Made by a program: the position numbers and the translations under genes
In this document: positions 1 to 64,000 of the stretch, piece after piece
How positions within the stretch are numbered: position 1 is the stretch's first letter
Layout: every line of letters begins with the position of its first letter
The notes under the pieces: model-generated
What the model saw: only the letters and a program-made list of their open reading frames with translations
Databases searched by the model: none
What the model was told of the DNA's origin: nothing
From: an uncultured Acidimicrobiia bacterium
Lineage (GTDB): Bacteria; Actinomycetota; Acidimicrobiia; Spongiisociales; UBA11373
NCBI GenBank assembly: GCA_963796115.1
Contig: CAWCKE010000005.1
Span: forward strand, 379,455-443,454
DNA length: 64,000 nucleotides
Reading direction: 5' to 3'

Positions 1-78
1 GCCCACGAAGCAGACCCGCTCCCCGGCCAGTCGCCGAGCGGCGGCTACCACCATGAGCTCGTTGGAGGTCCAGCTCAT
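1..78 (-). CDS. CoA-transferase subunit B (3-oxoacid/glutaconate CoA-transferase family), 5' part only; continues beyond window start
   Basis: Reverse complement of 1..78 reads MSWTSNELMVVAAARRLAGERVCFVG, a typical N-terminus of CoA-transferase beta subunit. Its ATG overlaps the stop of the upstream A subunit (ATGA). Confidence 0.7.
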   Translation of the reverse strand, partial: MSWTSNELMVVAAARRLAGERVCFVG

Positions 79-971
79 CGGTAGCTCCCGTAGTTGACCG
101 GCGGGGCCCAGGCCTCGCCCGGGGCCAGCGAGGCCCAGCGCTCGGCGCCGAGCCGGGCCCGGTACTCGGCGTGGTCGGCCAGGCCGTACACCCACTCGTC
201 GAGCCAGGCTGCCACGGCGGCCGGGTCGCGGCTGATGGCCTCCCAGTCGAGGTAGAAGCGGTTGTCCCGGTCGTAGTAGCCCTGGGCGAAGGAGGGATGG
301 CAGCCCCCGGGTGCCTCGACCACCGCATCCACGATGGGAGCCGGGATCAGGGTCCGGTTGGGGTCGGACCGCACGACCGACTCGGGGACGACCTCCTCAC
401 AGACCACGATGACCCGGTGGGCGGCGAAGGCGGCCTCCTTCTGGCAGCCGAGCAGGCCCCACACCTGGGCGTCGCCGTCGGCGGTGGCCCGCTGCACGTG
501 GACGATGGCCACGTCGGGGTTGAGGGGGGGCACGGCGTAGAGCGTCTCCCCGGCGAAGGGGCTCACCATGGGGACGATGCGCGGGTTGGCGGCCGGCAGG
601 TCGCTGCCCGAGTAGGAGCGCAGCGGGAAGAAGGGGAGCCCGGTCGCCCCGGCGGTGTAGCGGCTCACCATGCCGAAGTGGCTGTACTCCTCGACCTCCA
701 GCGGTTCGGGGTCGGCGTGCTCTATCCGCCGCCGGAGGGCGTGCAGCGACCCCGCCCCCGGGTTGCCCATCCAGGAGAACACGATCCGGGAGATGACACC
801 GGCCGCCGCCAGCTGGTCGCCGATGACGTCGGGGGTCAGCCGGCACAAGGTGATGTTGCGGCGGCGCTGGCGGATCAGCTCGTGCCCCGCGGCGTGGCAG
901 ATGAGGTGGGTGAAGCCCTCGATGGCGACGCTGTCGCCGTCGGCGACCAGCCGCCCGACGGCTTCACTCAT
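75..971 (-). CDS. CoA-transferase subunit A
   Basis: C-terminal 297 aa of the 75..1742 ORF (MSEAVGRLVADGDSVAIEGFTHL...WMGNPGAG...) match the CoA-transferase alpha subunit; N-terminal extension of the ORF is GC-driven junk; translationally coupled to subunit B. Confidence 0.75.
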   Translation of the reverse strand: MSEAVGRLVADGDSVAIEGFTHLICHAAGHELIRQRRRNITLCRLTPDVIGDQLAAAGVISRIVFSWMGNPGAGSLHALRRRIEHADPEPLEVEEYSHFGMVSRYTAGATGLPFFPLRSYSGSDLPAANPRIVPMVSPFAGETLYAVPPLNPDVAIVHVQRATADGDAQVWGLLGCQKEAAFAAHRVIVVCEEVVPESVVRSDPNRTLIPAPIVDAVVEAPGGCHPSFAQGYYDRDNRFYLDWEAISRDPAAVAAWLDEWVYGLADHAEYRARLGAERWASLAPGEAWAPPVNYGSYR

Positions 972-1024
972 GCTGGCGACTTTGCTCACTGCCTCACCGC
1001 AGCACGATGCTACGGCTCGCCGCT

Positions 1025-2589
1025 TCAGCGCGCCAAGATGGTGCGGCTCTGCTCGCGCAGGTACTGCAGCAGGTAGTAGGGGCCTCCGGCCGACTTCCCT
1101 TGCGTGCCCGAGCCCTTCCAGCCCCCGAAGGGCTGGACGGCAGGCCAGGCGCCGGTAGTGGCACCCGCCCGCCGGTTGACGTAGACCACCCCGGCGTGGG
1201 TTCCCTCGAGGAAGTGGTCGATCTCGGCGGGGTCGCTCCCGTAGAAGCCGGCGGTGAGGCCGTACTCGGTGTCGTTGGCCGCGGCCAGGGCCTCCTCCAG
1301 GGAGTCCACCGGGGCCACCGCCAGCAGCGGGGCGAACAGCTCCCGCCGCCAGACCCAGGAGTCGGCGGGGGCCTCGACCACGGCGGGCAGGACGTAGTTG
1401 CCCCGGGCCAGGTCTGCCTCGGTGAGGCGACGCCCGCCGGTGACCAGGCTGCCCCGGGCCGAGGCCTCGGCGACGGCCTCCTCGAAGCGGGCCACTGCCT
1501 TCTCGTCGATCAGCGGCCCCAGGTGCACCTCCCGCCCGAGAGGGTTGCCCACGACCAGCGACTCCGTTCGGGCTGCCAGCCGTTCCAGGAACTCGCCGTA
1601 CAGGGGCGCGTGATGAACGCCCGCGAGGCGGCCGAGCACTTCTGTCCCCCGAAGCCGAAGGCCGAGCGCACCGTGCCCTCCACGGCGGTGTCGAGGTCGG
1701 CGCCTCGGCCGATGATGACCGGGTTCTTCCCGCCCATCTCACAGATGACCGGCCTGGGGTGCTCGGCCGAGAAGGATCGGTAGATGGCCATGCCGACCTC
1801 GGCGGAGCCGGTGAAGGTGATTCCCGCCAGCCGGGGATGAGAGACGAGGGCCTCCCCGGCCGGGTGCCCCGAGCCGGTCACGACTTGCAGGGCCCCTGTC
1901 GGGAGGCCGGCGTCGGAGAGTGCGTCGGCGACGAGCAGGGTGGCGAGTGTGCCGGCTGAGGAGGGCTTGAGCACCACGGTGTTCCCGGCGATCAGCGCGG
2001 CCGCCGCCGGCCCCGCCGCCAGGGCAGCCGGGAAGTTGAAGGGACTGATCACCGCCCAGACCCCGTAGGGGAGCAGCACGTCGAGCGTCTGCTCTTCGGG
2101 GGTGAGGCGGCCCATCGGCCGGGCGAACCCTTCGTGCCGCTCCATCTCGTCGCAGTAGTAGCGGATCAGCTCGGCCGCCTCCTGGGCGTCACCGAGAGCT
2201 TCGAGGCGGTTCTTCCCGACCTCGAACGAAAGGGTGGCGGCGAGCAGGAAGCGCCGCTGGTCGATGAGCTTGGCCGCGCGGCGCAGCACGGCCAGTCGCT
2301 CCGCCCATGGGGTGGCCGCCCAGGTGGGGGCGAAGGCGGCGGCCGCGCTCACCGCCTCGTCCACGTCGGAGGGGGTGGCCTGGGCGAATCTGCCGATGAC
2401 CAGGTCGCGGTCGATGGGGGAGCGTTCCACGCGCACCCCGGCGCTGCCCCGCTCCTTGCCGTCGATTCGGAAGCCGTGGGACCGGCCCAGCCGCGCCCGG
2501 GCTCGGCGGACACCGGCCTCGTAGCCGGCGTGCAATGCCTCGTCGTCTGCGGGCGTGGTGGTGTAGGTGATCGGTGCTGGATCGCCCAT
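1025..2589 (-). CDS. Aldehyde dehydrogenase, 1-pyrroline-5-carboxylate (glutamate semialdehyde) dehydrogenase-like; interrupted by a -1/+1 frameshift near 1625-1640
   Basis: Two adjacent minus-strand ORFs (1510..2715 and 1025..1639) together give a full-length ALDH (FNFP, GQKCSAASR... then VHHAPLYGEFLERL...GTQGKSAGGPYYL). The junction falls in CGCGGGCG context. Likely start is MGDPAPITYTT at 2589. Confidence 0.75.
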
Positions 2590-2683
2590 GGGTTCTCCGT
2601 GAGTAGGCACAGTCACCGTACCCAGGAGTGCGCTGCTAACCGGGACCGGATTTCCGCCGTCCGGATCGGCCGGGCCGCCCCAC

Positions 2684-3205
2684 TTGCGGGTGGAGCGCCC
2701 GTATGCTCTCCCCATGTCCGAGTTGGCATCCGACTTCTATCGCCAGAACGAGTGGGCCACCCTCAAGCTCATCGAGGTGTGCCGCGGCCTGAGCGACGAG
2801 CAACTGGGGGCGGCCGCCGAGGGCACCTACGGGTCCATCAGGGCCACCCTCCGTCACCTGGTGTCCGCAGAGGCCAACTATGCCTTCCGGGTCTCCGACG
2901 GGAAGGTCCGCCGGCTGCCCCCGGACGAGCCGTGGCCTGGTTTCGATGCTCTGGCCGAGATGGTTTCCGCCCACGCGGCCGTCTTCGCTGGGGCCGCCCG
3001 CGGGGATACGAACCGGGTCATCCGGCTGGACGCCGACACCGAGCCGTACGACTCCGAAGCGGCCGTGATCCTCGTGCAGGCCTTCAACCACGCCACCGAG
3101 CACCGCAGCCAGATCTGCACGATCCTGACGACCTTGGGCATCCAACCCCCCGACATGAGCGGCTGGGAGTGGGGCCTCGCCGACGGCCGGATGCGCAAGG
3201 TCTGA
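2684..3205 (+). CDS. DinB/YfiT-like (DinB_2) family protein
   Basis: MSELASDFYRQNEWATLKLIEVCRGLSDEQL...HATEHRSQI pattern typical of DinB_2 metal-dependent hydrolase-like proteins; TTG at 2684 or ATG at 2714 possible starts. Confidence 0.55.
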   Translation: MRVERPYALPMSELASDFYRQNEWATLKLIEVCRGLSDEQLGAAAEGTYGSIRATLRHLVSAEANYAFRVSDGKVRRLPPDEPWPGFDALAEMVSAHAAVFAGAARGDTNRVIRLDADTEPYDSEAAVILVQAFNHATEHRSQICTILTTLGIQPPDMSGWEWGLADGRMRKV

Positions 3206-3373
3206 TCGGGCTGAGGGCTACCTGGAGGGCGTCGTACAGCCGCGAGCGTGAGCGCGGACGTGCTCTACGACCTCATGGGGCCAATCGACCGCTGACGGCA
3301 CACTCCGCATGGGCCACGTGAGCGCGGAGGCTGGGCGAGAGTAGATTGCATTCAGGTGCGGAAGGGAGAAGGC

Positions 3374-4131
3374 GTGAAACGTTTCCTGGTGCTGGCTCTG
3401 TTGGCGGGCGTTCTGGTGGCGATGCCGGCGGCCGGGTGCCGCGGTCGACGGCGATGAGGGCATGAGCCCAGGCTGCGCGGCGCTCAACTCTCCGGCGTGG
3501 GACGGGGATTACGGCGAGGGGGCCATCAACGACCTGTTCTATGCAGGAGAGGTCATCACCGCGGCTGCGTCCCTATCCACGACGGATCTCTTGGTCCGAG
3601 TGGTGGACGGTCTCGAGGTGCTGCTCCTCGTCGATACGAGCGTGGTTGATAGCGCGGACGCCCCGGGGACGGTGAGTTGGAGAGTTCCCTTCAACGGCGT
3701 GTATGCGGTCGTGTGGCGGATCGTCATGCCGAACGGGTTCTCGCGGGCGCCGCGGAGTATTGCCGCGTCCTGGGAGGTGAGTTGCACTCCGGCGGTCTGC
3801 CGCCGGCTGTTTCGGTGTGCCGTCGACCATTGTCGGCACCGGGGGTGATGATGTGCTGGTGGGGACGGCGGGGCCGGACGTGATCTCCGGGCTGGGCGGC
3901 AACGACACCATCCGCGGCCTGGGCGGGGACGATCTGGTGTGCGGCGGCAACGGCGACGACCTGCTCGCCGGGGGCGGCGGCAACGACCGTCTGCGGGGCG
4001 GCGACGGGGACGACACCCTCTTGGGCAGATGGGGGGACGACTTCCTGGGCGGCGGTGCCGGGGCCGATCTGGCCAACGGCGGCCTGGGCACCGACGTCTG
4101 TTGGAGCGAAGCCGAAACCGCCTGCGAGTAG
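3374..4131 (+). CDS. Secreted RTX-type calcium-binding repeat protein (signal peptide + unknown domain + GGxGxD beta-roll repeats), split into three frames by two indels (~3455 and ~3840)
   Basis: GTG 3374 preceded by GGAAGGGAGAAGG SD; VKRFLVLALLAGVLVAMPAAG signal peptide; 3462..3848 middle ORF; 3817..4131 ORF carries GGDDVLVGTAGPDVISGLGGNDTIRGLGGDDLVCGGNGDDLL... nonapeptide repeats. Confidence 0.55.
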
Positions 4132-4189
4132 ACCCGTCTGGTCCAGGCGACTAGTGAGGTGCCCCGCACCGGACCAGTGCGGGGCACCG

Positions 4190-4669
4190 CTATTGGGCGA
4201 GCGTTCTGCGGTACTCGGCGCGGAGGGTGGGGTGGAGGCGGCGCTGCTGGCCGTCGTCGAGGGCGGGGATGCGGGCGGGGACCATGATGGCCTGGCCGTC
4301 GCGGTGGATCAGGCCTTCGGCCAGCAGGCTGGGCAGGTGCAGGGGTCGGCGGAGGCGCGTGCCCCGGCGGGCGGCGGCGGTGAGGCGGAGGAGGTCGGCG
4401 ACCGCGCCGGGGCCGACCAGGGCGGACCAGTAGCGGCGGACGGCGGGGTCGTGGGGGTCGTGGCCGGGGTGGCCGTTGCTCTCGGCCAGGCGGGGGTGGA
4501 TGTAGGGGCGGGGGATGGCGGTGGGGCGCAAGGGGATGACCTCCGCTGCCCCCGGAGCTGGCGCGGCTTCCATGGAGATGGGAGGACGGTCATCTCGACG
4601 GATGGCCCCGGGGGCTGCGGCGGTCATGCCATCTAGATACAACTGAGGCCAGTTAGGTGCAAGCGGCAT
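4190..4669 (-). CDS. Hypothetical protein (weak call)
   Basis: ORF downstream of and overlapping the 3' end of the PBP gene; no recognisable domain; could be GC artefact or a frameshifted continuation. Confidence 0.2.
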   Translation of the reverse strand: MPLAPNWPQLYLDGMTAAAPGAIRRDDRPPISMEAAPAPGAAEVIPLRPTAIPRPYIHPRLAESNGHPGHDPHDPAVRRYWSALVGPGAVADLLRLTAAARRGTRLRRPLHLPSLLAEGLIHRDGQAIMVPARIPALDDGQQRRLHPTLRAEYRRTLAQ

Positions 4670-7158
4670 GGCGCCGGTGCGCGAAAGAAAGGAGTGCGGC
4701 TAGCCGCGGGCTCTGGTAGACGGTGTAACGGATCACGACCACGGTGCCCTCGGTGATCATGACCCCCTCCCGGGGCCGGGTGGCCACCACCCGGTCGCGC
4801 TCCGCCGGGTTCGCCACCGGCACGGTCGACCAGCTCCCAGCTGAAGTCGATCTCGGTGGCCTCGCGCATGGTGCGCAGGATGGCCACCGCTTCGGCCGGG
4901 GTCAGGCCCACGAGGTCCACCATGGCCACCTCCGGCGGCCGGCCGCTGGAGACCTCCAGCGTCACCGCCTCGCCCTGACGAATCACCTCAGGGTTCTCCG
5001 GGTCCTGGGTGACCACCTCGTCCTCGGGCTCCACGGCATTGACGTATTCGACCTCCACGTTGAAGCCGGCCTCGTACAGCTCGTCGGTGGCTTCCTCGAG
5101 GTCCATGCCGACCACGTCGGGGACTTCCTCACGCGGGGTCTGGTAGTAGAGGTCCACTCCCTCCGGGTCGCGCGGGAAGTCGAGCACGGGGAGGTCCTCG
5201 GTGACGATCTCCATGTAGTCCCGCCAGATGGGGGCGGCCACGTTCGAGCCCCAGACCGTCTCGTAGTACGTGCCGTTGATCACCAGGTTCCGCATCTCCA
5301 CCTGGCTGTCGGGGAAACCCACCCACACCGAGGTGGTGTACTGCGGGATGAAGCCGATGAACCACACGTCGGTGTTGTCTTCGTGGGTGCCGGTCTTGCC
5401 CGCCTGGGGGCGCCCGATGTAGGCGTTGCCGCCGGTGCCGCTGGTGATCACCTGCTCCATGGTGTTGACCACGGCCGCCGCCAGGGCGCTGTCCACCGCC
5501 CGGGTGCGCTGGGTCTCGTGCTCGTAGACCACGTTGCCGTCGGCGTCCTCGATGCGCTCGATGAGGTAGTTGTCCACCCGCCACCCGTAGTTGGCCAGAG
5601 TCGAGTAGCCGGCGGCCATCTCGAGCGGGCTCACCGCCGAGGCGCCGAGGACGATGGCCGGCACCGAGCCCAGCGGTGACCTGATCCCCATGCGGTGGGC
5701 CGCATCGGCGATCCTGTCGGCCCCGACCTCCACCGCCACCTGGCAGAAGACCGAGTTGGTGGAGGCGATGAGCGCTTGCTCCAGCGTCCGGATGCTGCCC
5801 TCGCTGGGGCCGCCCCGGCAGACCCAGGGCTCGGAGCCCCCGTAGTCGAGGATCTGCGGGGAGGAGTCGGCCCAGTAGGAGTGCAGCGGCCAGCCGTTCT
5901 CCAGGGCCGCCACCAGGCCAAAGGGCTTGAACGCCGACCCCGGGTTGCGGCGGCCCTTGGTGGCGATGTCGTAGGTGCGCTGGCCGGCCTGGTAGTCCTC
6001 ACCGAACTCCAGCCCGGAGGCCATGACGATGGTGCCGCCGGTGCGGTTGTCCACCATCGCGATGGACCCGGTGGGACCGCCCTCACCCGGGGGGAACCAC
6101 TGCTGCAGCAGTTCCTGGGCCTGCTGCTGGAGGGCGTAGTTGACGGTGACGAAGATCCTCAGGCCCCCGCCGCCGGCGCACGCGGTGTCGTCGGCCGGGC
6201 AGCCGAAGAGGGCCCGCTTGCGCTGGAGGTAGGTGTCGCCCAGTCCGTAGATGGGGTCGTTGAGCACCGCCTCCTTGGCGGCGATCAGCACCTGGGGGGC
6301 CAGCGTCTGGAACTCCCGGTGGGGCACGGTCACCAGCGGCTCGGCCTCCGCCGCGGCCGCCTCCTCCGCGGTGATGTAGCCCTCGTCCAGCATCTCGCCG
6401 ATGACGCGGTTGCGCGCCTCGATGGGGTCGTCGGCATGCCGCCGGAGGTCGTACAGGGTGGGGTTGCGGATGGGCACGACCAGGGCCGCCGCCTCGGCGA
6501 TGGTCAGTTCGTCGAGTTCCTTGCCGAAGTACTCCTGGGCGGCCGCCCGCACCCCGTAGGCGTTGTTCCCGAAGTAGGTGGAGTTCAGGTAGAACTCCAG
6601 GATCTGCTCCTTGGTGTAGCGCCGCTCCAGTTCCATGGCGATGGCCGCCTCGGAGACCTTGCGCCGCAGGGTGGGCTCGGTGCCGATGAAGTTCTGCTTG
6701 ACCACCTGCTGGGTGATCGTCGACCCGCCCTGGGTGGTGACCCCCCCGCCGAAGTTGCCGACCAGCGCCCGGATGATGGCCTGGTGGTCGATGCCCGGGT
6801 GCTCCCAGTACTCGGCGTCCTCGGCCGAGACGACGGCCGCCACCACGATGTCGGGTATCTCCTCGAAGGGGACCGGCTGGCTGTTGCGCTCGGTCAACTC
6901 CCCGAGGAGCACCCCGTCGGAGGTGTACACCTCGGAGAGGCGGCCGACGTCGGGCAGGTCGAGGGCGAGCGAGGTGACGTCGGGGATCCACGCCCGCGAC
7001 AGGTCGTCGAGGGTCCCGTAGGCGGCGTTGCCGCCGAGAAAGGCGGCCAGGCCGAACCAGCCCGAGGCGAGCACGGCGATGCCGGCCAGCACGGCGAGGG
7101 CAATCAGCCGCTTCCCATGCCGATCCTTGCTCTCGGCCTGGTGAATGGAGATGTCCAT
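4633..7158 (-). CDS. Class A penicillin-binding protein (GT51 transglycosylase + transpeptidase + C-terminal PASTA-like domains)
   Basis: Its domain order is an N-terminal TM anchor, then a transglycosylase region (EDAEYWEHPGID...TITQQVVKQNF, RKVSEAAIAMELE), then a transpeptidase region (SAFKP, SxN, KTGT), then two PASTA-like modules. Its C-terminal 60 aa are low complexity, so the 3' end is uncertain. Confidence 0.85.
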   Translation of the reverse strand: MDISIHQAESKDRHGKRLIALAVLAGIAVLASGWFGLAAFLGGNAAYGTLDDLSRAWIPDVTSLALDLPDVGRLSEVYTSDGVLLGELTERNSQPVPFEEIPDIVVAAVVSAEDAEYWEHPGIDHQAIIRALVGNFGGGVTTQGGSTITQQVVKQNFIGTEPTLRRKVSEAAIAMELERRYTKEQILEFYLNSTYFGNNAYGVRAAAQEYFGKELDELTIAEAAALVVPIRNPTLYDLRRHADDPIEARNRVIGEMLDEGYITAEEAAAAEAEPLVTVPHREFQTLAPQVLIAAKEAVLNDPIYGLGDTYLQRKRALFGCPADDTACAGGGGLRIFVTVNYALQQQAQELLQQWFPPGEGGPTGSIAMVDNRTGGTIVMASGLEFGEDYQAGQRTYDIATKGRRNPGSAFKPFGLVAALENGWPLHSYWADSSPQILDYGGSEPWVCRGGPSEGSIRTLEQALIASTNSVFCQVAVEVGADRIADAAHRMGIRSPLGSVPAIVLGASAVSPLEMAAGYSTLANYGWRVDNYLIERIEDADGNVVYEHETQRTRAVDSALAAAVVNTMEQVITSGTGGNAYIGRPQAGKTGTHEDNTDVWFIGFIPQYTTSVWVGFPDSQVEMRNLVINGTYYETVWGSNVAAPIWRDYMEIVTEDLPVLDFPRDPEGVDLYYQTPREEVPDVVGMDLEEATDELYEAGFNVEVEYVNAVEPEDEVVTQDPENPEVIRQGEAVTLEVSSGRPPEVAMVDLVGLTPAEAVAILRTMREATEIDFSWELVDRAGGEPGGARPGGGHPAPGGGHDHRGHRGRDPLHRLPEPAASRTPFFRAPAPCRLHLTGLSCI

Positions 7159-7303
7159 CGGCTACCCAGTCGGACGTCGGCGGAGGCCCGGCGGTTCCCG
7201 CGCAACGTCCGGCCTCGGCGGGCAGTGTACCGACGCACCGGATTTGCCAGGGGAGTTGCCCGGTCCGTCGTTGGGATCCCCGACGGCTACCGTCTGCCAC
7301 TGT

Positions 7304-8661
7304 GAACGGGCCGCCTCGCTTCCTGGTCATCGGCGGTGGACCCGCCGGGAGCACCGCCGCCGCCGTCGCCGCCGCCGGGGGCGCGCGAGGTCACGCTGGT
7401 CGAGTGCGAGGTGGTGGGCGGGGCCTCCCAGCTGCGTGACTGCATCCCGTCCAAAGCGCTGGTCGTCAGCGCCGACGGCCTGACCGCCATCCGGGCCGGG
7501 GGCCACTTCGGGAGGGGCGACCCCGGGCCTCTGCGGCCCGATGTCTCCCGTCTCACCGAGCGGCGCCTGTCGGTGGCCTCCCTCCTGTCTGCGTCCCTCA
7601 TCGGGCGGCTGGAGGCCCTGGGTGTGACGCTGGAGGCCGGCCGGGCACGCTTCGCCGGGCCCGGCGCCGCCGTGCTGGCCACCGCCTCGGGGGAACGGAC
7701 CATGGACTTCGACGACGCCCTGATCGCCACCGGGTCGGTGCCCCGCGTCCCCGCCTGGGCGGAGGTGGACGGCGAGTTCGTGCTGACCTCTCGGCAGGCC
7801 TACCGGCTGGCGGGCACGCCCGAGCACGCGGTGATCATCGGGGCGGGGTCCACCGGCGTCGAGTTCGCCCACATCTTCTCGAGCCTCGGGGCGCGGGTGA
7901 CGCTGCTCAGCGCCCGGGAGCGGGTGCTGCCCCGCAACGACGCGGAGGCGGCCGCTGCCCTCGAGGAGGAGTTCGCCGAGCGGGGGGTGGCTGTGCTGCG
8001 CGGGGCCCGGGCCAGGTCGGTGCGCCGTCGGGGCGGCGGCGTGGAGGTCGTCACCGAGGACGGCCGGGTGGTCGGCGGCTCCCACGCCCTGCTCGCGGTG
8101 GGGCTGCAGCCGGCCTGCGAAGGCCTGGGCCTGGAGGCCGCCGGGGTGGCCGTGGAGGAGGAGGCGATCCGGGTGGATGCCTGCCAGCGCACGTCGGTGC
8201 CCCACATCTACGCGGCCGGGGATGTGACCGGCGGGGTGATGCTCAGCTCGGTGGCCGCCGCCGAGGGAGCGGTGGTGGGCAGGCTGGTACTGGGCGAGGA
8301 GGCCGCAGCCGTGGACCAGCAGCAGGCCGCCCAGGCGGTGTTCACGGAACCGGAGATCGCCTGGGTGGGGCTGCAGGAGGCCGAGGCGGCGGACGCGGGG
8401 CGCCGGGTCAGGGTCTCCCGGGTGCCCTTCAGCACCAACCCCAAGGCTCTCATCCAGCCCCGGCCGCGGGGCTTCGTCAAGATCCTCAGCGATCCCAAGG
8501 ACGAGGTAGTGCTGGGGGGCCTGGTGGTCGGCCGCCACGCCGCCGAGTTGATCGGGATCCTCGCCCTGGCGGTGCGGGCCGGGCTGCCGCGCTCGATGGT
8601 CGCCCAGACCCTCATGGCCTATCCCTCGCTGGCGGAGACGATCTCCGCCGCCGCCCGCTGA
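7304..8661 (+). CDS. Pyridine nucleotide-disulfide oxidoreductase, LpdA-like flavoprotein (lacks canonical CxxxxC), N-terminal indel near 7370-7380
   Basis: Frame A from GTG 7304 reads VNGPPRFLVIGGGPAGSTAAAVAAAGGA, which is the FAD-binding GxGxxG motif. Frame B continues with EVTLVECEVVGGASQLRDCIPSKAL and runs to the dimerisation domain. The junction sits in a GGGGG run. Confidence 0.75.
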
Positions 8662-8688
8662 CGCGGCGCCCTGCGCCCGGCCGGCGGC

Positions 8689-10620
8689 CTAGGCGCTGAA
8701 GCCCAGCTCCCGCAGCCTCGCCCGCACCGAGGCGTCGGCGAGCAGGGCGGCGAGGGCGGCCACGGCAGGGCGGGAACGGCGCTCCTCGAGGACCGCCAGG
8801 TCGAACCGCTCCTCCTGGACGAACAGGAAGCCGAGGCCGGCGGCGGCGGCGATCACGTCGAGGGTCACTCCCCAGTCGGCGCGCCCCTGGGCCACCGCGG
8901 CGGCCACCGCGTGGTGAGTGCGCGGCTGGTTGGTGTGGCCGTCGGGGCGGAGGCCGCCCAGCAGGCGATCGATGAGGGCCCGGGTGCCGCTCCCCGGATT
9001 GCGGTTGACCATCCGGTGCCCTCCGGCCCGCACGGCATCGAGGAAGGCGGGCAGATCGGGGACATCGAGAGCGCTGCCCCGGCGGAAGGCCACCCCCTGC
9101 CGCCGGCCGTACCCGCCCAGCAGGCCGACGCCCGGGGGGAGGAAGGGCCGGTTGTACTCCCCGGTGGCCTCGTCCATGAGGTGGATGCCGGCCACATCCC
9201 CTTCTCCGCGGGCGAGGGCGGCCAGGCCGGCGGTGGAGCCCACCTTGATCGACTTGACGGTGAAGCCGCGTTCGGCGAGCAGGCCCAACAGGTAGTCGAG
9301 GCCGACGCAGTGGCTGCCGATGGCGACCAGGTCGGCGGGGCGCGCCGATCGCCGGATGAGGCGAACGGCGACCTGCTCCCCTTCGGCGACGTACTCGGTG
9401 GCCGCCGGGATGCGCAGGAAGCCGTCGGCCCGGCCGAAGGCGGTGACGCTCCCCGAGCCCGCCCCCAGGGGGTAGGCGGCGAGGCCGGCCTTGCCCTCCA
9501 CGAGATCGACGAGCACGTACTCGGTGCGGCCCGTCTCCGAGTTGATCCGCAGCGGCGCCACCGCCTCGACGACCGCGCCCTCCTCCTCCGTGCGCCCGGC
9601 GAGGCGGCGGAGGAGGGGAGCGACGAACTCGTGGAAGGTGAAGATGGCCGAGGTGGGGAAGCCGGGGAGCACCACCACCGGCCGGCCGGCGACGACGGCG
9701 AGGAGGATTGGCTTGCCCGGCTTGAGGGCCACCCCGTGCACCACCACCCCGGCCGACCCGGGCAGGCGCCCGGCCAGGCGGTGCACGACGGCGGCGTTCA
9801 GGTCGCCCTCGCCCTTGGAGGTGCCGCCCGACAGGAGCACGACGTCCACGGCGCCGGGCCCGGTCAGCAGGGCCTCGAGGGCACCCTCGAGGCGCGGCTC
9901 GTCGTCGGGCAGGACGCCGGCCGGGACCGGGTCGCCGCCCAGCTCGGCCACCGCGTCGAGCAGCAGGCGCTGGTTGGAGTCGTACACCGAGCCGGTGGGG
10001 AGGGGGGACCCCGGGGGGACGATCTCGTCGCCGGTGGAGAGCACCGCCACCCGGGGCCGGCGCAACACCCGGACCCGGTCGAGCCCCACCGCGGCCAGCA
10101 CCCCGGTGTCCTGCGCGGTGAGCACCCGGCGGCGGAGCAGGACCAGGTCGCCGCGGCCGATGTCCGACCCGGCGAAGGTGACGTTGGATCCCGGGGCCAC
10201 CGGGCGCTGCACCGCGATGCCCTCGCCGGCCGGCCGGGTGTGCTCGACCATGACGATCGCGTCGGCCCCCCGCGGGACCACCCCTCCGGTGGCGATGGGC
10301 ACCGCCCATCCCGCCTCCAACTGGAACCCCGGCGGCGGCTCCTGCCCGGCGGCCAGCGAGAGGGAGGAGACCCCCAGGGACACGGGGTGCAGCTCCTCGG
10401 CCCCGGAGGTGTCGGCCGCCCGCACCGCGAAGCCGTCCACGTTGCTGCGGTCGAAAGCGGGCACGTCCACCGGGGAGAACACGTCGGCCGCCAGCACCCG
10501 TCCGTGCGCCTCCGCCAGCGGCACCTCCTCGTCCGTGGGTGACAGGTGCGAGCAGGCGGCGGCGAAGCGGCGGTGGGCCTCCGCCTCGTCCAACACGTCG
10601 AGGAACTGGCGCTGTCTCAC
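8689..10620 (-). CDS. moeA: Molybdopterin molybdotransferase MoeA fused to a C-terminal periplasmic-binding-protein-like (ModA/PBP-like) domain
   Basis: The N-terminal ~400 aa are MoeA (MoeA_N, MoCF_biosynth GGTSKGEGD, MoeA_C). The C-terminal ~230 aa are a PBP-like fold. The start overlaps the stop of the upstream moeA paralogue. Confidence 0.8.
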   Translation of the reverse strand: MRQRQFLDVLDEAEAHRRFAAACSHLSPTDEEVPLAEAHGRVLAADVFSPVDVPAFDRSNVDGFAVRAADTSGAEELHPVSLGVSSLSLAAGQEPPPGFQLEAGWAVPIATGGVVPRGADAIVMVEHTRPAGEGIAVQRPVAPGSNVTFAGSDIGRGDLVLLRRRVLTAQDTGVLAAVGLDRVRVLRRPRVAVLSTGDEIVPPGSPLPTGSVYDSNQRLLLDAVAELGGDPVPAGVLPDDEPRLEGALEALLTGPGAVDVVLLSGGTSKGEGDLNAAVVHRLAGRLPGSAGVVVHGVALKPGKPILLAVVAGRPVVVLPGFPTSAIFTFHEFVAPLLRRLAGRTEEEGAVVEAVAPLRINSETGRTEYVLVDLVEGKAGLAAYPLGAGSGSVTAFGRADGFLRIPAATEYVAEGEQVAVRLIRRSARPADLVAIGSHCVGLDYLLGLLAERGFTVKSIKVGSTAGLAALARGEGDVAGIHLMDEATGEYNRPFLPPGVGLLGGYGRRQGVAFRRGSALDVPDLPAFLDAVRAGGHRMVNRNPGSGTRALIDRLLGGLRPDGHTNQPRTHHAVAAAVAQGRADWGVTLDVIAAAAGLGFLFVQEERFDLAVLEERRSRPAVAALAALLADASVRARLRELGFSA

Positions 10621-11879
10621 CCCGCCTCCTCCCGCCGGTACAGGTGCACCTCCACGTCCGCTCCCTCGGGAAAGCCCTCCGATCCCTCGGGGATGATGAC
10701 GAAGCCGTCGGCGGTGGTCACCGAGGAGAGCGCCGAGGCTCCCCCGATGGCGAGCGGCTCGACTTGGCCGCCGCGCACACGCACCCGGGCGTAGTCGGTG
10801 CGCCCGACCTGGGAGACCAGGCGGGCCGCCAGCGGGAGGGTGGACACCGGGTAGGGCAGGGCGGGCGGCAGGCCGCCGAGGGCGCGGATCACCGGCCCGG
10901 CGAAGAAGTCGTAGCCCACCAGGCAGGAGACCGGGTTGCCGGGGAGCAGCAGCACCCGCGCCTCTCCGATGCGGCCGATGCCGGTAGGGGAAGAGGGGCG
11001 CATGGCCACCCCGTGAATCAACAGCTCACCCAGTCCGGCGACGAGCAGCGGCACCCAGTCCTCCCGGCCCACCGAGGCCGCCCCGGCGGTGATGATCACC
11101 TCCGTCCCCGGCCGGCCCAGCGCCTCACGCAGGGCCGCCGGGTCGTCGGGGAGGCGGAGAGAGCTCTCCACGACGCCGCCGTCGCGGGCCACCAGCGCGG
11201 CCAGCATCGGGCCGTTGGAGTCGGTGATCCTGGTGCCCGTGGGGCGCTCGCCGGGGGGCAGCAGCTCGTTGCCCGAGACGATGAGGCGCACCCGGGGGCG
11301 CCGGTGCACGGCCACCCGCGGGCAGCCCACGCTGGAGAGCAGGCCGACGTCCTGGGCCAGCAGGCGCCGGCCGGCCGGCACCACCGGGTCGCCGCGGCGT
11401 ACGTCCTCGCCCACCCGGCCCACGTTGCGCCCGGCGGCGACCGCCGCCCGCGCCTCGAGCCGGCCCGCGACCTCGGCGGCGTCCTCGGCGGGCAGGACGG
11501 AGTCGGCCCCTTCGGGTACGGGCGCCCCGGTCATGATGCGGCAGGCGGCGCCCGGGGCCAGCGGCCCGGTGGGAGCCCGGCCGGGCATCGATTCCCCTGC
11601 GACGGCCAGGATCACCGGGTTGTAGGGGGAGGCCCCGAAGGTGTCGGCGGCGCGGAGCGCGTACCCGTCCATGGTCGCCCGGGGGAACAGGGGGATGTCC
11701 ACCTCGCTGACCACCGGGGCAGCGGCCACTCGCCCGGCGCATTCGGCCAGGGGCACCTCCTCGGCGGGGAGAGGGGAGAGGCCTTCGAGGGCGGCGGCGA
11801 GGGCCTCGGCGACCGAGGCGCGGTGGCGGAAGCCGCGCATGCGCACGTCCTCGGTGCCCCCTCCCACCGCCATCAGCAT
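10617..11879 (-). CDS. moeA: Molybdopterin molybdotransferase MoeA (second paralogue)
   Basis: MRGFRHRASVAEALAAALEGLSPLPAEEVPLAE...GAASVGREDW... full MoeA; real start at MLM/MRGF (11837-11879), upstream part of the 514-aa ORF is junk. Confidence 0.8.
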   Translation of the reverse strand: MLMAVGGGTEDVRMRGFRHRASVAEALAAALEGLSPLPAEEVPLAECAGRVAAAPVVSEVDIPLFPRATMDGYALRAADTFGASPYNPVILAVAGESMPGRAPTGPLAPGAACRIMTGAPVPEGADSVLPAEDAAEVAGRLEARAAVAAGRNVGRVGEDVRRGDPVVPAGRRLLAQDVGLLSSVGCPRVAVHRRPRVRLIVSGNELLPPGERPTGTRITDSNGPMLAALVARDGGVVESSLRLPDDPAALREALGRPGTEVIITAGAASVGREDWVPLLVAGLGELLIHGVAMRPSSPTGIGRIGEARVLLLPGNPVSCLVGYDFFAGPVIRALGGLPPALPYPVSTLPLAARLVSQVGRTDYARVRVRGGQVEPLAIGGASALSSVTTADGFVIIPEGSEGFPEGADVEVHLYRREEAG

Positions 11880-12231
11880 GCGCAGGGTGTCTTCGGGGGC
11901 CCAGGGGCACGGCCGCCCAATCCCCCCGGGAGAGGCGGTGGTCGCCGTGGAACACCAGCAAGTGGCGGTGGATGCGCCCGGCCCGGTCCAGCATCCGCGG
12001 GCGGAGGCCGGGGTGGAGGGCGAAGAGCGCCTCGAAGGCCTCACCCACAGTGCTCCCCGCCACCTGCACCGAGGCCGCCCCGGCCGCGTCGGGTCGGAGC
12101 AGCGTGGGCAGCAGGATGGTCGCCATGGCCCCGCCGAACCTAGCAGCGAGCGGGCGTCCAAACCGGCCCGGGCCGGCCGCGGGCTTTGGCGGGTGAGGGG
12201 CCGCTAGGGTGGACAGGCGGGAGGGAGGGAC

Positions 12232-12582
12232 ATGCCCGGGCCGGTCAAGCCGCCGATCTCGGCGGCGGATCTCGAGAAGGTAGACGTTCGGGTGGGGACC
12301 ATAGAGCGGGTTGAAGACGTCGAGGGGTCGGACCGGCTGGTTGGGCTGATCGTCGACTTCGGGGATCACCGGCGGCGGATCATCGCCGGCATCAAGCGGG
12401 AGAGAGAGGATCCGGGCGAGATCCGGGGCCGACAGGCGCTGTTCGTCGTCAACCTGGAACCGCGCACCATCAGGGGCGAGGTCTCGGAGGGGATGCTCTT
12501 CGACCTCGGCTACCCGGATGGGATCGTGCCGGTGCTGGCCGTGCCGGAGAAGCCCGTGCCCGACGGCACCCGGGCCGGCTGA
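12232..12582 (+). CDS. tRNA-binding domain protein (CsaA/EMAP-II-like OB fold)
   Basis: DLEKVDVRVGTIERVEDVEGSDRLVGLIVDFGD...GMLF match tRNA_bind domain. Confidence 0.7.
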   Translation: MPGPVKPPISAADLEKVDVRVGTIERVEDVEGSDRLVGLIVDFGDHRRRIIAGIKREREDPGEIRGRQALFVVNLEPRTIRGEVSEGMLFDLGYPDGIVPVLAVPEKPVPDGTRAG

Positions 12583-12604
12583 GCTCCCATCGGGGGCCGG
12601 AGGG

Positions 12605-14327
12605 CTATGTCCCGGGCCGGCCGCGCGCCTCCCAGAACTCGGCGTAGCGGCCGCCGTGCTCCAGCAGGCGGCGGTGGGAACCCCGTTCTGCCACCCGGCC
12701 GGCGTCCAGCACGACGATCTCGTCCATGGCCTCCAGGCCCTCGGCGCCGTGGGTGATGAGCAGCAAGCCCCGGTCCTCCGCGGTGGCGAGGAGGGCGGCC
12801 ACCACCGCGGCGGCCGCCGCCGGGTCCAGGCCGGCGGTGGGCTCGTCGGCCACCAGCACCGGGAAGCCCGCCAGCAGGGCCCGGGCCAGGGAGATCCGGC
12901 GCCGCTCGCCGCCGGACACCTCGGCGCCGCCCCTGCCCACGGGGGTGGAGAGGCCCTGCGGAAGGGAGGCCACCCACTGGGTGAGCCGGGCGGCCTGGAG
13001 CACTCGGGACAGCTCCGCCGGGCCGGCGTCGGGGCGTCCCAGGAGCAGGTTGTCGCCCAGGGTGCCCTCCACCAGGACCGCGTCCTCGGCGGCGAGGCCG
13101 ACGAGCCGGCGGACGCTCGCCCCCGATAGCTCGCGGGCGTCGATCCCCCCGACCAGGTAGGCCCCCTCGTCCAGTTCCCGGAAGCGGAGGAGGGCCTGGG
13201 CGACTGTGGACTTGCCGGCGCCGCTCTCGCCGACGAGCGCCACGCGCCGGCCCGGCTCCAGCCGCAGGTCCACGTCGCGCAGCGCCCAGGGCCCGCCGGG
13301 GCGATGGCGCAGCGAGGCGCCGCGCAGTTCCAGGCGGAGGCCGGCTGGTTCCGGGGCCGGCGCCGGGCGGGTCGGGGACGGGGTCGGGACGGGCCTCCAG
13401 GTCGGCCAGGCGCAGGGCGGCGGCGGCTCCCTCGTCGAGGCGGAGGAGACCGTGGGGCAGCAGCGCCACCGGCTCGAAGGCGGCGACGACGAGCAGGGCG
13501 AGGGCCCCGAGCAGCAACCCGGTCGAGCGATCCGGCGGACACGGCGTCGAGGCCGACCCGGGCGACCAGCCAGAGGCAGATGCCGCTTCCCAGGGCGGCG
13601 AGGCCGGAGCCGGCCCCACTCACCCAGGCCGCCCGCCGGGACAGGCGGGTGAGCCGGGTGTCGGCGGCCTCGGCGGCGGCGAGCAGGTCGGGAGTGCGGC
13701 CGAAGGCGGCCGCCTCGGCGGCTCCCTCGACGAGGTCGATGACCGCAGCGGCCAGGTCGCCCCGGGCCTCGGCGAGGCGCCCCGCCCGGGTGCGCCCGGC
13801 GGCCCGGGCCGCGGCGCCGACGGCGGCGGCGGTGAGGGCCAGGCCGGCGGCCACCGCGTAGCCCGCCTGCGGCAGTAGGAACCAGGCGGCGATGCCGGCC
13901 CCGGCCACGGTGAGGACGGTGACGGCGATGGGCAGGAGGGCCCGCACCAGGGCCTGCTCCAGCTGCTCCAGGTCCTCGGTGAGGCGGAGGAGGAGGTCGC
14001 CCGCCCGCTCCTCCTCGATGCCCGCCGGGCTGAGGCGCTCGACCGTGGCGAAGGCACGGGTGCGGAGCCGGGCCACCAGGCGGAGGGCGGCGTCGTGGGC
14101 GGAGAGGCGCTCCAGGTAGCGGAACACCGCCCGGGAGATCCCGAAGAAGCGCACGCCGACGATGGCCACGGTCAGCTCCAGCACCGCCGGGTGCTCCCCG
14201 GCGCGCACGATCAGGTAGGCGCCGGTGGCCAGCAGGCCCACTCCGGCGGCCACCGTGGCCGCCCCGGCGGCGGTGGCGCCGGCGAACCAGCCCAGCGAGC
14301 CGTGGAGCAAGCGAAGCACCTGCTTCA
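12605..14327 (-). CDS. cydC: Thiol reductant ABC exporter subunit CydC (TMD+NBD), disrupted by two indels (~13530 and ~13385)
   Basis: TMD in frame of ORF 11125..14772 (VKQVLRLLHGSLGWFAG...), then frame of 12510..13619 (GLLLGALALLVVAAFEPVALLP), then NBD in frame 12605..17050 (LRLELRGASL...GESGAGKST...LSGGERRR...ADEPTAGLD); GTGA overlap with cydD stop. Confidence 0.7.
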
Positions 14328-15958
14328 CGGCCCCGCCTGCCCGGTGGCCGACAGTCGGCCGCCCTCCAGCCACAGCACCCGGTCGGCCCGGGCGGCCGCC
14401 GCGGCGCGGTGGCCGGCCAGCACGATGGTGACCGAGGAGCGCAGCCGGTCGAGGGAGTCCAGCACCGCCAGCTCGGTGAGGGGGTCGAGATGCGCGGTGG
14501 GCTCGTCGAGGAGGAGCAGCGGGGCCCGGCGCAGCAGTGCCCGGGCCAGGGCGATGCGGCTCCGCTCGCCGGCGGAGAGGCGGGCGCCGCCTTCCCCGAC
14601 GAAGGTGGCGATGCCCTCGGGCAGGTCCTCGACGAAGCCGGCGCCGGCGGCGGCCAGGGTGCGGTGCACCTCGTTGTCGGTGGCGCCCGGGGAGCCGAAG
14701 CGCACGTTGTCGGCGATGGTGCCGTGGAACAGGCGGGGCTGCTGGGGCAGCCAGGCCACCAGGCGCCGCCATTGGGTGCAGTCGAGGGAGGCCAGGTCGG
14801 CTCCCGCCACCCGCACCCGGCCCTCGGTGGCGGGGACCAGGCCGAGCAGGACGGCAAGCAGAGTGGTCTTGCCCGAGCCCGAAGGCCCGGCCACGGCCAG
14901 GTACTCGCCCTCCCGGATGTCCAGCGAGACCCGGTCGAGCGCCGGGCGGGCCCGGCCCGGGTAGGCGACGGTGAGGCCCTCCACGGCGATGGGGGCGGGC
15001 CGGGCCGGCGCCGGCGCCGTCCCCCGGCGCCGGCGGCTCCCGGCCGGGGGCCTCGAGCCCGTCGAGTATCTCGCCCGCCGCCTCGACTCCTTCGGCCGCG
15101 GCGTGGAACTCGGCCGCCAGACGGCGCGGAGCGGAGGTAGGCCTCGGGGGCGAGGATCAGCACGGTCAGCGCCGCCTCCAGGCCCAGGCCGCCGTCGAGC
15201 ACTCGCAGGCCGACGGCCACGGCCACCACCGCCACGGAGATGGTCGCCGCCAGTTCCAGGACGAAGGCGGAGAGGAAGGCGATGCGCAGCGTGCCCATGG
15301 TCTCCCGCCGGTGCAGGTCGGAGAGGGCGGCGAAGGCGGCGACCTGCTCCCGGCTGCGCCCGTACACCTTCAGGGTGGGGAGGGCCCGCAGGGCCTCTAC
15401 GAAGCCGGTGCTCAGGTCGGAGAAGGCCCGCCAGCGGCGGGCCACCCGGGCCCGGGTGGCCGCCCCTACCAGCGCCCCGAAGACGGGGATCAGCGGGAGG
15501 GTGACCAGGACGATGACCGCCGCCAGGGGGTCGAGGGGGAACATCCAGGCAAGCACGAAGATGGGGACCGCGACCGCCAGCGCCAGCTGCGGCAGGTAGC
15601 GGGCGAAGTAGGCGTCGAGGGCCTCGATGCCCCGGCCGGCGGCGGCCGCCAGGGCGCCCGCCCGCTCGCCGGCCCCTTCCCGGCCGGCCACCCGCTGCAG
15701 CAGGGCGCGCCGCAGGGAGGACTTCACCCCGGCGGCGCTGTGGTGGGCGGCCACCTCGGTGAGCCAGGCCACCACCGCGGAAGCGCCCGCCACCGCCAGC
15801 AGCCAGGCCAGGGGGGTGGACAGCTCCCGGGCCGGGGTGCCGATGAAGGCCTCGGCCACCAGGTGGGCGAGGAGCACGGCGCGGGCGATGGCCAGGCCGG
15901 CGCCGGCCAGGCCGAGCACGACCGCCGCGGCCAGGAAGGGCCGGGCTCCCCGGCCCAT
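14324..15958 (-). CDS. cydD: Thiol reductant ABC exporter subunit CydD (TMD+NBD), disrupted by two indels (~15125 and ~14993)
   Basis: TMD MGRGARPFLAAAVVLG...ILAPEAYL in one frame, linker LAAEFHAAAEGVEAAGEILDGLEAPG in a second, NBD (PIAVEGLTVAYPG...GPSGSGKTTL...LSAGERSR...LLLDEPTAHLD) in the 14325..14984 ORF; second junction at a CCCCC/GGGGG run (14991-14995). Confidence 0.7.
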
Positions 15959-16005
15959 TCGGAAGAGGCGCCGGTCGACGGTGGGCCGCCGCCCCGCCGC
16001 GGGGC

Positions 16006-17050
16006 TCAGCCGCTCGGCGACAGCTGCTCCCGGGTCACTCGCTTGCGGAACACCCAGTAGGACCACGCCTGGTAGGCGAGCACCAGCGGCACGAAGATGA
16101 GGGCGACCACGGTCATCACCCGCAGGGTGGTGGGTGTCGATGCGGCGTTGTAGATGTCCAGGGTGTAGTCCGGGTCGGTGCTCGAGGGCATCACCCGCGG
16201 GTAGAGGCTCATGAACAGCATCAGCACCGCGGTGACGATGGTGACTCCGGTGGCCACGAACGCCCAGCCGTCGCGCCTGGCTGCCAGCAGGCCCATGGAC
16301 GACCAGCGCGGCGAACGCGGCGACGGCGGCCACCCCGATGAGAGCCCCCAGCGGGAGCAGGCCCAGGTCCCCGCGCTCGGCTCCGGCGGCGTCAACCAGC
16401 GTCCACGCAAGGAAGCCGGCCGCCACCGCGACGGTGGCAGGCGCCAGCCACCGCGCCGCGGCGTGCGCCCGTTGCGCCACCGGGCCCAGCGCCTTCAAGC
16501 CCAGGAAGGTGGCGCCGTGCAGGGTGAACAGCAGCAGCGTGGCCAGCCCCCCAAGCAGGGCGTAGGGGTTGAGCAGAGTCCACAGGCTGCCGGTGTACTC
16601 CGCGGCGGCGTCGATGGGCACCCCGCGCACGATGTTGGCGAAGGCGACCCCCCAGAGGAAGGCCGGGAGCAGGCTGCCCACGAAGACGGCCCCATCCCAT
16701 GTCGCCCGCCACCGGGGCTGGACGTTCTTGGCCCGGAACTCTATGGCCACACCCCGGATGATGAGAGCGATCAGGATGACGAACAGCGGCAGGTAGAAGC
16801 CGCTGAACAGGGTGGCGTACCACTCGGGGAAGGCGGCGAAGGTCGCGCCGCCGGCCACGATGAGCCATACCTCGTTGCCGTCCCAGTGGGGCCCGATGGA
16901 GCGCAGGGCCACCCGCCGGTCGGAGTCGTCGCGGCCGACGAAGGGCAGCAGGATCCCCACCCCGAAGTCGAAGCCCTCCAGGAAGAAGTACCCGATCCAG
17001 AGGACCGCGATCAGCAGGAACCAGAGCGAGTTGAGGTCGGTCTCGATCAT
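16006..17050 (-). CDS. cydB: Cytochrome bd ubiquinol oxidase subunit II, one indel near 16297
   Basis: N-terminal part (MIETDLNSLWFLLIAVLWIGYFFLEGFDFGVGIL...) in the 17050 frame, C-terminal part (GWAFVATGVTIVTAVLMLF...WSYWVFRKRV) in ORF 16006..16410. Confidence 0.75.
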
Positions 17051-17063
17051 CGGGTCCTCCTCC

Positions 17064-18443
17064 TCAGTAGGTCAGGCCGGCCCCGACCTCGGCCGGAGTC
17101 ATCTCCTCGCCGGCCCCGGCTCGGGCGTACTTGGCCATCAGGTACAGGTCCACCAGCGCCAGGGCGCCGTACAGCACCGTGAAACCGATCATGGTGATGA
17201 GGACCGAGGTGAGCCCCACCGAAGGGGAGACGGACTCCCGGGTGAGCAGCACCCCGTAGACCGTCCAGGGCTGGCGCCCGATCTCGGTCACCACCCACCC
17301 GGTGATGTTGGCCAGGAAGGGGAGGCCCAGGGCGAGCAGGGCGACGCGGTGGTACCAGGCGGTCTCGTAGAACCGCTTTCGGTACAGGAACCAGGCGCCC
17401 AGCGCCCCCAGGCCGATCAGCCCGAAGCCGACTCCGACCATCACGCGGAACGCCCAATACACGGCGGCCACCGGCGGCCGGTAGTCGCCGGGCCCGAAGG
17501 TCGCCTCGTACTCGGCCTGGAGGTCGTTGATGCCCCTCACCTCGCTGGTCCAGGAGTGGTCCATCAGCAGGCTCAGGCCGTGGGGGATGGCGATGTTCAC
17601 CAGATTGCGCCCCTCGTCCTGGTCCGGGATGGCGAAGAGCGAAAGGGCGGCCGGCCCCTCCGTCTCCCAGTGCGCCTCGGTGGCGGCGGCCTTCATCGGC
17701 TGAACGTCGCCGACGTACTGGCCCTGGAAGTGACCGCTGATGGCCACCCCCACGCTCGTCACCAGCACCAGCCCCACCGCCAGCGCGGCGGAGAGCCGGA
17801 ACACCGGATCCTCGTGGTGGCGGATCAGGTGCCAGCCGCTGATGGCCAGCACCAGGACCCCGGTGGTGAGCAGGGCGGCCAGGACGGTGTGGCCGAGGTG
17901 GAACCAGGCCATCGGATTGCGGATCAGGTCGAGGAAGCTGTCCAGTTCGGCCCGCTGGGTGATGGGGTTCACGCGGTAGCCGACCGGGTTCTGCATCCAG
18001 GCGTTGGCCGCCAGGATCCAGAAGGCGGAGAGGACGGTTCCCGCCGCGACCACCCAAGCGCAGGCGGCGTGCAGGCGCGGCGAGAGGCGGTCCCAGCCGA
18101 AGATCCACAGGCCCAGGAAGGTGGACTCCAGGAAGAAGGCCGCCAGTCCCTCCACCGCCAGCGGGGCGCCGAAGATGTCGCCGACGTAGCGGGAGTAGGA
18201 GGACCAGTTCATCCCGAACTGGAACTCCTGGACGATGCCGGTGACGACCCCCACCGCGAAGTTGATGAGGAACAACTTCGCCCAGAACTTGGTTGCCCGC
18301 AGGTACTTGGGATCGCGGCGGCGGACCCACATCGTCTCCAGCGTCGCCACCACCAACGCCAGGCCAATGGTGAGGGGCACGAAGAGGAAGTGGTAGATCG
18401 TCGTGATCCCGAACTGCCATCGGGCCGCGATCAGGGCATCCAT
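17064..18443 (-). CDS. cydA: Cytochrome bd ubiquinol oxidase subunit I
   Basis: 459-aa intact ORF with CydA hallmarks (Q-loop region, GWVVTEIGRQPW, multiple TMs). Confidence 0.9.
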   Translation of the reverse strand: MDALIAARWQFGITTIYHFLFVPLTIGLALVVATLETMWVRRRDPKYLRATKFWAKLFLINFAVGVVTGIVQEFQFGMNWSSYSRYVGDIFGAPLAVEGLAAFFLESTFLGLWIFGWDRLSPRLHAACAWVVAAGTVLSAFWILAANAWMQNPVGYRVNPITQRAELDSFLDLIRNPMAWFHLGHTVLAALLTTGVLVLAISGWHLIRHHEDPVFRLSAALAVGLVLVTSVGVAISGHFQGQYVGDVQPMKAAATEAHWETEGPAALSLFAIPDQDEGRNLVNIAIPHGLSLLMDHSWTSEVRGINDLQAEYEATFGPGDYRPPVAAVYWAFRVMVGVGFGLIGLGALGAWFLYRKRFYETAWYHRVALLALGLPFLANITGWVVTEIGRQPWTVYGVLLTRESVSPSVGLTSVLITMIGFTVLYGALALVDLYLMAKYARAGAGEEMTPAEVGAGLTY

Positions 18444-18633
18444 GCTTCAGCTCCGATCGTTCGACGTTGGCGAGACGCTAGCGCGTCGGCCGCCCGCGGG
18501 AAGGCCAGTCCCGCTTCTGGAGAGGCTCGAGAGTCGGAGGTGGGCCGAGACTGTGATCGGGCTGAGAGCGGCCGCAGGCGGCCGCGTTCGGTGTCTCGAT
18601 TCCCTGGTATAACCCTCCCGACAAACCCCCCAC

Positions 18634-19947
18634 ATGACGCAACCACCCATCCCCCCTGCCGCCCCGCCCTTGCCCGCGCCGCCCCCGGCCAAGACCCGGC
18701 GCTGGCCCAAGCGCCTGCTCATCGGGTTCCTGGTAGTGGCCAACCTCGGGATCTTCGGCGCCCTGGGTGCGGTGTGGTACGTCGCTCGCCAGGTGACCAC
18801 CGCGGTGGCGAACGTTCCGTCGGAGGGGCTGGGGCTGACCGATTCCCCCTCGGACCTGAGCGACCCCCGCACCTTCCTGCTCATCGGCAGCGACAGTCGG
18901 GCCGACCTCCCGGACGACTGGGTGGGGTACGGGGACTACGGCGGCCAGCGCGCCGACGTGATCATGCTGGTGCAGGTGATCCCCGAGACGGGGACGCTGC
19001 AGATGCTCAGCATCCCCCGCGACCTCAAGGTGGTCGTCAACGGCAGCACCAACCGCATCAACGCCGCCTTCAACTACGGGGCCCCGGCCATCGTCGCCGC
19101 CGTCTCGGAGTTCACCGGGTCGCCGATCCACCACTACCTGCAGGTGGACTTCGCCGGTTTCGCCGGGATCGTCGACGCGGTGGGCGGGATCGAGATGACC
19201 TTCCCGTACCCGGCTCGCGACGCGAAGTCGAAGCTGGAGGTGGCCGCCGGCGCGCAGGTGCTCGACGGGCGGACCGCCCTGGCCCTGGCCCGGTCGCGGC
19301 ACTACCAGGAGTTCCGCGAGGGCGAGTGGGTGTTCGTCGATGCCAGCGACCTGGGCCGGACCCGGCGCCAGCAGGATCTGCTCATGGCCCTGATCACCCA
19401 GATCGACCGGCCCTCCTCGGTGGGCGGGTTCAACGAGCTGGTGGACAGCCTGGGACAGTTCGTCACCGCCGACGACACGCTGAACGAGGACGAGATCATC
19501 CAGCTGGCCTGGGAGATGCGCTCGGTCGGGCCGGACAACTTCGATGCCCTGACCTTGCCGGTGAACGGCCTGGAGGAGGGCGGGGTCTCCTACGTGGTGC
19601 CCCGGGAGCCCGATTGCGGGCAGGCCCTGGCCGCCTTCCGCGCCGGCGAGCCGCTGGCCGCCGCGGTGGAGGGCAACGGCCGGGTGGAGGTGCAGAACGG
19701 CAACGGGGTGTCCGGCTCGGCGGGGGAGGTGGCCGACCGCCTGCGCTCCGGCGGCTGGGAGGTGGTGGCGGTGACCAGCGGCGACCGCAGCGACTACACC
19801 ACCACTCTGGTGGTCGCCCGTCCCCGGTACTTGTCCCAGGCGGAGTCGGTGGCCGCCTACCTCGGTTACGGCAGCGTCGAAGTCGGCACAGTGCCCGCGG
19901 GGGCCGACGTAGTGGTTATCGTCGGGGCCGACGCCGTCGGCGGCTGA
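18634..19947 (+). CDS. LCP (LytR-CpsA-Psr) family cell wall glycopolymer transferase with C-terminal LytR_C domain
   Basis: N-terminal TM, LCP catalytic core (FLLIGSDSR...RADVIMLVQV...SIPRDL...), C-terminal LytR_C; syntenic with mycobacterial Rv3267. Confidence 0.85.
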   Translation: MTQPPIPPAAPPLPAPPPAKTRRWPKRLLIGFLVVANLGIFGALGAVWYVARQVTTAVANVPSEGLGLTDSPSDLSDPRTFLLIGSDSRADLPDDWVGYGDYGGQRADVIMLVQVIPETGTLQMLSIPRDLKVVVNGSTNRINAAFNYGAPAIVAAVSEFTGSPIHHYLQVDFAGFAGIVDAVGGIEMTFPYPARDAKSKLEVAAGAQVLDGRTALALARSRHYQEFREGEWVFVDASDLGRTRRQQDLLMALITQIDRPSSVGGFNELVDSLGQFVTADDTLNEDEIIQLAWEMRSVGPDNFDALTLPVNGLEEGGVSYVVPREPDCGQALAAFRAGEPLAAAVEGNGRVEVQNGNGVSGSAGEVADRLRSGGWEVVAVTSGDRSDYTTTLVVARPRYLSQAESVAAYLGYGSVEVGTVPAGADVVVIVGADAVGG

Positions 19948-19986
19948 TCCCCCGAGCCGAAGGCGCGGTTCCGGGAGGAGGGTGGG

Positions 19987-20935
19987 GTGAGTCACAAGGC
20001 GATCGTCACGGGCGGCGCCGGGTTCGTGGGCAGCCACCTGGTGGACCTCCTCGTGGACCGCGGGTGGGACCTGCTCGTGGTGGACGACCTGTCGTCGGGC
20101 CGCCTCGAGCACGTCGCCGCCGCCCGCCGTCGGGGCAAGGTGTCGGTGCTGGTCATGGACATCCGGGCTCCCGAGCTCGGCGCGGAGGCGGCGCGCTTCG
20201 GCCCCGAGGTGGTCTTCCACCTCGCCGCCCAGTCCAAGGTCAGGCCTTCGGTGGAGGACCCGGTCTTCGACGCCTCGGTGAACGTGCTGGGCACCATCAA
20301 CGTCCTCCGCTCTGCGGTCCGTGCCGGTGCCCGGCGGGTGGTGTTCGCCTCATCGGGCGGGGCGATCTACGGCGACGGTGCCCGCCTCCCCGCCACCGAG
20401 CGGACGGCCAAGCGGCCGGCGTCGCCCTACGGGATCAGCAAGAAGGTCGTCGAGGACTACTTCCGCTGGTTCCAGGAGACCTACGGCCTCACCTATGTGC
20501 TGCTCGCCCCCGCCAACATCTACGGGCCGCGTCAAGACCCCGGCCTCGAGGGCGGCGTGGTCGCGGTGTTCAGCCGGGCGATGCTGGAGGGCCGCCGCCC
20601 CACCATCTTCGGCGACGGCCGCCAGACTCGCGACTTCGTCTACGTCGAGGATGTGGTCGACGCCTTCTTGCGCGCCGCCGACGCCCGGGGCGGCCTGCTG
20701 GCCAACATCGGCAGCGGGCAAGAGACCACGGTGCTCCGGCTCTACGACGACGCTGGCCCGGCTCACCGGCTTCCGCCAGCCGCCGGAGTTCACCGCGCCC
20801 AAGCCGGGGGACATCCTGCGCTCCGTGCTCGACCCGTCCCGGGCCAAGACCGCCCTGGGCTGGGAGCCCTGGACCTCTCTGGAGGAGGGCCTGAGCCGGA
20901 CCGTGGAGTGGTACCGCAGCCGGCCGGCGAGCTGA
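19987..20935 (+). CDS. NAD-dependent epimerase/dehydratase (GalE-like extended SDR), one indel near 20748
   Basis: GGAGFVGSHLVDLL, YGISKKVVEDYF (YxxxK); after TTVLRLYDD the sequence continues in ORF 20321..20935 frame (LARLTGFRQPPEFTAPKPGDILRSVLDPSRAKTALGWEP...); extra G in GACGACGCTGGCC. Confidence 0.75.
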
Positions 20936-21020
20936 GGGCGCTCAGACGCCCCGTGCCAGGGCGCCGCGCCGCGCTCGGGCATAGCTGGCCCAGGCGGCGG
21001 ACTCCGGCGATGATGGGGTC

Positions 21021-21347
21021 ATGCCCTACACCCTCATCCCCGATGTGCCCGGCCGAGCGGAGGTGCCCGAGGCGGGCACGCTGAGCCGGGTGCTGCACGA
21101 CGACGGTCGCCTGCGCCTGGTGCTCTTCGCCTTCGATGCCGGCCAGGAACTGACCGAGCACACCGCCAGTGTCCCGGCTGTGCTCCAGGTCGTCTCCGGC
21201 CGCTTCCGGGTGAGCGCCGGCGGCGACACCTTCGAGATGGGCCCGGAGGCGTGGCTGCTCCTCGACGCCCGCGAGCCGCACTCCCTGCTGGCCCTGGAGC
21301 CCGCCCGGCTGCTGCTCACGATGCTCCGGCGGTCGGAGGAGGGTTGA
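21021..21347 (+). CDS. Cupin domain protein
   Basis: 108-aa ORF with cupin-like beta-barrel motif spacing (LRLVLFAFDAGQELTEHTA...VLQVVSGRFRV). Confidence 0.55.
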   Translation: MPYTLIPDVPGRAEVPEAGTLSRVLHDDGRLRLVLFAFDAGQELTEHTASVPAVLQVVSGRFRVSAGGDTFEMGPEAWLLLDAREPHSLLALEPARLLLTMLRRSEEG

Positions 21348-21368
21348 GCGGCCCGGCCGATCTGGAGC

Positions 21369-22256
21369 TCATCCCTCCAGGTCTTCGATGCGCCGCGGCC
21401 AGTCCTCCTTGAGCAGGCGGCTGAGCGCCCGGTCGGCCAGGACCCGGCCGCCGGTCTGGCAGCGCGGGCAGTAGTTGGTCTCGTCGTCGGCGTGGACGAT
21501 GCGCTGCACCGGGGTGCCGCAGACGGGGCAGGGCTGCCCGTAGCGGCCGTGCACCGCCATCTCCGGGTGGAAGGCGGTCACCTTCTCGGGGAAGCCATCG
21601 GCCGCCTCGGCCCGCAGGCGGTCCACCCACTCGGCGAGCACCTCCTGCACCGCGGCGTGGAGGCGGTCGAGTTCGCCGGGTTCCAGGGTGTCGGTGCGGG
21701 CGAGGGGGCTGAGGCGAGCCCGGTGCATGATCTCGTCGGCGTAGGCGCCGCCGATGCCGGAGATCAGGGTGGGGTCGGTCAACGCCCGCTTCAGGGTGTG
21801 CCGCTCCCGGGTGAGGGCGGCGGCGAAGAGGGCCGGGTCGGCGGCGAACGGTTCCACCCCGCCGGGGTCGTGGCCGGCGAGGGCGTCCTCGCCCTGGACG
21901 ATGTAGATCGACGCCCGCTTGCGGGTTCCCTCCTCGGTGAGCAGGAAGGTGTGGGCGGGGAAGTCGAGAGCGGCGAGCCCCCGCTTGCGGGGCAGGGCGG
22001 CGCCGGGGGCCCGGCGGCGCAGGCGCCCGGCCACCATCAGGTGGATGACCACGAAGAAGCCCCCGGCGAGCTCGAGGACGATGCGCTTGCCGAGGCGCCG
22101 CACTCCGGTGAGCACCCGGCCCTCGAGTTCGCTCGGCGCCGGGTCCACTGAGCGCAGCACCCACGGGCTGGCGATCCGCAGGCGCAGCAGGGGTGTGCCC
22201 CCGGCCAGGGCGGCCAGGCGCTCGCAGTAGACGACGACGTCGGGCAGTTCGGGCAT
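21369..22256 (-). CDS. Formamidopyrimidine-DNA glycosylase / Nei family DNA glycosylase
   Basis: MPELPDV N-terminus (catalytic Pro2/Glu3), H2TH region, C-terminal zinc finger CPVCGTPV...CPRC. Confidence 0.85.
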   Translation of the reverse strand: MPELPDVVVYCERLAALAGGTPLLRLRIASPWVLRSVDPAPSELEGRVLTGVRRLGKRIVLELAGGFFVVIHLMVAGRLRRRAPGAALPRKRGLAALDFPAHTFLLTEEGTRKRASIYIVQGEDALAGHDPGGVEPFAADPALFAAALTRERHTLKRALTDPTLISGIGGAYADEIMHRARLSPLARTDTLEPGELDRLHAAVQEVLAEWVDRLRAEAADGFPEKVTAFHPEMAVHGRYGQPCPVCGTPVQRIVHADDETNYCPRCQTGGRVLADRALSRLLKEDWPRRIEDLEG

Positions 22257-22261
22257 GGGAC

Positions 22262-22984
22262 CTACCGGAACATGTCCTCCCCGGGCGGACGGATCAGATC
22301 GACGGCGCGCCCCTCCCCGCGAGGGACGGCGAGGCCTCGCACCAGGGCGGCGGGGACGCCCGCCGCCTTCCCCATGGCGAGGTCGGCGGCGGCGGCGATC
22401 TCGTCCACGACCGCGACCTCGGTGACCTTCAGCTCCCGCCCCTGGGCGTCGTGGGTCCCCCGCAGGTCGAGGATCACCTCCAGCCCGGACACGCCGATGG
22501 CCACGTCCACCAGCCCCTTGCGCCAGGCGCGTCCGAAGGTGTCGGTGATGACCACCGGCAAGTCCACTCCGGTGAGCCGGCGCAGGGCGAGGCGCAGGCT
22601 GTGAGCCGAACGGTCGGGTTCGGCGGGGAGAAGGACGGCCGTCCCCGGGGCGGTGTTGGAGCGGTCGACCCCGGCGTTGGCGCAGATGAAGCCGTGGCGG
22701 GTCTTGGCGATCACCAGGCTGCCGCGCCGGCGCAGGATCTCCACCGCCTGATCCTCCACCAGCCGCCGGTAGGCGGCTTCCTCCTCGCCCTCCAGTGGGA
22801 CCACCGCCCCTTCGGCCTTGGAGACCGCCTTGTGCGTCACCACCAGCACGTCCCCCGGCTCCGGTCCGAGGCCGGCCTGTGAGAGGGCATGGGCGAGCAG
22901 CCCGGCGAGGTCGTCGCCGGGGCGGATCTCGGGCAAGCCGGGCACGGGGTGGATGGAGATGGTCAGGGCAACTCCAGCAGCCAT
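22262..22984 (-). CDS. cofE: Coenzyme F420-0:L-glutamate ligase CofE (short form without nitroreductase domain)
   Basis: MAAGVALTISIHPVPGLPEIRPGDDL...VVTHKAVSKAEG...GFICANAGVDRSN...VITDTFGRAWRKG. Confidence 0.8.
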   Translation of the reverse strand: MAAGVALTISIHPVPGLPEIRPGDDLAGLLAHALSQAGLGPEPGDVLVVTHKAVSKAEGAVVPLEGEEEAAYRRLVEDQAVEILRRRGSLVIAKTRHGFICANAGVDRSNTAPGTAVLLPAEPDRSAHSLRLALRRLTGVDLPVVITDTFGRAWRKGLVDVAIGVSGLEVILDLRGTHDAQGRELKVTEVAVVDEIAAAADLAMGKAAGVPAALVRGLAVPRGEGRAVDLIRPPGEDMFR

Positions 22985-23906
22985 TCGGCGAAGCGCGCGC
23001 GCGGCGGCGGGCTCGGTGATGCGGGTGTCGGCGGCGTGTATCCGCACCCTGCCTTCGCCGAGTCTGGCCACATCGTCACGGTCGCCCTCGTCGATCACCA
23101 AATCGGTGAGCAGGCCCTCGTATGCCGCCAGCACGCCTGCGTTGCCCGGAGGCAGGCCGAGGGCGGCCATCACCCGGTCGGCTGGGCCCTTGAGGGTCTT
23201 GCCGCCAAAGAGAGGGCTGACCGCGATCACCCGCGGGGCCGCGGCCACGGCGCGCCGGATGTGCTCGACGGCCAGGATCGGCCAGATCGAGAGGGGCGGG
23301 TTCGAAGGGCCGATGACCACCGTGCCGGCCGCCTGCAGCGCCTCGAGCACCCCCGGGGCCGGCCGGGCCTCGCGGGCATTGTCGAAGTAGACGGCGGAGA
23401 GCTCGTCGCGATGGCCCCGCAGCACGAAGTACTCCTGGAACGACAGCCATTCCCCAGCCGGCGGTGCGGACCCGGGTGTTGAGGCGGCCGTCGGTGACGG
23501 GGAGCAGGCGGCAGCGGACGCCGAGGGCGGCGGCCAGACGGGCGGTCACTTCACTCAGGCGTGCCCCGGAACGCAGCGCGGCGGTCCGGAACAGGTTGAG
23601 CGCCAGGTCGGTGTCGCCCAACCGGAAGGTGGTGTCCGCCCCGAGGGCGGCCAGGTATCCCAGGATGTGGAAGGTATCTCCGGCCCGGCCCCACCCCTCG
23701 GGGCCCTCGACGCCCGTCAGGGTGTAGGTCACCGTGTCGAGGTCGGGCGACACGTGCAGCCCGTAGACGTCCTCGTCGTCGCCGACGTTGACCACCACGG
23801 TCAGGTCGGCGGGGTCGAGCGCGGCGGCCAGGCCGCGGGCCAGGCGAGCGCCGCCCACCCCTCCCGAGAGGAGCGCCACCTGCCGAGAAGATTGCCGTTC
23901 TCCCAC
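22985..23906 (-). CDS. cofD: 2-phospho-L-lactate transferase CofD (FbiA); indel near 23440; as sequenced reads in-frame into cofE without a stop
   Basis: The N-terminal part is in the 23076..24383 ORF frame (VGERQSSRQVALLSGGVGGARLARGL...NVGDDEDVYGLHVSPDLDTV...RLNTRVRTA). The C-terminal part continues in the 22262..23425 frame (LSFQEYFVLRGHRDE...VVIGPSNPPLSIWPIL). An alternative +1 frame would end in ...ARFAEWLLELP* overlapping the cofE ATG. Confidence 0.7.
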
Positions 23907-23918
23907 CGAGGCTCCACA

Positions 23919-26723
23919 ATGGCGGGGCCGATGACCTCCGAGACCGCCTCCAACCTGCCCGAACCGCTCGGGGCGGTCGCCACCGTGGTGGTCGCCGATT
24001 CGGCGGAGCGGCTCGGGGCTTGCCTGTCGGCGGTCGGGCAGCAAGTGTACGTGCCCTCGCAGGTCTTGGTCGCCGGCGGGGACCGGGCGGTGCGGGCGGT
24101 AGCCGACGAGCACCGTGCCCTGTGGCGCCCCACCCTCCGGGCCGCCATGGACGCCGTCGACCCCGGGACCGTCTTCGTCTGGCTGCTGCGCGACCGGGCG
24201 CGGCCCCGTCCCGATGCCCTCGAGGCGCTGGTGGAGGATGGGGCGCGGGTGGATGCGTCGGTGGCCGGGTCCAAGATGCTCGACGCCGCCGACCCCACCG
24301 TCCTGGTCTCGGTGGGCTACGCCACCGATGTCTTCGACGCGCCGTACAGCGGCCTGCAGGCCGGTGAGATCGACCAGCAGCAATACGACGTGATCCGGGA
24401 CGTGGCCGCGGTGTCCACCGCGTCGATGCTGGTGCGGTTCGACCTGCTCCGCGGCCTGGGAGGGTTCGACCCGGCCATGGGACCCACCGCCGCGTCGATC
24501 GACCTGTGCCAGCGGGCCCGGCTGCGCGGCGGCCGGGTGGTGGCGGTGCCGTCGTCGGAGGTTCTCTACGAGGGGCGCGACGTCGCCGCCAACTGGCAGG
24601 CGCGGGCGGGGGAGCTTCGGGCGATGATCAAGGTGTACAGCCCGATCACTCTGCTGTGGGCGGTGCCCCTCGCCTTTCTGTCCGGCCTGGCGGAGAGCGT
24701 CGTGGGGCCGTTCCTCGGCCGGTGGCCGCTCTTCGGGTTCCTCGCCGGCTGGCTGCGGGCGCTGGTGGGCCTGCCTTCCACCCTGGTCGCCCGGTGGCGG
24801 ACACGCCGGTTTCGGGTGGTCGGCGACGAGGAGTTGTTCCGCTACCAGACCGGGGGCTCGGCCCGCCTCAAGGGGATGTACGACCAGGGCCTCGAGCGCC
24901 TGCGAGCCCGCTTCCCCGAGGGCGTGCTCTCCGGCTTCTCCGGCGCGCTGGAAACGGGCCAGGAGCGGCTCCGGCGCCCGGCGGTGATCCTCGGGCTGGC
25001 GGGGATCGCCTTCGCCCTGGTGGCCACCCGTTCCATCTGGCTCGGCAGCCTGCCCGTCGTCGGCTACACGTTGCCGCCGCCCGAGTCGGCCACTGCCGCC
25101 CTCGGGGCTTACGCCGGCGGGTGGAACCCGGCCGGCCTCGGGTCACCCGAGGTCCTGCGCCCCGAGGTGGGCGCCACCGCCCTGCTGCAGCTGATCCTCT
25201 TCGGCAAGGCCGGGCTGGCCGTGGCGGTGCTCACAGTGGCGGCTTTCGTGGGCGGGGTGTTCGGCACTGCCCGGCTTCTACGGGTGTGGGGGATGGGCCC
25301 GGTGGCCGGCTACCTCGCCGGCGCTGTGCTCATGGGCGGCCCGGCCGCGTCGGCGATCGCGGGTGGCGGCTCCTGGGCAACGGTGATCGCCCTCGGGGCG
25401 GTGCCGTGGGCGGTGGTCGGCGCTTTGGCCCCCTGGCCGGGGTCATGGGCGCGGAGGGTGGGCCGGCTGGCCGGGTTGGCGCTGGCCACCGGCTGGACCG
25501 GCGCCTTCGCCCCGGCAGCCCTGGCCGTCCCGGCGGCGGCGGTGCTGCTCTGGGCGCTGGTGGGCCGCGGCCGGCGCTGGCCGGCCGTGCCGCTGGCCCT
25601 GGCCGGGGCCGCCCTGGCGATCCCCCTGCTCATGCCCTGGGTGCTGTACGCCGACCTGGAGGGGATCTTCACGTCGGGCTCCCCGGCGTTCTGGGAACCG
25701 GGATGGATGATGGCCGCGGCCGCGGCGGCTCTCCTGTTCAGTCTCCTGGGCGGCGACCGGGCCGTGGCCGCCCTGGCCGGGTGGGGCGGGGTGTTGGCGG
25801 CAGCCGGAGCGTTGCTCGCCCGGAGTGGAGAACTGGGGGTGGGGAGAGAGGCCGGGCAGGCGGGCCTGGTGGCCGCCTCGCTGGGCCTGGCGGCGGTGGC
25901 AGGCGCGGCGCTGGAGGCCGGGGCACGTCGGCGCGAATTCGGTGGGCTGCGCGGGGCGGCGGGGGTGGCGGCCGCGCTGGCGGCGGTGGTCCTCGTCGGC
26001 AGCAGCGCCGTCTTCGCGGTGTCGGGCCGGGCGGGCCTGCCGGAGGATCGTTACACCGGCCTGCTGGCCTTCGCCACGGTCGGCGAGGGGCCGGCGGCGC
26101 GGGTGCTGCTGTTCGGCCCCCATGATGACCTGCCCGGAACCAGCCGCGACCTGCAGGGCCTGGGTTACCGCCTCATCACCCCGCCCCACGCCTTGTCCTG
26201 GGACGCCTATCTGAACGAGCCGCGTCTGGGCGACGAGGCGCTGCAGGGCGTGCTCACCGACCTGCTCGACGGCGATGTGCGGCGGGCGGGCGAGCGCCTC
26301 GCCGCCTTCGGCATCGGCTGGGTTGCCTTCACCGAGGAGAGCCCGCTGGAAGCCGTCTTCGAGGCGCAACTGGACATGGTCCCGCTGCGCGGCCTGGAAG
26401 TCTCCACCTTCCGCAACGAGGTGGCCGCCGCGGTGGCTGTTGGGTCCGAAGGCGACGCTTGGCAGCCCGAGGGCACCGGGTTCGACCGTACTGAGGGCGG
26501 CGGCGGGGACACGGTGCACCTGGCGGCCAACGCCGACTACCGCTGGGGGCCGGGGGAGTGGAGCCAGGCCGACTGGGCCAACGAGGTGGAGACGGCGGGG
26601 TCGGAGATCCGCTTTGCCGTCAACCCCGCCCGGCGCTACCTGGCTGTGGGCTCGGCCGCCTGGCTGGGGGTGTTGGTCAGCCTGCTCGGCTTGGGCTGGT
26701 GGGGACGGAGGCGAGAGCGATGA
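23919..26723 (+). CDS. Family 2 glycosyltransferase fused to a large (~700 aa) polytopic membrane domain (putative polymerising synthase)
   Basis: N-terminal GT2-like region (VATVVVADSAERLGACLSAV...LLRDRARPRPDALEAL...) followed by >15 predicted TM helices rich in A/L/G/W; intact 934-aa frame; start 23919 (or 23931). Confidence 0.7.
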   Translation: MAGPMTSETASNLPEPLGAVATVVVADSAERLGACLSAVGQQVYVPSQVLVAGGDRAVRAVADEHRALWRPTLRAAMDAVDPGTVFVWLLRDRARPRPDALEALVEDGARVDASVAGSKMLDAADPTVLVSVGYATDVFDAPYSGLQAGEIDQQQYDVIRDVAAVSTASMLVRFDLLRGLGGFDPAMGPTAASIDLCQRARLRGGRVVAVPSSEVLYEGRDVAANWQARAGELRAMIKVYSPITLLWAVPLAFLSGLAESVVGPFLGRWPLFGFLAGWLRALVGLPSTLVARWRTRRFRVVGDEELFRYQTGGSARLKGMYDQGLERLRARFPEGVLSGFSGALETGQERLRRPAVILGLAGIAFALVATRSIWLGSLPVVGYTLPPPESATAALGAYAGGWNPAGLGSPEVLRPEVGATALLQLILFGKAGLAVAVLTVAAFVGGVFGTARLLRVWGMGPVAGYLAGAVLMGGPAASAIAGGGSWATVIALGAVPWAVVGALAPWPGSWARRVGRLAGLALATGWTGAFAPAALAVPAAAVLLWALVGRGRRWPAVPLALAGAALAIPLLMPWVLYADLEGIFTSGSPAFWEPGWMMAAAAAALLFSLLGGDRAVAALAGWGGVLAAAGALLARSGELGVGREAGQAGLVAASLGLAAVAGAALEAGARRREFGGLRGAAGVAAALAAVVLVGSSAVFAVSGRAGLPEDRYTGLLAFATVGEGPAARVLLFGPHDDLPGTSRDLQGLGYRLITPPHALSWDAYLNEPRLGDEALQGVLTDLLDGDVRRAGERLAAFGIGWVAFTEESPLEAVFEAQLDMVPLRGLEVSTFRNEVAAAVAVGSEGDAWQPEGTGFDRTEGGGGDTVHLAANADYRWGPGEWSQADWANEVETAGSEIRFAVNPARRYLAVGSAAWLGVLVSLLGLGWWGRRRER

Positions 26724-28064
26724 GGCGTCTCCTGGTGCTGGCGGCGGTGGGAGCGATCGTCGCCGCCGCTTTCTTGATCCCGGCCCCGGAGTTGGCGCCC
26801 GAGCCGCTGCAGGGGCTGGTGCTCGAGGGCCCCGGGCTGTCCTCCCCCGAGGACGCGAGCATCTGGTACTGCCCCTGGGCCCAATCGGATGCGTCGCGGG
26901 ACTCGGTGTTCGGGGTCGTGTCACTCGCCGAGGCCACCGCCGCCTTCACGCTTGCCCGTGGCCGTGCCCGGCCAGGCGGCCGACACCGCCTCGGTGTCGG
27001 TGACGGGGCGGGGGGCGGGCACCCTGGCACTGAGCGAGGTTGCCCAGCGGGGTGATTCGCCGGGGTTCGTCGAGTTCGACGGCGGGCCGGCAGCGGTTTC
27101 GGTGACGGTGATCGGGGAGGGGGTGCTCGCCGCCGACGCCTGCGTGTCCTCAGGGCCCCAGGTGTGGCACTTCCCGGGCGGCTCGACCATGCCCGGCGAG
27201 CACCTCACCCTGCGCATCTTCAACCCGTTCCCCGAGGCGGCCAAGGTCACCGTCACCGGTGTCTCCGACATAGGTGTCGAGGCCCTCGGTGAACTGGAGA
27301 ACCTGGCGGTGGGGGCTCGCTCCTGGCGGGACGTGGAGTTCGAGTCCCTCCTCCGGCAGCGCCAGAACCTGGTGATCACGGTGACGGCGGTCGGAGGGGT
27401 GGTGGTGCCGGCGATGGTCCTGGGCAACGAGGCCGACGAGGACTGGTGGCCCGGGGTGGGCGAGGCCACCGAGTGGGAGTTCCCGGTGGCGCGGGTCACC
27501 GACACCGACGGCTACCTGGTGGTGCACAACCCCGGTCTGGGCTCGGTCGAGGTGACCGTGGACCTGTTCACGGCGGAGGGCGCGATCATCGAGGCCTTCA
27601 CCGCCACGGTGGCGCCGGAGGCTCCCGCCCGGTTCGATCTCTCCGCCTATCCGGGCGACTCCCTTGGCGCCCGGGTGACGGCGAGCGGCCCGGTGGCGGC
27701 GGGGGTGGTCGCCCTGGGGGAGGGGGAAGTCGCGGTGATGCCCGGCGCCTCGGGCCAGGCTTCCACCTGGCTGCTGCCCGGGCTGCGCCGGCTTCCTCTG
27801 CACGCCGCCAGCATCTGGCTGCTCAACACGTCGTCGGAGGAGTCGATCTCGGCCACGGTGAGCCCGCTCGGCGGCGGGGGGCTGGGTGGGGAGACCGTCG
27901 TCGTGGCCCCGGGGGTGCCCCGGCAGGTAGACGTGACCGCGGGGGGTGCTGAGGGGTTCCTGGTCGAGGCCTCGTCGCCGCTGACCGTGGCCTGGAGCGT
28001 GCGCGGCCCGAGCGGCCTGGCGTTCGCCCTGGCTTCCCCGGTCGCCGAGCCCGCGGAGGAATGA
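26721..28064 (+). CDS. Secreted beta-rich repeat protein, translationally coupled (ATGA) to the GT2-membrane synthase; one indel near 26960
   Basis: MRRLLVLAAVGAIVAAAFLIPAPE signal/anchor in frame of ORF 26558..27055, continuing in ORF 26889..28064; four ~100-aa modules each ending in ...VTVTGVS / VEVTVDLF / ISATVSP / LTVAWSV (Ig-like/CARDB-like). Confidence 0.6.
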
Positions 28065-28073
28065 CAAAATCGG

Positions 28074-28098
28074 CTTACGCGCGAGGAGCGCGCGTAAG
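28074..28098. promoter_or_regulatory. Perfect 10-bp inverted repeat (CTTACGCGCG-aggag-CGCGCGTAAG) between secreted-protein gene and DUF3499 gene
   Basis: Read directly in sequence; no U-tract follows, so either a GC-type terminator or a protein-binding palindrome. Confidence 0.4.
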
Positions 28099-28152
28099 AA
28101 CGCCAGAGGCCGAATCACGCGGTTGTAGTTCATCGGGTAGAGTTGGTGGACG

Positions 28153-28380
28153 ATGATCGAACGCTGTGTCCGCTGCGGGGCCCCGGCCGGCATCAAGATG
28201 GCCTTCGCCTATGAGGCCCGGCTCATCTGGCTGGAGGACCTCAGCGAGCCGACCATCCCCGGGCTCGGCTACGCCATGTGCGAGTCGCATGCCGACCGGC
28301 TCACCCCTCCGGTGGGCTGGTCCTTGCACGACCGGCGCCGCGCCGATCGCCCGCTGTTCGCCGCCCTCGAGGTGGCTTGA
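28153..28380 (+). CDS. DUF3499-family protein (Rv3258c-like)
   Basis: MIERCVRCGAPAGIKMAFAYEARLIWLEDL...YAMCESHADRLTPPVGWSLHDRR matches the actinobacterial DUF3499 signature; family members are usually ~125-165 aa so the 3' end may be truncated by an indel. Confidence 0.65.
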   Translation: MIERCVRCGAPAGIKMAFAYEARLIWLEDLSEPTIPGLGYAMCESHADRLTPPVGWSLHDRRRADRPLFAALEVA

Positions 28381-28445
28381 TGGGCTGCTTCCCCGGCTGA
28401 GCGCCGTGCCCCTGGATCGCGATCTGCTCGAGGCGGTCAGGGAGA

Positions 28446-28759
28446 TGGATGAGCACGACCTGCGGCGCCTGCTGATCCTCGCCAAGGCGCGCCTCGAAGC
28501 CAAGGGCGCCACTTTCGATGCGGCGGCTCCCCGGGTGCGGATGCGGGCCAGCCTGGTCCGCTGCGGCAAGCCCAATTGCACCCGCTGTCCCCACGGCCCC
28601 TACTGGTACGCCCACTGGACGGAAGGTGGCCGGCGGCACTCGCGCTACGTGGGGAAACTGGGCGACGGGGTCGATCTCGCTGGTCCGGCGGCCCCCCCCG
28701 GGGGGTCCGGCGCCGGTTCGGGCGGTGAGCCCTCCCCGGGGGCGACGGGGCCCGGCTAG
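28446..28759 (+). CDS. Small protein with CGKPNCTRCPHGPYWY zinc-ribbon-like motif (possibly the frameshifted C-terminal part of the DUF3499 gene)
   Basis: Frame of ORF 28166..28759: MDEHDLRRLLILAKARLEAKGATFDAAAPRVRMRASLVRCGKPNCTRCPHGPYWYAHWTEGGRRHSRYVGK then Gly/Pro-rich tail. Confidence 0.35.
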
Positions 28760-28824
28760 AAACGGCTCAAGTCCGCGGGGCGTATCTGCCGATACACACT
28801 CCCGTCCATCAGGAGGAAGGTCGT

Positions 28825-29110
28825 ATGCGCACGCCTGGGTCCCGGCGTCGTCTCGGAAGCAGCGGAACCTGTGCTCAGTGCGGGGGCACCGACGCGATCG
28901 AGATCCGCCTTCGGCTCAACGACGACACAGAGGTCGACTTCCATTCCTGCGACCACTGCGAGTATCGCTGGTGGAACGCCGACGGGGAGCTGATCGACCT
29001 CACAGCGGTGCTGGATCTCGCCCGGCGCGGCCTGAGCCCTGCCGCCCCCTTAGCCCCTCTCCGCGGTAGCCTGCGGGTCCGTGGCTCGGCTTCTGCCCGA
29101 CTCGTCGCTC
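28825..29110 (+). CDS. Cys4 zinc-ribbon small protein (CxxC...CxxC); 3' end undefined
   Basis: MRTPGSRRRLGSSGTCAQCGGTDAIEIRLRLNDDTEVDFHSCDHCEYRWWNADGELIDLTAVLDLARRG; frame has no stop before it runs into the next gene, so its end (or fusion to the downstream membrane protein) cannot be fixed. Confidence 0.45.
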
Positions 29111-31194
29111 CCGCTGGAGAAGCAGATCTCCTCCGCCGACCGGCGCTCCCGGCTGGTGGTAGCCGCCGTCGTGGCAGTTGCCTCGCTGGTCGCGTTCATC
29201 GCCATGCGGCCGGACAAGATCTTCCTGGCCAACACTCCCTCGGGCGGCGACATGGGGGCCCACGTCCTCATCCCTGCCTACCTGCGCGACACCCTGCTCC
29301 CCTCCGGGCGCCTGCTGGGATGGAGCAACGACTGGTACGCCGGGTTCCCGATGCTCTACTTCTACTTCCCGCTGCCGGCGCTGGTCATCGTGCTGCTCGA
29401 CCTCCTGCTGCCCTACGGGGTGGCGTTCAAGCTGGTGACGGTGGCCGGCCTGGTCGCCCTGCCCCCGCGTCGTACTACTTCGCACGGTCCATGGGCTTCG
29501 CCCGCCCTGTCGCCCTCGTTGGGGGCATCGCCGGGTCCACGTTCATGTTCATGGAGACCTTCTCGATCTTCGGGGGGAACACCCTCTCCACGCTGGCGGG
29601 CGAGTACTCGTTCTCGTGGTCCTTCGCCCTCAGCCTGGTCTACCTGGGGATGGTGATCCGCAACACCAGGGAAGGGCGGGGCTTCACGGTGGGGTCGGGC
29701 GTAGTGCTGGCACTGACCGCCCTGTGCCACATCATCACCACTCTGGTGGTGGTGGTGGCCTCCCTGCCCCTGCTGCTGCGACGCAGGGGGCCGAGCGCGG
29801 TCGTGGGGGCCTGGGGCCTGGGCTTCGCCCTGGCCGCCTTCTGGGCCGTGCCGCTGGTAGCCCGGATGGGCTACAGCACCGACATGGGCTGGCACCCGGT
29901 CAACGACCTGTGGCAGGTGTTCCCTCGCGACCTCTGGCCGATGATGGTGCTGGGTGCTGCCGGCCTCTTCTGGGCGGTGAGCCGGCGGATGGCGGTGGGC
30001 CCGGCGCTGACCCTGATCGCCTTTCCCCTGGCCGGGTTCTTCATCATCCAGTACGCCGACTGGACCAAGCTCTACAACGCCCGGCTCCTGCCGTACTGGT
30101 ACTACACGGTGTTCCTGTTCGCCGGCCTCTTCGTGGGCCTCGCCGTGATGGAGCTGGTGCGGCGGCTGCGCGCTCAACCGGGGCGCATCTGGGCGTCGGC
30201 GGTGCTGGCCTCATTGGTCTTCCTGGTGGTGTCGGCCGTGGGCCTCCACAAGACCCCGGCCTGGGCGCAGTGGAACTACACCGGCTATGAGGGCAAGCCG
30301 GCCTATGCCGAGTACCGGGCCGTGCTCGAACTGGTGGACACCCTCCCGCCCGGCCGCATCATGTGGGAGGCCAACGGCGAGATGAACAAGTACGGGACGC
30401 CCATGGCCCTGATGCTCTTCCCGTACTGGAGCGAGGGCCATCCCTCCATGGAGGGCCTGCTGTTCGAGTCCTCGCTGACCACCCCGTTCCACTTCCTGAA
30501 CGCCGCCGAGGTCAGCCGGAACCCCTCCAACCCCGTCGGCGGGCTCCGGTACCACGCCATGGACTTCGCCCGGGCCCTGCCCCACCTGGCCCTGTACGAC
30601 GTGGCCTACTACGTGTCCTACACCGAGGAGGCGGCCGCCGCCGCCGAGGGCTACGGGCTGGAGGTGCTGGGGGAGACCGCTCCCTTCAAGGTGTTCGCCC
30701 TGCCCGAGAGCGACCTGGTGGACGTCGCCTCGCACCAACCGGCGGTGTGGGACGGCGAGGGGTCCTTCTTCGACGCCTCTCTCGAGTGGTACGACGACAT
30801 CGAGGGCCTCGACCGGTGGGTGGTGGCCGACGGACCGGCGGACTGGCCCCGCATCGAGGCGATCGCCGACGGCTCGGCGGAGCGGATCTCCTCGTCGGGG
30901 GTGGTGAGCGACGTCGTGCTCGAGCCCCACCGCATCTCCTTCCACACCACCGCCGTGGGCGTGCCCCATCTGGTGAAGGTGTCCTACTTCCCCAACTGGG
31001 AGGCCACCAATGCCGAGGGCCCCTACCGGGCCACCCCCTCGTTGATGGTGGTGGTGCCCACGGACGAGGACGTCACCCTGGACTTCCGCAACACGTGGGC
31101 GGAGACGGGCGGCATGGTGCTGACCGGCGCGGCGCTGCTGGGGCTGGCAGGCCTCGGGGTGGTCCGGCTGGTGCGGCGGCGCCGGGCGGCTTAG
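29081..31194 (+). CDS. Large integral membrane protein with C-terminal extracytoplasmic domain, GT-C-like (putative polyprenyl-phosphate-sugar dependent glycosyl(mannosyl)transferase); one indel at CCCCC run ~29462
   Basis: GTG 29081 frame (VARLLPDSS...KLVTVAGLVALP) switches to the 28825 frame (ASYYFARSMGFARPVALVGG...). It has about 11 TM helices followed by a ~380-aa soluble domain (WNYTGYEGKPAYAEYRAV...). A Ppm1-like GT2 and pmm lie adjacent. Confidence 0.6.
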
Positions 31195-31901
31195 GGCTCC
31201 CGCCAGAGCCGCCAGCGGATGCGGGCCAAGCCCAGGAGGGTGCGGGGCACCCTGCTGAGGAAGGTGGAGCGAGCCTCCCGCTGCTCCACGACCACGGCCG
31301 GGACCTCGGCGATGCGATAGCCGGCGCGCTCGGCGCGGATGACCAGTTCGGTGTCGAAGAGATCGAGTGTGGAGTCGACGAGCGGCACGATCTCCTCCAC
31401 CACCGGGCGGCTCACCATCTTCATGCCGTGGGTGTCGCTCACCCGGGAGCGGAACAGGAGCCGGAGGAGCAGGTTGAACCCCCGCGTCCCCAGGCGGCGG
31501 AGGCGGCTGCGGCGGTCGTCGGCCCCCGGCGCCCGCTTGGAGGCGAGCACGAGGTCGGCGGTGCCGGCTTGCGCGAGGGCGGCGCGCAGGAAATCGCCCG
31601 AGAAGTAGTCGATGTCGAAGTTCACCACCCAGCGCCCGGCGGCCGCCCGGAAGCCGGCCCGCATCGCCGCCCCGTAGTTGGGCTCGGGCAGGTCGAGCAC
31701 CCGGAGGGCGGCCGGGGCGGCGGCGGCCAGGTCGGCGGCGACCCGGTCGGTGCCGTCGGTCGAGCCGTTCTCGGCCAGGATCACTTCGTAGGTTTCGCCG
31801 AGGCCGTCCAGCTCGGCGCGCAGGGCCGAGAGGGCGCCGGGCAGGTAGGACGCCTCGTTGTGGATGGGGATGACCACACTCAGCGTGGGAGCGGGGGACA
31901 T
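31191..31901 (-). CDS. Family 2 glycosyltransferase, polyprenol-phosphate mannose/glucose synthase-like (Ppm1/DPM1-like)
   Basis: LSVVIPIHNEASYLPGAL...AENGSTDGT...FDIDYF... GT2 DPM1-like motifs; 236 aa. Confidence 0.75.
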   Translation of the reverse strand: MSPAPTLSVVIPIHNEASYLPGALSALRAELDGLGETYEVILAENGSTDGTDRVAADLAAAAPAALRVLDLPEPNYGAAMRAGFRAAAGRWVVNFDIDYFSGDFLRAALAQAGTADLVLASKRAPGADDRRSRLRRLGTRGFNLLLRLLFRSRVSDTHGMKMVSRPVVEEIVPLVDSTLDLFDTELVIRAERAGYRIAEVPAVVVEQREARSTFLSRVPRTLLGLARIRWRLWREP

Positions 31902-31931
31902 CGGCGGCCGAGTCTAGGCCGGGGTCCCGCC

Positions 31932-33293
31932 ATGACCTCCCGTACAATGCCCGAAGTGCGGCTAGACGCGATCTTCAAGGCCTACGACGTGCGCGGGCTG
32001 GTGCCCGAGCAGTTCGACGAGGAGACGGCGCGGCGCGTCGGTGCCGCGTTCGCCGCCTTCAGTGAGGCCGAGCGCATCGCCGTCGGGCGGGACTGCCGGC
32101 TCTCCTCGCCCGGCCTGGCCGCGGCCCTCATCACCGGGATCACCGGGCAGGGGGTGGCCGTGGACGACCTGGGGATGATCACCACCGACATGGTGTACTA
32201 CGCCGCCGGCTCCCTCGACGAGCCGGGGGCCATGGTGACCGCCTCCCACAACCCCCCGGGCTGGAACGGGCTCAAGCTCTGCCTGGCGGGGGCGGCGCCG
32301 GTGGGGGCCGACACCGGCCTCGAAGAGGTGCGTCGCCTGGCCGCCGAGCCCCCGCCGCCCGCCGGGTCCTCCGGGGACGTGCGCCGCCTGGACGTGCTCG
32401 AGGGCTATGTTGGGCATCTGCTCTCCATAGTCGACGGCTCTGCGATGGCCGGGCTCCGAGTGGCCGCCGACGGCGGCAACGGGGTGGCCGGGGTGGCCGT
32501 CCCCCGGGTGTTCGAGCGGCTCCCCGCCGAGCTCATCGGCCTGTACCTCGAGCCCGACGGCCGTTTCCCCCATCACCATCCGGACCCGCTGCGGCCCGAG
32601 AACCTGCGCGACCTGGAGGCCCTCATGCGCCGCGACCGCCCCGATCTGGGGGTGGCCTTCGACGGCGACGCCGACCGGGCGTTCTTCGTGGACGACGCCC
32701 TGCGGCCGCTGCCGGGGAGCACGGTCACGGCCATCGTGGCCCGCTGGTTCCTGAGGCGGGAGCCGGGGGCGACGGTGGTGCACAACCTGATCTGCAGCCG
32801 GGCGGTCCCCGAGGCGATCCGGGCGGCGGGGGGAGTGCCGGTGCGCACCCGAGTGGGCCACTCCTTCATCAAGGCGGTGATGAAGGAGACGGGCGCCATC
32901 TTCGGCGGCGAGCACTCGGGCCACTACTACTTCCGGGACAACTACCGGGCCGACTCGGGGATCCTGGCGATGCTGGTGCTCATGCAGGTGCTCGCCGAGG
33001 ACGGCCGGCCGCTCTCCGAGATGCGCGTGGAGTTCGAGCCGTACTCGCAGTCGGGGGAGATCAACCTGCGCGTGTCCGACCAGGCCGCCGCCACCGAGGC
33101 GGTGGCGGCGGTCTTCGACGACGGCGAGCAGGACCGCACCGACGGGCTCACCGTCTCCTGGCCCGACCGGTGGTTCAACCTCCGCCCTTCGAACACCGAA
33201 CCGGTGCTGCGGCTCAACGTCGAGGGGCCGGACGAGGGGGCGGTGGAGGCGTTGGTGGCGGCGGTGAAGGAGGTGGTCGGTGCCGATACCTGA
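31932..33293 (+). CDS. manB: Phosphomannomutase/phosphoglucomutase
   Basis: [13 protein letters not shown] active-site loop, GDGDADR Mg site, [10 protein letters not shown] sugar-binding loop. Confidence 0.9.
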
Positions 33294-33455
33294 AGACCTG
33301 CTGGCCATCATGGCCTGCCCGGTGTGCCACGGTACCCTGGAGGAGCGGGACGCCGCCCTGGCCTGCACTGCCTGCGGCCTGCACTACCCGGTGCGGGACG
33401 GCATCCCGATCATGCTGCCCGAAGAGGCCTACCGCCCCGAACCAGGCAAGGAATG
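33279..33455 (+). CDS. Trm112-family small zinc-ribbon protein (not in supplied ORF track)
   Basis: GTG 33279 overlapping pmm stop: [58 protein letters not shown]; Trm112/YcaR signature C-P-x-C...IP.ML; stop overlaps next gene ATG (ATGA). Confidence 0.65.
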
Positions 33456-34462
33456 ACGGTGAACCCCATGCGCCAACTGATCGCCGGGCTGCCCGCGCAG
33501 CTGCGCTGGGCGGCCGACCTGGAGCCGCCGCGGGTGGCGCCGGCGGCGGAGGCGCTGGTGCTCGGGATGGGCGGCTCCGCCTTCGCCGGCAGCGTCGCCG
33601 CCCTGGTCGCCGAGGCCGCCGGGCGGAGGGCCACGGTGCACCGCTCGTACGGGATCCCGCCCTGGGCGGCGGCCGCCGGCCCGCTGGTGGCGGCGGTGTC
33701 GTACAGCGGGGGCACCAAGGAGACTCTCGACGGGGTGGAGGCCGCCCGGGCTGCCGGGCTCCGGCTCGCCGTGGTGACCGCCGGCGGCCGCCTGGCCGAG
33801 CTGGCCGTCGAGCACGGCTACCCGATGGTGGCGATCGAGGCGCCGCCGCCGCCCCGCTCGGCCGTGGGCTGCCTGGCGGGGGCGGTGCTGCGCATCTTCG
33901 AGGCGGCCGGCCTCGTATCGCCCCAGTCGGCCGGCCTGCGAGAGGCGGCCGAGGTGGTGGAGCGCCTGGTGGGAGGGGGTGAGGGGCCGGCCGTCGCCCT
34001 GGCCGACGACCTGGCCGAGGCCCTCGACCACCGGGTGGCGGTGATCTACGGCGCCGAGGGAGTCGGGGCGCTGGCCGCCTACCGCTGGAAGACACAGATC
34101 AACGAGAACGGCAAGGCGATCGCCTACTGCTCGGTGTTGCCCGAGCTCGACCACAACGAGGTCGAGGCCTGGTCCACCTACCCGGGGATCTCCCGGGACC
34201 GCATCGGGGTGGTGTGGCTGCGCGACTCCGCCGACGATGCCCGGCTCTCCCGCCGCGCCGAGGTCACCCGCGACCTGCTGGCCGGCCGGGTGAGCGTGGC
34301 CGGGGAGGTGCACGCCCAGGGCGAGGGGGTCCTCGCCCGCCTCTTCAGCCTGGCGGTCGTGGGGGACCTGCTCTCGGTGGCCCTGGCCGAGCGAGCCGGG
34401 GTGGACCCGATGACGGTGGACGTGATCGCCTCCCTGAAGGGACGCCTCGCCGGGGAGGGGCT

Positions 34463-34466
<4 letters not shown>
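33453..34466 (+). CDS. Bifunctional phosphoglucose/phosphomannose isomerase (SIS domain, bact-PGI_C type)
   Basis: [20 protein letters not shown]...[10 protein letters not shown]...[10 protein letters not shown]; typical partner of pmm in Actinobacteria. Confidence 0.8.
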
Positions 34467-35710
<1,244 letters not shown>

Positions 35711-35725
35711 CCCGGTCGGCCCTGT

Positions 35726-36212
35726 TCAGCCCGCGCGCATGATGCCGGTGGCGGTGGCTATGCCCTCCGGGGTCCCCACGACCACGAGGGTGTCGCCGGC
35801 CTCGATGCGGAACTCGGGCCCGGGCGCCGGGTGGGTGACGTCGCCTCGGAGCACGGCGACCACCGACACCCCCGATCGGCTGCGGATGACGGAGCCGGCA
35901 ATGGTGGTGCCGGCGACGGGGGAGGCCGGTCCCACCTTGAGCCACTCGATGGCGATGCCCTCGACGTACTGCTGCAGGCGGGTCAGGCTCTCGGTGACCT
36001 GCAGTCCGCCGAGGGCTTCCACCAGGGTATGGACCTCGTCGTCGTCGAGGGGGATGCAGAGCGGGGCGGCGCTCGGGATCGTCGGCGGCGCCGACGTGGA
36101 TCTCCCGGCACCCTCCGTGGCGGTGCACCACGCCGAGGAGCTGCCCCTTCTGGGTGGAGAAGTCGTAGCGAACGCCGACGCCGGGGAGGGGGGTCGGTTC
36201 AACCTGGGGCAT
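35726..36212 (-). CDS. TrkA-C domain regulatory protein (KhtT/YhaT-like), one indel near 36070
   Basis: N-terminal part MPQVEPTPLPGVGVRYDFSTQKGQLLGVVHRHGGCREIHV in ORF 35661..36212; C-terminal TrkA_C part in ORF 35726..36202; junction in CGCCGCCCCG. Confidence 0.65.
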
Positions 36213-36289
36213 GCGGGGCCTCCGCCGAGCTTGGCGCCCCCATGATGCCAGGCCCGGGAAGGCTTGGCTGAAGGGGGGCCATCGGGGGC

Positions 36290-38071
36290 TCAGCCGACCG
36301 GCGTGCGCAGATCCACTACCAGCGGCCGTTCGCGGGCGGCCGACTCGATCACTTCCAGGATCTCGCGCCCGACCAGCTCCTGGCGCTCCAGGAGGGCGTC
36401 CCGCAGCGTCTCCAGGACCGGGCGGTGGGCGGTGAGCAGGGCGAGGACGACCTCCTTCTGATCGCGGAGCAGGTGGTCTACCGCCTCCCGGGCGGGGGCG
36501 TCGGCCAGCACCTTGGCGACCAGGTTCCCGCCGAGGAGCCCGTCGTCGAGCGCCCGGAAGGAGATGAGCGAGCCGCCCAGGCCCCTGGAGCCGACCATCT
36601 CGGCGGCCATGCCGGTGGCTGCCGCCAGGTCGCCCGCCGGCCCGCTGCCCGACTCGCCGAACAACAGCTCCTCCGCCACCATGCCGCCCAGGGCGATCTG
36701 GATCAGGGCCAGTGTCTCGCTGCGGCGCTGGGTGTAGCGCTCCTCGACCCCGCTGTGGGCGAGGAGCCCCAGGGCGTCGCGGCGCTTGATGATGGAGAGC
36801 AGGTCCAGCTTGCGCCCGCGGCCCACCAGGTAGGCGACCACGGCGTGGCCCGACTCATGGGCGGCGATGATGGAGCGCTCCTCGGGGGTGTACTCGGTGG
36901 GCTCGGCCAGGCCGATCTCGACATCGAGGCGGGCCCTCCGCAGGTCGTGCACCGACAACCGGTCCCGCCCCCCGCGCAGGGCGAAGAGCAGGGCCTCGTC
37001 GAAGAGGCGTTCCAGGCTGGCCGGGGAGTACCCGATGGTGGAGGCGGCCAGGTCCTCGCGCGCCTGGTCGTCGAGGGTCGCGTCGTGCACCTTGCGGGCG
37101 AGGAAGTAGTCGATGAGCTCCCGCCGCTGCGCCCGGGCCGGCATGGGGAAGTGGAGGACGCGGTCGAAGCGGCCGGGTCGGAGCAGGGCCGGGTCGAGGT
37201 TGTCGGCCCGGTTGGTGGCCCCGATCAGCAGGATGTTGGCGAAGGGAGCGCGGGCCGTCTTGAACTGGCGGTGAGGGGGCAGGTACCGGTTGGCGCAGCG
37301 GCGCAGCGCGTTGGCGAACTTCATGGATCGCGGTGGCTCGTCGAACGACTGCATCTGGACCAGTAGCTCGTTGACCACGCCGCCGGTGCCCTCGGAGATC
37401 ATCGACCGCTCCACCCGGCCGGGCCCGGCCGCGGCGCGGACCATCCCTCCCCGGCGGGCGCCGATGGCGTCGAACTCCTCGATGAACCCGATGGCACCGC
37501 CCTCCTGGCGGGCCACCCTGCGGAGCCGGCGGAAGTAGGACCGGATCTTGCGGGCGGTGGCCCCGTACCACATGCTCTGAAAGGCGGTCGAAGAGACGAA
37601 GAGGAACGGCACCCCGGCCTCCTTGGCCAGGGCCTTGGCGGTGTGGGTCTTGCCCGTCCCCGGGGGCCCCTCGAACAGGACGCCGCGCCGCGGCTGGCCC
37701 CCCATGTCGTCCCGGAAATGCTGATGGTTCAGGAAGACGTCGAGGGTGTGGCGCACCTCTTCGAGTACCGGGCCCAGGCCGAGCACGTCGTCGAAGGTCA
37801 CCTCGATCTGCTCGGGCAGGAAGACGACCTCGGGGGAGCGGCCGTTCCCCAGCATGGGAAGCAGGATGATCGCGCCGAGGAGCAGCACGATGAGGACGGC
37901 GGGGAGCCAGATGACCGCGTCGGGTGGGAGCTCCGGCCAGCCGGGGGAGACCGGGTTGCCGGTGAGGAGGCGCACCCACAACCAGATGACCAGGGGGGCG
38001 AGGGCGATGGCGATCCGGCGGAGACGCTTGCGGCGTTGCCGTTCTCTCGCGACCTGGACGTCTCGCGGCAT
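36290..38071 (-). CDS. FtsH-family AAA+ zinc metalloprotease paralogue (membrane-anchored; atypical AAA insertion and Walker B FIEEFD)
   Basis: Start MPRDVQV at 38071 with GGAAGGAAGGGG SD; two N-terminal TMs; GPPGTGKT Walker A; SRH TNRADNLDPALLRPGRFDR; HESGH zinc motif; ~60-aa insertion between Walker B and sensor 1. Confidence 0.75.
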   Translation of the reverse strand: MPRDVQVARERQRRKRLRRIAIALAPLVIWLWVRLLTGNPVSPGWPELPPDAVIWLPAVLIVLLLGAIILLPMLGNGRSPEVVFLPEQIEVTFDDVLGLGPVLEEVRHTLDVFLNHQHFRDDMGGQPRRGVLFEGPPGTGKTHTAKALAKEAGVPFLFVSSTAFQSMWYGATARKIRSYFRRLRRVARQEGGAIGFIEEFDAIGARRGGMVRAAAGPGRVERSMISEGTGGVVNELLVQMQSFDEPPRSMKFANALRRCANRYLPPHRQFKTARAPFANILLIGATNRADNLDPALLRPGRFDRVLHFPMPARAQRRELIDYFLARKVHDATLDDQAREDLAASTIGYSPASLERLFDEALLFALRGGRDRLSVHDLRRARLDVEIGLAEPTEYTPEERSIIAAHESGHAVVAYLVGRGRKLDLLSIIKRRDALGLLAHSGVEERYTQRRSETLALIQIALGGMVAEELLFGESGSGPAGDLAAATGMAAEMVGSRGLGGSLISFRALDDGLLGGNLVAKVLADAPAREAVDHLLRDQKEVVLALLTAHRPVLETLRDALLERQELVGREILEVIESAARERPLVVDLRTPVG

Positions 38072-38114
38072 CGTCCCCTTCCTTCCTGGACCGCCGCCAC
38101 TGTAGACACTCTTT

Positions 38115-39008
38115 GTGGTTGGTGTCGGGGCGATCGGCCGCGCAAGGTGGTCGTCTCGAGTCGGCGTGTGGACCAGTGCGTTGGCCCGGTGGGGTGCGGT
38201 CACCTGCGCCCGCGTGTCGCTCGCTCCCGTTACGGTGCTCGGCGTGGGGTGCCTCGCCTGTGCCCATCGGAACGCCGTCGGGGGCCCGCTGTGCCGGGAG
38301 TGCGCCGCCGGCTTCACCCGGGGCGGCGCCCGCCGCCTGCCGGGCGGCATCCTGGTTCACAGCGCCTTCGCCCACCAGGGGACGGCCCGCCTTCTGGTGC
38401 ACCGGCTCAAGTACGGCGCTCAACCGGCCGCGGCGGCCCTGCTCGCGGTTCCCATGGCCCGTGAGTTGCCGTCCGGGGCGGCGGCCCTGGTGCCGGTGCC
38501 CCGCGCCCGGCTGCGGCTGTGGCGGTACGGGGTCGATCCCGCCCTGGAACTGGCCCGCGCCATCGGCCGGGTGAGCGGCCTGCCGGTGACCCGGGTCCTG
38601 TCCCCGTCCTGGTGGCACCGCCGCCGGGCAGGCGCTGGCGGGGTCGCGCGGGGCGTGCCCCGCTTCCGGGCGCGAGCCGCGGTGCCGGCCGGGGCGGTGC
38701 TGGTGGACGACGTGGTCACCACCGGCTCCACGCTGGCGGCCGCGGCCGCCGCCCTCGGCCGGCCGCTCCCGGCCGTCACGGCCACCGCCGCCCCGGGGGG
38801 CGGGGCGCCCCTGACGTTGCCGGGGGCGATCGGTATAGTGATCGTCAAGCCCCCTCTCGGGGATATCGACCACGGGAGCGTGCGTGCCGCCAGGAGCGCA
38901 CCGTTGCAGAGGCCGCTCTCGTTCTCCGTCTGCCCGCCGGCCCCGGCGTGTGCCGGACGTCGGCAAAGGAGGTCAAGGTGGAGATTCGTGTCCACGGTAA
39001 GCGCATGA
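38115..39008 (+). CDS. ComF/GntX-family phosphoribosyltransferase-domain protein; boundaries uncertain
   Basis: Double zinc finger CLACA...CRECAAGF, PRTase motif VLVDDVVTTGSTL; C-terminal ~60 aa of the ORF overlap hpf and look non-native. Confidence 0.6.
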   Translation: MVGVGAIGRARWSSRVGVWTSALARWGAVTCARVSLAPVTVLGVGCLACAHRNAVGGPLCRECAAGFTRGGARRLPGGILVHSAFAHQGTARLLVHRLKYGAQPAAAALLAVPMARELPSGAAALVPVPRARLRLWRYGVDPALELARAIGRVSGLPVTRVLSPSWWHRRRAGAGGVARGVPRFRARAAVPAGAVLVDDVVTTGSTLAAAAAALGRPLPAVTATAAPGGGAPLTLPGAIGIVIVKPPLGDIDHGSVRAARSAPLQRPLSFSVCPPAPACAGRRQRRSRWRFVSTVSA

Positions 39009-39529
39009 GCGTCGGCGATGACCTGCGCCTGCTCGCCGAGGAGAAGGTCGCCCGGTCGTCCCGCGTGTTCGAGGGCATCGGGTCCGTCGACGTCGAGTTC
39101 ACCGACGAGCAGAACCCGCGCCTGGCAGCGGAGCGCTGTCGGGTGGAGATCACCTCGAAAGCCGCCGGGCAGTTGGTGCGGGTGGAGGCTGCCGGGTTCG
39201 ACCATCGCTCTGCTCTCGACCTGGCGGTGGACAAGTTCGAGCGTCAATTGGCCAAGTTGAAGGGACGGCTGGTCGAGAGGCATCGCCGGGCAGCAGACAA
39301 ACATCTCAATGGGACCTCCCTTGGCGTCGAAGAAATCGACGGCACGGCGGACCTGCGGATCGAACGCGTGAAGCGGTTCGTCGTCAAGCCAATGACGCCA
39401 GAGGAGGCAGCCCTCCAGATGGAACTGCTCGGGCACAGTTTCTACCTGTTCCTGAACGCGGACACCGAGCGCTACAGCGTGCTGTACCGCCGGCGCAGTG
39501 GTTCCCTGGGGCTGATTGAGCCCCAGTGA
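38978..39529 (+). CDS. hpf: Ribosome hibernation promoting factor, long form
   Basis: GTG 38978 with AAGGAGG SD; VEIRVHGKRMSVGDDLRLLAEEKV...C-terminal dimerisation domain FVVKPMTPEEAALQMELLGHSFYLFLNADTERYSVLYRR. Confidence 0.85.
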   Translation: MEIRVHGKRMSVGDDLRLLAEEKVARSSRVFEGIGSVDVEFTDEQNPRLAAERCRVEITSKAAGQLVRVEAAGFDHRSALDLAVDKFERQLAKLKGRLVERHRRAADKHLNGTSLGVEEIDGTADLRIERVKRFVVKPMTPEEAALQMELLGHSFYLFLNADTERYSVLYRRRSGSLGLIEPQ

Positions 39530-40179
39530 CCCGCACCCGGGTCCTCGTCGTCGATGACGTGGATCTGTTCCGCACGGGATTGAGCGCGGCGCTGCGCGCC
39601 GCCGGCTTCGCTATCTGCGGCGAGGCGGCCAGCGCCGAGGGCGCGGTCACCGCCTCCGAGAGCCTGCTCCCCGACATCGTGGTGCTCGACATCCTCATGC
39701 CCGGGCTGTCCGGGCTCGAGGTGGTCGAGAAGATCCTGGCCGTCTCCCCGACGACCCGGGTCATCCTGCTCACCGGCAGCGAGTCGGTTGAGGACCTGCT
39801 GACCGGCATCAAGGCGGGGGCACGCGGGTATCTGGTCAAGGACACCGCCTTCGCCGGCCTGGCTACCGCCATCGAGGACGTGGCCGCCGGCGGGTCGGCG
39901 ATCTCGGCCAAGATGGGAGGCAAGCTCTTCGACATCCTGCGTCAGTTGCTGCGCCACCAGGACTTCGCCGGGCCCCGGCCTCCCTGCCTCACGGGGCGGG
40001 AACTGGAGGTGCTCCGCCACGTGGCTGCCGGCGAGACCTCCCGGGGCATCGGGCGCCTGCTCTTCATCTCCGAGAACACGGTCAAGAACCACATCCGCAA
40101 CATCCTCGACAAGCTCGGCCTGCATTCACGCAACGAGGCCGTGCTGTTCGCCCTGCGTGAGCACCTGATCGAGTTGTGA
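39526..40179 (+). CDS. LuxR/NarL-family response regulator (REC + HTH), no cognate kinase nearby
   Basis: VLVVDDVDLFRTGL...D54-equivalent VVLDILMPGLSG; C-terminal LTGRELEVLRHVAAGETSRGIGRLLFISENTVKNHIRNI; GTGA overlap with hpf stop. Confidence 0.85.
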   Translation: MTRTRVLVVDDVDLFRTGLSAALRAAGFAICGEAASAEGAVTASESLLPDIVVLDILMPGLSGLEVVEKILAVSPTTRVILLTGSESVEDLLTGIKAGARGYLVKDTAFAGLATAIEDVAAGGSAISAKMGGKLFDILRQLLRHQDFAGPRPPCLTGRELEVLRHVAAGETSRGIGRLLFISENTVKNHIRNILDKLGLHSRNEAVLFALREHLIEL

Positions 40180-40180
40180 C

Positions 40181-41276
40181 ATGACACGGCACGAACCCAC
40201 CGACGTCATCAGCCGTCTCCACCCGGTCCGAGACCCGGGGCGGGCCGACCGCGCGGCCGGACTCCCGGGAGAGGACGAGGCCCCTCCCACCACCGGGGCC
40301 CGCCGGGAGCAGCCTGCCGATCCGTTTGCCGAGGGCATCCTCCTCGAGGCGGGCATCGCCCTCCTGCCGCGACCGGCTGCGGATCGAGAGCGATCGCCGG
40401 CGTTTTCGCGATCTCCTGGTCGGCTGGCGAGAGGAGCTGTCCGGCGCGGTGCGCGCCGGTGAACCGGCCCGGGCCGAGGCCTGGCTGCGGGCCCTGGTGA
40501 CCGACCCGGTGTACCCGACGGCCATGGGCGACCTGGTGGAGGAGGCCCTGGACGAGGTGTCGGTGCCCGAAGTGCTCGATGAGGTGGTCGTCCGCCTGGC
40601 CGCCGCGCCGGTGCCGGGGACCGGGTCCGGCCTGGTGGCGGCTTGGGGCGCCCGCATGGCCGCCCACCTGGTCCGGGGCGTGATCGCCGAGCATTCGCTC
40701 GTGAGCCGCCGTCACCTGACCGAGTTCCTCGCCTGGGTCGGCCGGGAGGACATCCGTCTCCTCGCTGCCTTCTGCCGCGATCCCCACTGGTTCGTGGTGC
40801 GCAACGTGGCCATCGCCCTGGGCCGCACCGGGCGGCTGCAGGCCGTTCCGGCCCTCGAGTCGATGCTCGGACATGCCGACCCCCGGGTGCGGGTCGAGGT
40901 CCTGCGCAGCCTGTGGACTCTCCGGGGTGATGGGTCCGTTCCTGTGCTGACGGCGGCGATGGCCGACCCCGAGCCGCGGGTGCGGCATGCCGCATGCTCC
41001 TTGCTCCGGGCTTCGCCGGGGCCGCTGGTGGTGGCGGCGATCGCCGGGGTCCTCGAATCGCGCGGCGCGGCGGTGTCGGAGGTCCCGCGGCTGGTGGGGT
41101 TGATCGCCGAGCGGACCGAGGCGACCGTGCCGAGGACCTTGGCCCATCTGGCCGAGCTCCACGGCATGGGGGCCGTGGCCCGTGCCGTGCGCCGCGCCGC
41201 CCGGGCGGCGCTCAAGCAGAGGGCCCCCGGGACCGACGTTGCGGCGGGGCCCGACGCCGCCGTCCCGGCCGGCTGA
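40181..41276 (+). CDS. HEAT-repeat (PBS-lyase type) protein, one indel near 40370
   Basis: ATG 40181 frame (MTRHEPTD...[15 protein letters not shown]) switches to ORF 40326..41276 frame; repeated [15 protein letters not shown] / [12 protein letters not shown] / [18 protein letters not shown]-like units. Confidence 0.55.
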
Positions 41277-41388
41277 CGGGCCTCCCTCCTGGCCGCATCC
41301 CCCTGGTCGCACGCTCGCGCAGCGGTGGGCACGCCGGCGGCGCGCCTCCATAGGCTCAGGTGCGGCCCACCGATATGATGGCCGCGCC

Positions 41389-44025
<2,637 letters not shown>

Positions 44026-44060
44026 GGGGAGGCTGCGGCGAGAGCCGCGAGGGTCCCCCG
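44026..44060 (+). terminator. GC-rich compound stem-loop immediately after secA stop
   Basis: GGGGGAGGCTGCGGCGAGAGCCGCGAGGGTCCCCC read directly; no U-tract (common in high-GC actinobacteria). Confidence 0.35.
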
Positions 44061-44173
44061 GGAACCTCGAGCGAGCCTGCTTCCGTCTGACCGTTTGGGA
44101 GCCTCAGGTTCTTTCGTCGGGTGAGGATGGCCCGGGGATCGGGGCTGGATCGGCCGAGCGGCAGGAGTGCGCC

Positions 44174-45476
44174 ATGGCGATGATGCGTGAGAACCGTTGG
44201 CTCTTCGTGGTACTCGGGACGGCCCTGCTGGTGGCCGCGTGCGGCGGCGAGCCCGCGGCGACGTCATCGACGGCCCCCGGCAACTCGACTTCCACTTCCG
44301 GCCCGACTGCCACTCCGGGGGTCCTTGCCGTCAGCGAGGGAGTGGTGCGGTCGGAGCCGGCGGCAGCAGCCCCGGTGGCCGAGCTGGCGGCGGGCTTCAA
44401 CGAAGCCGGGTTCGCCCTGTGGCGGACCCAATCGGCGGACGGCAACCTGGTGTTCAGCCCGGCCAGCATCGGCCACGCGCTGCTGATGGCCCGGGCCGCC
44501 GCCGACGAGGCGACCGGGGCCGCCATCGACCTGGCGCTCTCCCTGCCCACCGGCGCCGCTGCCCACCAGGCCTGGAACGCGATCGACCAGGACATCGCCC
44601 GGGTGACGGGGCAAATGGACGATCTGACGGTGGCCATCGCCGACCGCATCTGGCCCCGCCTGGACGTGCGGCCCGATCAGGCGTGGGTGGACCTGCTCGC
44701 CGCCGAGCACGGGGTCACCACCCAGCCCCTGGACTTGGCCGGCGACCCCGAGGGCAGCCGGGATGTCATCAACGCCTGGGTGGGCGAGCAGACACAGGGG
44801 TTGATCCCCGAGCTGCTGCCGCAGGGGTTCATCGATGCCAGCACGGTGCTGGTGCTCACCGATGCCCTCTACTTCAAGGCGCGCTGGGAGAGGATCTTCG
44901 GCAAGTACGAACCGGTGATGGGCACCTTCACCCGTCTCGACGGCTCCACCCTCGAGGTCGAGTTCATGCGAGAGCTGGAGCTGGCCGACCGGCGAGGGCG
45001 CGGTGACGGCTTCGTCGCCGCCGAGATCCCCTATGTGGGAGGCGCCTTCTCGATGCTGCTCATAGTGCCCGACGAGGGCCGGTTCGCCGAGGTGCGCGAA
45101 CGCCTCGGTCAGGATTTGCTCGACGAGATCGACGCCAGCTTCACCACCGGTCCCTTCGAGCTGCTCATGCCCGGCTGGTCCGACAAGACCCAGCTCGACC
45201 TGATGGGTTGGCTCACCGAGATCGGCGCAGCGCCCGGCCTCTACCCGGGCATCACCCCCGAGGCCTTCCTGGACGCGGCGGTGCATGCCGCCGACATCAC
45301 CGTGGACGAGTGGGGCACCGTGGCCGCCGCGGCCACTGGCTTCGGCTTCGCCGAGAGCGGGCCGCCCGAGCCCGAGCTGACCGTGGCCGCCGACAAGCCG
45401 TTCCTGTACCTCATCCGCCACCGTGTCGAGCGGGCTGGTGCTCTTCGCCGGCCAGGTGGTGGATCCGACGGCCTGA
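44174..45476 (+). CDS. Serpin-family lipoprotein; indel near 45420 alters the last ~17 codons
   Basis: MAMMRENRWLFVVLGTALLVAACGG lipobox; serpin core; as sequenced ends ...PFLYLIRHRVERAGALRR..., but the -1 frame gives the canonical serpin C-terminus VSSGLVLFAGQVVDPTA* ending at 45476. Confidence 0.75.
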
Positions 45477-45518
45477 CGAGAGGCGTCGAGGCCGTCGGCG
45501 GGCACGGCTGAAGGCGCT

Positions 45519-46700
45519 TCACTCGGCGCTCTGCGGGTAGGGCTGGTGTTCGTGGGCGATCCGGTGGTGTCTTCGACAGAGCAGCCGCAGGTTGGCGAGT
45601 GCGGTCGGGCCTCCGTCGGCCCAGTGGGTGATGTGGTGGGCATCGCACCAGTGGGCGGGGGTGTCGCAGCCCGGGTGGGTGCAGCCCCGGTCGCGGTGGT
45701 TGAGGGCCCGGCGTAGGGAGGCGGGGACTACCCGGGTGCGCCGGCCGGCGGCGATGGGCTGGCCGTGGCGGGTGACGATCGGGGTGATGGCGGCGTCGCA
45801 GGCCAGGCGGCGCACCGCGTCGAGGGTGACCGGGCCGCAGTCCAGGTCGACTGAGGCCGTCGGCGGCGAGCTGGTCGACGCTGACGGTGACGGTGAGGTG
45901 GGGGCGTTCCCCGCCCACCTGGGGCCGGTCGGAGGAGTCGAGGTGGCGGCGGCAGATCTCCACCAGGGCGTCGGCCCGGCGCTGCTGGGGGCTGCGGCCA
46001 TCGTCGGGGTCCAGGACGGCCGGGTAGGCGAGGGAGCCGACCGCGGCCATGACCAGCGCCCCCGATTCGGGGTCCAGGTCACCGTCCAGGCGCACCATGC
46101 CCGCCCAGGTGGAGGAGAGGTGCAGGCGGCGCCGGGCGAACGCCTGCTCCGCGTCGGCCCGGGCGCCGTCCGGGTCGGCCAGTCGGCGCCAATGGGCCAG
46201 CGCCAGGGGGAACACCCGGGCCGACAGGCGGCGGGCCTGAGCGACCAGCAGGGCCTCATCCCGGGCGAACGATGCCGGAGAGGAGTCCCGGGCGGCGGCC
46301 AGTAGCCGCACCCTCGGCTCGGACAGCTCCCCAGTCGGCGAACACCTCCCGGGTGAGGGGCATCGAGCGCAGCGCCCGGGCTACGCCCACCCGGCTGCGG
46401 CACACCGGCGCCGGATCCCCGGTCCGGGCCATCAGCCAGCCGGTAGCCGAACCGAACCCCTCAACCGCCGGGATGCCCCGCTGTTCGATCCTCCCCAGCA
46501 GTGCCGCCGACCGGGCCTCCAGACAGGCCACCCGGTGGCGCACCTCCAGAAACTCCTCCACCAGGCCAACATCCGACAGCAGATCCAGCCGCGTCGGCTC
46601 GTCATCGGTGGACCGGACCGTGTATCGAGCAGGGCTCCCGCAGTCACACCTCACCGTATCAAGCCGGTACGACACGTTCGGATCGGCGCGCCGAACCAGT
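45519..46700 (-). pseudogene. DUF222 / HNH endonuclease (REP13E12-like) protein, broken into three frames
   Basis: N-terminal DUF222 pieces in ORF 46256..46954 (GFGSATGWLMARTGDPAPVCRSRVGVARAL) and 45241..46311 (RLLAAARDSSPASFARDEAL...), C-terminal HNH (HWCDAHHITHWADGGPTALANLRLLCRRHH) in ORF 45519..46403. Confidence 0.65.
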
Positions 46701-46843
46701 GCGGAGCCCCTCAGCACGCCGCCGGGAGGCGCTGCCCGTGCCGACGGTGTCGTTTGCTCTCTGCTGCAGAAAGGGTGCTGCCGGGCCCTTCCCGGGCCAT
46801 TGCGAGGAGTACCTTGGCCGGGTATCGGGGGGAGGAGGAGACC

Positions 46844-47285
46844 CGTGAAGATCCAGAGGTCGATCGATACGGCGGCGTCCCCGCAGAGGGTGTGGCCGTT
46901 GCTGGTGCAGCCGGGGGAGATCCTCAAATGGTTCACCCTGCTGGAGAGCTTCAACTACACCAGTGAGCCACCCTACGGTCCGGGGTCGACCTTCCACTAT
47001 GACGAGCGCTCCGGGGGCCGCCTCATGAAGTGCGACTACCGGGTGACCGACTGGCTGGAGAACCAGCGGTTCGCCTTCACCCTGGTTTCCGGGCCGATGC
47101 CGAAGGATGACCAGGTGTGGAGGATCGAGGCTCTTCCGGTGGGCAGCCGGGTCACCCTGGAGGAGGACTTGCTGCTGCCCGGCGGGGTGTTCGGCCGGAT
47201 GCTGCTGGCTCTCGGGGTGGGCAGGACGATCGGCAAGCACCTGGAGGAGATGCTCATCGACCTCAAGAGGCTCGCCGAAGCCTGA
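46844..47285 (+). CDS. SRPBCC (START/Bet v1-like, polyketide cyclase/dehydrase family) protein
   Basis: GTG 46844 with GGAGGAG SD; VKIQRSIDTAASPQRVWPLLVQPGEILKWF... Confidence 0.65.
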
Positions 47286-47345
47286 TTGCGGCGGGCCGCA
47301 GACCGTCCCGGTAAGCGCTTTCTCGCTAGGATCGGGGCGGCCCTC

Positions 47346-47816
47346 ATGGCCCATTCCCGGACCCGCACCCTCGCCTGGCCGCCGCCGGCAGTCTTCGAGG
47401 CGACGCTGGTGGCAGCCTCTCGCCTCGGTTTCGCTGTCTCCCAGGCTGACCAACAGGGCGGGCGCCTGTACCTGGACGGACCCCGCCGGCTCGCCCGTTT
47501 CCCCGTCCGCTACACAGTGTCGGTAACCGACAGCGGCCTGGGCGGAACCGCGGTCCACATCGCCTGGCAACCCGCCAGCGCGTGCTGCCTTGGCCCCTTC
47601 CCTCCGGGGCCGGCGGCGCCGCCCGCCTCCACCGGGGCATCCACCAGACTCTGGGCGGCGGGCGATCACGCTGACCGCCGCCGGCCGGGCCCCGGGCGGC
47701 CCCGGCCTCGCCTGACCCTGGATACGCGTTCAGCTCGTCAAGGCCTCATTCCCATTTACGGGGTTGTGGCTCGTGCAGAACAGCCCGGCGCGACGTGTCC
47801 CGAGCCATGGGAGTGA
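47346..47816 (+). CDS. Hypothetical protein (first ~85 aa look domain-like; remainder Pro/Gly/Arg-rich); may be N-terminal part of the downstream M23 gene
   Basis: MAHSRTRTLAWPPPAVFEATLVAASRLGFAVSQADQQGGRLYLDGPRRLARFPVRYTVSVTDSGLGGTAVHIAWQPAS. Confidence 0.3.
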   Translation: MAHSRTRTLAWPPPAVFEATLVAASRLGFAVSQADQQGGRLYLDGPRRLARFPVRYTVSVTDSGLGGTAVHIAWQPASACCLGPFPPGPAAPPASTGASTRLWAAGDHADRRRPGPGRPRPRLTLDTRSARQGLIPIYGVVARAEQPGATCPEPWE

Positions 47817-48372
47817 GCTCTTCGGCGAACGGTACGCGATCGACTTCGTCGGAGTCGACGATCGTCACCACAGTGCAACGATCAGAGACTGGCGAACGCT
47901 CCTTTCCTCGGAGCCTCCAGACCGCTTCGTCGGGTTCGGTCGGCGCATCCTGGCCCCGGTCCCGCGGCGTCGTTGCGGCGGTGCACGATGGCGAGTCCGA
48001 CCACCCCGCCCGGCGGTCACAGTTGGCGCTCATTCGGTACACGTTCGGCCAGGCATCCCGCATGCGCCAAGGCCTCGGAGCAATCGCAGGCAACCATGTC
48101 ATCATCTCGCAGGCCCGGGGATCACACGTCGCCTTGGTCCATCTCAAGGCAGGTTCGATTCGCGTCTCTGTGGGCCAAGAGGTGGCCGAGGGAGAACACC
48201 TTGCCGATTGCGGCAACTCGGGGAACTCGACTGCGCCGCCTCAGCACCCCACACCTCCCCGCGAGACGACCGGCGGCGCTTCCCCCGGGACCGCCTATGT
48301 CCTGGACGGCCGGGCGTTCGCCCAGAGCCCTCCTTCCTCCCGGGGTTCGCTTCCTGCCGGGCACTAACCTGA
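47764..48372 (+). pseudogene. M23-family metallopeptidase, reading frame broken at least twice
   Basis: The ORF 47795..48367 frame carries GNHVIISQARGSHVALVHLKAGSIRVSVGQEVAEGEHLADCGNSGNSTAP..., which is the M23 core up to the expected HLHF motif and is then lost. The N-terminal part, in ORF 47764..48372, is in a different frame. Confidence 0.5.
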
Positions 48373-48379
48373 GGGCACG

Positions 48380-49499
48380 ATGAACCAGGACCCACGCGCC
48401 GCCATCAAGGAGTTGCGCACCCGCCTCCACGACGCCCGGAGGTTCCTTTGACGTCGACGCGAAGGCCGCCGGCCTCGCGGCGCTGAGGGCGCGCGCCGCC
48501 GAACCGAACCTCTGGCAGGATCCCGACCGGGCCCGGCAGGTGACCCGTCGCCTGGCCCGTGACGAGTCCATCGTCGGCCGGGACCAGCGTCTGACGACGG
48601 CCATCGACGACGCGGAGACCCTGCTGGGCCTGGCCGAGGAAGAGGGCGATGCCCAGGCCGCCGCCGACGCCGCCGCCGAGCTGGCGGGGATCGAAGAAGA
48701 GCTGGCGGACCTGGAGCAGGAGAGCCTCTACTTCGGCGAGTACGACGACCGGGCGGCCATCTTCAGCGTGCACGCCGGGGCCGGCGGGGTGGACGCCGCC
48801 GACTGGGCCGACATGCTGCTGCGCATGTACTTGCGTTTCCTGGAGCGGCGCGGCTTCCAGGTGGAGGTGGACGAGGTCCTGGAGGCCGAGGAAGCCGGCA
48901 TCCGCTCGGCCACCCTCACGGTCCGCGGCGAGCACGCGTACGGCATCCTCTTGGGGGAGAAGGGCGTCCATCGGCTGGTGCGCATCAGCCCCTTCGACTC
49001 CAATGCCCGCCGCCACACCTCTTTCGCCGGTGTGGACGTGCTCCCCGAGGTGGAGATGGCCGAGGTGGAGATCGACCCCGAGGACCTGCGCATCGAGACC
49101 TTCCGTTCCCAGGGGCACGGCGGCCAGTCGGTGAACACCACCGACTCGGCAGTGCGCATCACCCATCTGCCCACCGGGGTCGTGGCCGCTTGCCAGGCGG
49201 AGCGCTCGCAGATGCAGAATCGGGCGCGGGCAATGGCCCTGCTGGCCTCCCGGCTGGCCGAGCGGGCCCGGCAGGAGCACCAGGCCCAGATGGATGAGAT
49301 CCGCGGCGACCAGGGGGAAGCGGCCTGGGGCCGGCAGATCCGTTCCTACGTGCTGCAGCCCTACCAGATGGTCAAGGACCTGCGCACCGACGTCGAGGTG
49401 GGCAACGTGGAGGGGGTGCTCGACGGCGACCTGGACCGCTTCGTCGAGGGCTACCTGCACTGGCGGCGGGCCCGGGAGGAGCAGGCCCGGCGCGGCTGA
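48380..49499 (+). CDS. prfB: Peptide chain release factor 2 with programmed +1 ribosomal frameshift at CTT TGA C (48446-48452)
   Basis: Frame 0 reads MNQDPRAAIKELRTRLHDARRFL and then hits the in-frame TGA. An internal SD-like GGAGG lies upstream of CUU UGA C. The +1 frame continues DVDAKAAGLAALRARAAEPNLWQDPDRARQVTRRLA... and reaches the SPFDSNARRHTS and GGQ motifs (QGHGGQSVN). Confidence 0.9.
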
Positions 49500-49524
49500 C
49501 CCCACCCCCGCGCAGGGGGTGGAT
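49500..49524 (+). terminator. Stem-loop CCACCCCCGCGCAGGGGGTGG after prfB
   Basis: 8-bp perfect inverted repeat with 5-nt loop read directly; followed by A-rich not T-rich tract. Confidence 0.3.
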
Positions 49525-49618
49525 GCGCTTCGAAAAAACCTCCCACCGCTAACCTGCGGCGTGCGTCCGTGGCGGAGTGGGCGAGCGATGACACCGCGGG
49601 CGCCCACACCGCGAGAGG

Positions 49619-50347
49619 ATGGCCATGATCAGGCTTCAGGGCGTCACCAAGTTATATGAGGGCGGGGTGGTGGCCGCCCACGACGTCACCCTGGAGATCG
49701 CCAAGGGCGAGTTCGTCTTTCTGGTGGGCCCCTCCGGTTCGGGGAAGTCGACCCTGATCCGACTGCTCCTCCGCGAGGAGCTGCCCACGAGCGGTGACCT
49801 GTGGGTGGCCGGCAAGCACGTGAACAAGCTGGCCTCCTGGAAGGTGCCCCTGCTCCGCCGCTCGGTGGGCACCGTGTTCCAGGACTTCAAGCTGCTGCCC
49901 AACAAGACCGTCTACGAGAACGTGGCCTTCGCCCTCGAGGTCATCGGCCGTCCTCGCCACGTCATCCGCCAGCAAGTGCCCCAGGTGCTCCGCCTGGTCG
50001 GCCTGTCGGCCAAGGCCGACCGCATGCCCCGGCAGCTGTCCGGTGGGGAGCAGCAGCGAGTGTCCATCGCCCGGGCCTTCGTCAACCGGCCCTTGATCTT
50101 GTTCGCCGACGAGCCCACCGGGAACCTGGACCCGGGCACCTCGGTGGGGATCATGCGGCTGCTCGACCGCATCAACCGCACGGGGACCACCGTGGTCATG
50201 GCCACCCACGACCACGCCATCGTGGACGCCATGCGGCGCCGGGTGGTGGAGCTGGACCGGGGAGGGGTGGTGCGCGACGAGAGTCACGGCGGCTACCAGA
50301 TGGTTTCCCCTGTCCCGGATTCCTACGAAGAGGACGACGGGGAGTAA
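49619..50347 (+). CDS. ftsE: Cell division ATP-binding protein FtsE
   Basis: GPSGSGKST Walker [15 protein letters not shown] signature, [10 protein letters not shown] Walker B; follows prfB as in most bacteria. Confidence 0.9.
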
Positions 50348-50350
50348 GCG

Positions 50351-51232
50351 GTGCGCTTCCAGTACCTGTTCAGCCAGACGGTCCAGAGCATCCGGCGCAA
50401 CCCGCTGGTCGTGGCCAGCGCGGTGGTGGCGGTCCTGGTCACCCTGGTGCTGGTATTCGGCTCCATCGTCGTCCGCTGGTCCATCGACCAGGACATCGGC
50501 CGCTGGGACGACAACGTGCGGGTGATCGCCTGGCTCGGGGACGATCTCACCGTGGACCAGGTGACCGCCCTGCAGGCGGACATGCAGACATGGCCCGAGG
50601 TGGACGAGGTCGTCTACTTCTCCAAGTCCCAGGCGCTCGAGGAGTTCCGGGAGCTGTTCGCCGACCAGCCGGCGCTCATCGAGGTGGTCGAAGACGACCC
50701 GTCGGTGCTCCCCGCCTCGCTGCGCATAAAGCCGGTGGAGGCGGGCAGCTACGACGTGATCCAGAACCGGGTGGCGGTGATCCCCGGGGTGCAACAGGTG
50801 GCGGCGGCCGGGGCGGAGATCGACGCGCTGGTGGCCCGCTCCAACCGCATGAGCACGTTCGCGGTGGGGATCCTCATCGTGCTCGGGGCCTCCGCCCTCG
50901 TGCTGATCGCCAACACCATCCGCATGGCGGTGTACGCCCGGCGGGAGGAGATCGGGATCATGCGCCTGGTGGGCGCGAGCAACTGGTTCATCCGGGTGCC
51001 GTTCCTGCTCGAAGGCTTGTTCGAAGGAATCGCCGGCGCGGCCCTCGCCGCCCTGCTGGTCGGCCTGGGCCACAAGCCCATCGTGCAGCTGCTGAGTACC
51101 GTCACCGACCCCGATGCCATCGCGGTGCCCTTCCAGTTCCTGCTGCAGCAGTCGCTCCTGGTGCTGGCCTTCGGGGCTACCACCGGCCTGTTGGGCAGCG
51201 CCCTGGGCATGTGGGGCACCCTGCGCGACTGA
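50351..51232 (+). CDS. ftsX: Cell division permease FtsX
   Basis: VRFQYLFSQTVQSIRRNPLVV N-terminus, periplasmic loop, four TMs; stop overlaps smpB ATG (TGATG). Confidence 0.85.
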   Translation: MRFQYLFSQTVQSIRRNPLVVASAVVAVLVTLVLVFGSIVVRWSIDQDIGRWDDNVRVIAWLGDDLTVDQVTALQADMQTWPEVDEVVYFSKSQALEEFRELFADQPALIEVVEDDPSVLPASLRIKPVEAGSYDVIQNRVAVIPGVQQVAAAGAEIDALVARSNRMSTFAVGILIVLGASALVLIANTIRMAVYARREEIGIMRLVGASNWFIRVPFLLEGLFEGIAGAALAALLVGLGHKPIVQLLSTVTDPDAIAVPFQFLLQQSLLVLAFGATTGLLGSALGMWGTLRD

Positions 51233-51720
51233 TGCCCCGGCGCCCCTCCCCGGAGGCAGCCGGGATCAAGCTGATCGCCACCAACCGACGGGCGCGCCAC
51301 GACTACGACGTGGAGGAGACCTTTGAGGCCGGCCTGGCGCTGCTCGGCTCCGAGGTGAAGAGCCTGCGGGGTGGCCGGGCCGACCTCAAGGACGGCTACG
51401 GGGTGGTCGAGGGCTCCGAGGCCTGGCTGGTGGGGGTGCGCATCTCCCCATACCAGTTCGCCCGCGACGGGGGGCACGAACCCGAGCGCAGCCGCAAGCT
51501 GCTCCTGCACCGCGGCGAGATCGAGCGCATCCGGGGCAAGCTGGACCAGAAGGGCCTCACCATGATCCCTCTGCGCCTGTACTTCAAGGAGGGCAAGGCC
51601 AAGGTGGAGATGGGGCTGGCCAAGGGCAGAGCGCGCTACGACAAGCGCGAGACCATCAAGCGGCGCCAGGCCGAGCGCGACATGCAGCGGGCCATACGGC
51701 ACCGGAGCGATCGACTGAGC
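51232..51720 (+). CDS. smpB: SsrA-binding protein SmpB; 3' end uncertain (no in-frame stop until 51927)
   Basis: MPRRPSPEAAGIKLIATNRRARHDYDVEETFEAGLALLGSEVKSL...KRETIKRRQAERDMQRAIRHR; expected ~160 aa; the sequenced frame runs on into the tmRNA gene, another frame ends at 51720. Confidence 0.75.
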
Positions 51721-51903
51721 TGGGGCTGCCTGCCCGGCTTGAAGCCGGGCAGGCTCTACTGTCAGTGGAAGCCGCCCTCCGCTCGGCCGCCGGCGGGCGG
51801 CCTGCGCGCCTCGGCGGGCCCGAGCGGGCCGGGACGAGGCCAGGCGGGAATCGCCGCTGTGCGCCCCGCCGTTGTACAGTCTGTGGTGCGTTTCGCGCCT
51901 TCG

Positions 51904-52256
51904 GGGGTGAACTGGTTTCGACTCTGAGGGTTGAAGCGCCGGAAGCGAGCCGAGGTCCCCGGAGTCCTCGTTAAAGAGCCGGGACAAACAATGAGTGCCG
52001 AAGACAACTTCGCACTGGCCGCCTAGTTAGGTGACCCGTCCGCCCGGAGGGCTCCCCCCTCGCCGGTGTCGGGCGTCGCAATGGGGGATGCCCCCGCCGG
52101 GGTTCCGGGACCGGCGGGTCAAGCCCAACTCCGGATAGGGCGCAGGGATACGTGCCGGTAGCGTCCCGGCGCCCGAAACAAAGCTATCGGCTGCGCTCGG
52201 AGATGTCGGCGTGGAAGCTCAGAGGACCGGGGTTCGACTCCCCGCACCTCCACCGG
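51904..52256 (+). ncRNA. ssrA: tmRNA (ssrA)
   Basis: 5' GGGGGTGAACTGGTTTCGAC... tRNA-like acceptor/D region; tag reading frame ...GCC GAA GAC AAC TTC GCA CTG GCC GCC TAG (…AEDNFALAA*); 3' T-arm GGTTCGACTCCCC and acceptor GCACCTCCACC at 52228-52256. Confidence 0.85.
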
Positions 52257-52322
52257 AAGGACGGCCCCAGGGGCCGTCCTTCTGCGTTCGGGGCCAGGGC
52301 CGGCCGAGGGGCGCCAGGCCAC

Positions 52323-53331
52323 TCAGCCCTTCCGGGCCAGGTATGCCTCCAGCTCCGCCCCGATCTCCTCGCGCCGCCCCTCGTCGAGGAACGCCGCCGC
52401 GATGGCGTTGCGGGCCAGGGCGGCCAGGTCCTCCCGGCCGAGGCCGAGGGCCAGGTGGGTGGCGAGGAAGTTGTCGCCGATGTAGCCGCCGAAGTAGGCG
52501 GGATCGTCGGAGTTGATGGTCACCCGCACCCCCCGCCGCAGCAGCCGGGCCAGATTGTGCTGCCGCAGGTCGGGGAAGACCTGCAGCTTCATGTTGGAGA
52601 GTGGGCATACGGTGAGGGCGATCCCCGCCGCGGCCAGGCGCTCCACCAGGGCGTCGTCCTGCTCGCAGGCCACCCCGTGGTCGATGCGCTCCGCCCCGAG
52701 CAGGTCGAGGGAGTCCCGGATGTAGCCCGGGGGGCCCTCCTCGCCGGCGTGGGCGACCGCCCGCAGGCCGGCGGCCCGGGCCCGGGCGAAGGCGGTGACG
52801 AACTTCTGCGGCGGGTTCCCCCGCTCACCCGAATCGAGGCCTACCGCGACGATGTCGCCCAGGAACGGGCGGGCCTGCTCCAGGGTCTCCAGGGCACTTT
52901 CCTCCGGCAGATGGCGCAGGAAGCACATGATGAGCTGCGTGGTCAGCCCCAGCCGCTCGCGGGCGTCGGCGCGCGCCCGGGCGAAGCCCCCCATGAAGAC
53001 GGGGAAGCCGACGCCGCGCTCGGTGTGGGTTTGCGGGTCGAAGAACATCTCGGTGTGGCGGACGTTGTCGGCCGCGGCGCGCTCCAGGTAGGCCCACATG
53101 AGGTCGTAGAAGTCCTGCTCCGTCTGCAGGACGGCCGCTCCCTGGTAGTAGATGTCCAGGAACGACTGGAGGTCGGTGAACTCGTACGCGCGCCGTACCT
53201 CCTCGACCGAGGCGAAGGGCAGCGACAGCCCGTTGCGCTCGGCCAGGCGGAACATCATCTCCGGCTCCAGCGTGCCCTCGATGTGCAGGTGCAATTCCAC
53301 CTTGGGCAAGCCCCGGATGAACTCCTCCATG
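52323..53331 (-). CDS. add: Adenosine deaminase
   Basis: MEEFIRGLPKVELHLHIEG (HxH metal site), ...SDDP... ; start 53331 with GGAAGGG SD. Confidence 0.85.
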
Positions 53332-53449
53332 GGTTCCCTTCCGACGACCTGAGGAGAGCCTAACGAGGGGGCGGGCGGTGGGCCCGGGGGCGCCCCGGGC
53401 ACGCCGGGAGCCGGGGCGGGCCCCCCGGCCGTGCTGTAGCCTCCGCCGG

Positions 53450-54680
53450 ATGATCCCCGCCGCCGCCCGGGCCGACCTCCGCCGGTGGGCTACCGACGGC
53501 ACGCCGTACATAGTCGGGGGGACCATCGTCGCCTCCCTCGGGTCCTACGCCTTCCAGATGATCGGGGCCCGGGCCCTCGGGGCGGCCGCCTTCGACCCGG
53601 TGAGCGCCCTGCTCACCGTGCACTTCCTGGTGTTCGCGGTGCTGCTGCTGCCGGTGGAGCAGTTCGAGATCCGGCGGGTCACGTTGGGGACCACGGGCGG
53701 GGCCCGGGCGGTGGCCGGGGTGGTGGCCGCCGGCGCCCTGGGAGCGACGGCCTTCACCGTGCTGGCGCGGGACCGCTACTTCGCCGGCGACATGGTCTAC
53801 GCGGCCATCGGGTTCGTCACCGTCGTGGGGAACGCGGTCATGGCCCTGGGCCGGGGTCGGCTGGCCGGGCGCCGCCGATTCCGCGGCATACGGCCTGGTG
53901 AGCGGGGTGGTGGCGACGGTCCGCGTGTTGCTGGCCCTGGCCTTCCTGGCGATAGCCAGCACCGGCCGGAGCGTGGGGTGGGCGCTGGCCGTGGCCCCGC
54001 TCGTGGTACTGGCCTGGATGCCGTTTCGCCGGGACCCGGAGGGCACGGCCCGCCGGTCGGAGGCGCCGGGCCGGTTCCTCACCGGGTTCGTCCTGGCCAG
54101 CGCCGCCTCCCAGGTGCTGCTGCTCCTGGCCCCCCTGGCGGTGGGCATCCTGACCGACCAGGCGGGGCTGATGAGCGTGGTCTTCGTCACCTTCCAGCTG
54201 TTCCGCCTGCCCATCGTGATGACCCAGAACCTGATGGCCCGCTTGCTGCCCCCGTTCACCAACCTCGCCGCCGCCGGGCGGGACGAGGACCTGCGGCGCT
54301 GGGTGAGGCGATTCAGCGCGGGGGCGCTGGTGCTGGCGCCGGTGGCCGGCGGCCTGGCCTGGTGGTGGGGCCCGGCCCTCGTGCGGCTGCTCTTCGGGGC
54401 GGAGTTCGAGCCGAGCCGGGAGGTGGCGGCGCTGGCCGCCGCCGGGACAGTGCTGGCCGCGGTCTCCCTGCTGGCGGGCCAGGTGTTGGTGGCCCGGGGC
54501 CGGACGATGCTCCTCGCCGGCGCCTGGGCGGCCGGGTTCGCGGTCGCGGTCGCCGGCCTGGCGCCGATGGTCGAGGAGGCCGATGCCCGGGTCTCCTGGG
54601 CCTTCGTGCTGGGTGAGGCGGCCGCCCTGGCCGCCATCGTGCTGATCGCGTTGCGTCGGCGGCCCCGGCCGGCGCAGTAG
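53450..54680 (+). CDS. Polysaccharide/oligosaccharide flippase-like membrane protein (MOP/Wzx-like, 12-14 TMs), one indel near 53885
   Basis: The N-terminal half is in ORF 53378..54616 frame (MIPAAARADLRRWATDGTPYIVGGTIVASLGSYAFQMIGARALG...). The C-terminal half is in ORF 53898..54680 frame. The junction is at GGCGCCGCCGATT. Confidence 0.55.
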
Positions 54681-54690
54681 GGTTCGGCCG

Positions 54691-55665
54691 ATGCGCACCA
54701 TCCTCGTCACCGGCGGGGCCGGCTTCATCGGATCCCACCTGGCCGAGGCCGCGCTGGCCGGCGGCGACGCGGTCGTGGCGGTGGATGATCTCTCCACCGG
54801 CTCGTACCGCAACGTCGGCAACCTGAGCGGGGGCAACTTCCATCTGGTGGTGGCGAGCGTGGACGACGCGGCCACCATCGAAGGGCTGGTGCGGGCCGCC
54901 GACATCGTGTATCACCTGGCGGCCGCCGTCGGGGTCAAGCTGATCGTCGAGGACCCGGTCCGCACCATCGAGACCAACATCCGGGGGACCGAAGTGGTGC
55001 TGCGCCTGGCCAACAAATGGCGGCGCCCGGTGGTGGTGGCTTCCACCTCGGAGGTGTACGGCAAGTCCCAGCGGGTCCCCTACGCCGAGGACCACGACAT
55101 GGTCCTCGGCCCCACCACCCATTCGCGCTGGGCCTACGCCGCCTCCAAGGCCATCGACGAGTTCCTGGCCATCGCCTACTTCCGGCGGGACGGGCTCCCG
55201 GTGATCATCGCCCGCCTGTTCAACACCGTGGGGCCCCGGCAGACCGGCCGCTACGGGATGGTGATCCCCACCTTCGTCCGCCAGGCGCTGGCCGGGGAGC
55301 CGATCACCGTGTACGGCGACGGCCGCCAGAGCCGTGCCTTCACCTTCGTGGGCGACACGGTGAGGGCGTTGCTCGAGCTGCCCCGGCACGAGGCGGCCTT
55401 CGGCGAGGTGTTCAACATCGGCGGGGGGCAGGAGATCACCATCATGGAGCTCGCCCACCTGGTGCGGGAGCGCGCGGGGTCGGCGTCGGAGATCGTCACC
55501 CTGCCCTACGACCAGGCTTATGCCCCCGGTTTCGAGGACATGCAGCGGCGTGTCCCCGACATCGCCAAGCTGCAGCGGGTCACCGGCTACGCACCGTCCG
55601 TGGGCCTGCCGGAGATCATCGACCGGGTGGTCGAGTACCAGCGGCAGAACCCGGGCTTCGTCTAG
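54691..55665 (+). CDS. NAD-dependent epimerase/dehydratase (UDP-sugar epimerase / UDP-glucuronate decarboxylase-like)
   Basis: VTGGAGFIGSHL, YAASKAIDE (YxxxK); 324 aa intact. Confidence 0.8.
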   Translation: MRTILVTGGAGFIGSHLAEAALAGGDAVVAVDDLSTGSYRNVGNLSGGNFHLVVASVDDAATIEGLVRAADIVYHLAAAVGVKLIVEDPVRTIETNIRGTEVVLRLANKWRRPVVVASTSEVYGKSQRVPYAEDHDMVLGPTTHSRWAYAASKAIDEFLAIAYFRRDGLPVIIARLFNTVGPRQTGRYGMVIPTFVRQALAGEPITVYGDGRQSRAFTFVGDTVRALLELPRHEAAFGEVFNIGGGQEITIMELAHLVRERAGSASEIVTLPYDQAYAPGFEDMQRRVPDIAKLQRVTGYAPSVGLPEIIDRVVEYQRQNPGFV

Positions 55666-56655
55666 ATGGCGGCCGCCCTCCTGGCGTTCGCCCTGTCGGC
55701 CGCCATCAGCCTCGCCGTCGTGCGGCTGCCGTGGCTGGGAGCGCGCCTGACCCGGCCGGCCGGAGGCCAACGCTGGCGCTCGGACCCAGTCCCGCTGGCC
55801 GGCGGGCTCGCCATGTGTGCCGGGTACGGGGTGGCGCTGGCGGCCTTCGGTCGGTCGGCCACCGGCGTGTGGGCGGTGCTCGGGGCGGCCGGCGCTGCCC
55901 TCGCGGTGGGACTGGCCGACGATGTGCGCCCGCTGCCGCCGGTGGTCAAACTGGCCGGGCAGGTGGGCGCCGGGGTGGTGCTGGCGGCGGCCGGGGTGCG
56001 GCTGGCCCTGCCCGGTCCCGAGGCGGTCGCCTGGGCGGCGACCGTGCTGTGGGTGGTGATCGCCGCCAACGCAGTCAACATCTTCGACAACATCGACGGG
56101 GCCGCCGGGGCGGCGGCGCTGGTCGCGGCGGCGGCCCTGTGGGCCTGGTGGGGGATCGGCTCGGGCCCGGTTCCCCTGGCCTCCGCTCTGGCGGGGGCGG
56201 CCGCGGGGTTCCTGGTCTTCAACCTTCCCCCCGCCCGCGTGTTCATGGGCGATGCCGGCTCGCACTTCCTGGGGACGGCCCTGGCCGGCCTGACCGTCCT
56301 CGACGCCGGGCGGGCGGGCTCGGGGAGCGCGGTTCCGGCGACGCTGGTGGTTCTCGTCCCGGTCGTGCTGCTGGCGGTGCCGCTGTTCGACGCTGCCCTG
56401 GTGGCGGTGGAGCGGCGGAGGCACGGGCGCCCGGTCATGGCGGGCGGGCGCGACCACACCTCGCACCGCCTCCTGGGCCTCGGCCTCGGCCTCGGCCCGG
56501 TGGTGGCGCTGCTCAGCGGACTGGCGCTGCTCGCGGCGGGGGTCGCCACCCTGGCGGCCCTGGACTGGCGCTGGTTCGCCGGCGGCGCCGCCCTGCTGGG
56601 CGCCGGGCTGGCGGTGCTGGGCGCCCGGCTGGCGCGGATGGCGGTCTACGGCTGA
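55666..56655 (+). CDS. Glycosyltransferase family 4, polyprenyl-phosphate N-acetylhexosamine-1-phosphate transferase (WecA/MraY-like)
   Basis: NAVNIFDNIDGAAG and VFMGDAGSHFLG motifs; ATG overlaps previous stop (TAGATGG). Confidence 0.75.
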   Translation: MAAALLAFALSAAISLAVVRLPWLGARLTRPAGGQRWRSDPVPLAGGLAMCAGYGVALAAFGRSATGVWAVLGAAGAALAVGLADDVRPLPPVVKLAGQVGAGVVLAAAGVRLALPGPEAVAWAATVLWVVIAANAVNIFDNIDGAAGAAALVAAAALWAWWGIGSGPVPLASALAGAAAGFLVFNLPPARVFMGDAGSHFLGTALAGLTVLDAGRAGSGSAVPATLVVLVPVVLLAVPLFDAALVAVERRRHGRPVMAGGRDHTSHRLLGLGLGLGPVVALLSGLALLAAGVATLAALDWRWFAGGAALLGAGLAVLGARLARMAVYG

Positions 56656-58187
56656 ACGGGATCGTTCAACGGCTGACTGCAGATGTCGTCGAGGGGCTGC
56701 AGGTTGAGGACCTCGATGGCCTCGAGCGGGGGCAGGCTCAGGGCGGTGGCCACCGTCTCGGTGATGAAGTCACGGTCGGGGATGGGGTACCGGTCCTCGG
56801 TCCAGGCTTCGATGTACGAGGTGGGGGTCCCGACGAACTCCGGGGCGTAGGGCATGAAGCGGATGGAGACGATCTCGTCGGTGTTCACTTTGGAGAGCAA
56901 GTCGACGAACGCGGCGAGCTCGTCCATGGGCACGTCGGTGAAGACGCTGTCCTCGACGGCGGGCACGATGGTGGGGAGTTCGTGGATGAGGGTCACCGGG
57001 TCGGCCTGCTCGGCCAGGGCTTCCAGGACGCAGCGCTGGCGGTTCATGCGGTTGAAGTCGGTCGATCCCTGGCGGGAGCGGGCGTAGTAGAGGGCCATCT
57101 CGCCGTCCATGTGGTAGGTGCCCGGCTGCAGGTCGATCACCGAGTAGGTGCCGTCCACGTTGGGGTACTCCGTGTCGTAGACGCGCTCGGGGACGTAGAT
57201 GTCCACCCCGCCGATGGCGTCGATGATCTCCACAAAGCCCTCGAGGTCCACGAGGGCGTAGTAGTGGATGTCGATGCCCAGCAGGTACCCGAGCAGGTCC
57301 TTCATGGCGGTCGCCCCCGAGTTGGGCCCTGCGAACAGGTCGGGCCGGCTGAGCCCCCAGCCGTACAACTCGTTGGCGATCATGTCGAAGCAGTCCCCGC
57401 AGGCCCAGGCGCCCTGCGCCGGGTGGCCGGGCGGGATGGGGAGTTGGATGAGGTTGCGGGGGATGCCGAACATGGCGGTCCACCCGGTGGCGGGGTCGAT
57501 GGAGACCACGATCATCGTGTCGGTGCGCATGCCGCGGCGGCCCACGCCGGAGTCGCCGCCGAGTAGCAGGATGTTCACCCGGCCTTCTTCGGGGAAGACG
57601 TCGGACAGGGTGGTCGTAGTGGTCGAGGGGAGGGAACTGGTTGTGGAGGACGACCCCGGTACCGACGAAATCGGCGCCGGTGTGGTGGTGGTCACGTCCT
57701 CCAGGTCGACCTGGCCGGGATCCTGGTTGAAGTCGTGAGTCAGCAAGTCGTGGGCGAGCAGGACGCGCTGCCCGACGTAGAGGTGGGGGTAGCCGGTGGC
57801 CAGCAGCAGCAGGGTCAGCGCGCCGAGTGCCGCCAGACGGCCCGGCGTGCGGGGGCGTGAGGGCGCGGCAGCCATGTAGGCGTCGGCGGCGGCGAAGGCG
57901 CGCCAGCCCAGCAGGACGGCGTCGGCCACGGTGAGGAGGATGAGGCGGCCCGGCGTGAGGGAGAGGGCGGCGTCCAGGAGCCCGTCGCCGAAGTAGGCGG
58001 CGGCCAGCCACCAGACAGCCGGCACGGCCGCAGCGGCGGTGACTCCGAGGAGGACCCAGCCCCGCCGCTTCCGCCCGGTGTAGATCTGGCCGGCGCCGGG
58101 GAGGACGGCGGAGAGGAGGGCGGCGAGCAGGGCATTGGGCCGGCGAGAAGGGCCGGCGCCGCCTTCTGCCGGGAGGCCTGCGGGCAT
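56646..58187 (-). CDS. LCP (LytR-CpsA-Psr) family protein, second copy
   Basis: ILLLGGDSGVGRRGMRTDTMIVVSID...GIPRNL LCP core, N-terminal TM region, Ser/Thr-rich linker. Confidence 0.8.
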   Translation of the reverse strand: MPAGLPAEGGAGPSRRPNALLAALLSAVLPGAGQIYTGRKRRGWVLLGVTAAAAVPAVWWLAAAYFGDGLLDAALSLTPGRLILLTVADAVLLGWRAFAAADAYMAAAPSRPRTPGRLAALGALTLLLLATGYPHLYVGQRVLLAHDLLTHDFNQDPGQVDLEDVTTTTPAPISSVPGSSSTTSSLPSTTTTTLSDVFPEEGRVNILLLGGDSGVGRRGMRTDTMIVVSIDPATGWTAMFGIPRNLIQLPIPPGHPAQGAWACGDCFDMIANELYGWGLSRPDLFAGPNSGATAMKDLLGYLLGIDIHYYALVDLEGFVEIIDAIGGVDIYVPERVYDTEYPNVDGTYSVIDLQPGTYHMDGEMALYYARSRQGSTDFNRMNRQRCVLEALAEQADPVTLIHELPTIVPAVEDSVFTDVPMDELAAFVDLLSKVNTDEIVSIRFMPYAPEFVGTPTSYIEAWTEDRYPIPDRDFITETVATALSLPPLEAIEVLNLQPLDDICSQPLNDPVQP

Positions 58188-58299
58188 CCCATCAGCATAC
58201 GACCGGCCCGGGCGGCCGCCGGGCGTTGGCGACGTCGGCGGCTGGTCTCCGTCCGGTCGGAATCCCTAGGATGTAAGCAACTACCCCCAGCGCTGGGAG

Positions 58300-59628
58300 G
58301 GACCGTGAGACGCAAATGGTCATTGGTGGCGCTATTGGCCGTTCTTCGCTCTGATCGTCGCCGCTTGCGGTGACGACGAGGGCGAGACGACCACCAGCGC
58401 CGCGGAAACGACGACGACGGCGGCCGAAGAAACGACGACGACGGCGGCCGGAGAAACGACGACGACGGCGGCCGAGGAAACGACGACGACGGCGGCCGAG
58501 GAGCCTTTCACCATCGGGATGATCCTGGTCGGGCCGCAGAACGACCACGGGTGGAGCCAGGCGCACTACGACGCCGGGGTCTACCTGCAGGATCAGCTCG
58601 GGGTGGAGCTGATCGTCCTGGACAGTGTGAACACGGCCGACCGGCCGGAGACCACTGTGGACCAGGTGGTCACCCAGATGGTCGACCAGGGGGCAGACCT
58701 GATCTTCGCCACCTCGGACGACATGAAGGACGGCATCCTGCTCGGGGCGGAGCAGCATCCCGAGGTGCCGATGATCTGGTCGTCGGGTGACAGCGCCTGG
58801 CCCGAGGCGGGGGAGGCCTACCGGCCCGACCTGACCAACCTGGGCAACACGATGGGCAAGATGGAGTACGGCAAGATGATGGCCGGCTGCGCAGCGGCGC
58901 TCACCTCGGAGACCGGCCAGCTCGGTTACCTGGGCCCGCTGATCAACGCCGAGACCCTGCGTCTGGCCAGCTCCGTCTACCTGGGCGCCAAGTACTGCTG
59001 GGAGAACCTCCGCGCGGCGAGCGACGCCGGCACGCCGCCTGCGGGCTTCCGGGTCGACTGGATCGGCTTCTGGTTCAACATCCCCGGCGTCACTCTCGAT
59101 CCGACCCAGGTGGCCAACGACTTCTTCGACTCGGGCATCGACGTGGTGATCTCGGGCATCGACACCACCGAGGGCCTGGTGGTGGCCGGGCAGCGGGCCG
59201 CCGCCGGCGAGGCCGTCTGGGCCATCCCCTACGACTTCCGGGGCGCCTGCGACGAAGCGCCCGAGGTCTGCCTGGGCGTGCCCTACTTCAACTGGGGCCC
59301 CGCCTACAAGCGGATCGTGGAGTCCGTCATGGACGGCACCTTCGAAGCCTCCTTCGAGTGGTTCGGGCCGGACTGGGCCGACCTCAACAACGTCGACACC
59401 TCCGGCGTCGGGTTCATCAACGGACCGGCGCTCTCGGCGGAGAACGCGGAGTTGCTCGACCAGTTCATCGCCGGCCTGGCCGACGGCTCGATCAACCTGT
59501 TCACCGGGCCGCTCAACTACCAGGACGGGACCCCGTTCCTGGGCGACGGCGAAGTGGCCACCGACGTGCAGATCTGGTTCATGGAGCAGCTGCTGGAAGG
59601 CATGGAGGGAGCCAGCTCGGCGGGCTGA
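58300..59628 (+). CDS. BMP-family (basic membrane protein / nucleoside-binding) ABC substrate-binding lipoprotein; indel near 58345 inside the signal peptide
   Basis: GTG 58300 VRRKWSLVALLAVL then frame shift to FALIVAACGDDEGE (lipobox), [AAEETTTT]x4 linker, mature domain PFTIGMILVGPQNDHGWSQAHYDAG... Confidence 0.7.
58405..58500 (+). repeat. 4 x 24-bp tandem repeat (GAAACGACGACGACGGCGGCCGAR) encoding ETTTTAAE linker
   Basis: Read directly: copies at 58405, 58429, 58453, 58477 with single-base variation in the last codon. Confidence 0.85.
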
Positions 59629-59719
59629 GCACGCTCTCTCTTGGAGTGATGGGGGAAGGCGACCGCCTTCCCCCATCCGTATGGCGCCGGCAAGGCGCCG
59701 CCTCTAGCCTCCGGGCACG

Positions 59720-61178
59720 ATGAGCCTGGAACTGCGCGGCATCCACAAGCGCTACGGCGCGGTGCGGGCCACCGACGGGGTCGACCTCCGCCTGGAAGCC
59801 GGGGCCATCCACGGCCTGCTCGGGGAGAACGGGGCGGGCAAGTCCACGCTCATGAAGGTGCTCTCCGGGTTCGTCGCTCCCGACGCCGGGGAGGTGCTCC
59901 TCGACGGCAAGGCGGTGCCCCTCGGTTCCACCCGGGCCGCCATCCGGGCCGGCATCGGCATGCTCCACCAGGACCCGCTGGTCTTCCTTCCCTTCACCGT
60001 GCTCGACAACTTCCTGCTGGGCAGCGGGCGCCGGGTGGATCGGGGCGGCCGCCGCCGGCGAATTGGAGCGCATCGGGGCCCAGTTCGGCTTCCAGTTCGA
60101 CCCCAGCGCCCCGGCGCGGTCGCTGACGGTGGGGGAGCGCCAGCAGCTGGAGATCGCCCGCCTCCTCTGGCTGGGGGCCCGGGTGCTCATCCTCGACGAG
60201 CCGACGACGGGGATCTCCGCCTCCCAGCAGGAGCGCCTCTTCGCCACGCTGCGCGCCCTGGCCGGCCAGGGGATGATCGTCGCCTTCGTATCCCACAAGC
60301 TCGAGGAGGTGGAGGCCCTCTGCCAGACGGTCTCGGTGATGCGCCGGGGCAAGGTGGTGGGCGAGGCCTCCCTGCCCTGTCCCACCGAACAGCTGGTCGA
60401 GATGATGTTCGGCCGGGTGGTGGCCCCACCGCAGAAGGAGGGAGTGGCGCTCGGCGAGCCGGTGCTTTCGCTGGAGCGAGTTCAGCTCGAAGACCGGGTG
60501 GCGGCCGCCGAGTACTCCCTGACGGTGCGCGCAGGGGAAGTGATCGGCCTCGCCGGCCTCGAGGGGAGCGGCCAGCGCCCGTTCCTGCGCACCTGCGCCG
60601 GGCTCTCCCGCCCGGCGGAGGGCGTGCTGGCGGTCGGTGAGCGCGACCTCAGCACCGGCCGCTACCACGATTTCCTGGAGGCCGGGGTCCACTTCCTTCC
60701 CGCCGGGCGCCTGGAGGAGGGGCTGATCAGCGGCCTCACCATCACCGAGCACTTCCTGCTGGCGGCCGGGGCCAAGGGGCTGCGGATCGACTGGGGGGCC
60801 GCCGAGGCCGACGCCGAGAAACGCATCGCCGCCAACCTCATCGTGGGCACCCCGGCGTCCACCGCCGATGAGCTCTCCGGCGGCAACCAACAGCGGCTGC
60901 TGTTGGCGCTGATGCCCGCCGACGTGCGCCTGCTGCTCATGGAGCATCCCACCCGCGGCCTCGACCTGGAGTCGGCCGACTGGGTGTGGCGGCAGCTGCT
61001 CGAGAGGAGCCGCCGGGGCACGGCCATCGTGTTTGCCTCGGCCGACCTCGACGAGCTGCTCCGCTACAGCGACCGGATCCTGGTGTTCTTCGCCGGCAAG
61101 GTGCTGCGCGAAGTCCGGGCGGCCGAGACCAGTGGGGAGGAACTCGGCTACCTGATCGGCGGGAAGGTGGCACCGTGA
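59720..61178 (+). CDS. ABC transporter ATP-binding protein with duplicated NBDs (BMP/sugar-type), one indel near 60040
   Basis: NBD1 GENGAGKSTL in ORF 59720..60640 frame; after ...DNFLLGSG the protein continues in ORF 60063..61178 frame (LSVGERQQLEIARLL...ILDEPT; NBD2 GLEGSGQ...LSGGNQQRLLLA). Confidence 0.75.
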
Positions 61179-62227
61179 CCGTTCCCCCCGTCGTGCGCCG
61201 CGTCGCCAAGGTGCTCCTCCCGGTGGCCACCGCCCTGGCGCTGGGGGTGCTGCTGCTGATCTCGGCCGACGCTCCTCCGCTGGAGGCCTTGCGCCTGATC
61301 CTCGATGGCGCTCTGGGCAGCGCGGGCGGCCTGTCCTCGACCCTCATGGTCTGGGTGCCGCTCGTGCTGGCCGCCGCCGGGCTGGTGGTCACATTCGGAG
61401 CCGGGCTGTGGAACATCGGCATCGAGGGGCAGCTGGTCATGGGGGCGGTGGCGGGGGCCCTGGTGGCCCGCACAGTGCATGGGCCCTCGGGCCTCGTCAT
61501 CCCCTTGGTCGCCCTGGCCGGCATGCTCGGCGGGATGCTCTGGGGCCTGCTGGTCGGGGTGCTGCGCACCTCCGGCCGGGTCAATGAGATCTTCGGCGGC
61601 CTGGGCCTCGACTTCGTGGCCACCGGACTGGTGGTCTACCTGGTCATCGGGCCGTGGAAGAGAGTGGGGAGCGCCTCCACCAGCGGCACCGACCTGTTCC
61701 CCCGCGAGGCCTGGCTGCCCGGCACCGGCTCGCTGACGGCGTCCTGGGTGGCCCTGGCGCTGGCGGCGACGGCGGTGATCGTCGTCTACTTCCTGATGCG
61801 AGGCACCTACTTCGGGCTTCGCCTGCGGGCGGTGGGGCGCAATCCGCGCAGCGCCTTCCTCATGGGGATCTCCACGAACCGCTATCTGCTCGCTGCCTTC
61901 GCGGTGTGCGGGACGCTGGCCGGGCTGGGCGGCGCGCTGCACGCCACCGGCTTCCACCACAAACTGGTGCCCTCGGTGTCGGGGGGGTACGGCTTCCTCG
62001 GAATCCTGGTGGTCCTGCTCGCCGGCTTCCGGGCGACCTGGATCGCCCCGATCGCCCTGTTCTTCGCGATCATCTCGGTCGGGAGCACCCAGCTGCAGTT
62101 GCGCCTGCAACTGGACTCGGCTCTGGGCGGGGTGCTGCAGGGAGTGCTGGTGCTGTTCACCCTGCTCGCCGGCGGCTGGCAGCTGCGGCGGGCCTACCGG
62201 AGCCGGCGCGGCTCGGAAGGAGGTTGA
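61175..62227 (+). CDS. ABC transporter permease (BMP-associated, branched-chain-type fold)
   Basis: GTG 61175 overlapping upstream stop (GTGA); 8-10 TMs; WNIGIEGQL motif. Confidence 0.75.
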   Translation: MTVPPVVRRVAKVLLPVATALALGVLLLISADAPPLEALRLILDGALGSAGGLSSTLMVWVPLVLAAAGLVVTFGAGLWNIGIEGQLVMGAVAGALVARTVHGPSGLVIPLVALAGMLGGMLWGLLVGVLRTSGRVNEIFGGLGLDFVATGLVVYLVIGPWKRVGSASTSGTDLFPREAWLPGTGSLTASWVALALAATAVIVVYFLMRGTYFGLRLRAVGRNPRSAFLMGISTNRYLLAAFAVCGTLAGLGGALHATGFHHKLVPSVSGGYGFLGILVVLLAGFRATWIAPIALFFAIISVGSTQLQLRLQLDSALGGVLQGVLVLFTLLAGGWQLRRAYRSRRGSEGG

Positions 62228-62230
62228 GCG

Positions 62231-63172
62231 ATGGATGCGACCCTGGCCTCCATCGTCGCCGCCGCCAGCCCGCTCGTCTACGCGGTGGTCGGGGAGACCA
62301 TCGCCGAGAAGGCCGGTGTCATCAATCTCTCCCTCGACGGCTCCATCATGCTGTCGGCGATGGCCGGGTTCGCCACCGCCTACACCTCCGGCAGCGTGCT
62401 GCTGGGCTTCGTGGCGGCGATGCTGGTGTCGATGGTGGTGGCCCTGCTCATCGCCTTTGCCAGCATCGAACTGCGCCTGAACCAGATCGCCGTCGGCTTC
62501 GTGCTCACCCTGCTCTGCGCCGACCTGGCCTCCTTCCTGGGCAACCCTTACGTGGGCCAGCGCGTCGCCGGGGTGCCGCCGCTGGCCATACCGGGGCTGC
62601 GTGACATCCCGTTCCTGGGCACCGTCCTGTTCGAACACAACCTCTCGGTGTACGGCAGCTTCCTGGTGATCTTCGCCGCCTACTTCTTCATCTTCCACAC
62701 ACGGCGGGGCCTGGAACTGCAGGGGGTGGGGGAGCGGCCCGAGGCGGCGCACGCCCGCGGCGTCCGGGTGAACCTGCTGCGCTACGTGTACACGGTGGTG
62801 GGCGGGGCCCTGTGCGGCATCGCCGGGGCGGCCTTCTCCCTCGACGTGCTCCTCGGCTGGCGGGAAGGGCGCACCCAGAACTACGGCTGGATCGCCCTGG
62901 CCATCGTCATCTTCGGCGGCTGGCACCCGGTGCGGGGGGCGACCGGCGCCTACCTCTTCGGAGCGCTGTCGGTGGTGGCGCTCAAGCTGCAGCCGCACTG
63001 GCCGGACCTTTCCCAGATCCTGCCCATCACACCCTTCGCCCTGATGATCTTCGCCCTGCTCCTGGTGTCCCAGGACTGGCTCCGGCGCCTGGCCGACCGG
63101 TTCCCTGGCTGGCGCCGGCTGCTCAGTGGCGACTCGCCTTCGGCCATCGGCACCGCCTTCTGGCGCGAGTGA
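62231..63172 (+). CDS. ABC transporter permease (second subunit)
   Basis: 313-aa polytopic membrane protein directly downstream; GVINLSLDGSIML motif. Confidence 0.75.
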   Translation: MDATLASIVAAASPLVYAVVGETIAEKAGVINLSLDGSIMLSAMAGFATAYTSGSVLLGFVAAMLVSMVVALLIAFASIELRLNQIAVGFVLTLLCADLASFLGNPYVGQRVAGVPPLAIPGLRDIPFLGTVLFEHNLSVYGSFLVIFAAYFFIFHTRRGLELQGVGERPEAAHARGVRVNLLRYVYTVVGGALCGIAGAAFSLDVLLGWREGRTQNYGWIALAIVIFGGWHPVRGATGAYLFGALSVVALKLQPHWPDLSQILPITPFALMIFALLLVSQDWLRRLADRFPGWRRLLSGDSPSAIGTAFWRE

Positions 63173-63186
63173 GAGCGGGGGTCTCC

Positions 63187-63744
63187 ATGGCCAGGGTGGT
63201 CTGGAAGCAGCTTGGGCCCGGGGACCTGGCGGCTTTCCGGGAGTTCCTCGGCGGGCTCGCCGAGACGGATCGCCCGCTGTACGGCTTGCTGGGGGTGAAG
63301 GCCTGGTGGTGGACGCGACTGGGCGGCTGGGCCCGACCCTTGGTGATCCTCTTCCGGGGGCAGAGGGTCGTCCTCTACCAGCGGGCCTTCTGGGGGCGAC
63401 GGGCGGTGAGCCGGCGCGAGTACGGGGTGGCCGACCTGCAGCGCGTGTCGGTGCGCCGCGGCCCCCTGCTGGAGAGCGCCCGGCTCTTGTTCGCCGACGG
63501 CTTCTCCGTCCGGGTGGGCAGCCTGCCGCGGCACCAGTCCCAGCCGGTCGAGCAGTTCCTGAGGGAAGGGGCGGCTGCCCTCGATCCCGGCCGCCTGACG
63601 CCGGACCAGCTGACGAACACCTGTCTGGCCTGCGAGGCGATGGGGCTGAGCACCCGGCCGCCAGAGCAGGCGGCTCAGCCGGCCGCCCAGGAGCGGGCCG
63701 GCAGCCGGGGGATCAGCGGCGCCCAGGAGCCGTCGGGCTCGTAG
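63187..63744 (+). CDS. Hypothetical protein, possible bacterial PH (bPH_2/YdbT-like) domain; 3' end uncertain
   Basis: MARVVWKQLGPGDLAAFREF...VVLYQRAFWGRRAVSRREYGVADLQRVSVRRGPLLESARLLFADGFSVRV; last ~25 codons overlap the convergent sulfotransferase gene. Confidence 0.4.
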   Translation: MARVVWKQLGPGDLAAFREFLGGLAETDRPLYGLLGVKAWWWTRLGGWARPLVILFRGQRVVLYQRAFWGRRAVSRREYGVADLQRVSVRRGPLLESARLLFADGFSVRVGSLPRHQSQPVEQFLREGAAALDPGRLTPDQLTNTCLACEAMGLSTRPPEQAAQPAAQERAGSRGISGAQEPSGS

Positions 63745-64000
63745 CCGAAGCGCTCGAGGGCCGGCTGAGCCAGCTCGGCGAACAGGGCGCGATCGCGGGG
63801 AGTGAAGTAGTTGACCCAGTCGCCGGCCGTGCCCTTCCGCCGGCCGCTGCTGAGGTCCATCTGCCCTGCGCTCCGCCCGCCGGACATCTTCTCGAAGGAG
63901 GTGCGCTCGATGACCTCGTCCACCAGGGCCGGGGTGTGCTCGGCTCCGATGAACGAGAAGACCTGCTCGACGGCGGCATGGCGGTCGGCGAGCAGGTCCT
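63675..64000 (-). CDS. Sulfotransferase-domain protein, C-terminal part only; continues beyond window end
   Basis: RKGTAGDWVNYFTPRDRALF (Sulfotransfer_1 C-terminal RKGxxGDWKNxFT motif); reading frame open to position 64000. Confidence 0.6.
   Translation of the reverse strand, partial: DLLADRHAAVEQVFSFIGAEHTPALVDEVIERTSFEKMSGGRSAGQMDLSSGRRKGTAGDWVNYFTPRDRALFAELAQPALERFGYEPDGSWAPLIPRLPARSWAAG

Follow-up and report, generated by a model that had tools for sequence, protein, structure and literature searches.

Single-base insertions that split conserved genes in an Acidimicrobiia contig are most probably errors of the assembly consensus

The window considered here, a stretch of 64,000 nt from a 662,200-nt contig of an Acidimicrobiia MAG (NCBI, ENA), contains many conserved genes whose reading frames are broken by single bases, and it has to be asked whether these genes are decaying or whether they were broken only in the assembly. 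The initial annotation counted at least 25 such indels, a number that is borne out by the present analysis, in which 28 frame-breaking single-base events were confirmed in coding sequence, 26 of them insertions and 2 deletions, corresponding to approximately one spurious base per 2.3 kb of the window. With a probability of about 0.93, the breaks represent consensus errors of the assembly of the 662-kb contig and not gene decay.

Same-strand frame switches were located by Viterbi segmentation on codon usage, and the breaks were checked by using Pfam profiles on the stitched proteins together with DNA and protein alignments to relatives. The closest of these are a near-identical contig (L167; 98.5-99.1% nt identity over 7-27.6 kb), which together with L175 spans 97.7-99.1% nt identity to the window, and the Illumina MAG RBG_16_70_17 (GCA_001768695.1; L174; 96.9-98.5%). 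More distant short-read MAGs (L001, L053, L002, L003 and L004) were also included, along with the comparison loci L081, L083, L084 and L168-L171 for 24-45 kb, and L174 and L175 for 48-64 kb. By exact protein match, no window-identical L167 protein was found for 0-7 kb, and an adenosine deaminase query of metagenomes returned one close relative only, L087.

All of the 23 breaks firmly listed in the initial annotation were recovered, through the Viterbi frames, the stitched Pfam stretches and the relatives' alignments, at positions 0-33 nt from the junctions given there. The break considered probable in smpB was likewise confirmed by alignments to relatives, and four breaks are new, namely those in the class A PBP, in the MoaD-MoeA ORF, at the 3' end of cofD and at the stop of the Zn-ribbon gene. 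The suspected break in the DUF3499 gene, on the other hand, is absent, as this gene aligns to relatives at full length in one frame. Other candidates were also discarded: the frame switches at ftsX/smpB, cydA/cydB, MoeA/MoeA, PGM/Trm112/PGI and similar places are ordinary gene boundaries, and a candidate event at 7178 was rejected as alignment-dependent, lying upstream at a point where L053 has no gap. An apparent C4-to-C5 insertion of the window at 18682 was rejected too, since other assemblies have the window's N-terminus; the error belongs to L167 (C5 to C4).

Table 1. Frame-breaking events, the insertion at 12156 and the prfB site in the window (inserted bases in square brackets).
Feature	Position (nt)	Strand	Event	Placement or comparison
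ALDH	1611..1616 (~1613)	-	1-nt deletion; ATC-AC on gene strand, expected ATC CAC	Split ...SRAFI / HAPLYGEF...; frame logic and local translation
RTX-type secreted Ca-binding protein, first	3437	+	+1 shift	Codon-model frame 1 to 2
RTX-type protein, second	3791..3805 (~3798)	+	+1 shift, phase 2 to 0	Just 5' of HemolysinCabind repeats
Class A PBP	4812..4824	-	+1 insertion, 37 codons short of stop	blastn position 4812
lpdA-like flavoprotein	7387	+	Inserted G, gcgc[G]agg	Not in L167, L001, L053, L002
MoaD-MoeA ORF	11894	-	Inserted base, plus strand ctt[C]ggggg	
MoaD-MoeA start or shortly 5' of it	12156		Inserted G	
cydC	13361	-	Inserted base, plus strand cgg[C]gcc	Relatives' alignments
cydC	13514	-	Inserted base, plus strand gca[G]caa	Relatives' alignments
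cydD	15026	-	Inserted base, plus strand ccccc[G]gcg	Initially placed at 14991-14995
cydD	15133	-	Inserted base, plus strand agc[G]gag	Absent from five relatives and L167
cydB	16303	-	Inserted base, plus strand cga[C]cag	Relatives' alignments
NAD-dependent epimerase	20750	+	Inserted A, gacg[A]cgc	Stitched Pfam stretch and relatives' alignments
cofD 3' end	22999	-	Inserted base in GC repeat; cofD stop lost	
cofD	23457	-	Inserted base, plus strand cca[G]ccg	Relatives' alignments
DUF5719 protein	26952	+	Inserted T, cgc[T]tgc	Not in L167, L081, L084, L168, L169
69-aa Zn-ribbon gene	29032	+	C inserted directly 5' of TGA; stop lost	
GT-C/PTPS-related membrane protein	29462-29467	+	1-nt deletion, C6 to C5	Relatives' alignments
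TrkA-C/KhtT protein	36067	-	Inserted base, plus strand gggg[C]ggc	Relatives' alignments
HEAT-repeat protein	40370	+	Inserted C, gccg[C]gac	Versus L171
Serpin	45424	+	Inserted T, accg[T]gtc; loses C-terminal ...SGLVLFAGQVVDPTA	
DUF222/HNH, first	45840..45860 (~45851, approximate)	-	+1 shift	Frame logic
DUF222/HNH, second	46320..46345 (~46332, approximate)	-	+1 shift	Frame logic
M23-family peptidase	47959..47965 (~47962)	+	+1 between ...GRRILAPV and RGVVAAVHDGE...	Frameshift-aware alignment to four homologues
M23 3' end	48295	+	Inserted C, ccgc[C]tat	Absent from L174, L175
prfB	48380..49499	+	Programmed +1 site GGAGG TTC CTT TGA C, 48438-48452	
smpB	51709	+	Inserted G, gagc[G]atc gac tga; three codons 5' of stop, stop lost	Absent from L087, L170, L171, L173, L175
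Polysaccharide flippase	53886	+	Inserted G, cgcg[G]cat	Absent from L174, L175
BMP-family lipoprotein	58342	+	Inserted T inside signal peptide	Relatives' alignments
ABC ATPase	60042	+	Inserted G, G3 to G4	Relatives' alignments

Stitching across the frames gives otherwise full-length proteins, as had been proposed. Single Pfam stretches run over the junctions of ALDH (Aldedh, 14-458/461), cydB (Cyt_bd_oxida_II, 1-302/302), the epimerase and CofD, while the DUF222 profile (6-306/306) covers both junctions of the stitched DUF222/HNH protein; residues 1-815 of the stitched 815-aa PBP align to L002 in one frame. No stop codon occurs in any restored frame. In the relatives, the corresponding genes are unbroken: the MoaD-MoeA region of L001 is one ORF of 513 aa, L167 has CofD (313 aa) and CofE (240 aa) as separate, overlapping genes, the HEAT_2 gene of L171 encodes 364 aa, intact serpins of 435-436 aa are found in L168, L170 and L171, the flippase of L174 has 409 aa and the ABC ATPase has 485 aa in L170, L174 and L175. 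The same picture emerges from public protein clusters, where the lpdA-like product of the window is 441 aa long whereas 11 of the 12 other members have 452 aa, and the read-through epimerase is 365 aa long, all 12 others having 315 aa. For the RTX-type protein, no homologue was present in any relative locus compared and no NCBIfam or Pfam profile bridges the junctions. Its signal peptide lies in phase 1 and its body in phase 2, the stitched reading at 3437 being continuous, with coding statistics as the only support for both of its breaks. The DUF5719 protein is the one initially described as a secreted repeat protein.

The comparison with close relatives suggested alongside the initial annotation was carried out, and the same-species contigs and MAGs carry uninterrupted frames. 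Every well-resolved event is private to the window's assembly, both against same-species contigs at 97-99% nt identity and against the distant short-read MAGs. Each coding site in 7-27.6 kb lies in an uninterrupted frame in L167 and in all five more distant short-read MAGs, as do the events of 24-45 kb in L081, L083, L084 and L168-L171 and those of 48-64 kb in L174 and L175. L167, L175 and L174 are free of every window event wherever they cover the window, and the alignments revealed no lesion common to the window and its closest relatives. All indels between the window and L167 in 7-27.6 kb are of 1 nt. Measured against L167, intact genes have a dN/dS of 0.18, and the parts of broken genes upstream and downstream of the shifts have values of 0.20 and 0.25, respectively. 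The indels are private and the genes intact and constrained, and for this reason the breaks are read as consensus errors, a preference already expressed in the initial annotation and now strongly supported by the private indels, the purifying selection downstream and the lack of nonsense mutations.

The foremost alternative is a genuine and very recent pseudogenisation, with about 28 real frameshifts, as might arise in a mutator lineage or in one under relaxed selection, and it is judged highly unlikely. The ratio of indels to substitutions relative to L167 (~11 coding versus ~210 coding) is not absurd for unselected DNA. However, genes under decay would not be expected to be broken in one assembly only while same-species genomes are intact, nor to keep a downstream dN/dS of 0.25 instead of ~1 with restored frames free of stops, and neither nonsense mutations nor larger out-of-frame deletions accompany the frameshifts in the window. 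Mutator spectra favour homopolymer indels, unlike the 26:2 bias towards insertions outside homopolymers that is seen here. Furthermore, sister long-contig assemblies have private indels of their own, those of L167, L175 and L173 lying at other sites and breaking their own MoeA, GT4, permease, ftsX and smpB.

DUF222/HNH and M23 lie in 45.5-48.3 kb, a strain-variable region, and have no orthologue in close relatives. The first M23 break was a +1 shift in all four frameshift-aware homologue alignments. No M23 homologue was found in any relative locus compared, and no NCBIfam or Pfam profile bridges its junctions. The catalytic PHxH motif of M23 is missing in 48236-48295, and no single correction restores it. 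A few of the DUF222/HNH and M23 breaks might be genuine decay of accessory genes.

The spectrum of the events was also evaluated. Insertions outnumber deletions by ~13:1 (~93% insertions), an excess for which a binomial test of 26:2 gives p ~3e-6 by our own arithmetic, and 9e-7 for an earlier tally of 28 versus 2. Among the 21 precisely placed insertions, the run containing the inserted base has a length of 1 at 12 sites, 2 at eight and 4 at one, a distribution that matches a random-insertion null (50%, 26%, 16%, 5% and 3% for run lengths of 1, 2, 3, 4 and at least 5). The spacing of events is roughly exponential (CV 0.83), local GC does not differ from background, the composition of the inserted bases is genome-like, and no shared motif was found at 22 oriented sites. 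Neither gene function nor coding status makes a difference; one event lies at the start of a gene or between genes (12156), and two lie exactly at stop codons (29032 and 51709). The signature is thus an excess of single-base insertions placed as though at random, and not one of homopolymer runs. As side observations, the insertion at 12156 is of the same type but lies in no clear reading frame, and an enrichment of GC/CG dinucleotides beside insertions is visible by eye, which depends on gap placement at few sites and on which no claim is based.

The initial annotation had instead described a homopolymer signature with junctions in G/C runs. The corresponding explanation, in which a long-read platform miscounts homopolymer lengths in the classic manner, is hardly credible given the random-null run lengths, with 12 of the 21 placed insertions flanked by different bases and eight making a run of 2. 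One of the junctions assigned to such runs holds, the deletion at 29462-29467, which is the sole classic homopolymer event; the other two do not, because the events lie 12 nt (7387, against ~7375) and ~30 nt (15026, against 14991-14995) from the GGGGG runs. The event at 60042 and the own error of L167 at 18682 also have the form of run-length changes, yet at most 1 of the 265 G/C runs of at least 5 bases in the window carries an event. With more than 700 G/C runs of at least 4 bases, some run will be found near any junction by chance.

It is scarcely conceivable that the extra bases are real, with ~26 +1 insertions tolerated or decoded, for instance through widespread recoding, or, in a weaker version, with a few breaks in 45.5-48.3 kb being decay. 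The window does hold one +1 site, in prfB at 48446-48452, which is identical in six relatives, the Illumina MAG included; it is a genuine programmed frameshift and no error, and it serves as a positive control. Programmed or tolerated +1 frameshifting at the remaining sites has a negligible probability, even though nearly all events take the same +1 correction and a genuine site lies within the window, because the sites have no common motif and no 0-frame stop (the nearest at least 10 codons off), are not conserved in any relative, and would require two shifts each in cydC and cydD. Like the prfB site, the other 28 sites yield the protein upon correction, but none has the CTT TGA C with an upstream GGAGG, conserved in every relative, that marks prfB.

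Mycobacterium leprae is the known case of pseudogenes formed by reductive evolution. The window resembles it in having many frameshifted genes in one region, and differs from it in showing no nonsense mutations, deletions or relaxed selection, in lesions that are not common to the closest relatives, and in only one or two lesions per gene. Watson and Warr, in 2019, reportedly drew attention to spurious pseudogenes produced by indel errors of assembly or consensus. Usual accounts of such errors emphasise deletions in homopolymers for nanopore, and indels in homopolymers for HiFi, 454 and Ion Torrent. Near-identical genomes often differ in pseudogene counts through platform, assembler and coverage (Cooley and Wright, 2024, PMC11017572), and in nanopore data indels are the dominant error type, being worst at low coverage (Cuscó et al., 2021, PMC8103633). 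The window shares with the spurious pseudogenes of long-read or low-coverage assemblies the splitting of conserved genes by single-base indels, the return to full length upon stitching, the differences in broken genes between near-identical genomes and the different errors of sister assemblies. Unlike the usual assembly errors, those of the window are mostly insertions without a link to homopolymers.

In the preferred reading of consensus errors, the source assembly is very probably a long-read one, and we infer the sequencing technology and a low-coverage cause. Spurious single bases would have been written into the consensus, and a base dropped twice, each indel shifting the frame of an otherwise intact gene under selection; the errors would be random single-base insertions and not classic homopolymer miscounts. 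Such an excess of insertions outside homopolymers departs from the textbook profile of residual errors in polished nanopore or HiFi assemblies.

The importance of these findings is practical and not biological. Gene calls, domain architectures and novelty claims in the window, and probably in the whole 662-kb contig, need a frame-corrected sequence, and correction tools or filters restricted to homopolymers would miss most such errors. Artefact ORFs include the artificial fusion of cofD to cofE created by the insertion at 22999, a 789-aa "Zn-ribbon/GT-C" ORF and a 1481-aa ORF starting in cydB, while the serpin, the lpdA-like protein, the epimerase and smpB appear as truncated or N-terminally altered artefact proteins. 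Aberrant products already sit in public protein collections, those of the epimerase (365 aa) and the lpdA-like gene (441 aa) being recorded from the 662,200-nt contig; their presence in public databases rules out deliberately added synthetic noise.

The frame breaks in the window are an artefact of its assembly, not biology. The initial annotation had set consensus error against massive pseudogenisation, and error proves right: the events are private to this record, dN/dS is low downstream of them, the lesions are single-base only and a genuine frameshift, in prfB, is conserved. Same-strand frame switches were listed from a Viterbi segmentation of the six frames by codon usage. In total, 28 frame-breaking events were established in coding sequences, 26 insertions and 2 deletions. 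Stitched across frames, the segments yield proteins free of stops. One Pfam HMM stretch crosses the junction in ALDH (profile 14-458/461), cydB (1-302/302), the epimerase (GDP_Man_Dehyd, 1-331/332) and CofD, and the DUF222 profile (6-306/306) crosses two. The stitched PBP aligns in a single frame to the short-read MAG L002 across all 815 residues, while 4/4 homologues need a +1 shift in M23 at 47,959-47,965. The two shifts in the RTX gene, for which no homologue was found in the loci compared, are indicated by the codon model (best frame 1, then 2, then 0). All 23 breaks firmly listed in the initial annotation were recovered, and the probable one in smpB was confirmed, its position (51,709) being three codons short of the stop; that suspected in the DUF3499 gene was discarded, the protein aligning in one frame over its full length. 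Four further breaks affect PBP, MoaD-MoeA, the Zn-ribbon stop and the cofD 3' end, the last creating a false CofD-CofE fusion. Ordinary gene boundaries (ALDH/CoA-transferase, cydA/B, cydB/D, cydD/C, MoeA/MoeA, CofE/Fpg, PGM/Trm112/PGI and ftsX/smpB, among others) were set aside, as was position 18,682, where the same-species contig L167 is wrong instead and the window's LytR N-terminus is common to other assemblies.

The nearest relatives of the window (72% G+C) in a genome scan were uncultured Acidimicrobiia MAGs. A scan with CydA returned the short-read MAGs L001, L053, L002, L003 and L004, syntenic with 6.7-25 kb, L001 at 86-87% nucleotide identity; L081, L083, L084 and L168-L171 were added through protein searches and contig look-ups.

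Same-species comparators and features of the window, with their coordinates
Item	Description	Identity to window	Window positions
L167	ENA contig, same species	98.5-99.1%	7,058-27,615
L175	same ENA assembly as L167, same species	97.7%	48,239-64,000
L174	Illumina MAG RBG_16_70_17, same species	96.9-98.5%	
MoaD-MoeA	one ORF when frame-corrected (513 aa in L001)		10,627-12,222
Spurious ORF	1481 aa, starting in cydB		12,605-17,050
Spurious ORF	789 aa, starting at Zn-ribbon gene		28,825-31,194
Region without exchanger	no Na+/H+ exchanger or second TrkA-C gene		35,708-36,303
HEAT-repeat gene			40,177-41,273
Strain-variable segment	between serpin and prfB		45,500-48,240
prfB	canonical programmed +1 shift, reading ATG...CGG AGG TTC CTT TGA C		48,380-49,499
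prfB +1 site	GGAGG TTC CTT TGA C		48,438-48,452
prfB shift site	CTT TGA C		48,446-48,452
tmRNA gene	full-length, just downstream of smpB		51,903-52,255
BMP lipoprotein linker	short tandem repeat, Thr/Ala/Glu-rich		58,400-58,480

Against L167, all indels of the window are single-base, and wherever a coding sequence of the window carries an additional base, that base is absent in L167 and in the more distant short-read MAGs; the extra bases at 24-45 kb and 48-64 kb are likewise absent in relatives. No event is common to the window and any relative, genomes only 1-3% divergent included. In public 90% clusters, the epimerase product has 365 aa in the window vs 315 aa in 12/12 other members, and the lpdA-like product 441 aa vs 452 aa in 11/12. 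The long contigs L167, L175 and L173, which belong to other public assemblies of this or a related species, bear Flye-style 'contig_N' names and come from ENA analyses ERZ25039554 and ERZ25039461, each have private single-base indels of their own (L167 at w11453, w12630 and w18682; L175 at w56321, w62701 and w51901; L173 at w50607 and w51432; w, window coordinate), which fragment MoeA, the cydC stop, the LytR N-terminus, GT4, an ABC permease, ftsX and smpB. The problem thus extends beyond the window's record. No private indels of this kind were seen in the Illumina and MEGAHIT/SPAdes relatives.

Programmed recoding is very unlikely: the oriented event contexts have no motif in common, the nearest 0-frame stop lies 10 to >1,000 codons away, and there is no recoding signature at these sites. 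In prfB an SD-like GGAGG lies three nt upstream of the shift, and six relatives have the identical site; thus a real frameshift is conserved here while the other sites are not. The prfB shift had escaped the initial annotation and has to be left untouched when errors are corrected. The tmRNA gene (Rfam RF00023, 155.8 bits, model positions 1-374/374; tag peptide AEDNFALAA) appears free of indel damage.

Massive pseudogenisation would leave other traces, as the dN/dS of inactivated genes is expected to drift towards 1. Once the extra bases are taken out, comparison with L167 yields dN/dS values of 0.20 upstream and 0.25 downstream of the shifts, with 0.18 for unbroken genes, and no in-frame stops appear. 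No nonsense mutations or larger out-of-frame deletions were found in the window. Real decay is possible for the accessory genes DUF222/HNH and M23, which lie in the strain-variable segment, where gene content is unlike that of all close relatives; the catalytic PHxH motif of M23 is not restorable by one correction. The artefact fits published accounts that near-identical genomes differ in pseudogene counts through platform, assembler and coverage (PMC11017572), and that nanopore consensus errors are mostly indels, above all at low coverage (PMC8103633).

The homopolymer rationale offered initially does not hold. With comparators of >=97% identity, 21 insertions were placed exactly: 12/21 have no identical base on either side (gacg[A]cgc, gca[G]caa, cca[G]ccg and accg[T]gtc, for example), 8/21 create a 2-run and 1/21 a 4-run. 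For random insertion, simulated with weighting by composition, runs of 1, 2, 3, 4 and >=5 make up 50%, 26%, 16%, 5% and 3%, so there is no homopolymer enrichment. G/C runs are so numerous (713 of exactly four bases, 265 of five or more) that one falls close to any junction by chance; the breaks assigned to GGGGG at ~7375 and 14991-14995 actually lie at 7387 and 15026. The deletion at 29,462-29,467 (C6 to C5) does stand as a classic miscount, the only one in the window. What stands out is the direction, insertions exceeding deletions by 26 to 2 (binomial p ~3e-6; an earlier count gave 9e-7). With 18,682 removed, the inserted bases (G 10, C 7, T 3, A 1) are near genome composition; spacing is roughly exponential (CV 0.83) and local GC does not differ from background. 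The few private errors of the sister assembly are balanced (3 insertions, 3 deletions), and the insertion bias is therefore specific to the window's assembly. A low-coverage long-read consensus or polishing artefact is the obvious candidate source.

Exact look-ups found the window's intact proteins, such as AhcY, CydA and a GT2, and its aberrant frameshift products in the public collection, all from one 662,200-nt NCBI and ENA contig without protein accessions; a contig of this length, for a soil-type MAG of high GC, points to a probable long-read assembly. At 72% GC few stops occur out of frame, and the frameshifts thereby open very long spurious ORFs, which could pass for novel giant or fusion proteins. 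The artefact matters only since all downstream gene calls in the window hinge on its correction, and so do the aberrant proteins that have already been deposited from it.

In L001, as in the window after frame correction, a MoaD/ThiS-like domain ending in AVGGG shares one ORF with MoeA, which suggests a natural MoaD-MoeA fusion, followed by another MoeA that is joined to a PBP-like domain. In the strain-variable segment the window carries DUF222/HNH, an SRPBCC-like ORF, a 145-aa ORF and the M23 peptidase. In L170 and L171 a PEMT-like gene takes this place, in L174 a hydrolase and in L175 a histidine-kinase fragment. From 48,239, within the M23 3' end, the window is again homologous to L174 and L175. 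The HEAT-repeat gene occurs in the window, L171 and L084 but not in L168 and L169. The Na+/H+ exchanger and second TrkA-C gene, lacking in the window, L168 and L169, lie beside ahcY in L083 and L084. The repeat copy number of the BMP linker is strain-variable, its length in the window being +24 nt vs L174 and -21 nt vs L175.

What the first reader, a model, noticed from the sequence alone, without database searches (positions are those of the whole stretch)
35726..38071. FtsH paralogue with an AAA-domain insertion and Walker B variant, paired with a TrkA-C regulatory protein instead of a transporter
The 593-aa protein has all FtsH hallmarks: two TMs, Walker A, SRH and HESGH. It carries a ~60-aa insertion between Walker B and sensor 1, and reads FIEEFD where FtsH has FIDEID. 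This is not the housekeeping ftsH context. Immediately downstream on the same strand is a KhtT/YhaT-like TrkA-C protein, which normally gates K+/H+ antiporters, with no antiporter nearby. This may be a specialised, possibly ligand-gated, membrane protease module.
Basis: inference. Interest (0 to 1): 0.55.

Follow-up and report, generated by a model that had tools for sequence, protein, structure and literature searches.

The report
FtsH-like protease beside decayed antiporter remnant
The FtsH-like membrane protease gene is real and belongs to a widespread, unstudied actinobacterial branch of the FtsH family, but the small potassium-regulator gene next to it is a broken leftover of a neighbouring K+/H+ antiporter operon, not a partner of the protease.

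Summary
The 593-aa ORF (36290-38071, minus strand) is a genuine FtsH-family AAA+/M41 protein. It has two TM helices, Walker A, SRH and HESGH, and reads FIEEFD at Walker B. The extra sequence between Walker B and sensor 1 is 42 aa, not about 60. It is a 32-aa family-wide insertion, predicted as an extra helix, plus about 10 aa specific to this subclade.

The protein has no periplasmic domain and scores 274 bits against NCBI's FtsH equivalog cut-off of 600. It belongs to a conserved clade found in Acidimicrobiia and many Actinomycetes (312 hits among GTDB species genomes).

The proposed pairing with the TrkA-C protein fails. In sister species (82-91% identical protease) the downstream genes are khtT-khtT-CPA2 antiporter, a complete KhtTU/CpeAB-like cassette. 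In the 80 best-matching species genomes, 4 have a KhtT gene there, always with the antiporter. A 92%-identical relative has none, and 19 other Acidimicrobiia have ahcY directly convergent.

In this window the second khtT and the antiporter are missing. The remaining khtT carries a 1-base insertion (position 36072) that splits it across two frames.

Verdict: an ordinary orphan or pseudogene sits next to an uncharacterised FtsH paralogue clade. I could not test whether a canonical ftsH exists in the same genome.

The parts
36290..38071 (-). FtsH-like AAA+/M41 membrane protease gene (593 aa plus stop)
   Evidence: ORF. Pfam AAA plus Peptidase_M41. FtsH equivalog TIGR01241 scores 273.7 bits against a cut-off of 600. 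Homologues of 588-601 aa. The predicted fold matches solved FtsH, AFG3L2 and YME1 structures.
37964..38014 (-). TM helix 1 (aa ~20-36), preceded by a conserved basic N-terminus (DV..RER.R..RLRR)
   Evidence: Hydropathy. AF2 helix 5-36. V5, R9, E10 and R13 are invariant in 75 sequences.
37850..37918 (-). TM helix 2 (aa ~52-74). The loop between TM1 and TM2 is only about 17 aa, so there is no periplasmic FtsH_ext domain.
   Evidence: No PF06480 hit.
37646..37669 (-). Walker A, GPPGTGKT (aa 135-142)
37562..37573 (-). Pore loop 1, M-W-Y-G (aa 167-170). The family consensus is M-Y/W-Y-G, against MFVG in E. coli FtsH.
37469..37492 (-). Walker B, IGFIEEFD (aa 194-201). E198 replaces the usual Asp, and the catalytic E199 is kept.
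   Evidence: E198 and E199 are invariant in 75 relatives. More distant members and all canonical FtsH have DE.
37388..37447 (-). Pore-loop-2 region (aa ~209-228), with about 10 extra residues found only in the closest subclade
   Evidence: Alignment. AF2 pLDDT is below 50 for residues 197-234.
37235..37339 (-). Family-wide insertion between helix alpha3 and strand beta4 (aa 245-279). It is predicted as an extra helix 248-261 plus a loop, and holds the conserved N261-R-x-L264-P motif.
   Evidence: The segment aa 245-279 is 35 aa against 4 aligned residues in E. coli, about 32 extra by the alignment. N261 and L264 are invariant. Mean pLDDT is 87-88 for the 10-residue blocks 251-270, which cover most of helix 248-261. 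Insertions of 23-46 aa sit at the same place in non-canonical FtsH-like proteins of other phyla.
37160..37219 (-). Sensor 1 and second region of homology, ATNR...RPGRFDR (aa 285-304), including the arginine fingers
36845..36859 (-). Zinc-binding HESGH (aa 405-409)
   Evidence: H405, E406 and H409 are invariant.
36671..36673 (-). E467, which aligns with the third zinc ligand of E. coli FtsH (E476 in the 644-aa numbering, E479 in the older numbering)
36213..36289 (-). 77-bp spacer between the protease stop codon and the khtT start codon. It is conserved among the window, L007 and L003 and has GGAGG just upstream of the ATG.
   Evidence: No terminator-like or sigma-70-like site was found by the simple scan.
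36073..36212 (-). khtT-like gene, N-terminal (KhtT_N) part, in frame 1
   Evidence: tblastn with L003 KhtT1 aa 1-47 gives 79% identity. PF25991 KhtT_N is recorded for the orthologues.
36072..36072 (-). The extra base (G on the minus strand) that causes the +1 frameshift in khtT
   Evidence: It is absent in L007 (99% relative), L003 and L004. The position was computed.
35726..36071 (-). khtT-like gene, linker plus TrkA_C (RCK_C) part, in a different frame. The stop codon is at 35726-35728.
   Evidence: Pfam TrkA_C, E = 4e-15. The frame-repaired protein aligns with B. subtilis KhtT (PDB 7AGV) over aa 5-147, E = 3e-14.
34463..35710 (+). ahcY (S-adenosylhomocysteine hydrolase), convergent. Its stop codon lies 15 bp from the khtT stop. 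This is where the second khtT and the CPA2 antiporter sit in sister genomes.

Best explanation
Two unrelated things lie side by side.

(1) The gene at 36290-38071 (minus strand) encodes a member of a conserved actinobacterial clade of FtsH-family proteases.
- It has an N-in, two-helix membrane anchor with only a 17-aa outside loop.
- Its AAA module has an intact Walker A, catalytic Glu, sensor 1 and arginine fingers.
- Its pore loop is aromatic (M-W/Y-Y-G).
- An extra helix is inserted between alpha3 and beta4.
- Its M41 zinc site is intact (HExxH plus Glu).

By homology it most likely works as FtsH does. That is a membrane-bound hexamer that uses ATP to pull substrates through the pore into the protease chamber. 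It probably acts as an accessory paralogue beside a housekeeping FtsH. These last points are inferred, not shown.

In most Acidimicrobiia the gene stands alone, divergent from a comF-like gene and convergent with ahcY.

(2) The sequence at 35726-36212 (minus strand) is what remains of a khtT-khtT-CPA2 (KhtTU/CpeAB-like K+/H+ antiporter) cassette. In one sublineage this cassette occupies the spot between the protease gene and ahcY. In this genome the second khtT and the antiporter are gone, and the surviving khtT has a 1-base insertion.

The adjacency is therefore an accident of gene order, not a ligand-gated protease module.
For: Cassette in sister genomes: L003/L009 (91% identical protease), L004-6/L010 (83%), L011 (82%) and L028 (84%) all read FtsH-like, KhtT, KhtT, Na_H_Exchanger, then convergent AdoHcyase.

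Absence elsewhere:
- L008 (92%) has ahcY 155 bp downstream and no khtT.
- 19 further Acidimicrobiia species have ahcY convergent within 16-437 bp.
- L001/L014 carry unrelated genes at that spot.
- None of the 47 held loci below 60% identity (mostly labelled Actinomycetes) has KhtT, and their context is different (mshB-like, typA).

Decay in the window:
- One extra base at 36072 relative to L007, L003 and L004.
- Only 15 bp separate the khtT stop from the ahcY stop.
- No CPA2 homologue in the 64 kb.

Protease family:
- More than 120 clusters at 73-99% identity, plus others at 52-62%.
- 312 hits among GTDB species genomes, including Kineococcus, Nocardioides, Cellulomonas and Quadrisphaera.
- Catalytic residues are invariant.
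- The FtsH equivalog score is 274 against a cut-off of 600.
- All ten further representative-library hits that I tested (33-41% identity) also fail that cut-off.
- The fold search returns FtsH, AFG3L2 and YME1.
Against: - The frameshift could be a sequencing error. It is not in a homopolymer, which argues for a real mutation, but I have no reads.
- An orphan KhtT could still regulate an antiporter encoded outside the window.
- I could not show that a canonical ftsH exists in this genome or in any genome that carries the paralogue. 'Paralogue beside a housekeeping FtsH' therefore rests on indirect evidence and general knowledge.
- No terminator was found between the protease gene and khtT, so read-through co-transcription cannot be excluded.
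- No biochemical property of this clade has been measured.
Confidence: 0.85

Rival explanations
1. One reading: the FtsH-like protease and the TrkA-C (RCK_C) protein form a functional module. Ligand binding to the RCK_C protein (for example c-di-AMP or a nucleotide) would gate the protease.
For: The genes are on the same strand with a 77-bp spacer, and the simple scan finds no terminator. The adjacency is kept in 5 related species-level lineages.
Against: - In every lineage where the downstream sequence is complete, the KhtT gene comes with a second KhtT and a CPA2 antiporter.
- The pair is absent from a 92% relative and from 76 of the 80 best GTDB loci.
- The khtT in the window is frameshifted.
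- The protein aligns end to end with KhtT, the antiporter subunit.
Confidence: 0.03
2. The khtT-like gene is intact in the organism, and the extra base is an assembly error. It would then serve as an orphan regulatory subunit for a CPA2 antiporter encoded elsewhere in the genome. This is compatible with the main explanation as far as the protease is concerned.
For: - Both halves are free of stop codons in their own frames and remain 78-79% identical to the intact KhtT1 of L003.
- The 99% relative L007 lacks the extra base.
- In Streptomyces, RCK_C proteins of the CpeA type exist in more than one copy (PMC10117811).
Against: - The extra base is not in a homopolymer run.
- The cognate second khtT and antiporter are missing right next to it.
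- No CPA2 homologue lies within 64 kb.
Confidence: 0.2
3. The protein is not a paralogue but the only, divergent, housekeeping FtsH of this lineage.
For: - It is very strongly conserved, at about 75% identity across many Acidimicrobiia.
- Its position is syntenic in the class.
- All catalytic residues are intact.
- I found no canonical ftsH in the window or in the held loci.
Against: - It fails the FtsH equivalog cut-off by a wide margin and lacks the periplasmic domain.
- Clade members at 52-55% identity occur in Kineococcus, Nocardioides and Cellulomonas. From general knowledge these genera carry a canonical ftsH in the tilS-hpt-ftsH cluster. That cluster is described for Streptomyces in PMC4255298.
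- All ten further hits from the 50%-identity representative library that I tested (33-41% identity) are themselves non-canonical FtsH-like proteins, not canonical actinobacterial FtsH; one is labelled Acidobacteriota.
Confidence: 0.1

Closest known systems
Canonical bacterial FtsH (E. coli b3178; solved structures from T. maritima, T. thermophilus and A. aeolicus)
   Same: - Two N-terminal TM helices, then one classic-clade AAA module, then an M41 zinc peptidase.
- Walker A, catalytic Glu, sensor 1, arginine fingers, HExxH and the third Glu ligand all align.
- The predicted fold matches FtsH chains best.
   Different: - No periplasmic domain: a 17-aa loop against about 75 aa.
- Pore loop MWYG instead of MFVG.
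- Walker B reads EE instead of DE.
- 4 extra residues before Walker B.
- A 32-aa insertion (extra helix) between alpha3 and beta4, plus about 10 aa in pore loop 2.
- About 30% identity to E. coli FtsH.
- 274 bits against the 600-bit equivalog cut-off.
- A different genomic context.
Second FtsH copies in bacteria, for example P. aeruginosa clone C FtsH2 (PMC6629908, PMC10850787)
   Same: This is a precedent for an additional FtsH-family protease with a narrower role beside the housekeeping one (abstracts listed).
   Different: PaFtsH2 is a horizontally acquired xenologue on a genomic island. The clade here is vertically conserved in a syntenic chromosomal position across a class. It also has its own architectural changes.
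KhtT/KhtU of B. subtilis and CpeA/CpeB of Streptomyces (c-di-AMP-responsive RCK_C subunit plus CPA2 K+/H+ antiporter)
   Same: - The frame-repaired window protein aligns with KhtT (PDB 7AGV) over its whole length.
- Orthologues carry KhtT_N plus TrkA_C and sit in front of a Na_H_Exchanger gene.
- The function of KhtTU and CpeAB is described in PMC10117811.
   Different: - Sister genomes have two tandem khtT genes in front of the antiporter.
- In the window only the first remains. It is frameshifted and has no antiporter.

Membership tests
FtsH (NCBIfam TIGR01241 equivalog) | Whole-protein score at or above the curated cut-off (600 bits) | tested here: not met
   273.7 bits, matched in two stretches.
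FtsH (NCBIfam TIGR01241 equivalog) | Two N-terminal TM helices flanking a periplasmic domain of about 70-100 aa (FtsH_ext) | tested here: not met
   The two helices are present, but the loop between them is about 17 aa. There is no PF06480 hit.
FtsH (NCBIfam TIGR01241 equivalog) | Classic AAA module with Walker A, Walker B, aromatic-hydrophobic-Gly pore loop, sensor 1 and arginine fingers | tested here: met
   GPPGTGKT, IGFIEEFD (D-to-E at the first acidic position, catalytic E kept), MWYG, ATNR and RPGRFDR.
FtsH (NCBIfam TIGR01241 equivalog) | M41 peptidase with HExxH and a third acidic zinc ligand | tested here: met
   Pfam PF01434, E = 2.5e-26. H405, E406, H409 and E467 are invariant and align with E. 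coli H414, E415, H418 and E476.
FtsH (NCBIfam TIGR01241 equivalog) | Housekeeping genomic context (tilS-hpt-ftsH-folE in Actinobacteria) | tested here: not met
   The gene lies between a comF-like gene/hpf/secA and ahcY/manB in the window and in Acidimicrobiia relatives. It lies after an mshB-like gene in Actinomycetes.
FtsH (NCBIfam TIGR01241 equivalog) | Hexameric ATP-dependent processive proteolysis | not testable with these tools
   Only a monomer was predicted. No biochemistry is available.
KhtT/CpeA-type RCK_C regulatory subunit of CPA2 antiporters | KhtT_N plus TrkA_C architecture, similar to solved KhtT | tested here: met
   This holds after frame repair. TrkA_C E = 4e-15. 7AGV E = 3e-14 over aa 5-147. 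PF25991 is recorded for the orthologues.
KhtT/CpeA-type RCK_C regulatory subunit of CPA2 antiporters | Uninterrupted reading frame | tested here: not met
   A 1-base insertion at 36072 relative to three orthologues.
KhtT/CpeA-type RCK_C regulatory subunit of CPA2 antiporters | Cognate CPA2 (Na_H_Exchanger) gene in the same operon | tested here: not met
   Absent from the window. Present in L003, L004-6, L011 and L028.
KhtT/CpeA-type RCK_C regulatory subunit of CPA2 antiporters | Binds c-di-AMP | not testable with these tools
   No assay is available, and I did not examine the binding residues.
   4 of the 80 best GTDB loci have the pair, always with the antiporter. A 92% relative lacks it.

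The most novel reading that the evidence does not exclude
The protease belongs to a second, functionally distinct membrane AAA+ protease lineage of Actinomycetota. This lineage has no periplasmic domain, an invariant EE Walker B, an aromatic-aromatic pore loop, and an extra helix at the position where other AAA+ clades carry the pre-sensor-1 insert. These changes might alter the ATPase cycle or create a docking site for adaptors or for the housekeeping FtsH (mixed hexamers). That would give the phylum a dedicated regulatory protease nobody has studied.
Probability: 0.3. Interest if true: 0.45.

Novelty: new variant of a known kind. Interest (0 to 1): 0.25.

Why it matters
For the finding as proposed, it does not matter. 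The protease/TrkA-C 'module' is a gene-order accident next to a decaying antiporter cassette, and it should not be carried forward.

What remains of some value is the protease clade itself. A recent review states that most bacteria have a single ftsH gene (PMC9020784). Here is a strongly conserved FtsH-like lineage with its own architecture. It is present across Acidimicrobiia and in culturable Actinomycetes (Kineococcus, Nocardioides, Cellulomonas). NCBI labels it only 'AAA family ATPase', and I found no experimental work on it. It is a tractable target for anyone who studies membrane proteostasis in Actinobacteria.

Tried and rejected
- Canonical ftsH in the same genome. The representative-library search returned no protein that I could identify as a canonical FtsH: all ten additional hits I tested fail the equivalog cut-off. 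I had no Acidimicrobiia canonical FtsH to seed another search, so the question stays open.
- RNA elements. An Rfam scan of the whole window found no riboswitch near khtT, only a tmRNA at 51903-52255.
- Transcription signals. The simple promoter and terminator scan of 35500-38600 found nothing, so transcriptional coupling is undecided.
- Remnants in L008. The 155-bp spacer of L008 shows no recognisable khtT remnant.
- Conserved operon partner of the protease. None is shared between Acidimicrobiia and Actinomycetes. The mshB-like gene upstream in 18 of 47 Actinomycetes-type loci is about 275 bp away, and I did not pursue it.
- Literature. Searches for FtsH paralogues in Actinobacteria or Acidimicrobiia found nothing on this clade.
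- Position of the insertion in the ring. The structure model is only moderate (mean pLDDT 70, pTM 0.44), and no coordinates are exposed. I could not locate the insertion helix relative to the ring or the membrane.
Full report
**What is in the sequence.** The window is high-GC DNA (about 72%). Its closest relatives are MAGs labelled Acidimicrobiia. On the minus strand, 36290-38071 encodes a 593-aa protein. Homologues are 588-601 aa long and share the N-terminus, so the ATG at 38071 is the start, not the longer 686-aa ORF.
- Pfam finds AAA (aa 131-309) and Peptidase_M41 (aa 395-573).
- NCBI's FtsH equivalog model matches at 273.7 bits. That is far below its 600-bit cut-off, and the match falls into two stretches split at about aa 230-278.
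- PDB sequence hits are FtsH and Cdc48/p97-type AAA proteins, at 175-208 bits.

**Anatomy of the protease.** I aligned it with relatives and with E. coli FtsH taken from NC_000913.3.
- A basic N-terminus is followed by two hydrophobic helices (about 20-36 and 52-74). Only about 17 residues lie between them, so there is no periplasmic domain.
- Walker A is GPPGTGKT (135-142).
- Pore loop 1 is MWYG (167-170), where E. coli has MFVG.
- Four extra residues precede Walker B.
- Walker B is IGFIEEFD (194-201).
- About 10 extra residues in the pore-loop-2 region are found only in the closest subclade.
- A 32-aa insertion lies between helix alpha3 and strand beta4.
- ATNR and RPGRFDR (285-304) are present.
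- HESGH is at 405-409. E467 aligns with the third zinc ligand of E. coli FtsH.

The distance from D201 to N287 is 86 residues, against 44 in E. coli. The extra sequence is therefore 42 aa, not about 60.

In 75 relatives at 49-91% identity, the Walker A residues, E198, E199, the pore-loop M/Y/G, sensor 1, the arginine fingers, HExxH, E467 and D481 are invariant. So are N261 and L264 inside the insertion.

An AlphaFold2 model has mean pLDDT 70 and pTM 0.44. It predicts the insertion as an extra helix (248-261; the 10-residue blocks 251-270 have mean pLDDT 87-88) followed by a loop. It leaves residues 197-234 disordered. The best structural matches are FtsH, AFG3L2, YME1 and plastid FtsHi chains.

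**How wide the family is.**
- The big protein database holds more than 120 clusters at 73-99% identity, and many more at 52-62%. NCBI names them 'AAA family ATPase'; JGI names them 'cell division protease FtsH' or 'ATP-dependent Zn protease'.
- A scan of one genome per GTDB species found 312 relatives. The 80 best range from 90% to 52% identity. They include Acidimicrobiia MAGs, strain IMCC26256, Nanopelagicales MAGs, and cultured Kineococcus, Nocardioides, Quadrisphaera and Cellulomonas.
- In the 50%-identity representative library, the ten additional full-length hits I tested (33-41% identity) all fail the FtsH equivalog cut-off. Those that carry an NCBI name are called 'AAA family ATPase', one of them labelled Acidobacteriota.
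- Many of these more distant proteins also have a short TM loop and a 23-46-aa insertion at the same alpha3-beta4 position, but they keep the usual DE Walker B.

The insertion is therefore an old feature of a broad non-canonical FtsH-like lineage. The EE Walker B and the M-Y/W-Y-G pore loop mark the actinobacterial core clade.

**The downstream gene.** The KhtT-like N-terminus (MPQVEPTPLPGVGVRYDF...) is read from the ATG at 36212 in one frame. The TrkA_C domain (Pfam E = 4e-15) is read in another frame and ends at 35726.

DNA alignment with the intact orthologues of L003 and L004, and with the 99%-identical relative L007, shows one extra base in the window. It is minus-strand GA[G]CGCC, at window 36072. 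It is not in a homopolymer. After removing it, the protein aligns with B. subtilis KhtT (PDB 7AGV) over aa 5-147, with E = 3e-14.

The khtT stop codon lies 15 bp from the stop codon of the convergent ahcY. No CPA2 homologue and no second FtsH homologue is found anywhere in the 64 kb.

**What relatives show.**
- On contigs whose protease is 91%, 83%, 82% and 84% identical (L003/L009, L004-6/L010, L011, L028), the order is FtsH-like, KhtT, KhtT, Na_H_Exchanger (401-410 aa, Pfam E = 2e-46), then convergent ahcY. This is a complete KhtTU/CpeAB-type K+/H+ antiporter cassette. In that system the RCK_C subunit binds c-di-AMP and controls the antiporter (PMC10117811).
- A relative at 92% (L008) has ahcY 155 bp after the protease gene and no khtT.
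- Nineteen further Acidimicrobiia species have ahcY convergent within 16-437 bp. Two have unrelated insertions of 1.7-4.3 kb.
- None of the 47 loci below 60% identity has KhtT, ahcY or hpf nearby. There, 18 have an MshB-like PIG-L deacetylase gene about 275 bp upstream on the same strand, with typA further upstream.

The simplest history is as follows. The cassette entered the spot between the protease gene and ahcY at the base of the subclade that is at least 82% identical. It was then lost completely in the L008 lineage. In the window's lineage it was reduced to a single, now frameshifted, khtT.

**Conclusion on the proposal.** It does. There is no conserved protease/TrkA-C pair without a transporter, and the copy in the window is not even an intact ORF. 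The 'ligand-gated protease module' reading should be dropped.

**What the protease most likely does.**
- Shown: domain order, intact ATPase and zinc-protease residues, FtsH fold, strong purifying conservation, and a syntenic chromosomal position in Acidimicrobiia (divergent from a comF-like gene, convergent with ahcY).
- Inferred from established knowledge of FtsH: it forms a membrane-anchored hexamer. It uses ATP hydrolysis and its aromatic pore loops to thread substrates into the M41 chamber.
- Inferred: the D-to-E change in Walker B is conservative and keeps the catalytic Glu, so ATPase activity is expected.
- Inferred: the insertion sits between alpha3 and beta4. This is the edge of the AAA sheet that faces the neighbouring subunit, and it is where other AAA+ clades carry the pre-sensor-1 hairpin. 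It could tune subunit communication or bind a partner. I could not test this.

**Paralogue status.** Paralogue status beside a housekeeping FtsH is likely for four reasons.
- The protein fails the equivalog test.
- It has no periplasmic domain.
- The ten further representative-library hits I tested are non-canonical FtsH-like proteins, one of them from another phylum (Acidobacteriota).
- Clade members occur in genera that, from general knowledge, carry the tilS-hpt-ftsH cluster.

However, I could not search a whole genome for the canonical gene, so this remains unproven.

**Novelty and score.**
- The pairing is an artefact of gene order (ordinary).
- The khtT remnant is an ordinary orphan or pseudogene.
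- The protease is a member of an uncharacterised but database-visible clade, with a distinct variant architecture of a well-known kind.
- I found no paper on it.
- Overall interest is 0.25.

Noticed in passing
window 36072 (minus strand), inside 35726-36212: A single-base insertion splits the khtT-like gene into two frames. The 99%-identical relative L007 lacks it. It is not in a homopolymer, so it looks like a real recent mutation, though an assembly error is possible.
   Followed up: yes
L007 (GCA_036825455.1, DAISYF010000261.1), about 2640-2771: This contig is colinear with the window up to a point inside khtT. It then switches abruptly to low-GC unrelated sequence until the contig end. It is either a chimeric join or a mobile-element junction.
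   Followed up: no
window 51903-52255 (+): A tmRNA gene (Rfam RF00023, 155.8 bits). It is the only Rfam family that reaches its gathering score in the window.
   Followed up: no
L042-L088 (for example L060 6879-7736), upstream of the FtsH-like gene: In 18 of the 47 loci below 60% identity (mostly labelled Actinomycetes), an MshB-like PIG-L deacetylase gene lies about 275 bp upstream on the same strand, with typA further upstream. This is a possible lead to the function of the clade.
   Followed up: partly
proteins P0124, P0134, P0136, P0137, P0140 and others (representative library): Proteins of 800-1400 aa with several AAA modules followed by a C-terminal M41 peptidase are among the best hits, at 33-38% identity. 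Their origin and function were not examined.
   Followed up: no
protein P0151 (601 aa; on contigs up to 490 kb): This family member keeps the insertion and HExxH but has degenerate Walker A (GPAGMGKE) and Walker B (VIEGID). It is possibly an ATPase-dead relative, analogous to plastid FtsHi.
   Followed up: no
window 39526-41276 (+), and L001 4944-7983: A LuxR-type response regulator, a HEAT-repeat protein and, in some relatives, an HD-domain protein form a conserved cluster between hpf and secA. The HD gene appears to be absent from the window and from L003.
   Followed up: no

What the first reader, a model, noticed from the sequence alone, without database searches (positions are those of the whole stretch)
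45519..48372. Degraded accessory islet (DUF222/HNH, SRPBCC, hypothetical, M23 peptidase) wedged between the serpin and prfB
prfB-ftsEX-smpB-ssrA and secA blocks are core. The intervening 3 kb holds a REP13E12-like DUF222/HNH endonuclease gene (a mobile, repeated family in actinobacteria) broken into three frames, a START-like protein, an unknown 85-aa domain and an M23 peptidase that loses its HLHF motif. The multiple lesions in the HNH and M23 genes look like real decay rather than sporadic error. This suggests an old insertion undergoing erosion.
Basis: partly seen in the sequence, partly recalled or inferred. Interest (0 to 1): 0.55.

Follow-up and report, generated by a model that had tools for sequence, protein, structure and literature searches.

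The report
Accessory gene islet between secA and prfB
A 4.35-kb strain-variable patch of accessory genes sits at a recurrent insertion site between two core genes of an Acidimicrobiia bacterium; only the M23 peptidase piece is demonstrably dead, and the other "breaks" are small insertions of a kind found all over this contig, probably assembly errors, so the finding is ordinary.

Summary

The islet is real and accessory. secA and prfB lie 200 nt or less apart in 41 of 59 Acidimicrobiia loci. An 84% relative carries feo genes in that spacer instead. The variable block runs 44017-48361, so it also includes the serpin.

Erosion is shown here only for M23. It is a 503-bp internal fragment, 97.4% identical to intact 245-aa alleles, and lacks both ends, including HLH.

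The other lesions are all small insertions:
- one in the serpin
- four in HNH
- one (+2) in the small gene
- one in M23

At least nine similar breaks hit housekeeping genes elsewhere in the window (cydB, cofD, an aldehyde dehydrogenase and others), and 13 of 15 are +1 type. With the extra bases removed, every islet gene shows dN/dS of 0.1-0.35 and no stop codons. Close relatives have intact ORFs. Consensus error is therefore the more likely cause.

Sister lineages are losing the HNH gene: one has an internal deletion and one an IS truncation. Copies 89-92% identical in DNA sit at another locus, so the gene looks mobile.

The parts
41389..44025 (+). secA, the left core flank. Homology with the 84% relative L005 ends at 44016.
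   Evidence: ORF intact. blastn L005 1635-4293 matches window 41362-44016. tblastn 83% aa identity.
44174..45476 (+). Lipoprotein serpin, part of the variable block. A +1 insertion (G, about 45425) shifts the last 16 codons. The true stop is at 45474-45476.
   Evidence: Pfam Serpin 8.5e-56. L084 has the same gene with the canonical C-terminus ...IRHRSSGLVLFAGQVVDPTA* and one base fewer. dN/dS 0.10. Absent from L005.
45519..46676 (-). DUF222/HNH (REP13E12-type) gene. The ORF is 45519-46647 (GTG start), preceded by a conserved leader of about 30 nt. It is broken by four single-base insertions at about 45851, 46334, 46612 and 46620.
   Evidence: Pfam DUF222 1.3e-18 and HNH 1.4e-4. 86% aa identity to the intact 373-aa P0121. 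DNA homology to L100/L101 is confined to 45529-46676, with gaps only as extra bases in the window. dN/dS 0.29.
45565..46659 (.). Segment missing in the 92%-identical contig L084, which keeps both ends of the HNH gene. L084 is therefore an internal-deletion derivative, not an empty site.
   Evidence: blastn L084 2-619 matches 44939-45564 and L084 620-1666 matches 46660-47707.
46845..47285 (+). SRPBCC/START-like gene, intact, 146 aa.
   Evidence: Pfam Polyketide_cyc2 8.1e-9, 36.3 bits against a cut-off of 27.4. 95% aa identity to L084. dN/dS 0.11-0.13. Homologues sit in unrelated contexts.
47346..47674 (+). Small orphan gene (108 aa once repaired) that always follows the SRPBCC gene. Predicted mini helix-grip fold. 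A +2 insertion near 47580 shifts its last 30 codons or so.
   Evidence: SRPBCC-hyp pairs occur in L102-L104. AF2 pLDDT 83. Foldseek hits BamC-N, Bet v 1 and CoxG at E about 6e-5. The extra 2 nt are seen against L084 and L093.
47708..47734 (.). 27-nt filler of unknown origin between the breakpoint shared by L084/L093/L102 (47707) and the M23 fragment.
   Evidence: Homology of L084, L093 and L102 ends at 47707. M23 homology starts at 47735. No match elsewhere.
47735..48237 (+). Internal fragment of an M23 metallopeptidase gene (codons about 17-184 of 245). It has no start and no HLH motif or C-terminus, and carries one extra base near 47964.
   Evidence: 97.4% DNA identity to L097/L098 and 97.0% to L099, which encode intact P0001/P0002. 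tblastn covers residues 15-187 only. Pfam partial M23 match.
48238..48361 (.). 124-nt filler with no detectable homology, lying between the M23 fragment and the conserved prfB leader.
   Evidence: Alignment to L097 collapses after 48237. No significant match in the loci or the window. L004, L005 and L006 homology starts at 48361-48380.
48380..49499 (+). prfB, the right core flank, with its normal programmed +1 frameshift site CTT TGA C at 48446-48452. This is not a lesion.
   Evidence: Sequence. 94-99% aa identity to L001 and L004. No indels against L001-L003 over 48556-50814.

Best explanation
The 4,354 nt between secA and prfB (variable block 44017-48361) is a composite, strain-variable accessory islet at a recurrent insertion site of Acidimicrobiia.

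It was assembled from independent pieces:
- a lipoprotein serpin
- a selfish DUF222/HNH (REP13E12-type) ORF that moves, or is exchanged, as little more than the ORF plus a 30-nt leader
- a two-gene module of an SRPBCC protein plus a mini helix-grip orphan, which in another lineage sits next to a tyrosine integrase at tRNA-Asn
- a 503-bp internal scrap of an M23 peptidase gene, joined to its neighbours through short filler DNA. I infer illegitimate recombination or end joining.

Only the M23 scrap is demonstrably non-functional in this genome.

The seven small lesions are short insertions. There is one in the serpin, four in HNH, a +2 in the orphan and one in M23. They belong to the same class as the frame breaks scattered through housekeeping genes of the whole window. 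They are most likely residual insertion errors of the assembly. I infer this; no reads were available. If that is right, the serpin, HNH, SRPBCC and orphan genes are probably intact in the organism.

Loss of the HNH gene is real, but it is seen in sister lineages rather than here.
For: Hot spot:
- 41 of 59 loci have 200 nt or less between secA and prfB. Eighteen have inserts of 268-4,239 nt with unrelated cargo.
- L005 has ideR, feoA, feoB and feoC in the spacer.
- Homology with L004, L005 and L006 stops at 44016 and resumes at 48361-48380.

Composite make-up:
- Breakpoints against close relatives lie at 45564/46660 (L084), 46806 (L102), 47680 (L103) and 47707 (L084, L093, L102).
- L094 carries SRPBCC, a membrane protein, hyp, an integrase and tRNA-Asn.
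- The HNH copies in L100 and L101 are 92% and 89% identical in DNA, only within 45529-46676, and sit next to a pyrophosphatase gene.

M23 fragment.

Error reading:
- Single Pfam domains span frame junctions in Aldedh, Cyt_bd_oxida_II, CofD, an epimerase and ABC_tran elsewhere in the window.
- 13 of 15 non-islet breaks are +1 type, p=0.007.
- All seven islet lesions are extra bases relative to short-read contigs or other intact references.
- Counting only breaks found by the same codon-usage scan, the islet has 2 in 4.35 kb against 15 in 59.65 kb elsewhere. By my own Poisson estimate this is not an excess (P(2 or more) about 0.3).
- dN/dS is 0.10-0.35 with no stops after repair.
Against: With close references, the islet shows 7 lesions in 4.35 kb. 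secA, prfB, ftsE, ftsX and smpB (about 6.5 kb) show none, and L001-L003 show no indels over 2.26 kb. The breaks are therefore not evenly spread. They avoid essential genes, which is also what real mutation filtered by selection would give.

Several inserted bases do not extend homopolymers. I cannot name the sequencing chemistry. No reads were available, so the error reading is an inference.

The origin of the two filler stretches is unknown.
Confidence: 0.68

Rival explanations
1. One reading: the frameshifts are real mutations, and the whole islet (serpin, HNH, orphan, M23) is a set of pseudogenes in a lineage that accumulates small insertions in dispensable genes. The cyd operon, cofD and others would be decaying in the same way.
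For: Breaks cluster in non-essential genes and spare secA, prfB, ftsEX and smpB. M23 is a true fragment. The HNH gene at this locus is deleted in L084 and IS-truncated in L006. Some insertions do not extend homopolymers.
Against: The spectrum is almost entirely insertions: 13 of 15 breaks elsewhere are +1 type and 7 of 7 in the islet are insertions. From general knowledge, natural bacterial indel spectra lean towards deletions. There are no stop codons or deletions in the broken genes. dN/dS is 0.10-0.35. Contigs 92-98% identical carry intact versions. Another long-read-style contig (L100, named contig_87017) shows the same kind of broken DUF222 gene and many short unannotated gene calls.
Confidence: 0.2
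2. The M23 fragment and its junctions are an assembly chimera: a piece of a gene that lies elsewhere in the genome, or in a co-occurring strain, was spliced into the contig. On this view the real genome has no M23 remnant here.
For: The fragment is 97.4% identical to a gene found in a different context in L097. No other contig reproduces the junctions at 47707/47735 or 48237/48361. The contig is error-prone overall.
Against: The fragment is internal, only 503 bp, and flanked on both sides by unique filler (27 and 124 nt) within otherwise collinear sequence. That shape is unusual for read or contig chimeras. It also carries window-specific substitutions.
Confidence: 0.08

Closest known systems
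REP13E12 / DUF222-HNH repeat family of Mycobacterium tuberculosis and other Actinobacteria
   Same: The architecture is the same: an N-terminal DUF222 domain and a C-terminal HNH motif in about 373 aa. Close copies occur at different loci in different genomes. The literature lists the family among repeated elements and says it lacks a defined function (PMC10589994, PMC13061034).
   Different: The host is Acidimicrobiia. Only one copy lies in the 64 kb available, so multi-copy status in this genome is unknown. No phage attB role was tested. Here the shared unit is just the ORF plus a leader of about 30 nt, with no terminal repeats.
Chromosomal integration hot spots / small genomic islets between conserved core genes
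   Same: Core genes that are adjacent in most relatives are separated here and in 17 other lineages by unrelated cargo. That cargo includes candidate defence genes: PDC-S01 in L054 and PDC-S09 in L065.
   Different: The window has no integrase, tRNA, transposase or flanking direct repeats, so no integration mechanism can be read from it. An integrase next to tRNA-Asn appears only with the SRPBCC-hyp module in L094.
Actinobacterial M23 metallopeptidases (P0001-like, 245 aa)
   Same: Residues 15-187 are 94-96% identical. The conserved SPARRVPSHG...YAIDF segment and the GNSGNST segment are present.
   Different: The start codon, the first 14-16 residues, the HLH metal-binding motif and the last 58-61 residues are absent. 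This is a gene fragment, not a member that could function.
SRPBCC / Bet v 1 helix-grip proteins
   Same: The 146-aa protein matches Polyketide_cyc2. The neighbouring orphan is predicted to fold as a short helix-grip resembling BamC-N, PR-10 and CoxG.
   Different: The orphan has no sequence-family match and only six homologue clusters. No ligand or function is known for either protein.

Membership tests
DUF222/HNH (REP13E12-type) | DUF222 domain followed by a C-terminal HNH nuclease motif in one polypeptide of about 370 aa | tested here: met
   Pfam DUF222 1.3e-18 and HNH 1.4e-4 on the ORF pieces.
DUF222/HNH (REP13E12-type) | Uninterrupted reading frame | tested here: not met
   The assembled sequence has four single-base insertions relative to L101. 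Whether they exist in the organism could not be tested.
DUF222/HNH (REP13E12-type) | Repeated or mobile: several copies per genome, or close copies at different loci | tested here: inconclusive
   There is no second copy within the 64-kb window. Copies 89-92% identical in DNA lie at a different locus in L100 and L101. The rest of the genome was not available.
M23 metallopeptidase | Complete catalytic domain with the HxH metal-binding motif | tested here: not met
   Homology to intact alleles ends at 48237, just before HLHM. The C-terminal 58 residues are not found in any frame. The Pfam match covers profile positions 32-81 of 96 only.
M23 metallopeptidase | Own start codon and N-terminus | tested here: not met
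   Homology starts at codon 15-17. A stop codon lies just upstream at about 47713.
SRPBCC/START superfamily | Polyketide_cyc2-type domain above the curated threshold, in an intact ORF | tested here: met
   36.3 bits against a cut-off of 27.4, profile positions 2-139 of 142. The ORF 46845-47285 is intact. dN/dS 0.11.
Genomic island / accessory islet | Absent from the same site in related genomes and flanked by conserved core genes | tested here: met
   L005 has feo genes in the spacer instead. 41 of 59 loci have secA and prfB 200 nt or less apart.
Genomic island / accessory islet | Integration machinery or scars (integrase, tRNA target, flanking direct repeats) | tested here: not met
   The window holds no tRNA other than tmRNA at 51.9 kb. 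No integrase or transposase domain was found among the islet ORFs. Only chance-level repeats were found.
Pseudogene cluster (long-term erosion) | Relaxed selection (dN/dS near 1), stop codons, and deletions as well as insertions | tested here: not met
   dN/dS is 0.10-0.35. There are no stops after removal of the inserted bases, and all small lesions are insertions. Only the M23 truncations fit.

The most novel reading that the evidence does not exclude
The DUF222/HNH ORF, with its conserved leader of about 30 nt, is an autonomous homing-like selfish gene. On this reading its nuclease makes breaks at the secA|prfB spacer and similar sites. End-joining repair of such breaks would then explain both the recurrent, cargo-diverse insertions at this site across Acidimicrobiia and the capture of a 503-bp scrap of a gene from the same species (M23) together with short filler DNA. 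This would give the functionally undefined REP13E12 family a mechanism.
Probability: 0.08. Interest if true: 0.6.

Novelty: new member of a known kind. Interest (0 to 1): 0.25.

Why it matters
The value is mainly as a caution. In this contig, frameshifts cannot be read as pseudogenes, because the same insertion-type breaks hit cydB, cofD and other housekeeping genes. The only secure decay signal is structural: a gene fragment here, and deletions or an IS in relatives.

Two modest positive points remain. First, secA|prfB is a recurrent insertion site in Acidimicrobiia that sometimes holds candidate defence genes. Second, filled, internally deleted and IS-disrupted states of a REP13E12-type gene at one locus, plus near-identical copies at another locus, are usable material for asking how this family moves.

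Tried and rejected
- **Repeats.** I looked for terminal direct or inverted repeats around the HNH gene and the M23 fragment and found only chance-level matches.
- **Integration machinery.** The window has no tRNA or integrase; tmRNA is the only RNA gene.
- **Signals.** No promoter-like or terminator-like sites were found.
- **Second copies.** No other copy of any islet gene lies in the window.
- **Filler DNA.** The fillers at 47708-47734 and 48238-48361 have no homologue in the loci or the window. A very lenient tblastn with the M23 N- and C-termini found nothing above noise.
- **Microhomology.** I saw none at the L084 deletion junction (sequence).
- **M23 neighbours.** The natural neighbours of M23 in L097 are unrelated to anything in the window or to the hyp neighbours in L105.
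- **GC and frame breaks.** The link between local GC content and frame breaks is weak (p=0.03).
- **Weak GC3 as decay.** The weak GC3 of M23 looked at first like erosion. I rejected this because the intact allele has the same GC3 of 0.73.
- **Source lookup.** An exact-protein lookup of the SRPBCC product found nothing on record.
- **L006 orthology.** Whether the DUF222 remnant in L006 is orthologous (same insertion event) or an independent insertion could not be decided. It shows 61-71% aa identity against about 85% for the core genes.
Full report
**What is there**

The window is a 72% G+C Acidimicrobiia sequence. Its closest relatives by FtsX are uncultured Acidimicrobiia/Actinomycetota MAGs. 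Around the finding the gene order is:
- secA (41389-44025, +)
- a lipoprotein serpin (44174-, +)
- a DUF222/HNH gene on the minus strand
- an intact SRPBCC gene (46845-47285, +)
- a small ORF (47346-, +)
- an M23 remnant
- prfB (ATG 48380, with the normal CTT TGA C programmed frameshift at 48446-52)
- ftsE, ftsX, smpB and tmRNA (51903-52255)

**Is it accessory?**

- Against the 84% relative L005, DNA homology stops at the end of secA (44016) and resumes at 48362, 18 nt before the prfB start.
- L005 fills the same spacer with ideR/dtxR-feoA, feoA, feoB and feoC.
- L004 (94% FtsX) and L006 also diverge from the window upstream of 48361-48380.
- In 59 Acidimicrobiia loci holding both genes, secA and prfB are 200 nt or less apart in 41. 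Eighteen have inserts of 268-4,239 nt. The window's 4,354 nt is the largest.
- Cargo in the other lineages is unrelated: membrane proteins, an alpha/beta hydrolase-like protein, a nucleotidyltransferase (PADLOC PDC-S09), and a PLD-type nuclease plus a DUF4143 ATPase (PDC-S01).

The site is therefore a recurrent insertion point, and the serpin belongs to the islet.

**The islet is a mosaic**

Metagenome contigs 92-98% identical to parts of it break away at different points.
- L084 joins the serpin 3' end (to 45564) directly to 46660. It keeps about 36 nt of the HNH 3' end and about 17 nt of its 5' end, so it is an internal-deletion derivative rather than an empty site.
- L102, 98.5% identical to L084, differs upstream of 46806.
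- L103/L104 (84% DNA identity) have the DUF222 N-terminus, SRPBCC, hyp and then an alpha/beta hydrolase on the opposite strand.
- L084, L093 and L102 leave the window at 47707 and continue into a small membrane protein.
- L094 has SRPBCC, a membrane protein, hyp and a tyrosine integrase abutting tRNA-Asn.
- More distant SRPBCC homologues lie in unrelated contexts.
- L006 has a DUF222 remnant directly upstream of prfB, truncated by an IS with an rve-type transposase.

**The HNH gene**

The repaired protein is 86% identical to the intact 373-aa P0121 (MAG RBG_16_70_17) and 91% identical to P0172. Both lie at another locus, next to a pyrophosphatase gene.

DNA identity of 89-92% is confined to window 45529-46676. 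That span is the ORF plus a conserved leader of about 30 nt, which is also recognisable in L006. No terminal repeats were found. This fits a selfish, mobile or exchanged ORF of the REP13E12 type. The literature lists that family among repeated elements and says it lacks a defined function (PMC10589994, PMC13061034).

**The M23 remnant**

Window 47735-48237 is 97.4% identical in DNA to the middle of intact 245-aa genes in L097 and L098, and 97.0% to L099 (P0001, P0002). Homology ends abruptly on both sides. Only residues 15-187 are present in any frame. The start, the HLHM motif and the C-terminus are gone, and 27-nt and 124-nt fillers of unknown origin flank the piece. This is real structural decay.

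It is not old. dS to the intact alleles is 0.06-0.07, the same as ftsE against the 98%-identical (presumably conspecific) contig L001. Only about three changes are specific to the window. Its weak GC3 (0.73-0.75) is shared by the intact allele and that allele's neighbours, so it reflects the gene's origin rather than erosion.

**The small lesions**

Against intact references, every small lesion in the islet is an insertion:

| Gene | Position (approx.) | Extra bases |
|---|---|---|
| serpin | 45425 | +1 |
| HNH | 45851, 46334, 46612, 46620 | +1 each |
| orphan (hyp) | 47580 | +2 |
| M23 | 47964 | +1 |

A codon-usage Viterbi scan of the whole window found many same-strand frame switches that are not gene boundaries. 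Stitching the pieces and running Pfam showed single domains spanning the junctions in these genes:
- an aldehyde dehydrogenase (1610)
- cytochrome bd subunit II (16296)
- CofD (23455)
- an NAD-dependent epimerase (20751)
- an ABC ATPase (60037)
- two CydC/CydD-like ABC exporter genes (13345, 13522, 14996, 15120), for which only the 13345 junction falls inside a matched domain; at the other three the membrane and ATPase domains lie in different frames, so these breaks are inferred from the fused architecture

By frame arithmetic, 8 of the 9 confirmed breaks and 13 of all 15 non-islet breaks are +1 type (p=0.007). Counting only what the scan itself detects, the islet has 2 breaks in 4.35 kb against 15 in 59.65 kb elsewhere. 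By my own Poisson estimate this is not an excess (P(2 or more) about 0.3).

With the inserted bases removed, the islet genes have no stop codons. Their dN/dS values are 0.10 (serpin), 0.11-0.13 (SRPBCC), 0.15-0.35 (orphan), 0.29 (HNH) and 0.21 (M23 piece).

The pattern is an insertion-only spectrum shared with housekeeping genes, purifying selection, and intact ORFs in near-identical short-read contigs. It points to residual assembly error rather than long-term decay.

The counter-argument is that the flanking essential genes are clean: there are no indels against L001-L003 over 2.26 kb. Some insertions also do not extend homopolymers. Real, recent mutations filtered by selection therefore remain possible. 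I give that about 0.2.

**The orphan**

It has only six homologue clusters among 5.8 billion proteins, all 104-114 aa. Of those looked up, three lineages place it directly after an SRPBCC gene (L102, L103, L104), and L094 has a membrane-protein gene in between. No SRPBCC family match was found beside it in L105. An AlphaFold model (pLDDT 83) matches the BamC N-domain, Bet v 1/PR-10 and CoxG (Foldseek E about 6e-5, TM 0.64-0.70). It is therefore predicted to be a short helix-grip protein, a second START-like unit beside the first. Its function is unknown.

**Verdict**

The 'multiple lesions' are not good evidence of erosion in this contig. This is an ordinary kind of feature, and I score interest at 0.25.

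Noticed in passing
window 1610, 13345, 13522, 14996, 15120, 16296, 20751, 23455, 60037 (candidates: 4825, 11899, 26947, 29055, 29460, 53850): Frame breaks inside housekeeping genes: an aldehyde dehydrogenase, cydC/D-like genes, cydB, an epimerase, cofD and an ABC ATPase. 13 of 15 are +1 type. The contig looks insertion-error-prone, or the lineage carries many recent +1 mutations. Five of the breaks cluster in the cyd operon (12.6-16.3 kb).
   Followed up: partly
window 48446-48452: The canonical RF2 programmed +1 frameshift site CTT TGA C, preceded by GGAGG, lies in prfB. It is natural and should not be counted as a lesion.
   Followed up: yes
L094 1-2306: In another lineage the SRPBCC-hyp module sits immediately next to a tyrosine integrase that abuts tRNA-Asn (2213-2287). 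This suggests the module travels on a tRNA-targeting integrative element.
   Followed up: partly
L054 3922-7362; L065 6666-7529; L063 4673-7126: Other Acidimicrobiia carry candidate defence genes in the same secA|prfB spacer. L054 has a PLD-type nuclease plus a DUF4143 ATPase (PADLOC PDC-S01, 1.4e-65). L065 has a nucleotidyltransferase (PDC-S09). L063 has three unknown genes.
   Followed up: partly
L006 57-1489: An IS (HTH orfA plus an rve-type DDE transposase orfB) truncates the DUF222 gene directly upstream of prfB in an 84% relative.
   Followed up: partly
window 3201-4096: A 650-nt stretch with no coding signal (3201-3850) lies next to RTX-type GGxGxD repeat coding sequence (about 3861-4014). 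That repeat sequence resembles repeat-protein genes beside M23 in L097 and beside hyp in L105.
   Followed up: no
L100 (ENA ERZ25039461 contig_87017) 9870-11020: A 92%-identical DUF222/HNH copy in a long-read-style contig is itself broken by compensating frameshifts. The surrounding gene calls are short and lack Pfam hits. This suggests the same kind of assembly error in an independent data set.
   Followed up: partly
window 45432-45469 vs 45540-45577: A 38-nt direct repeat, 74% identical, links the serpin 3' end and the HNH 3' end on the opposite coding strand. It is probably chance in G+C-rich DNA.
   Followed up: no
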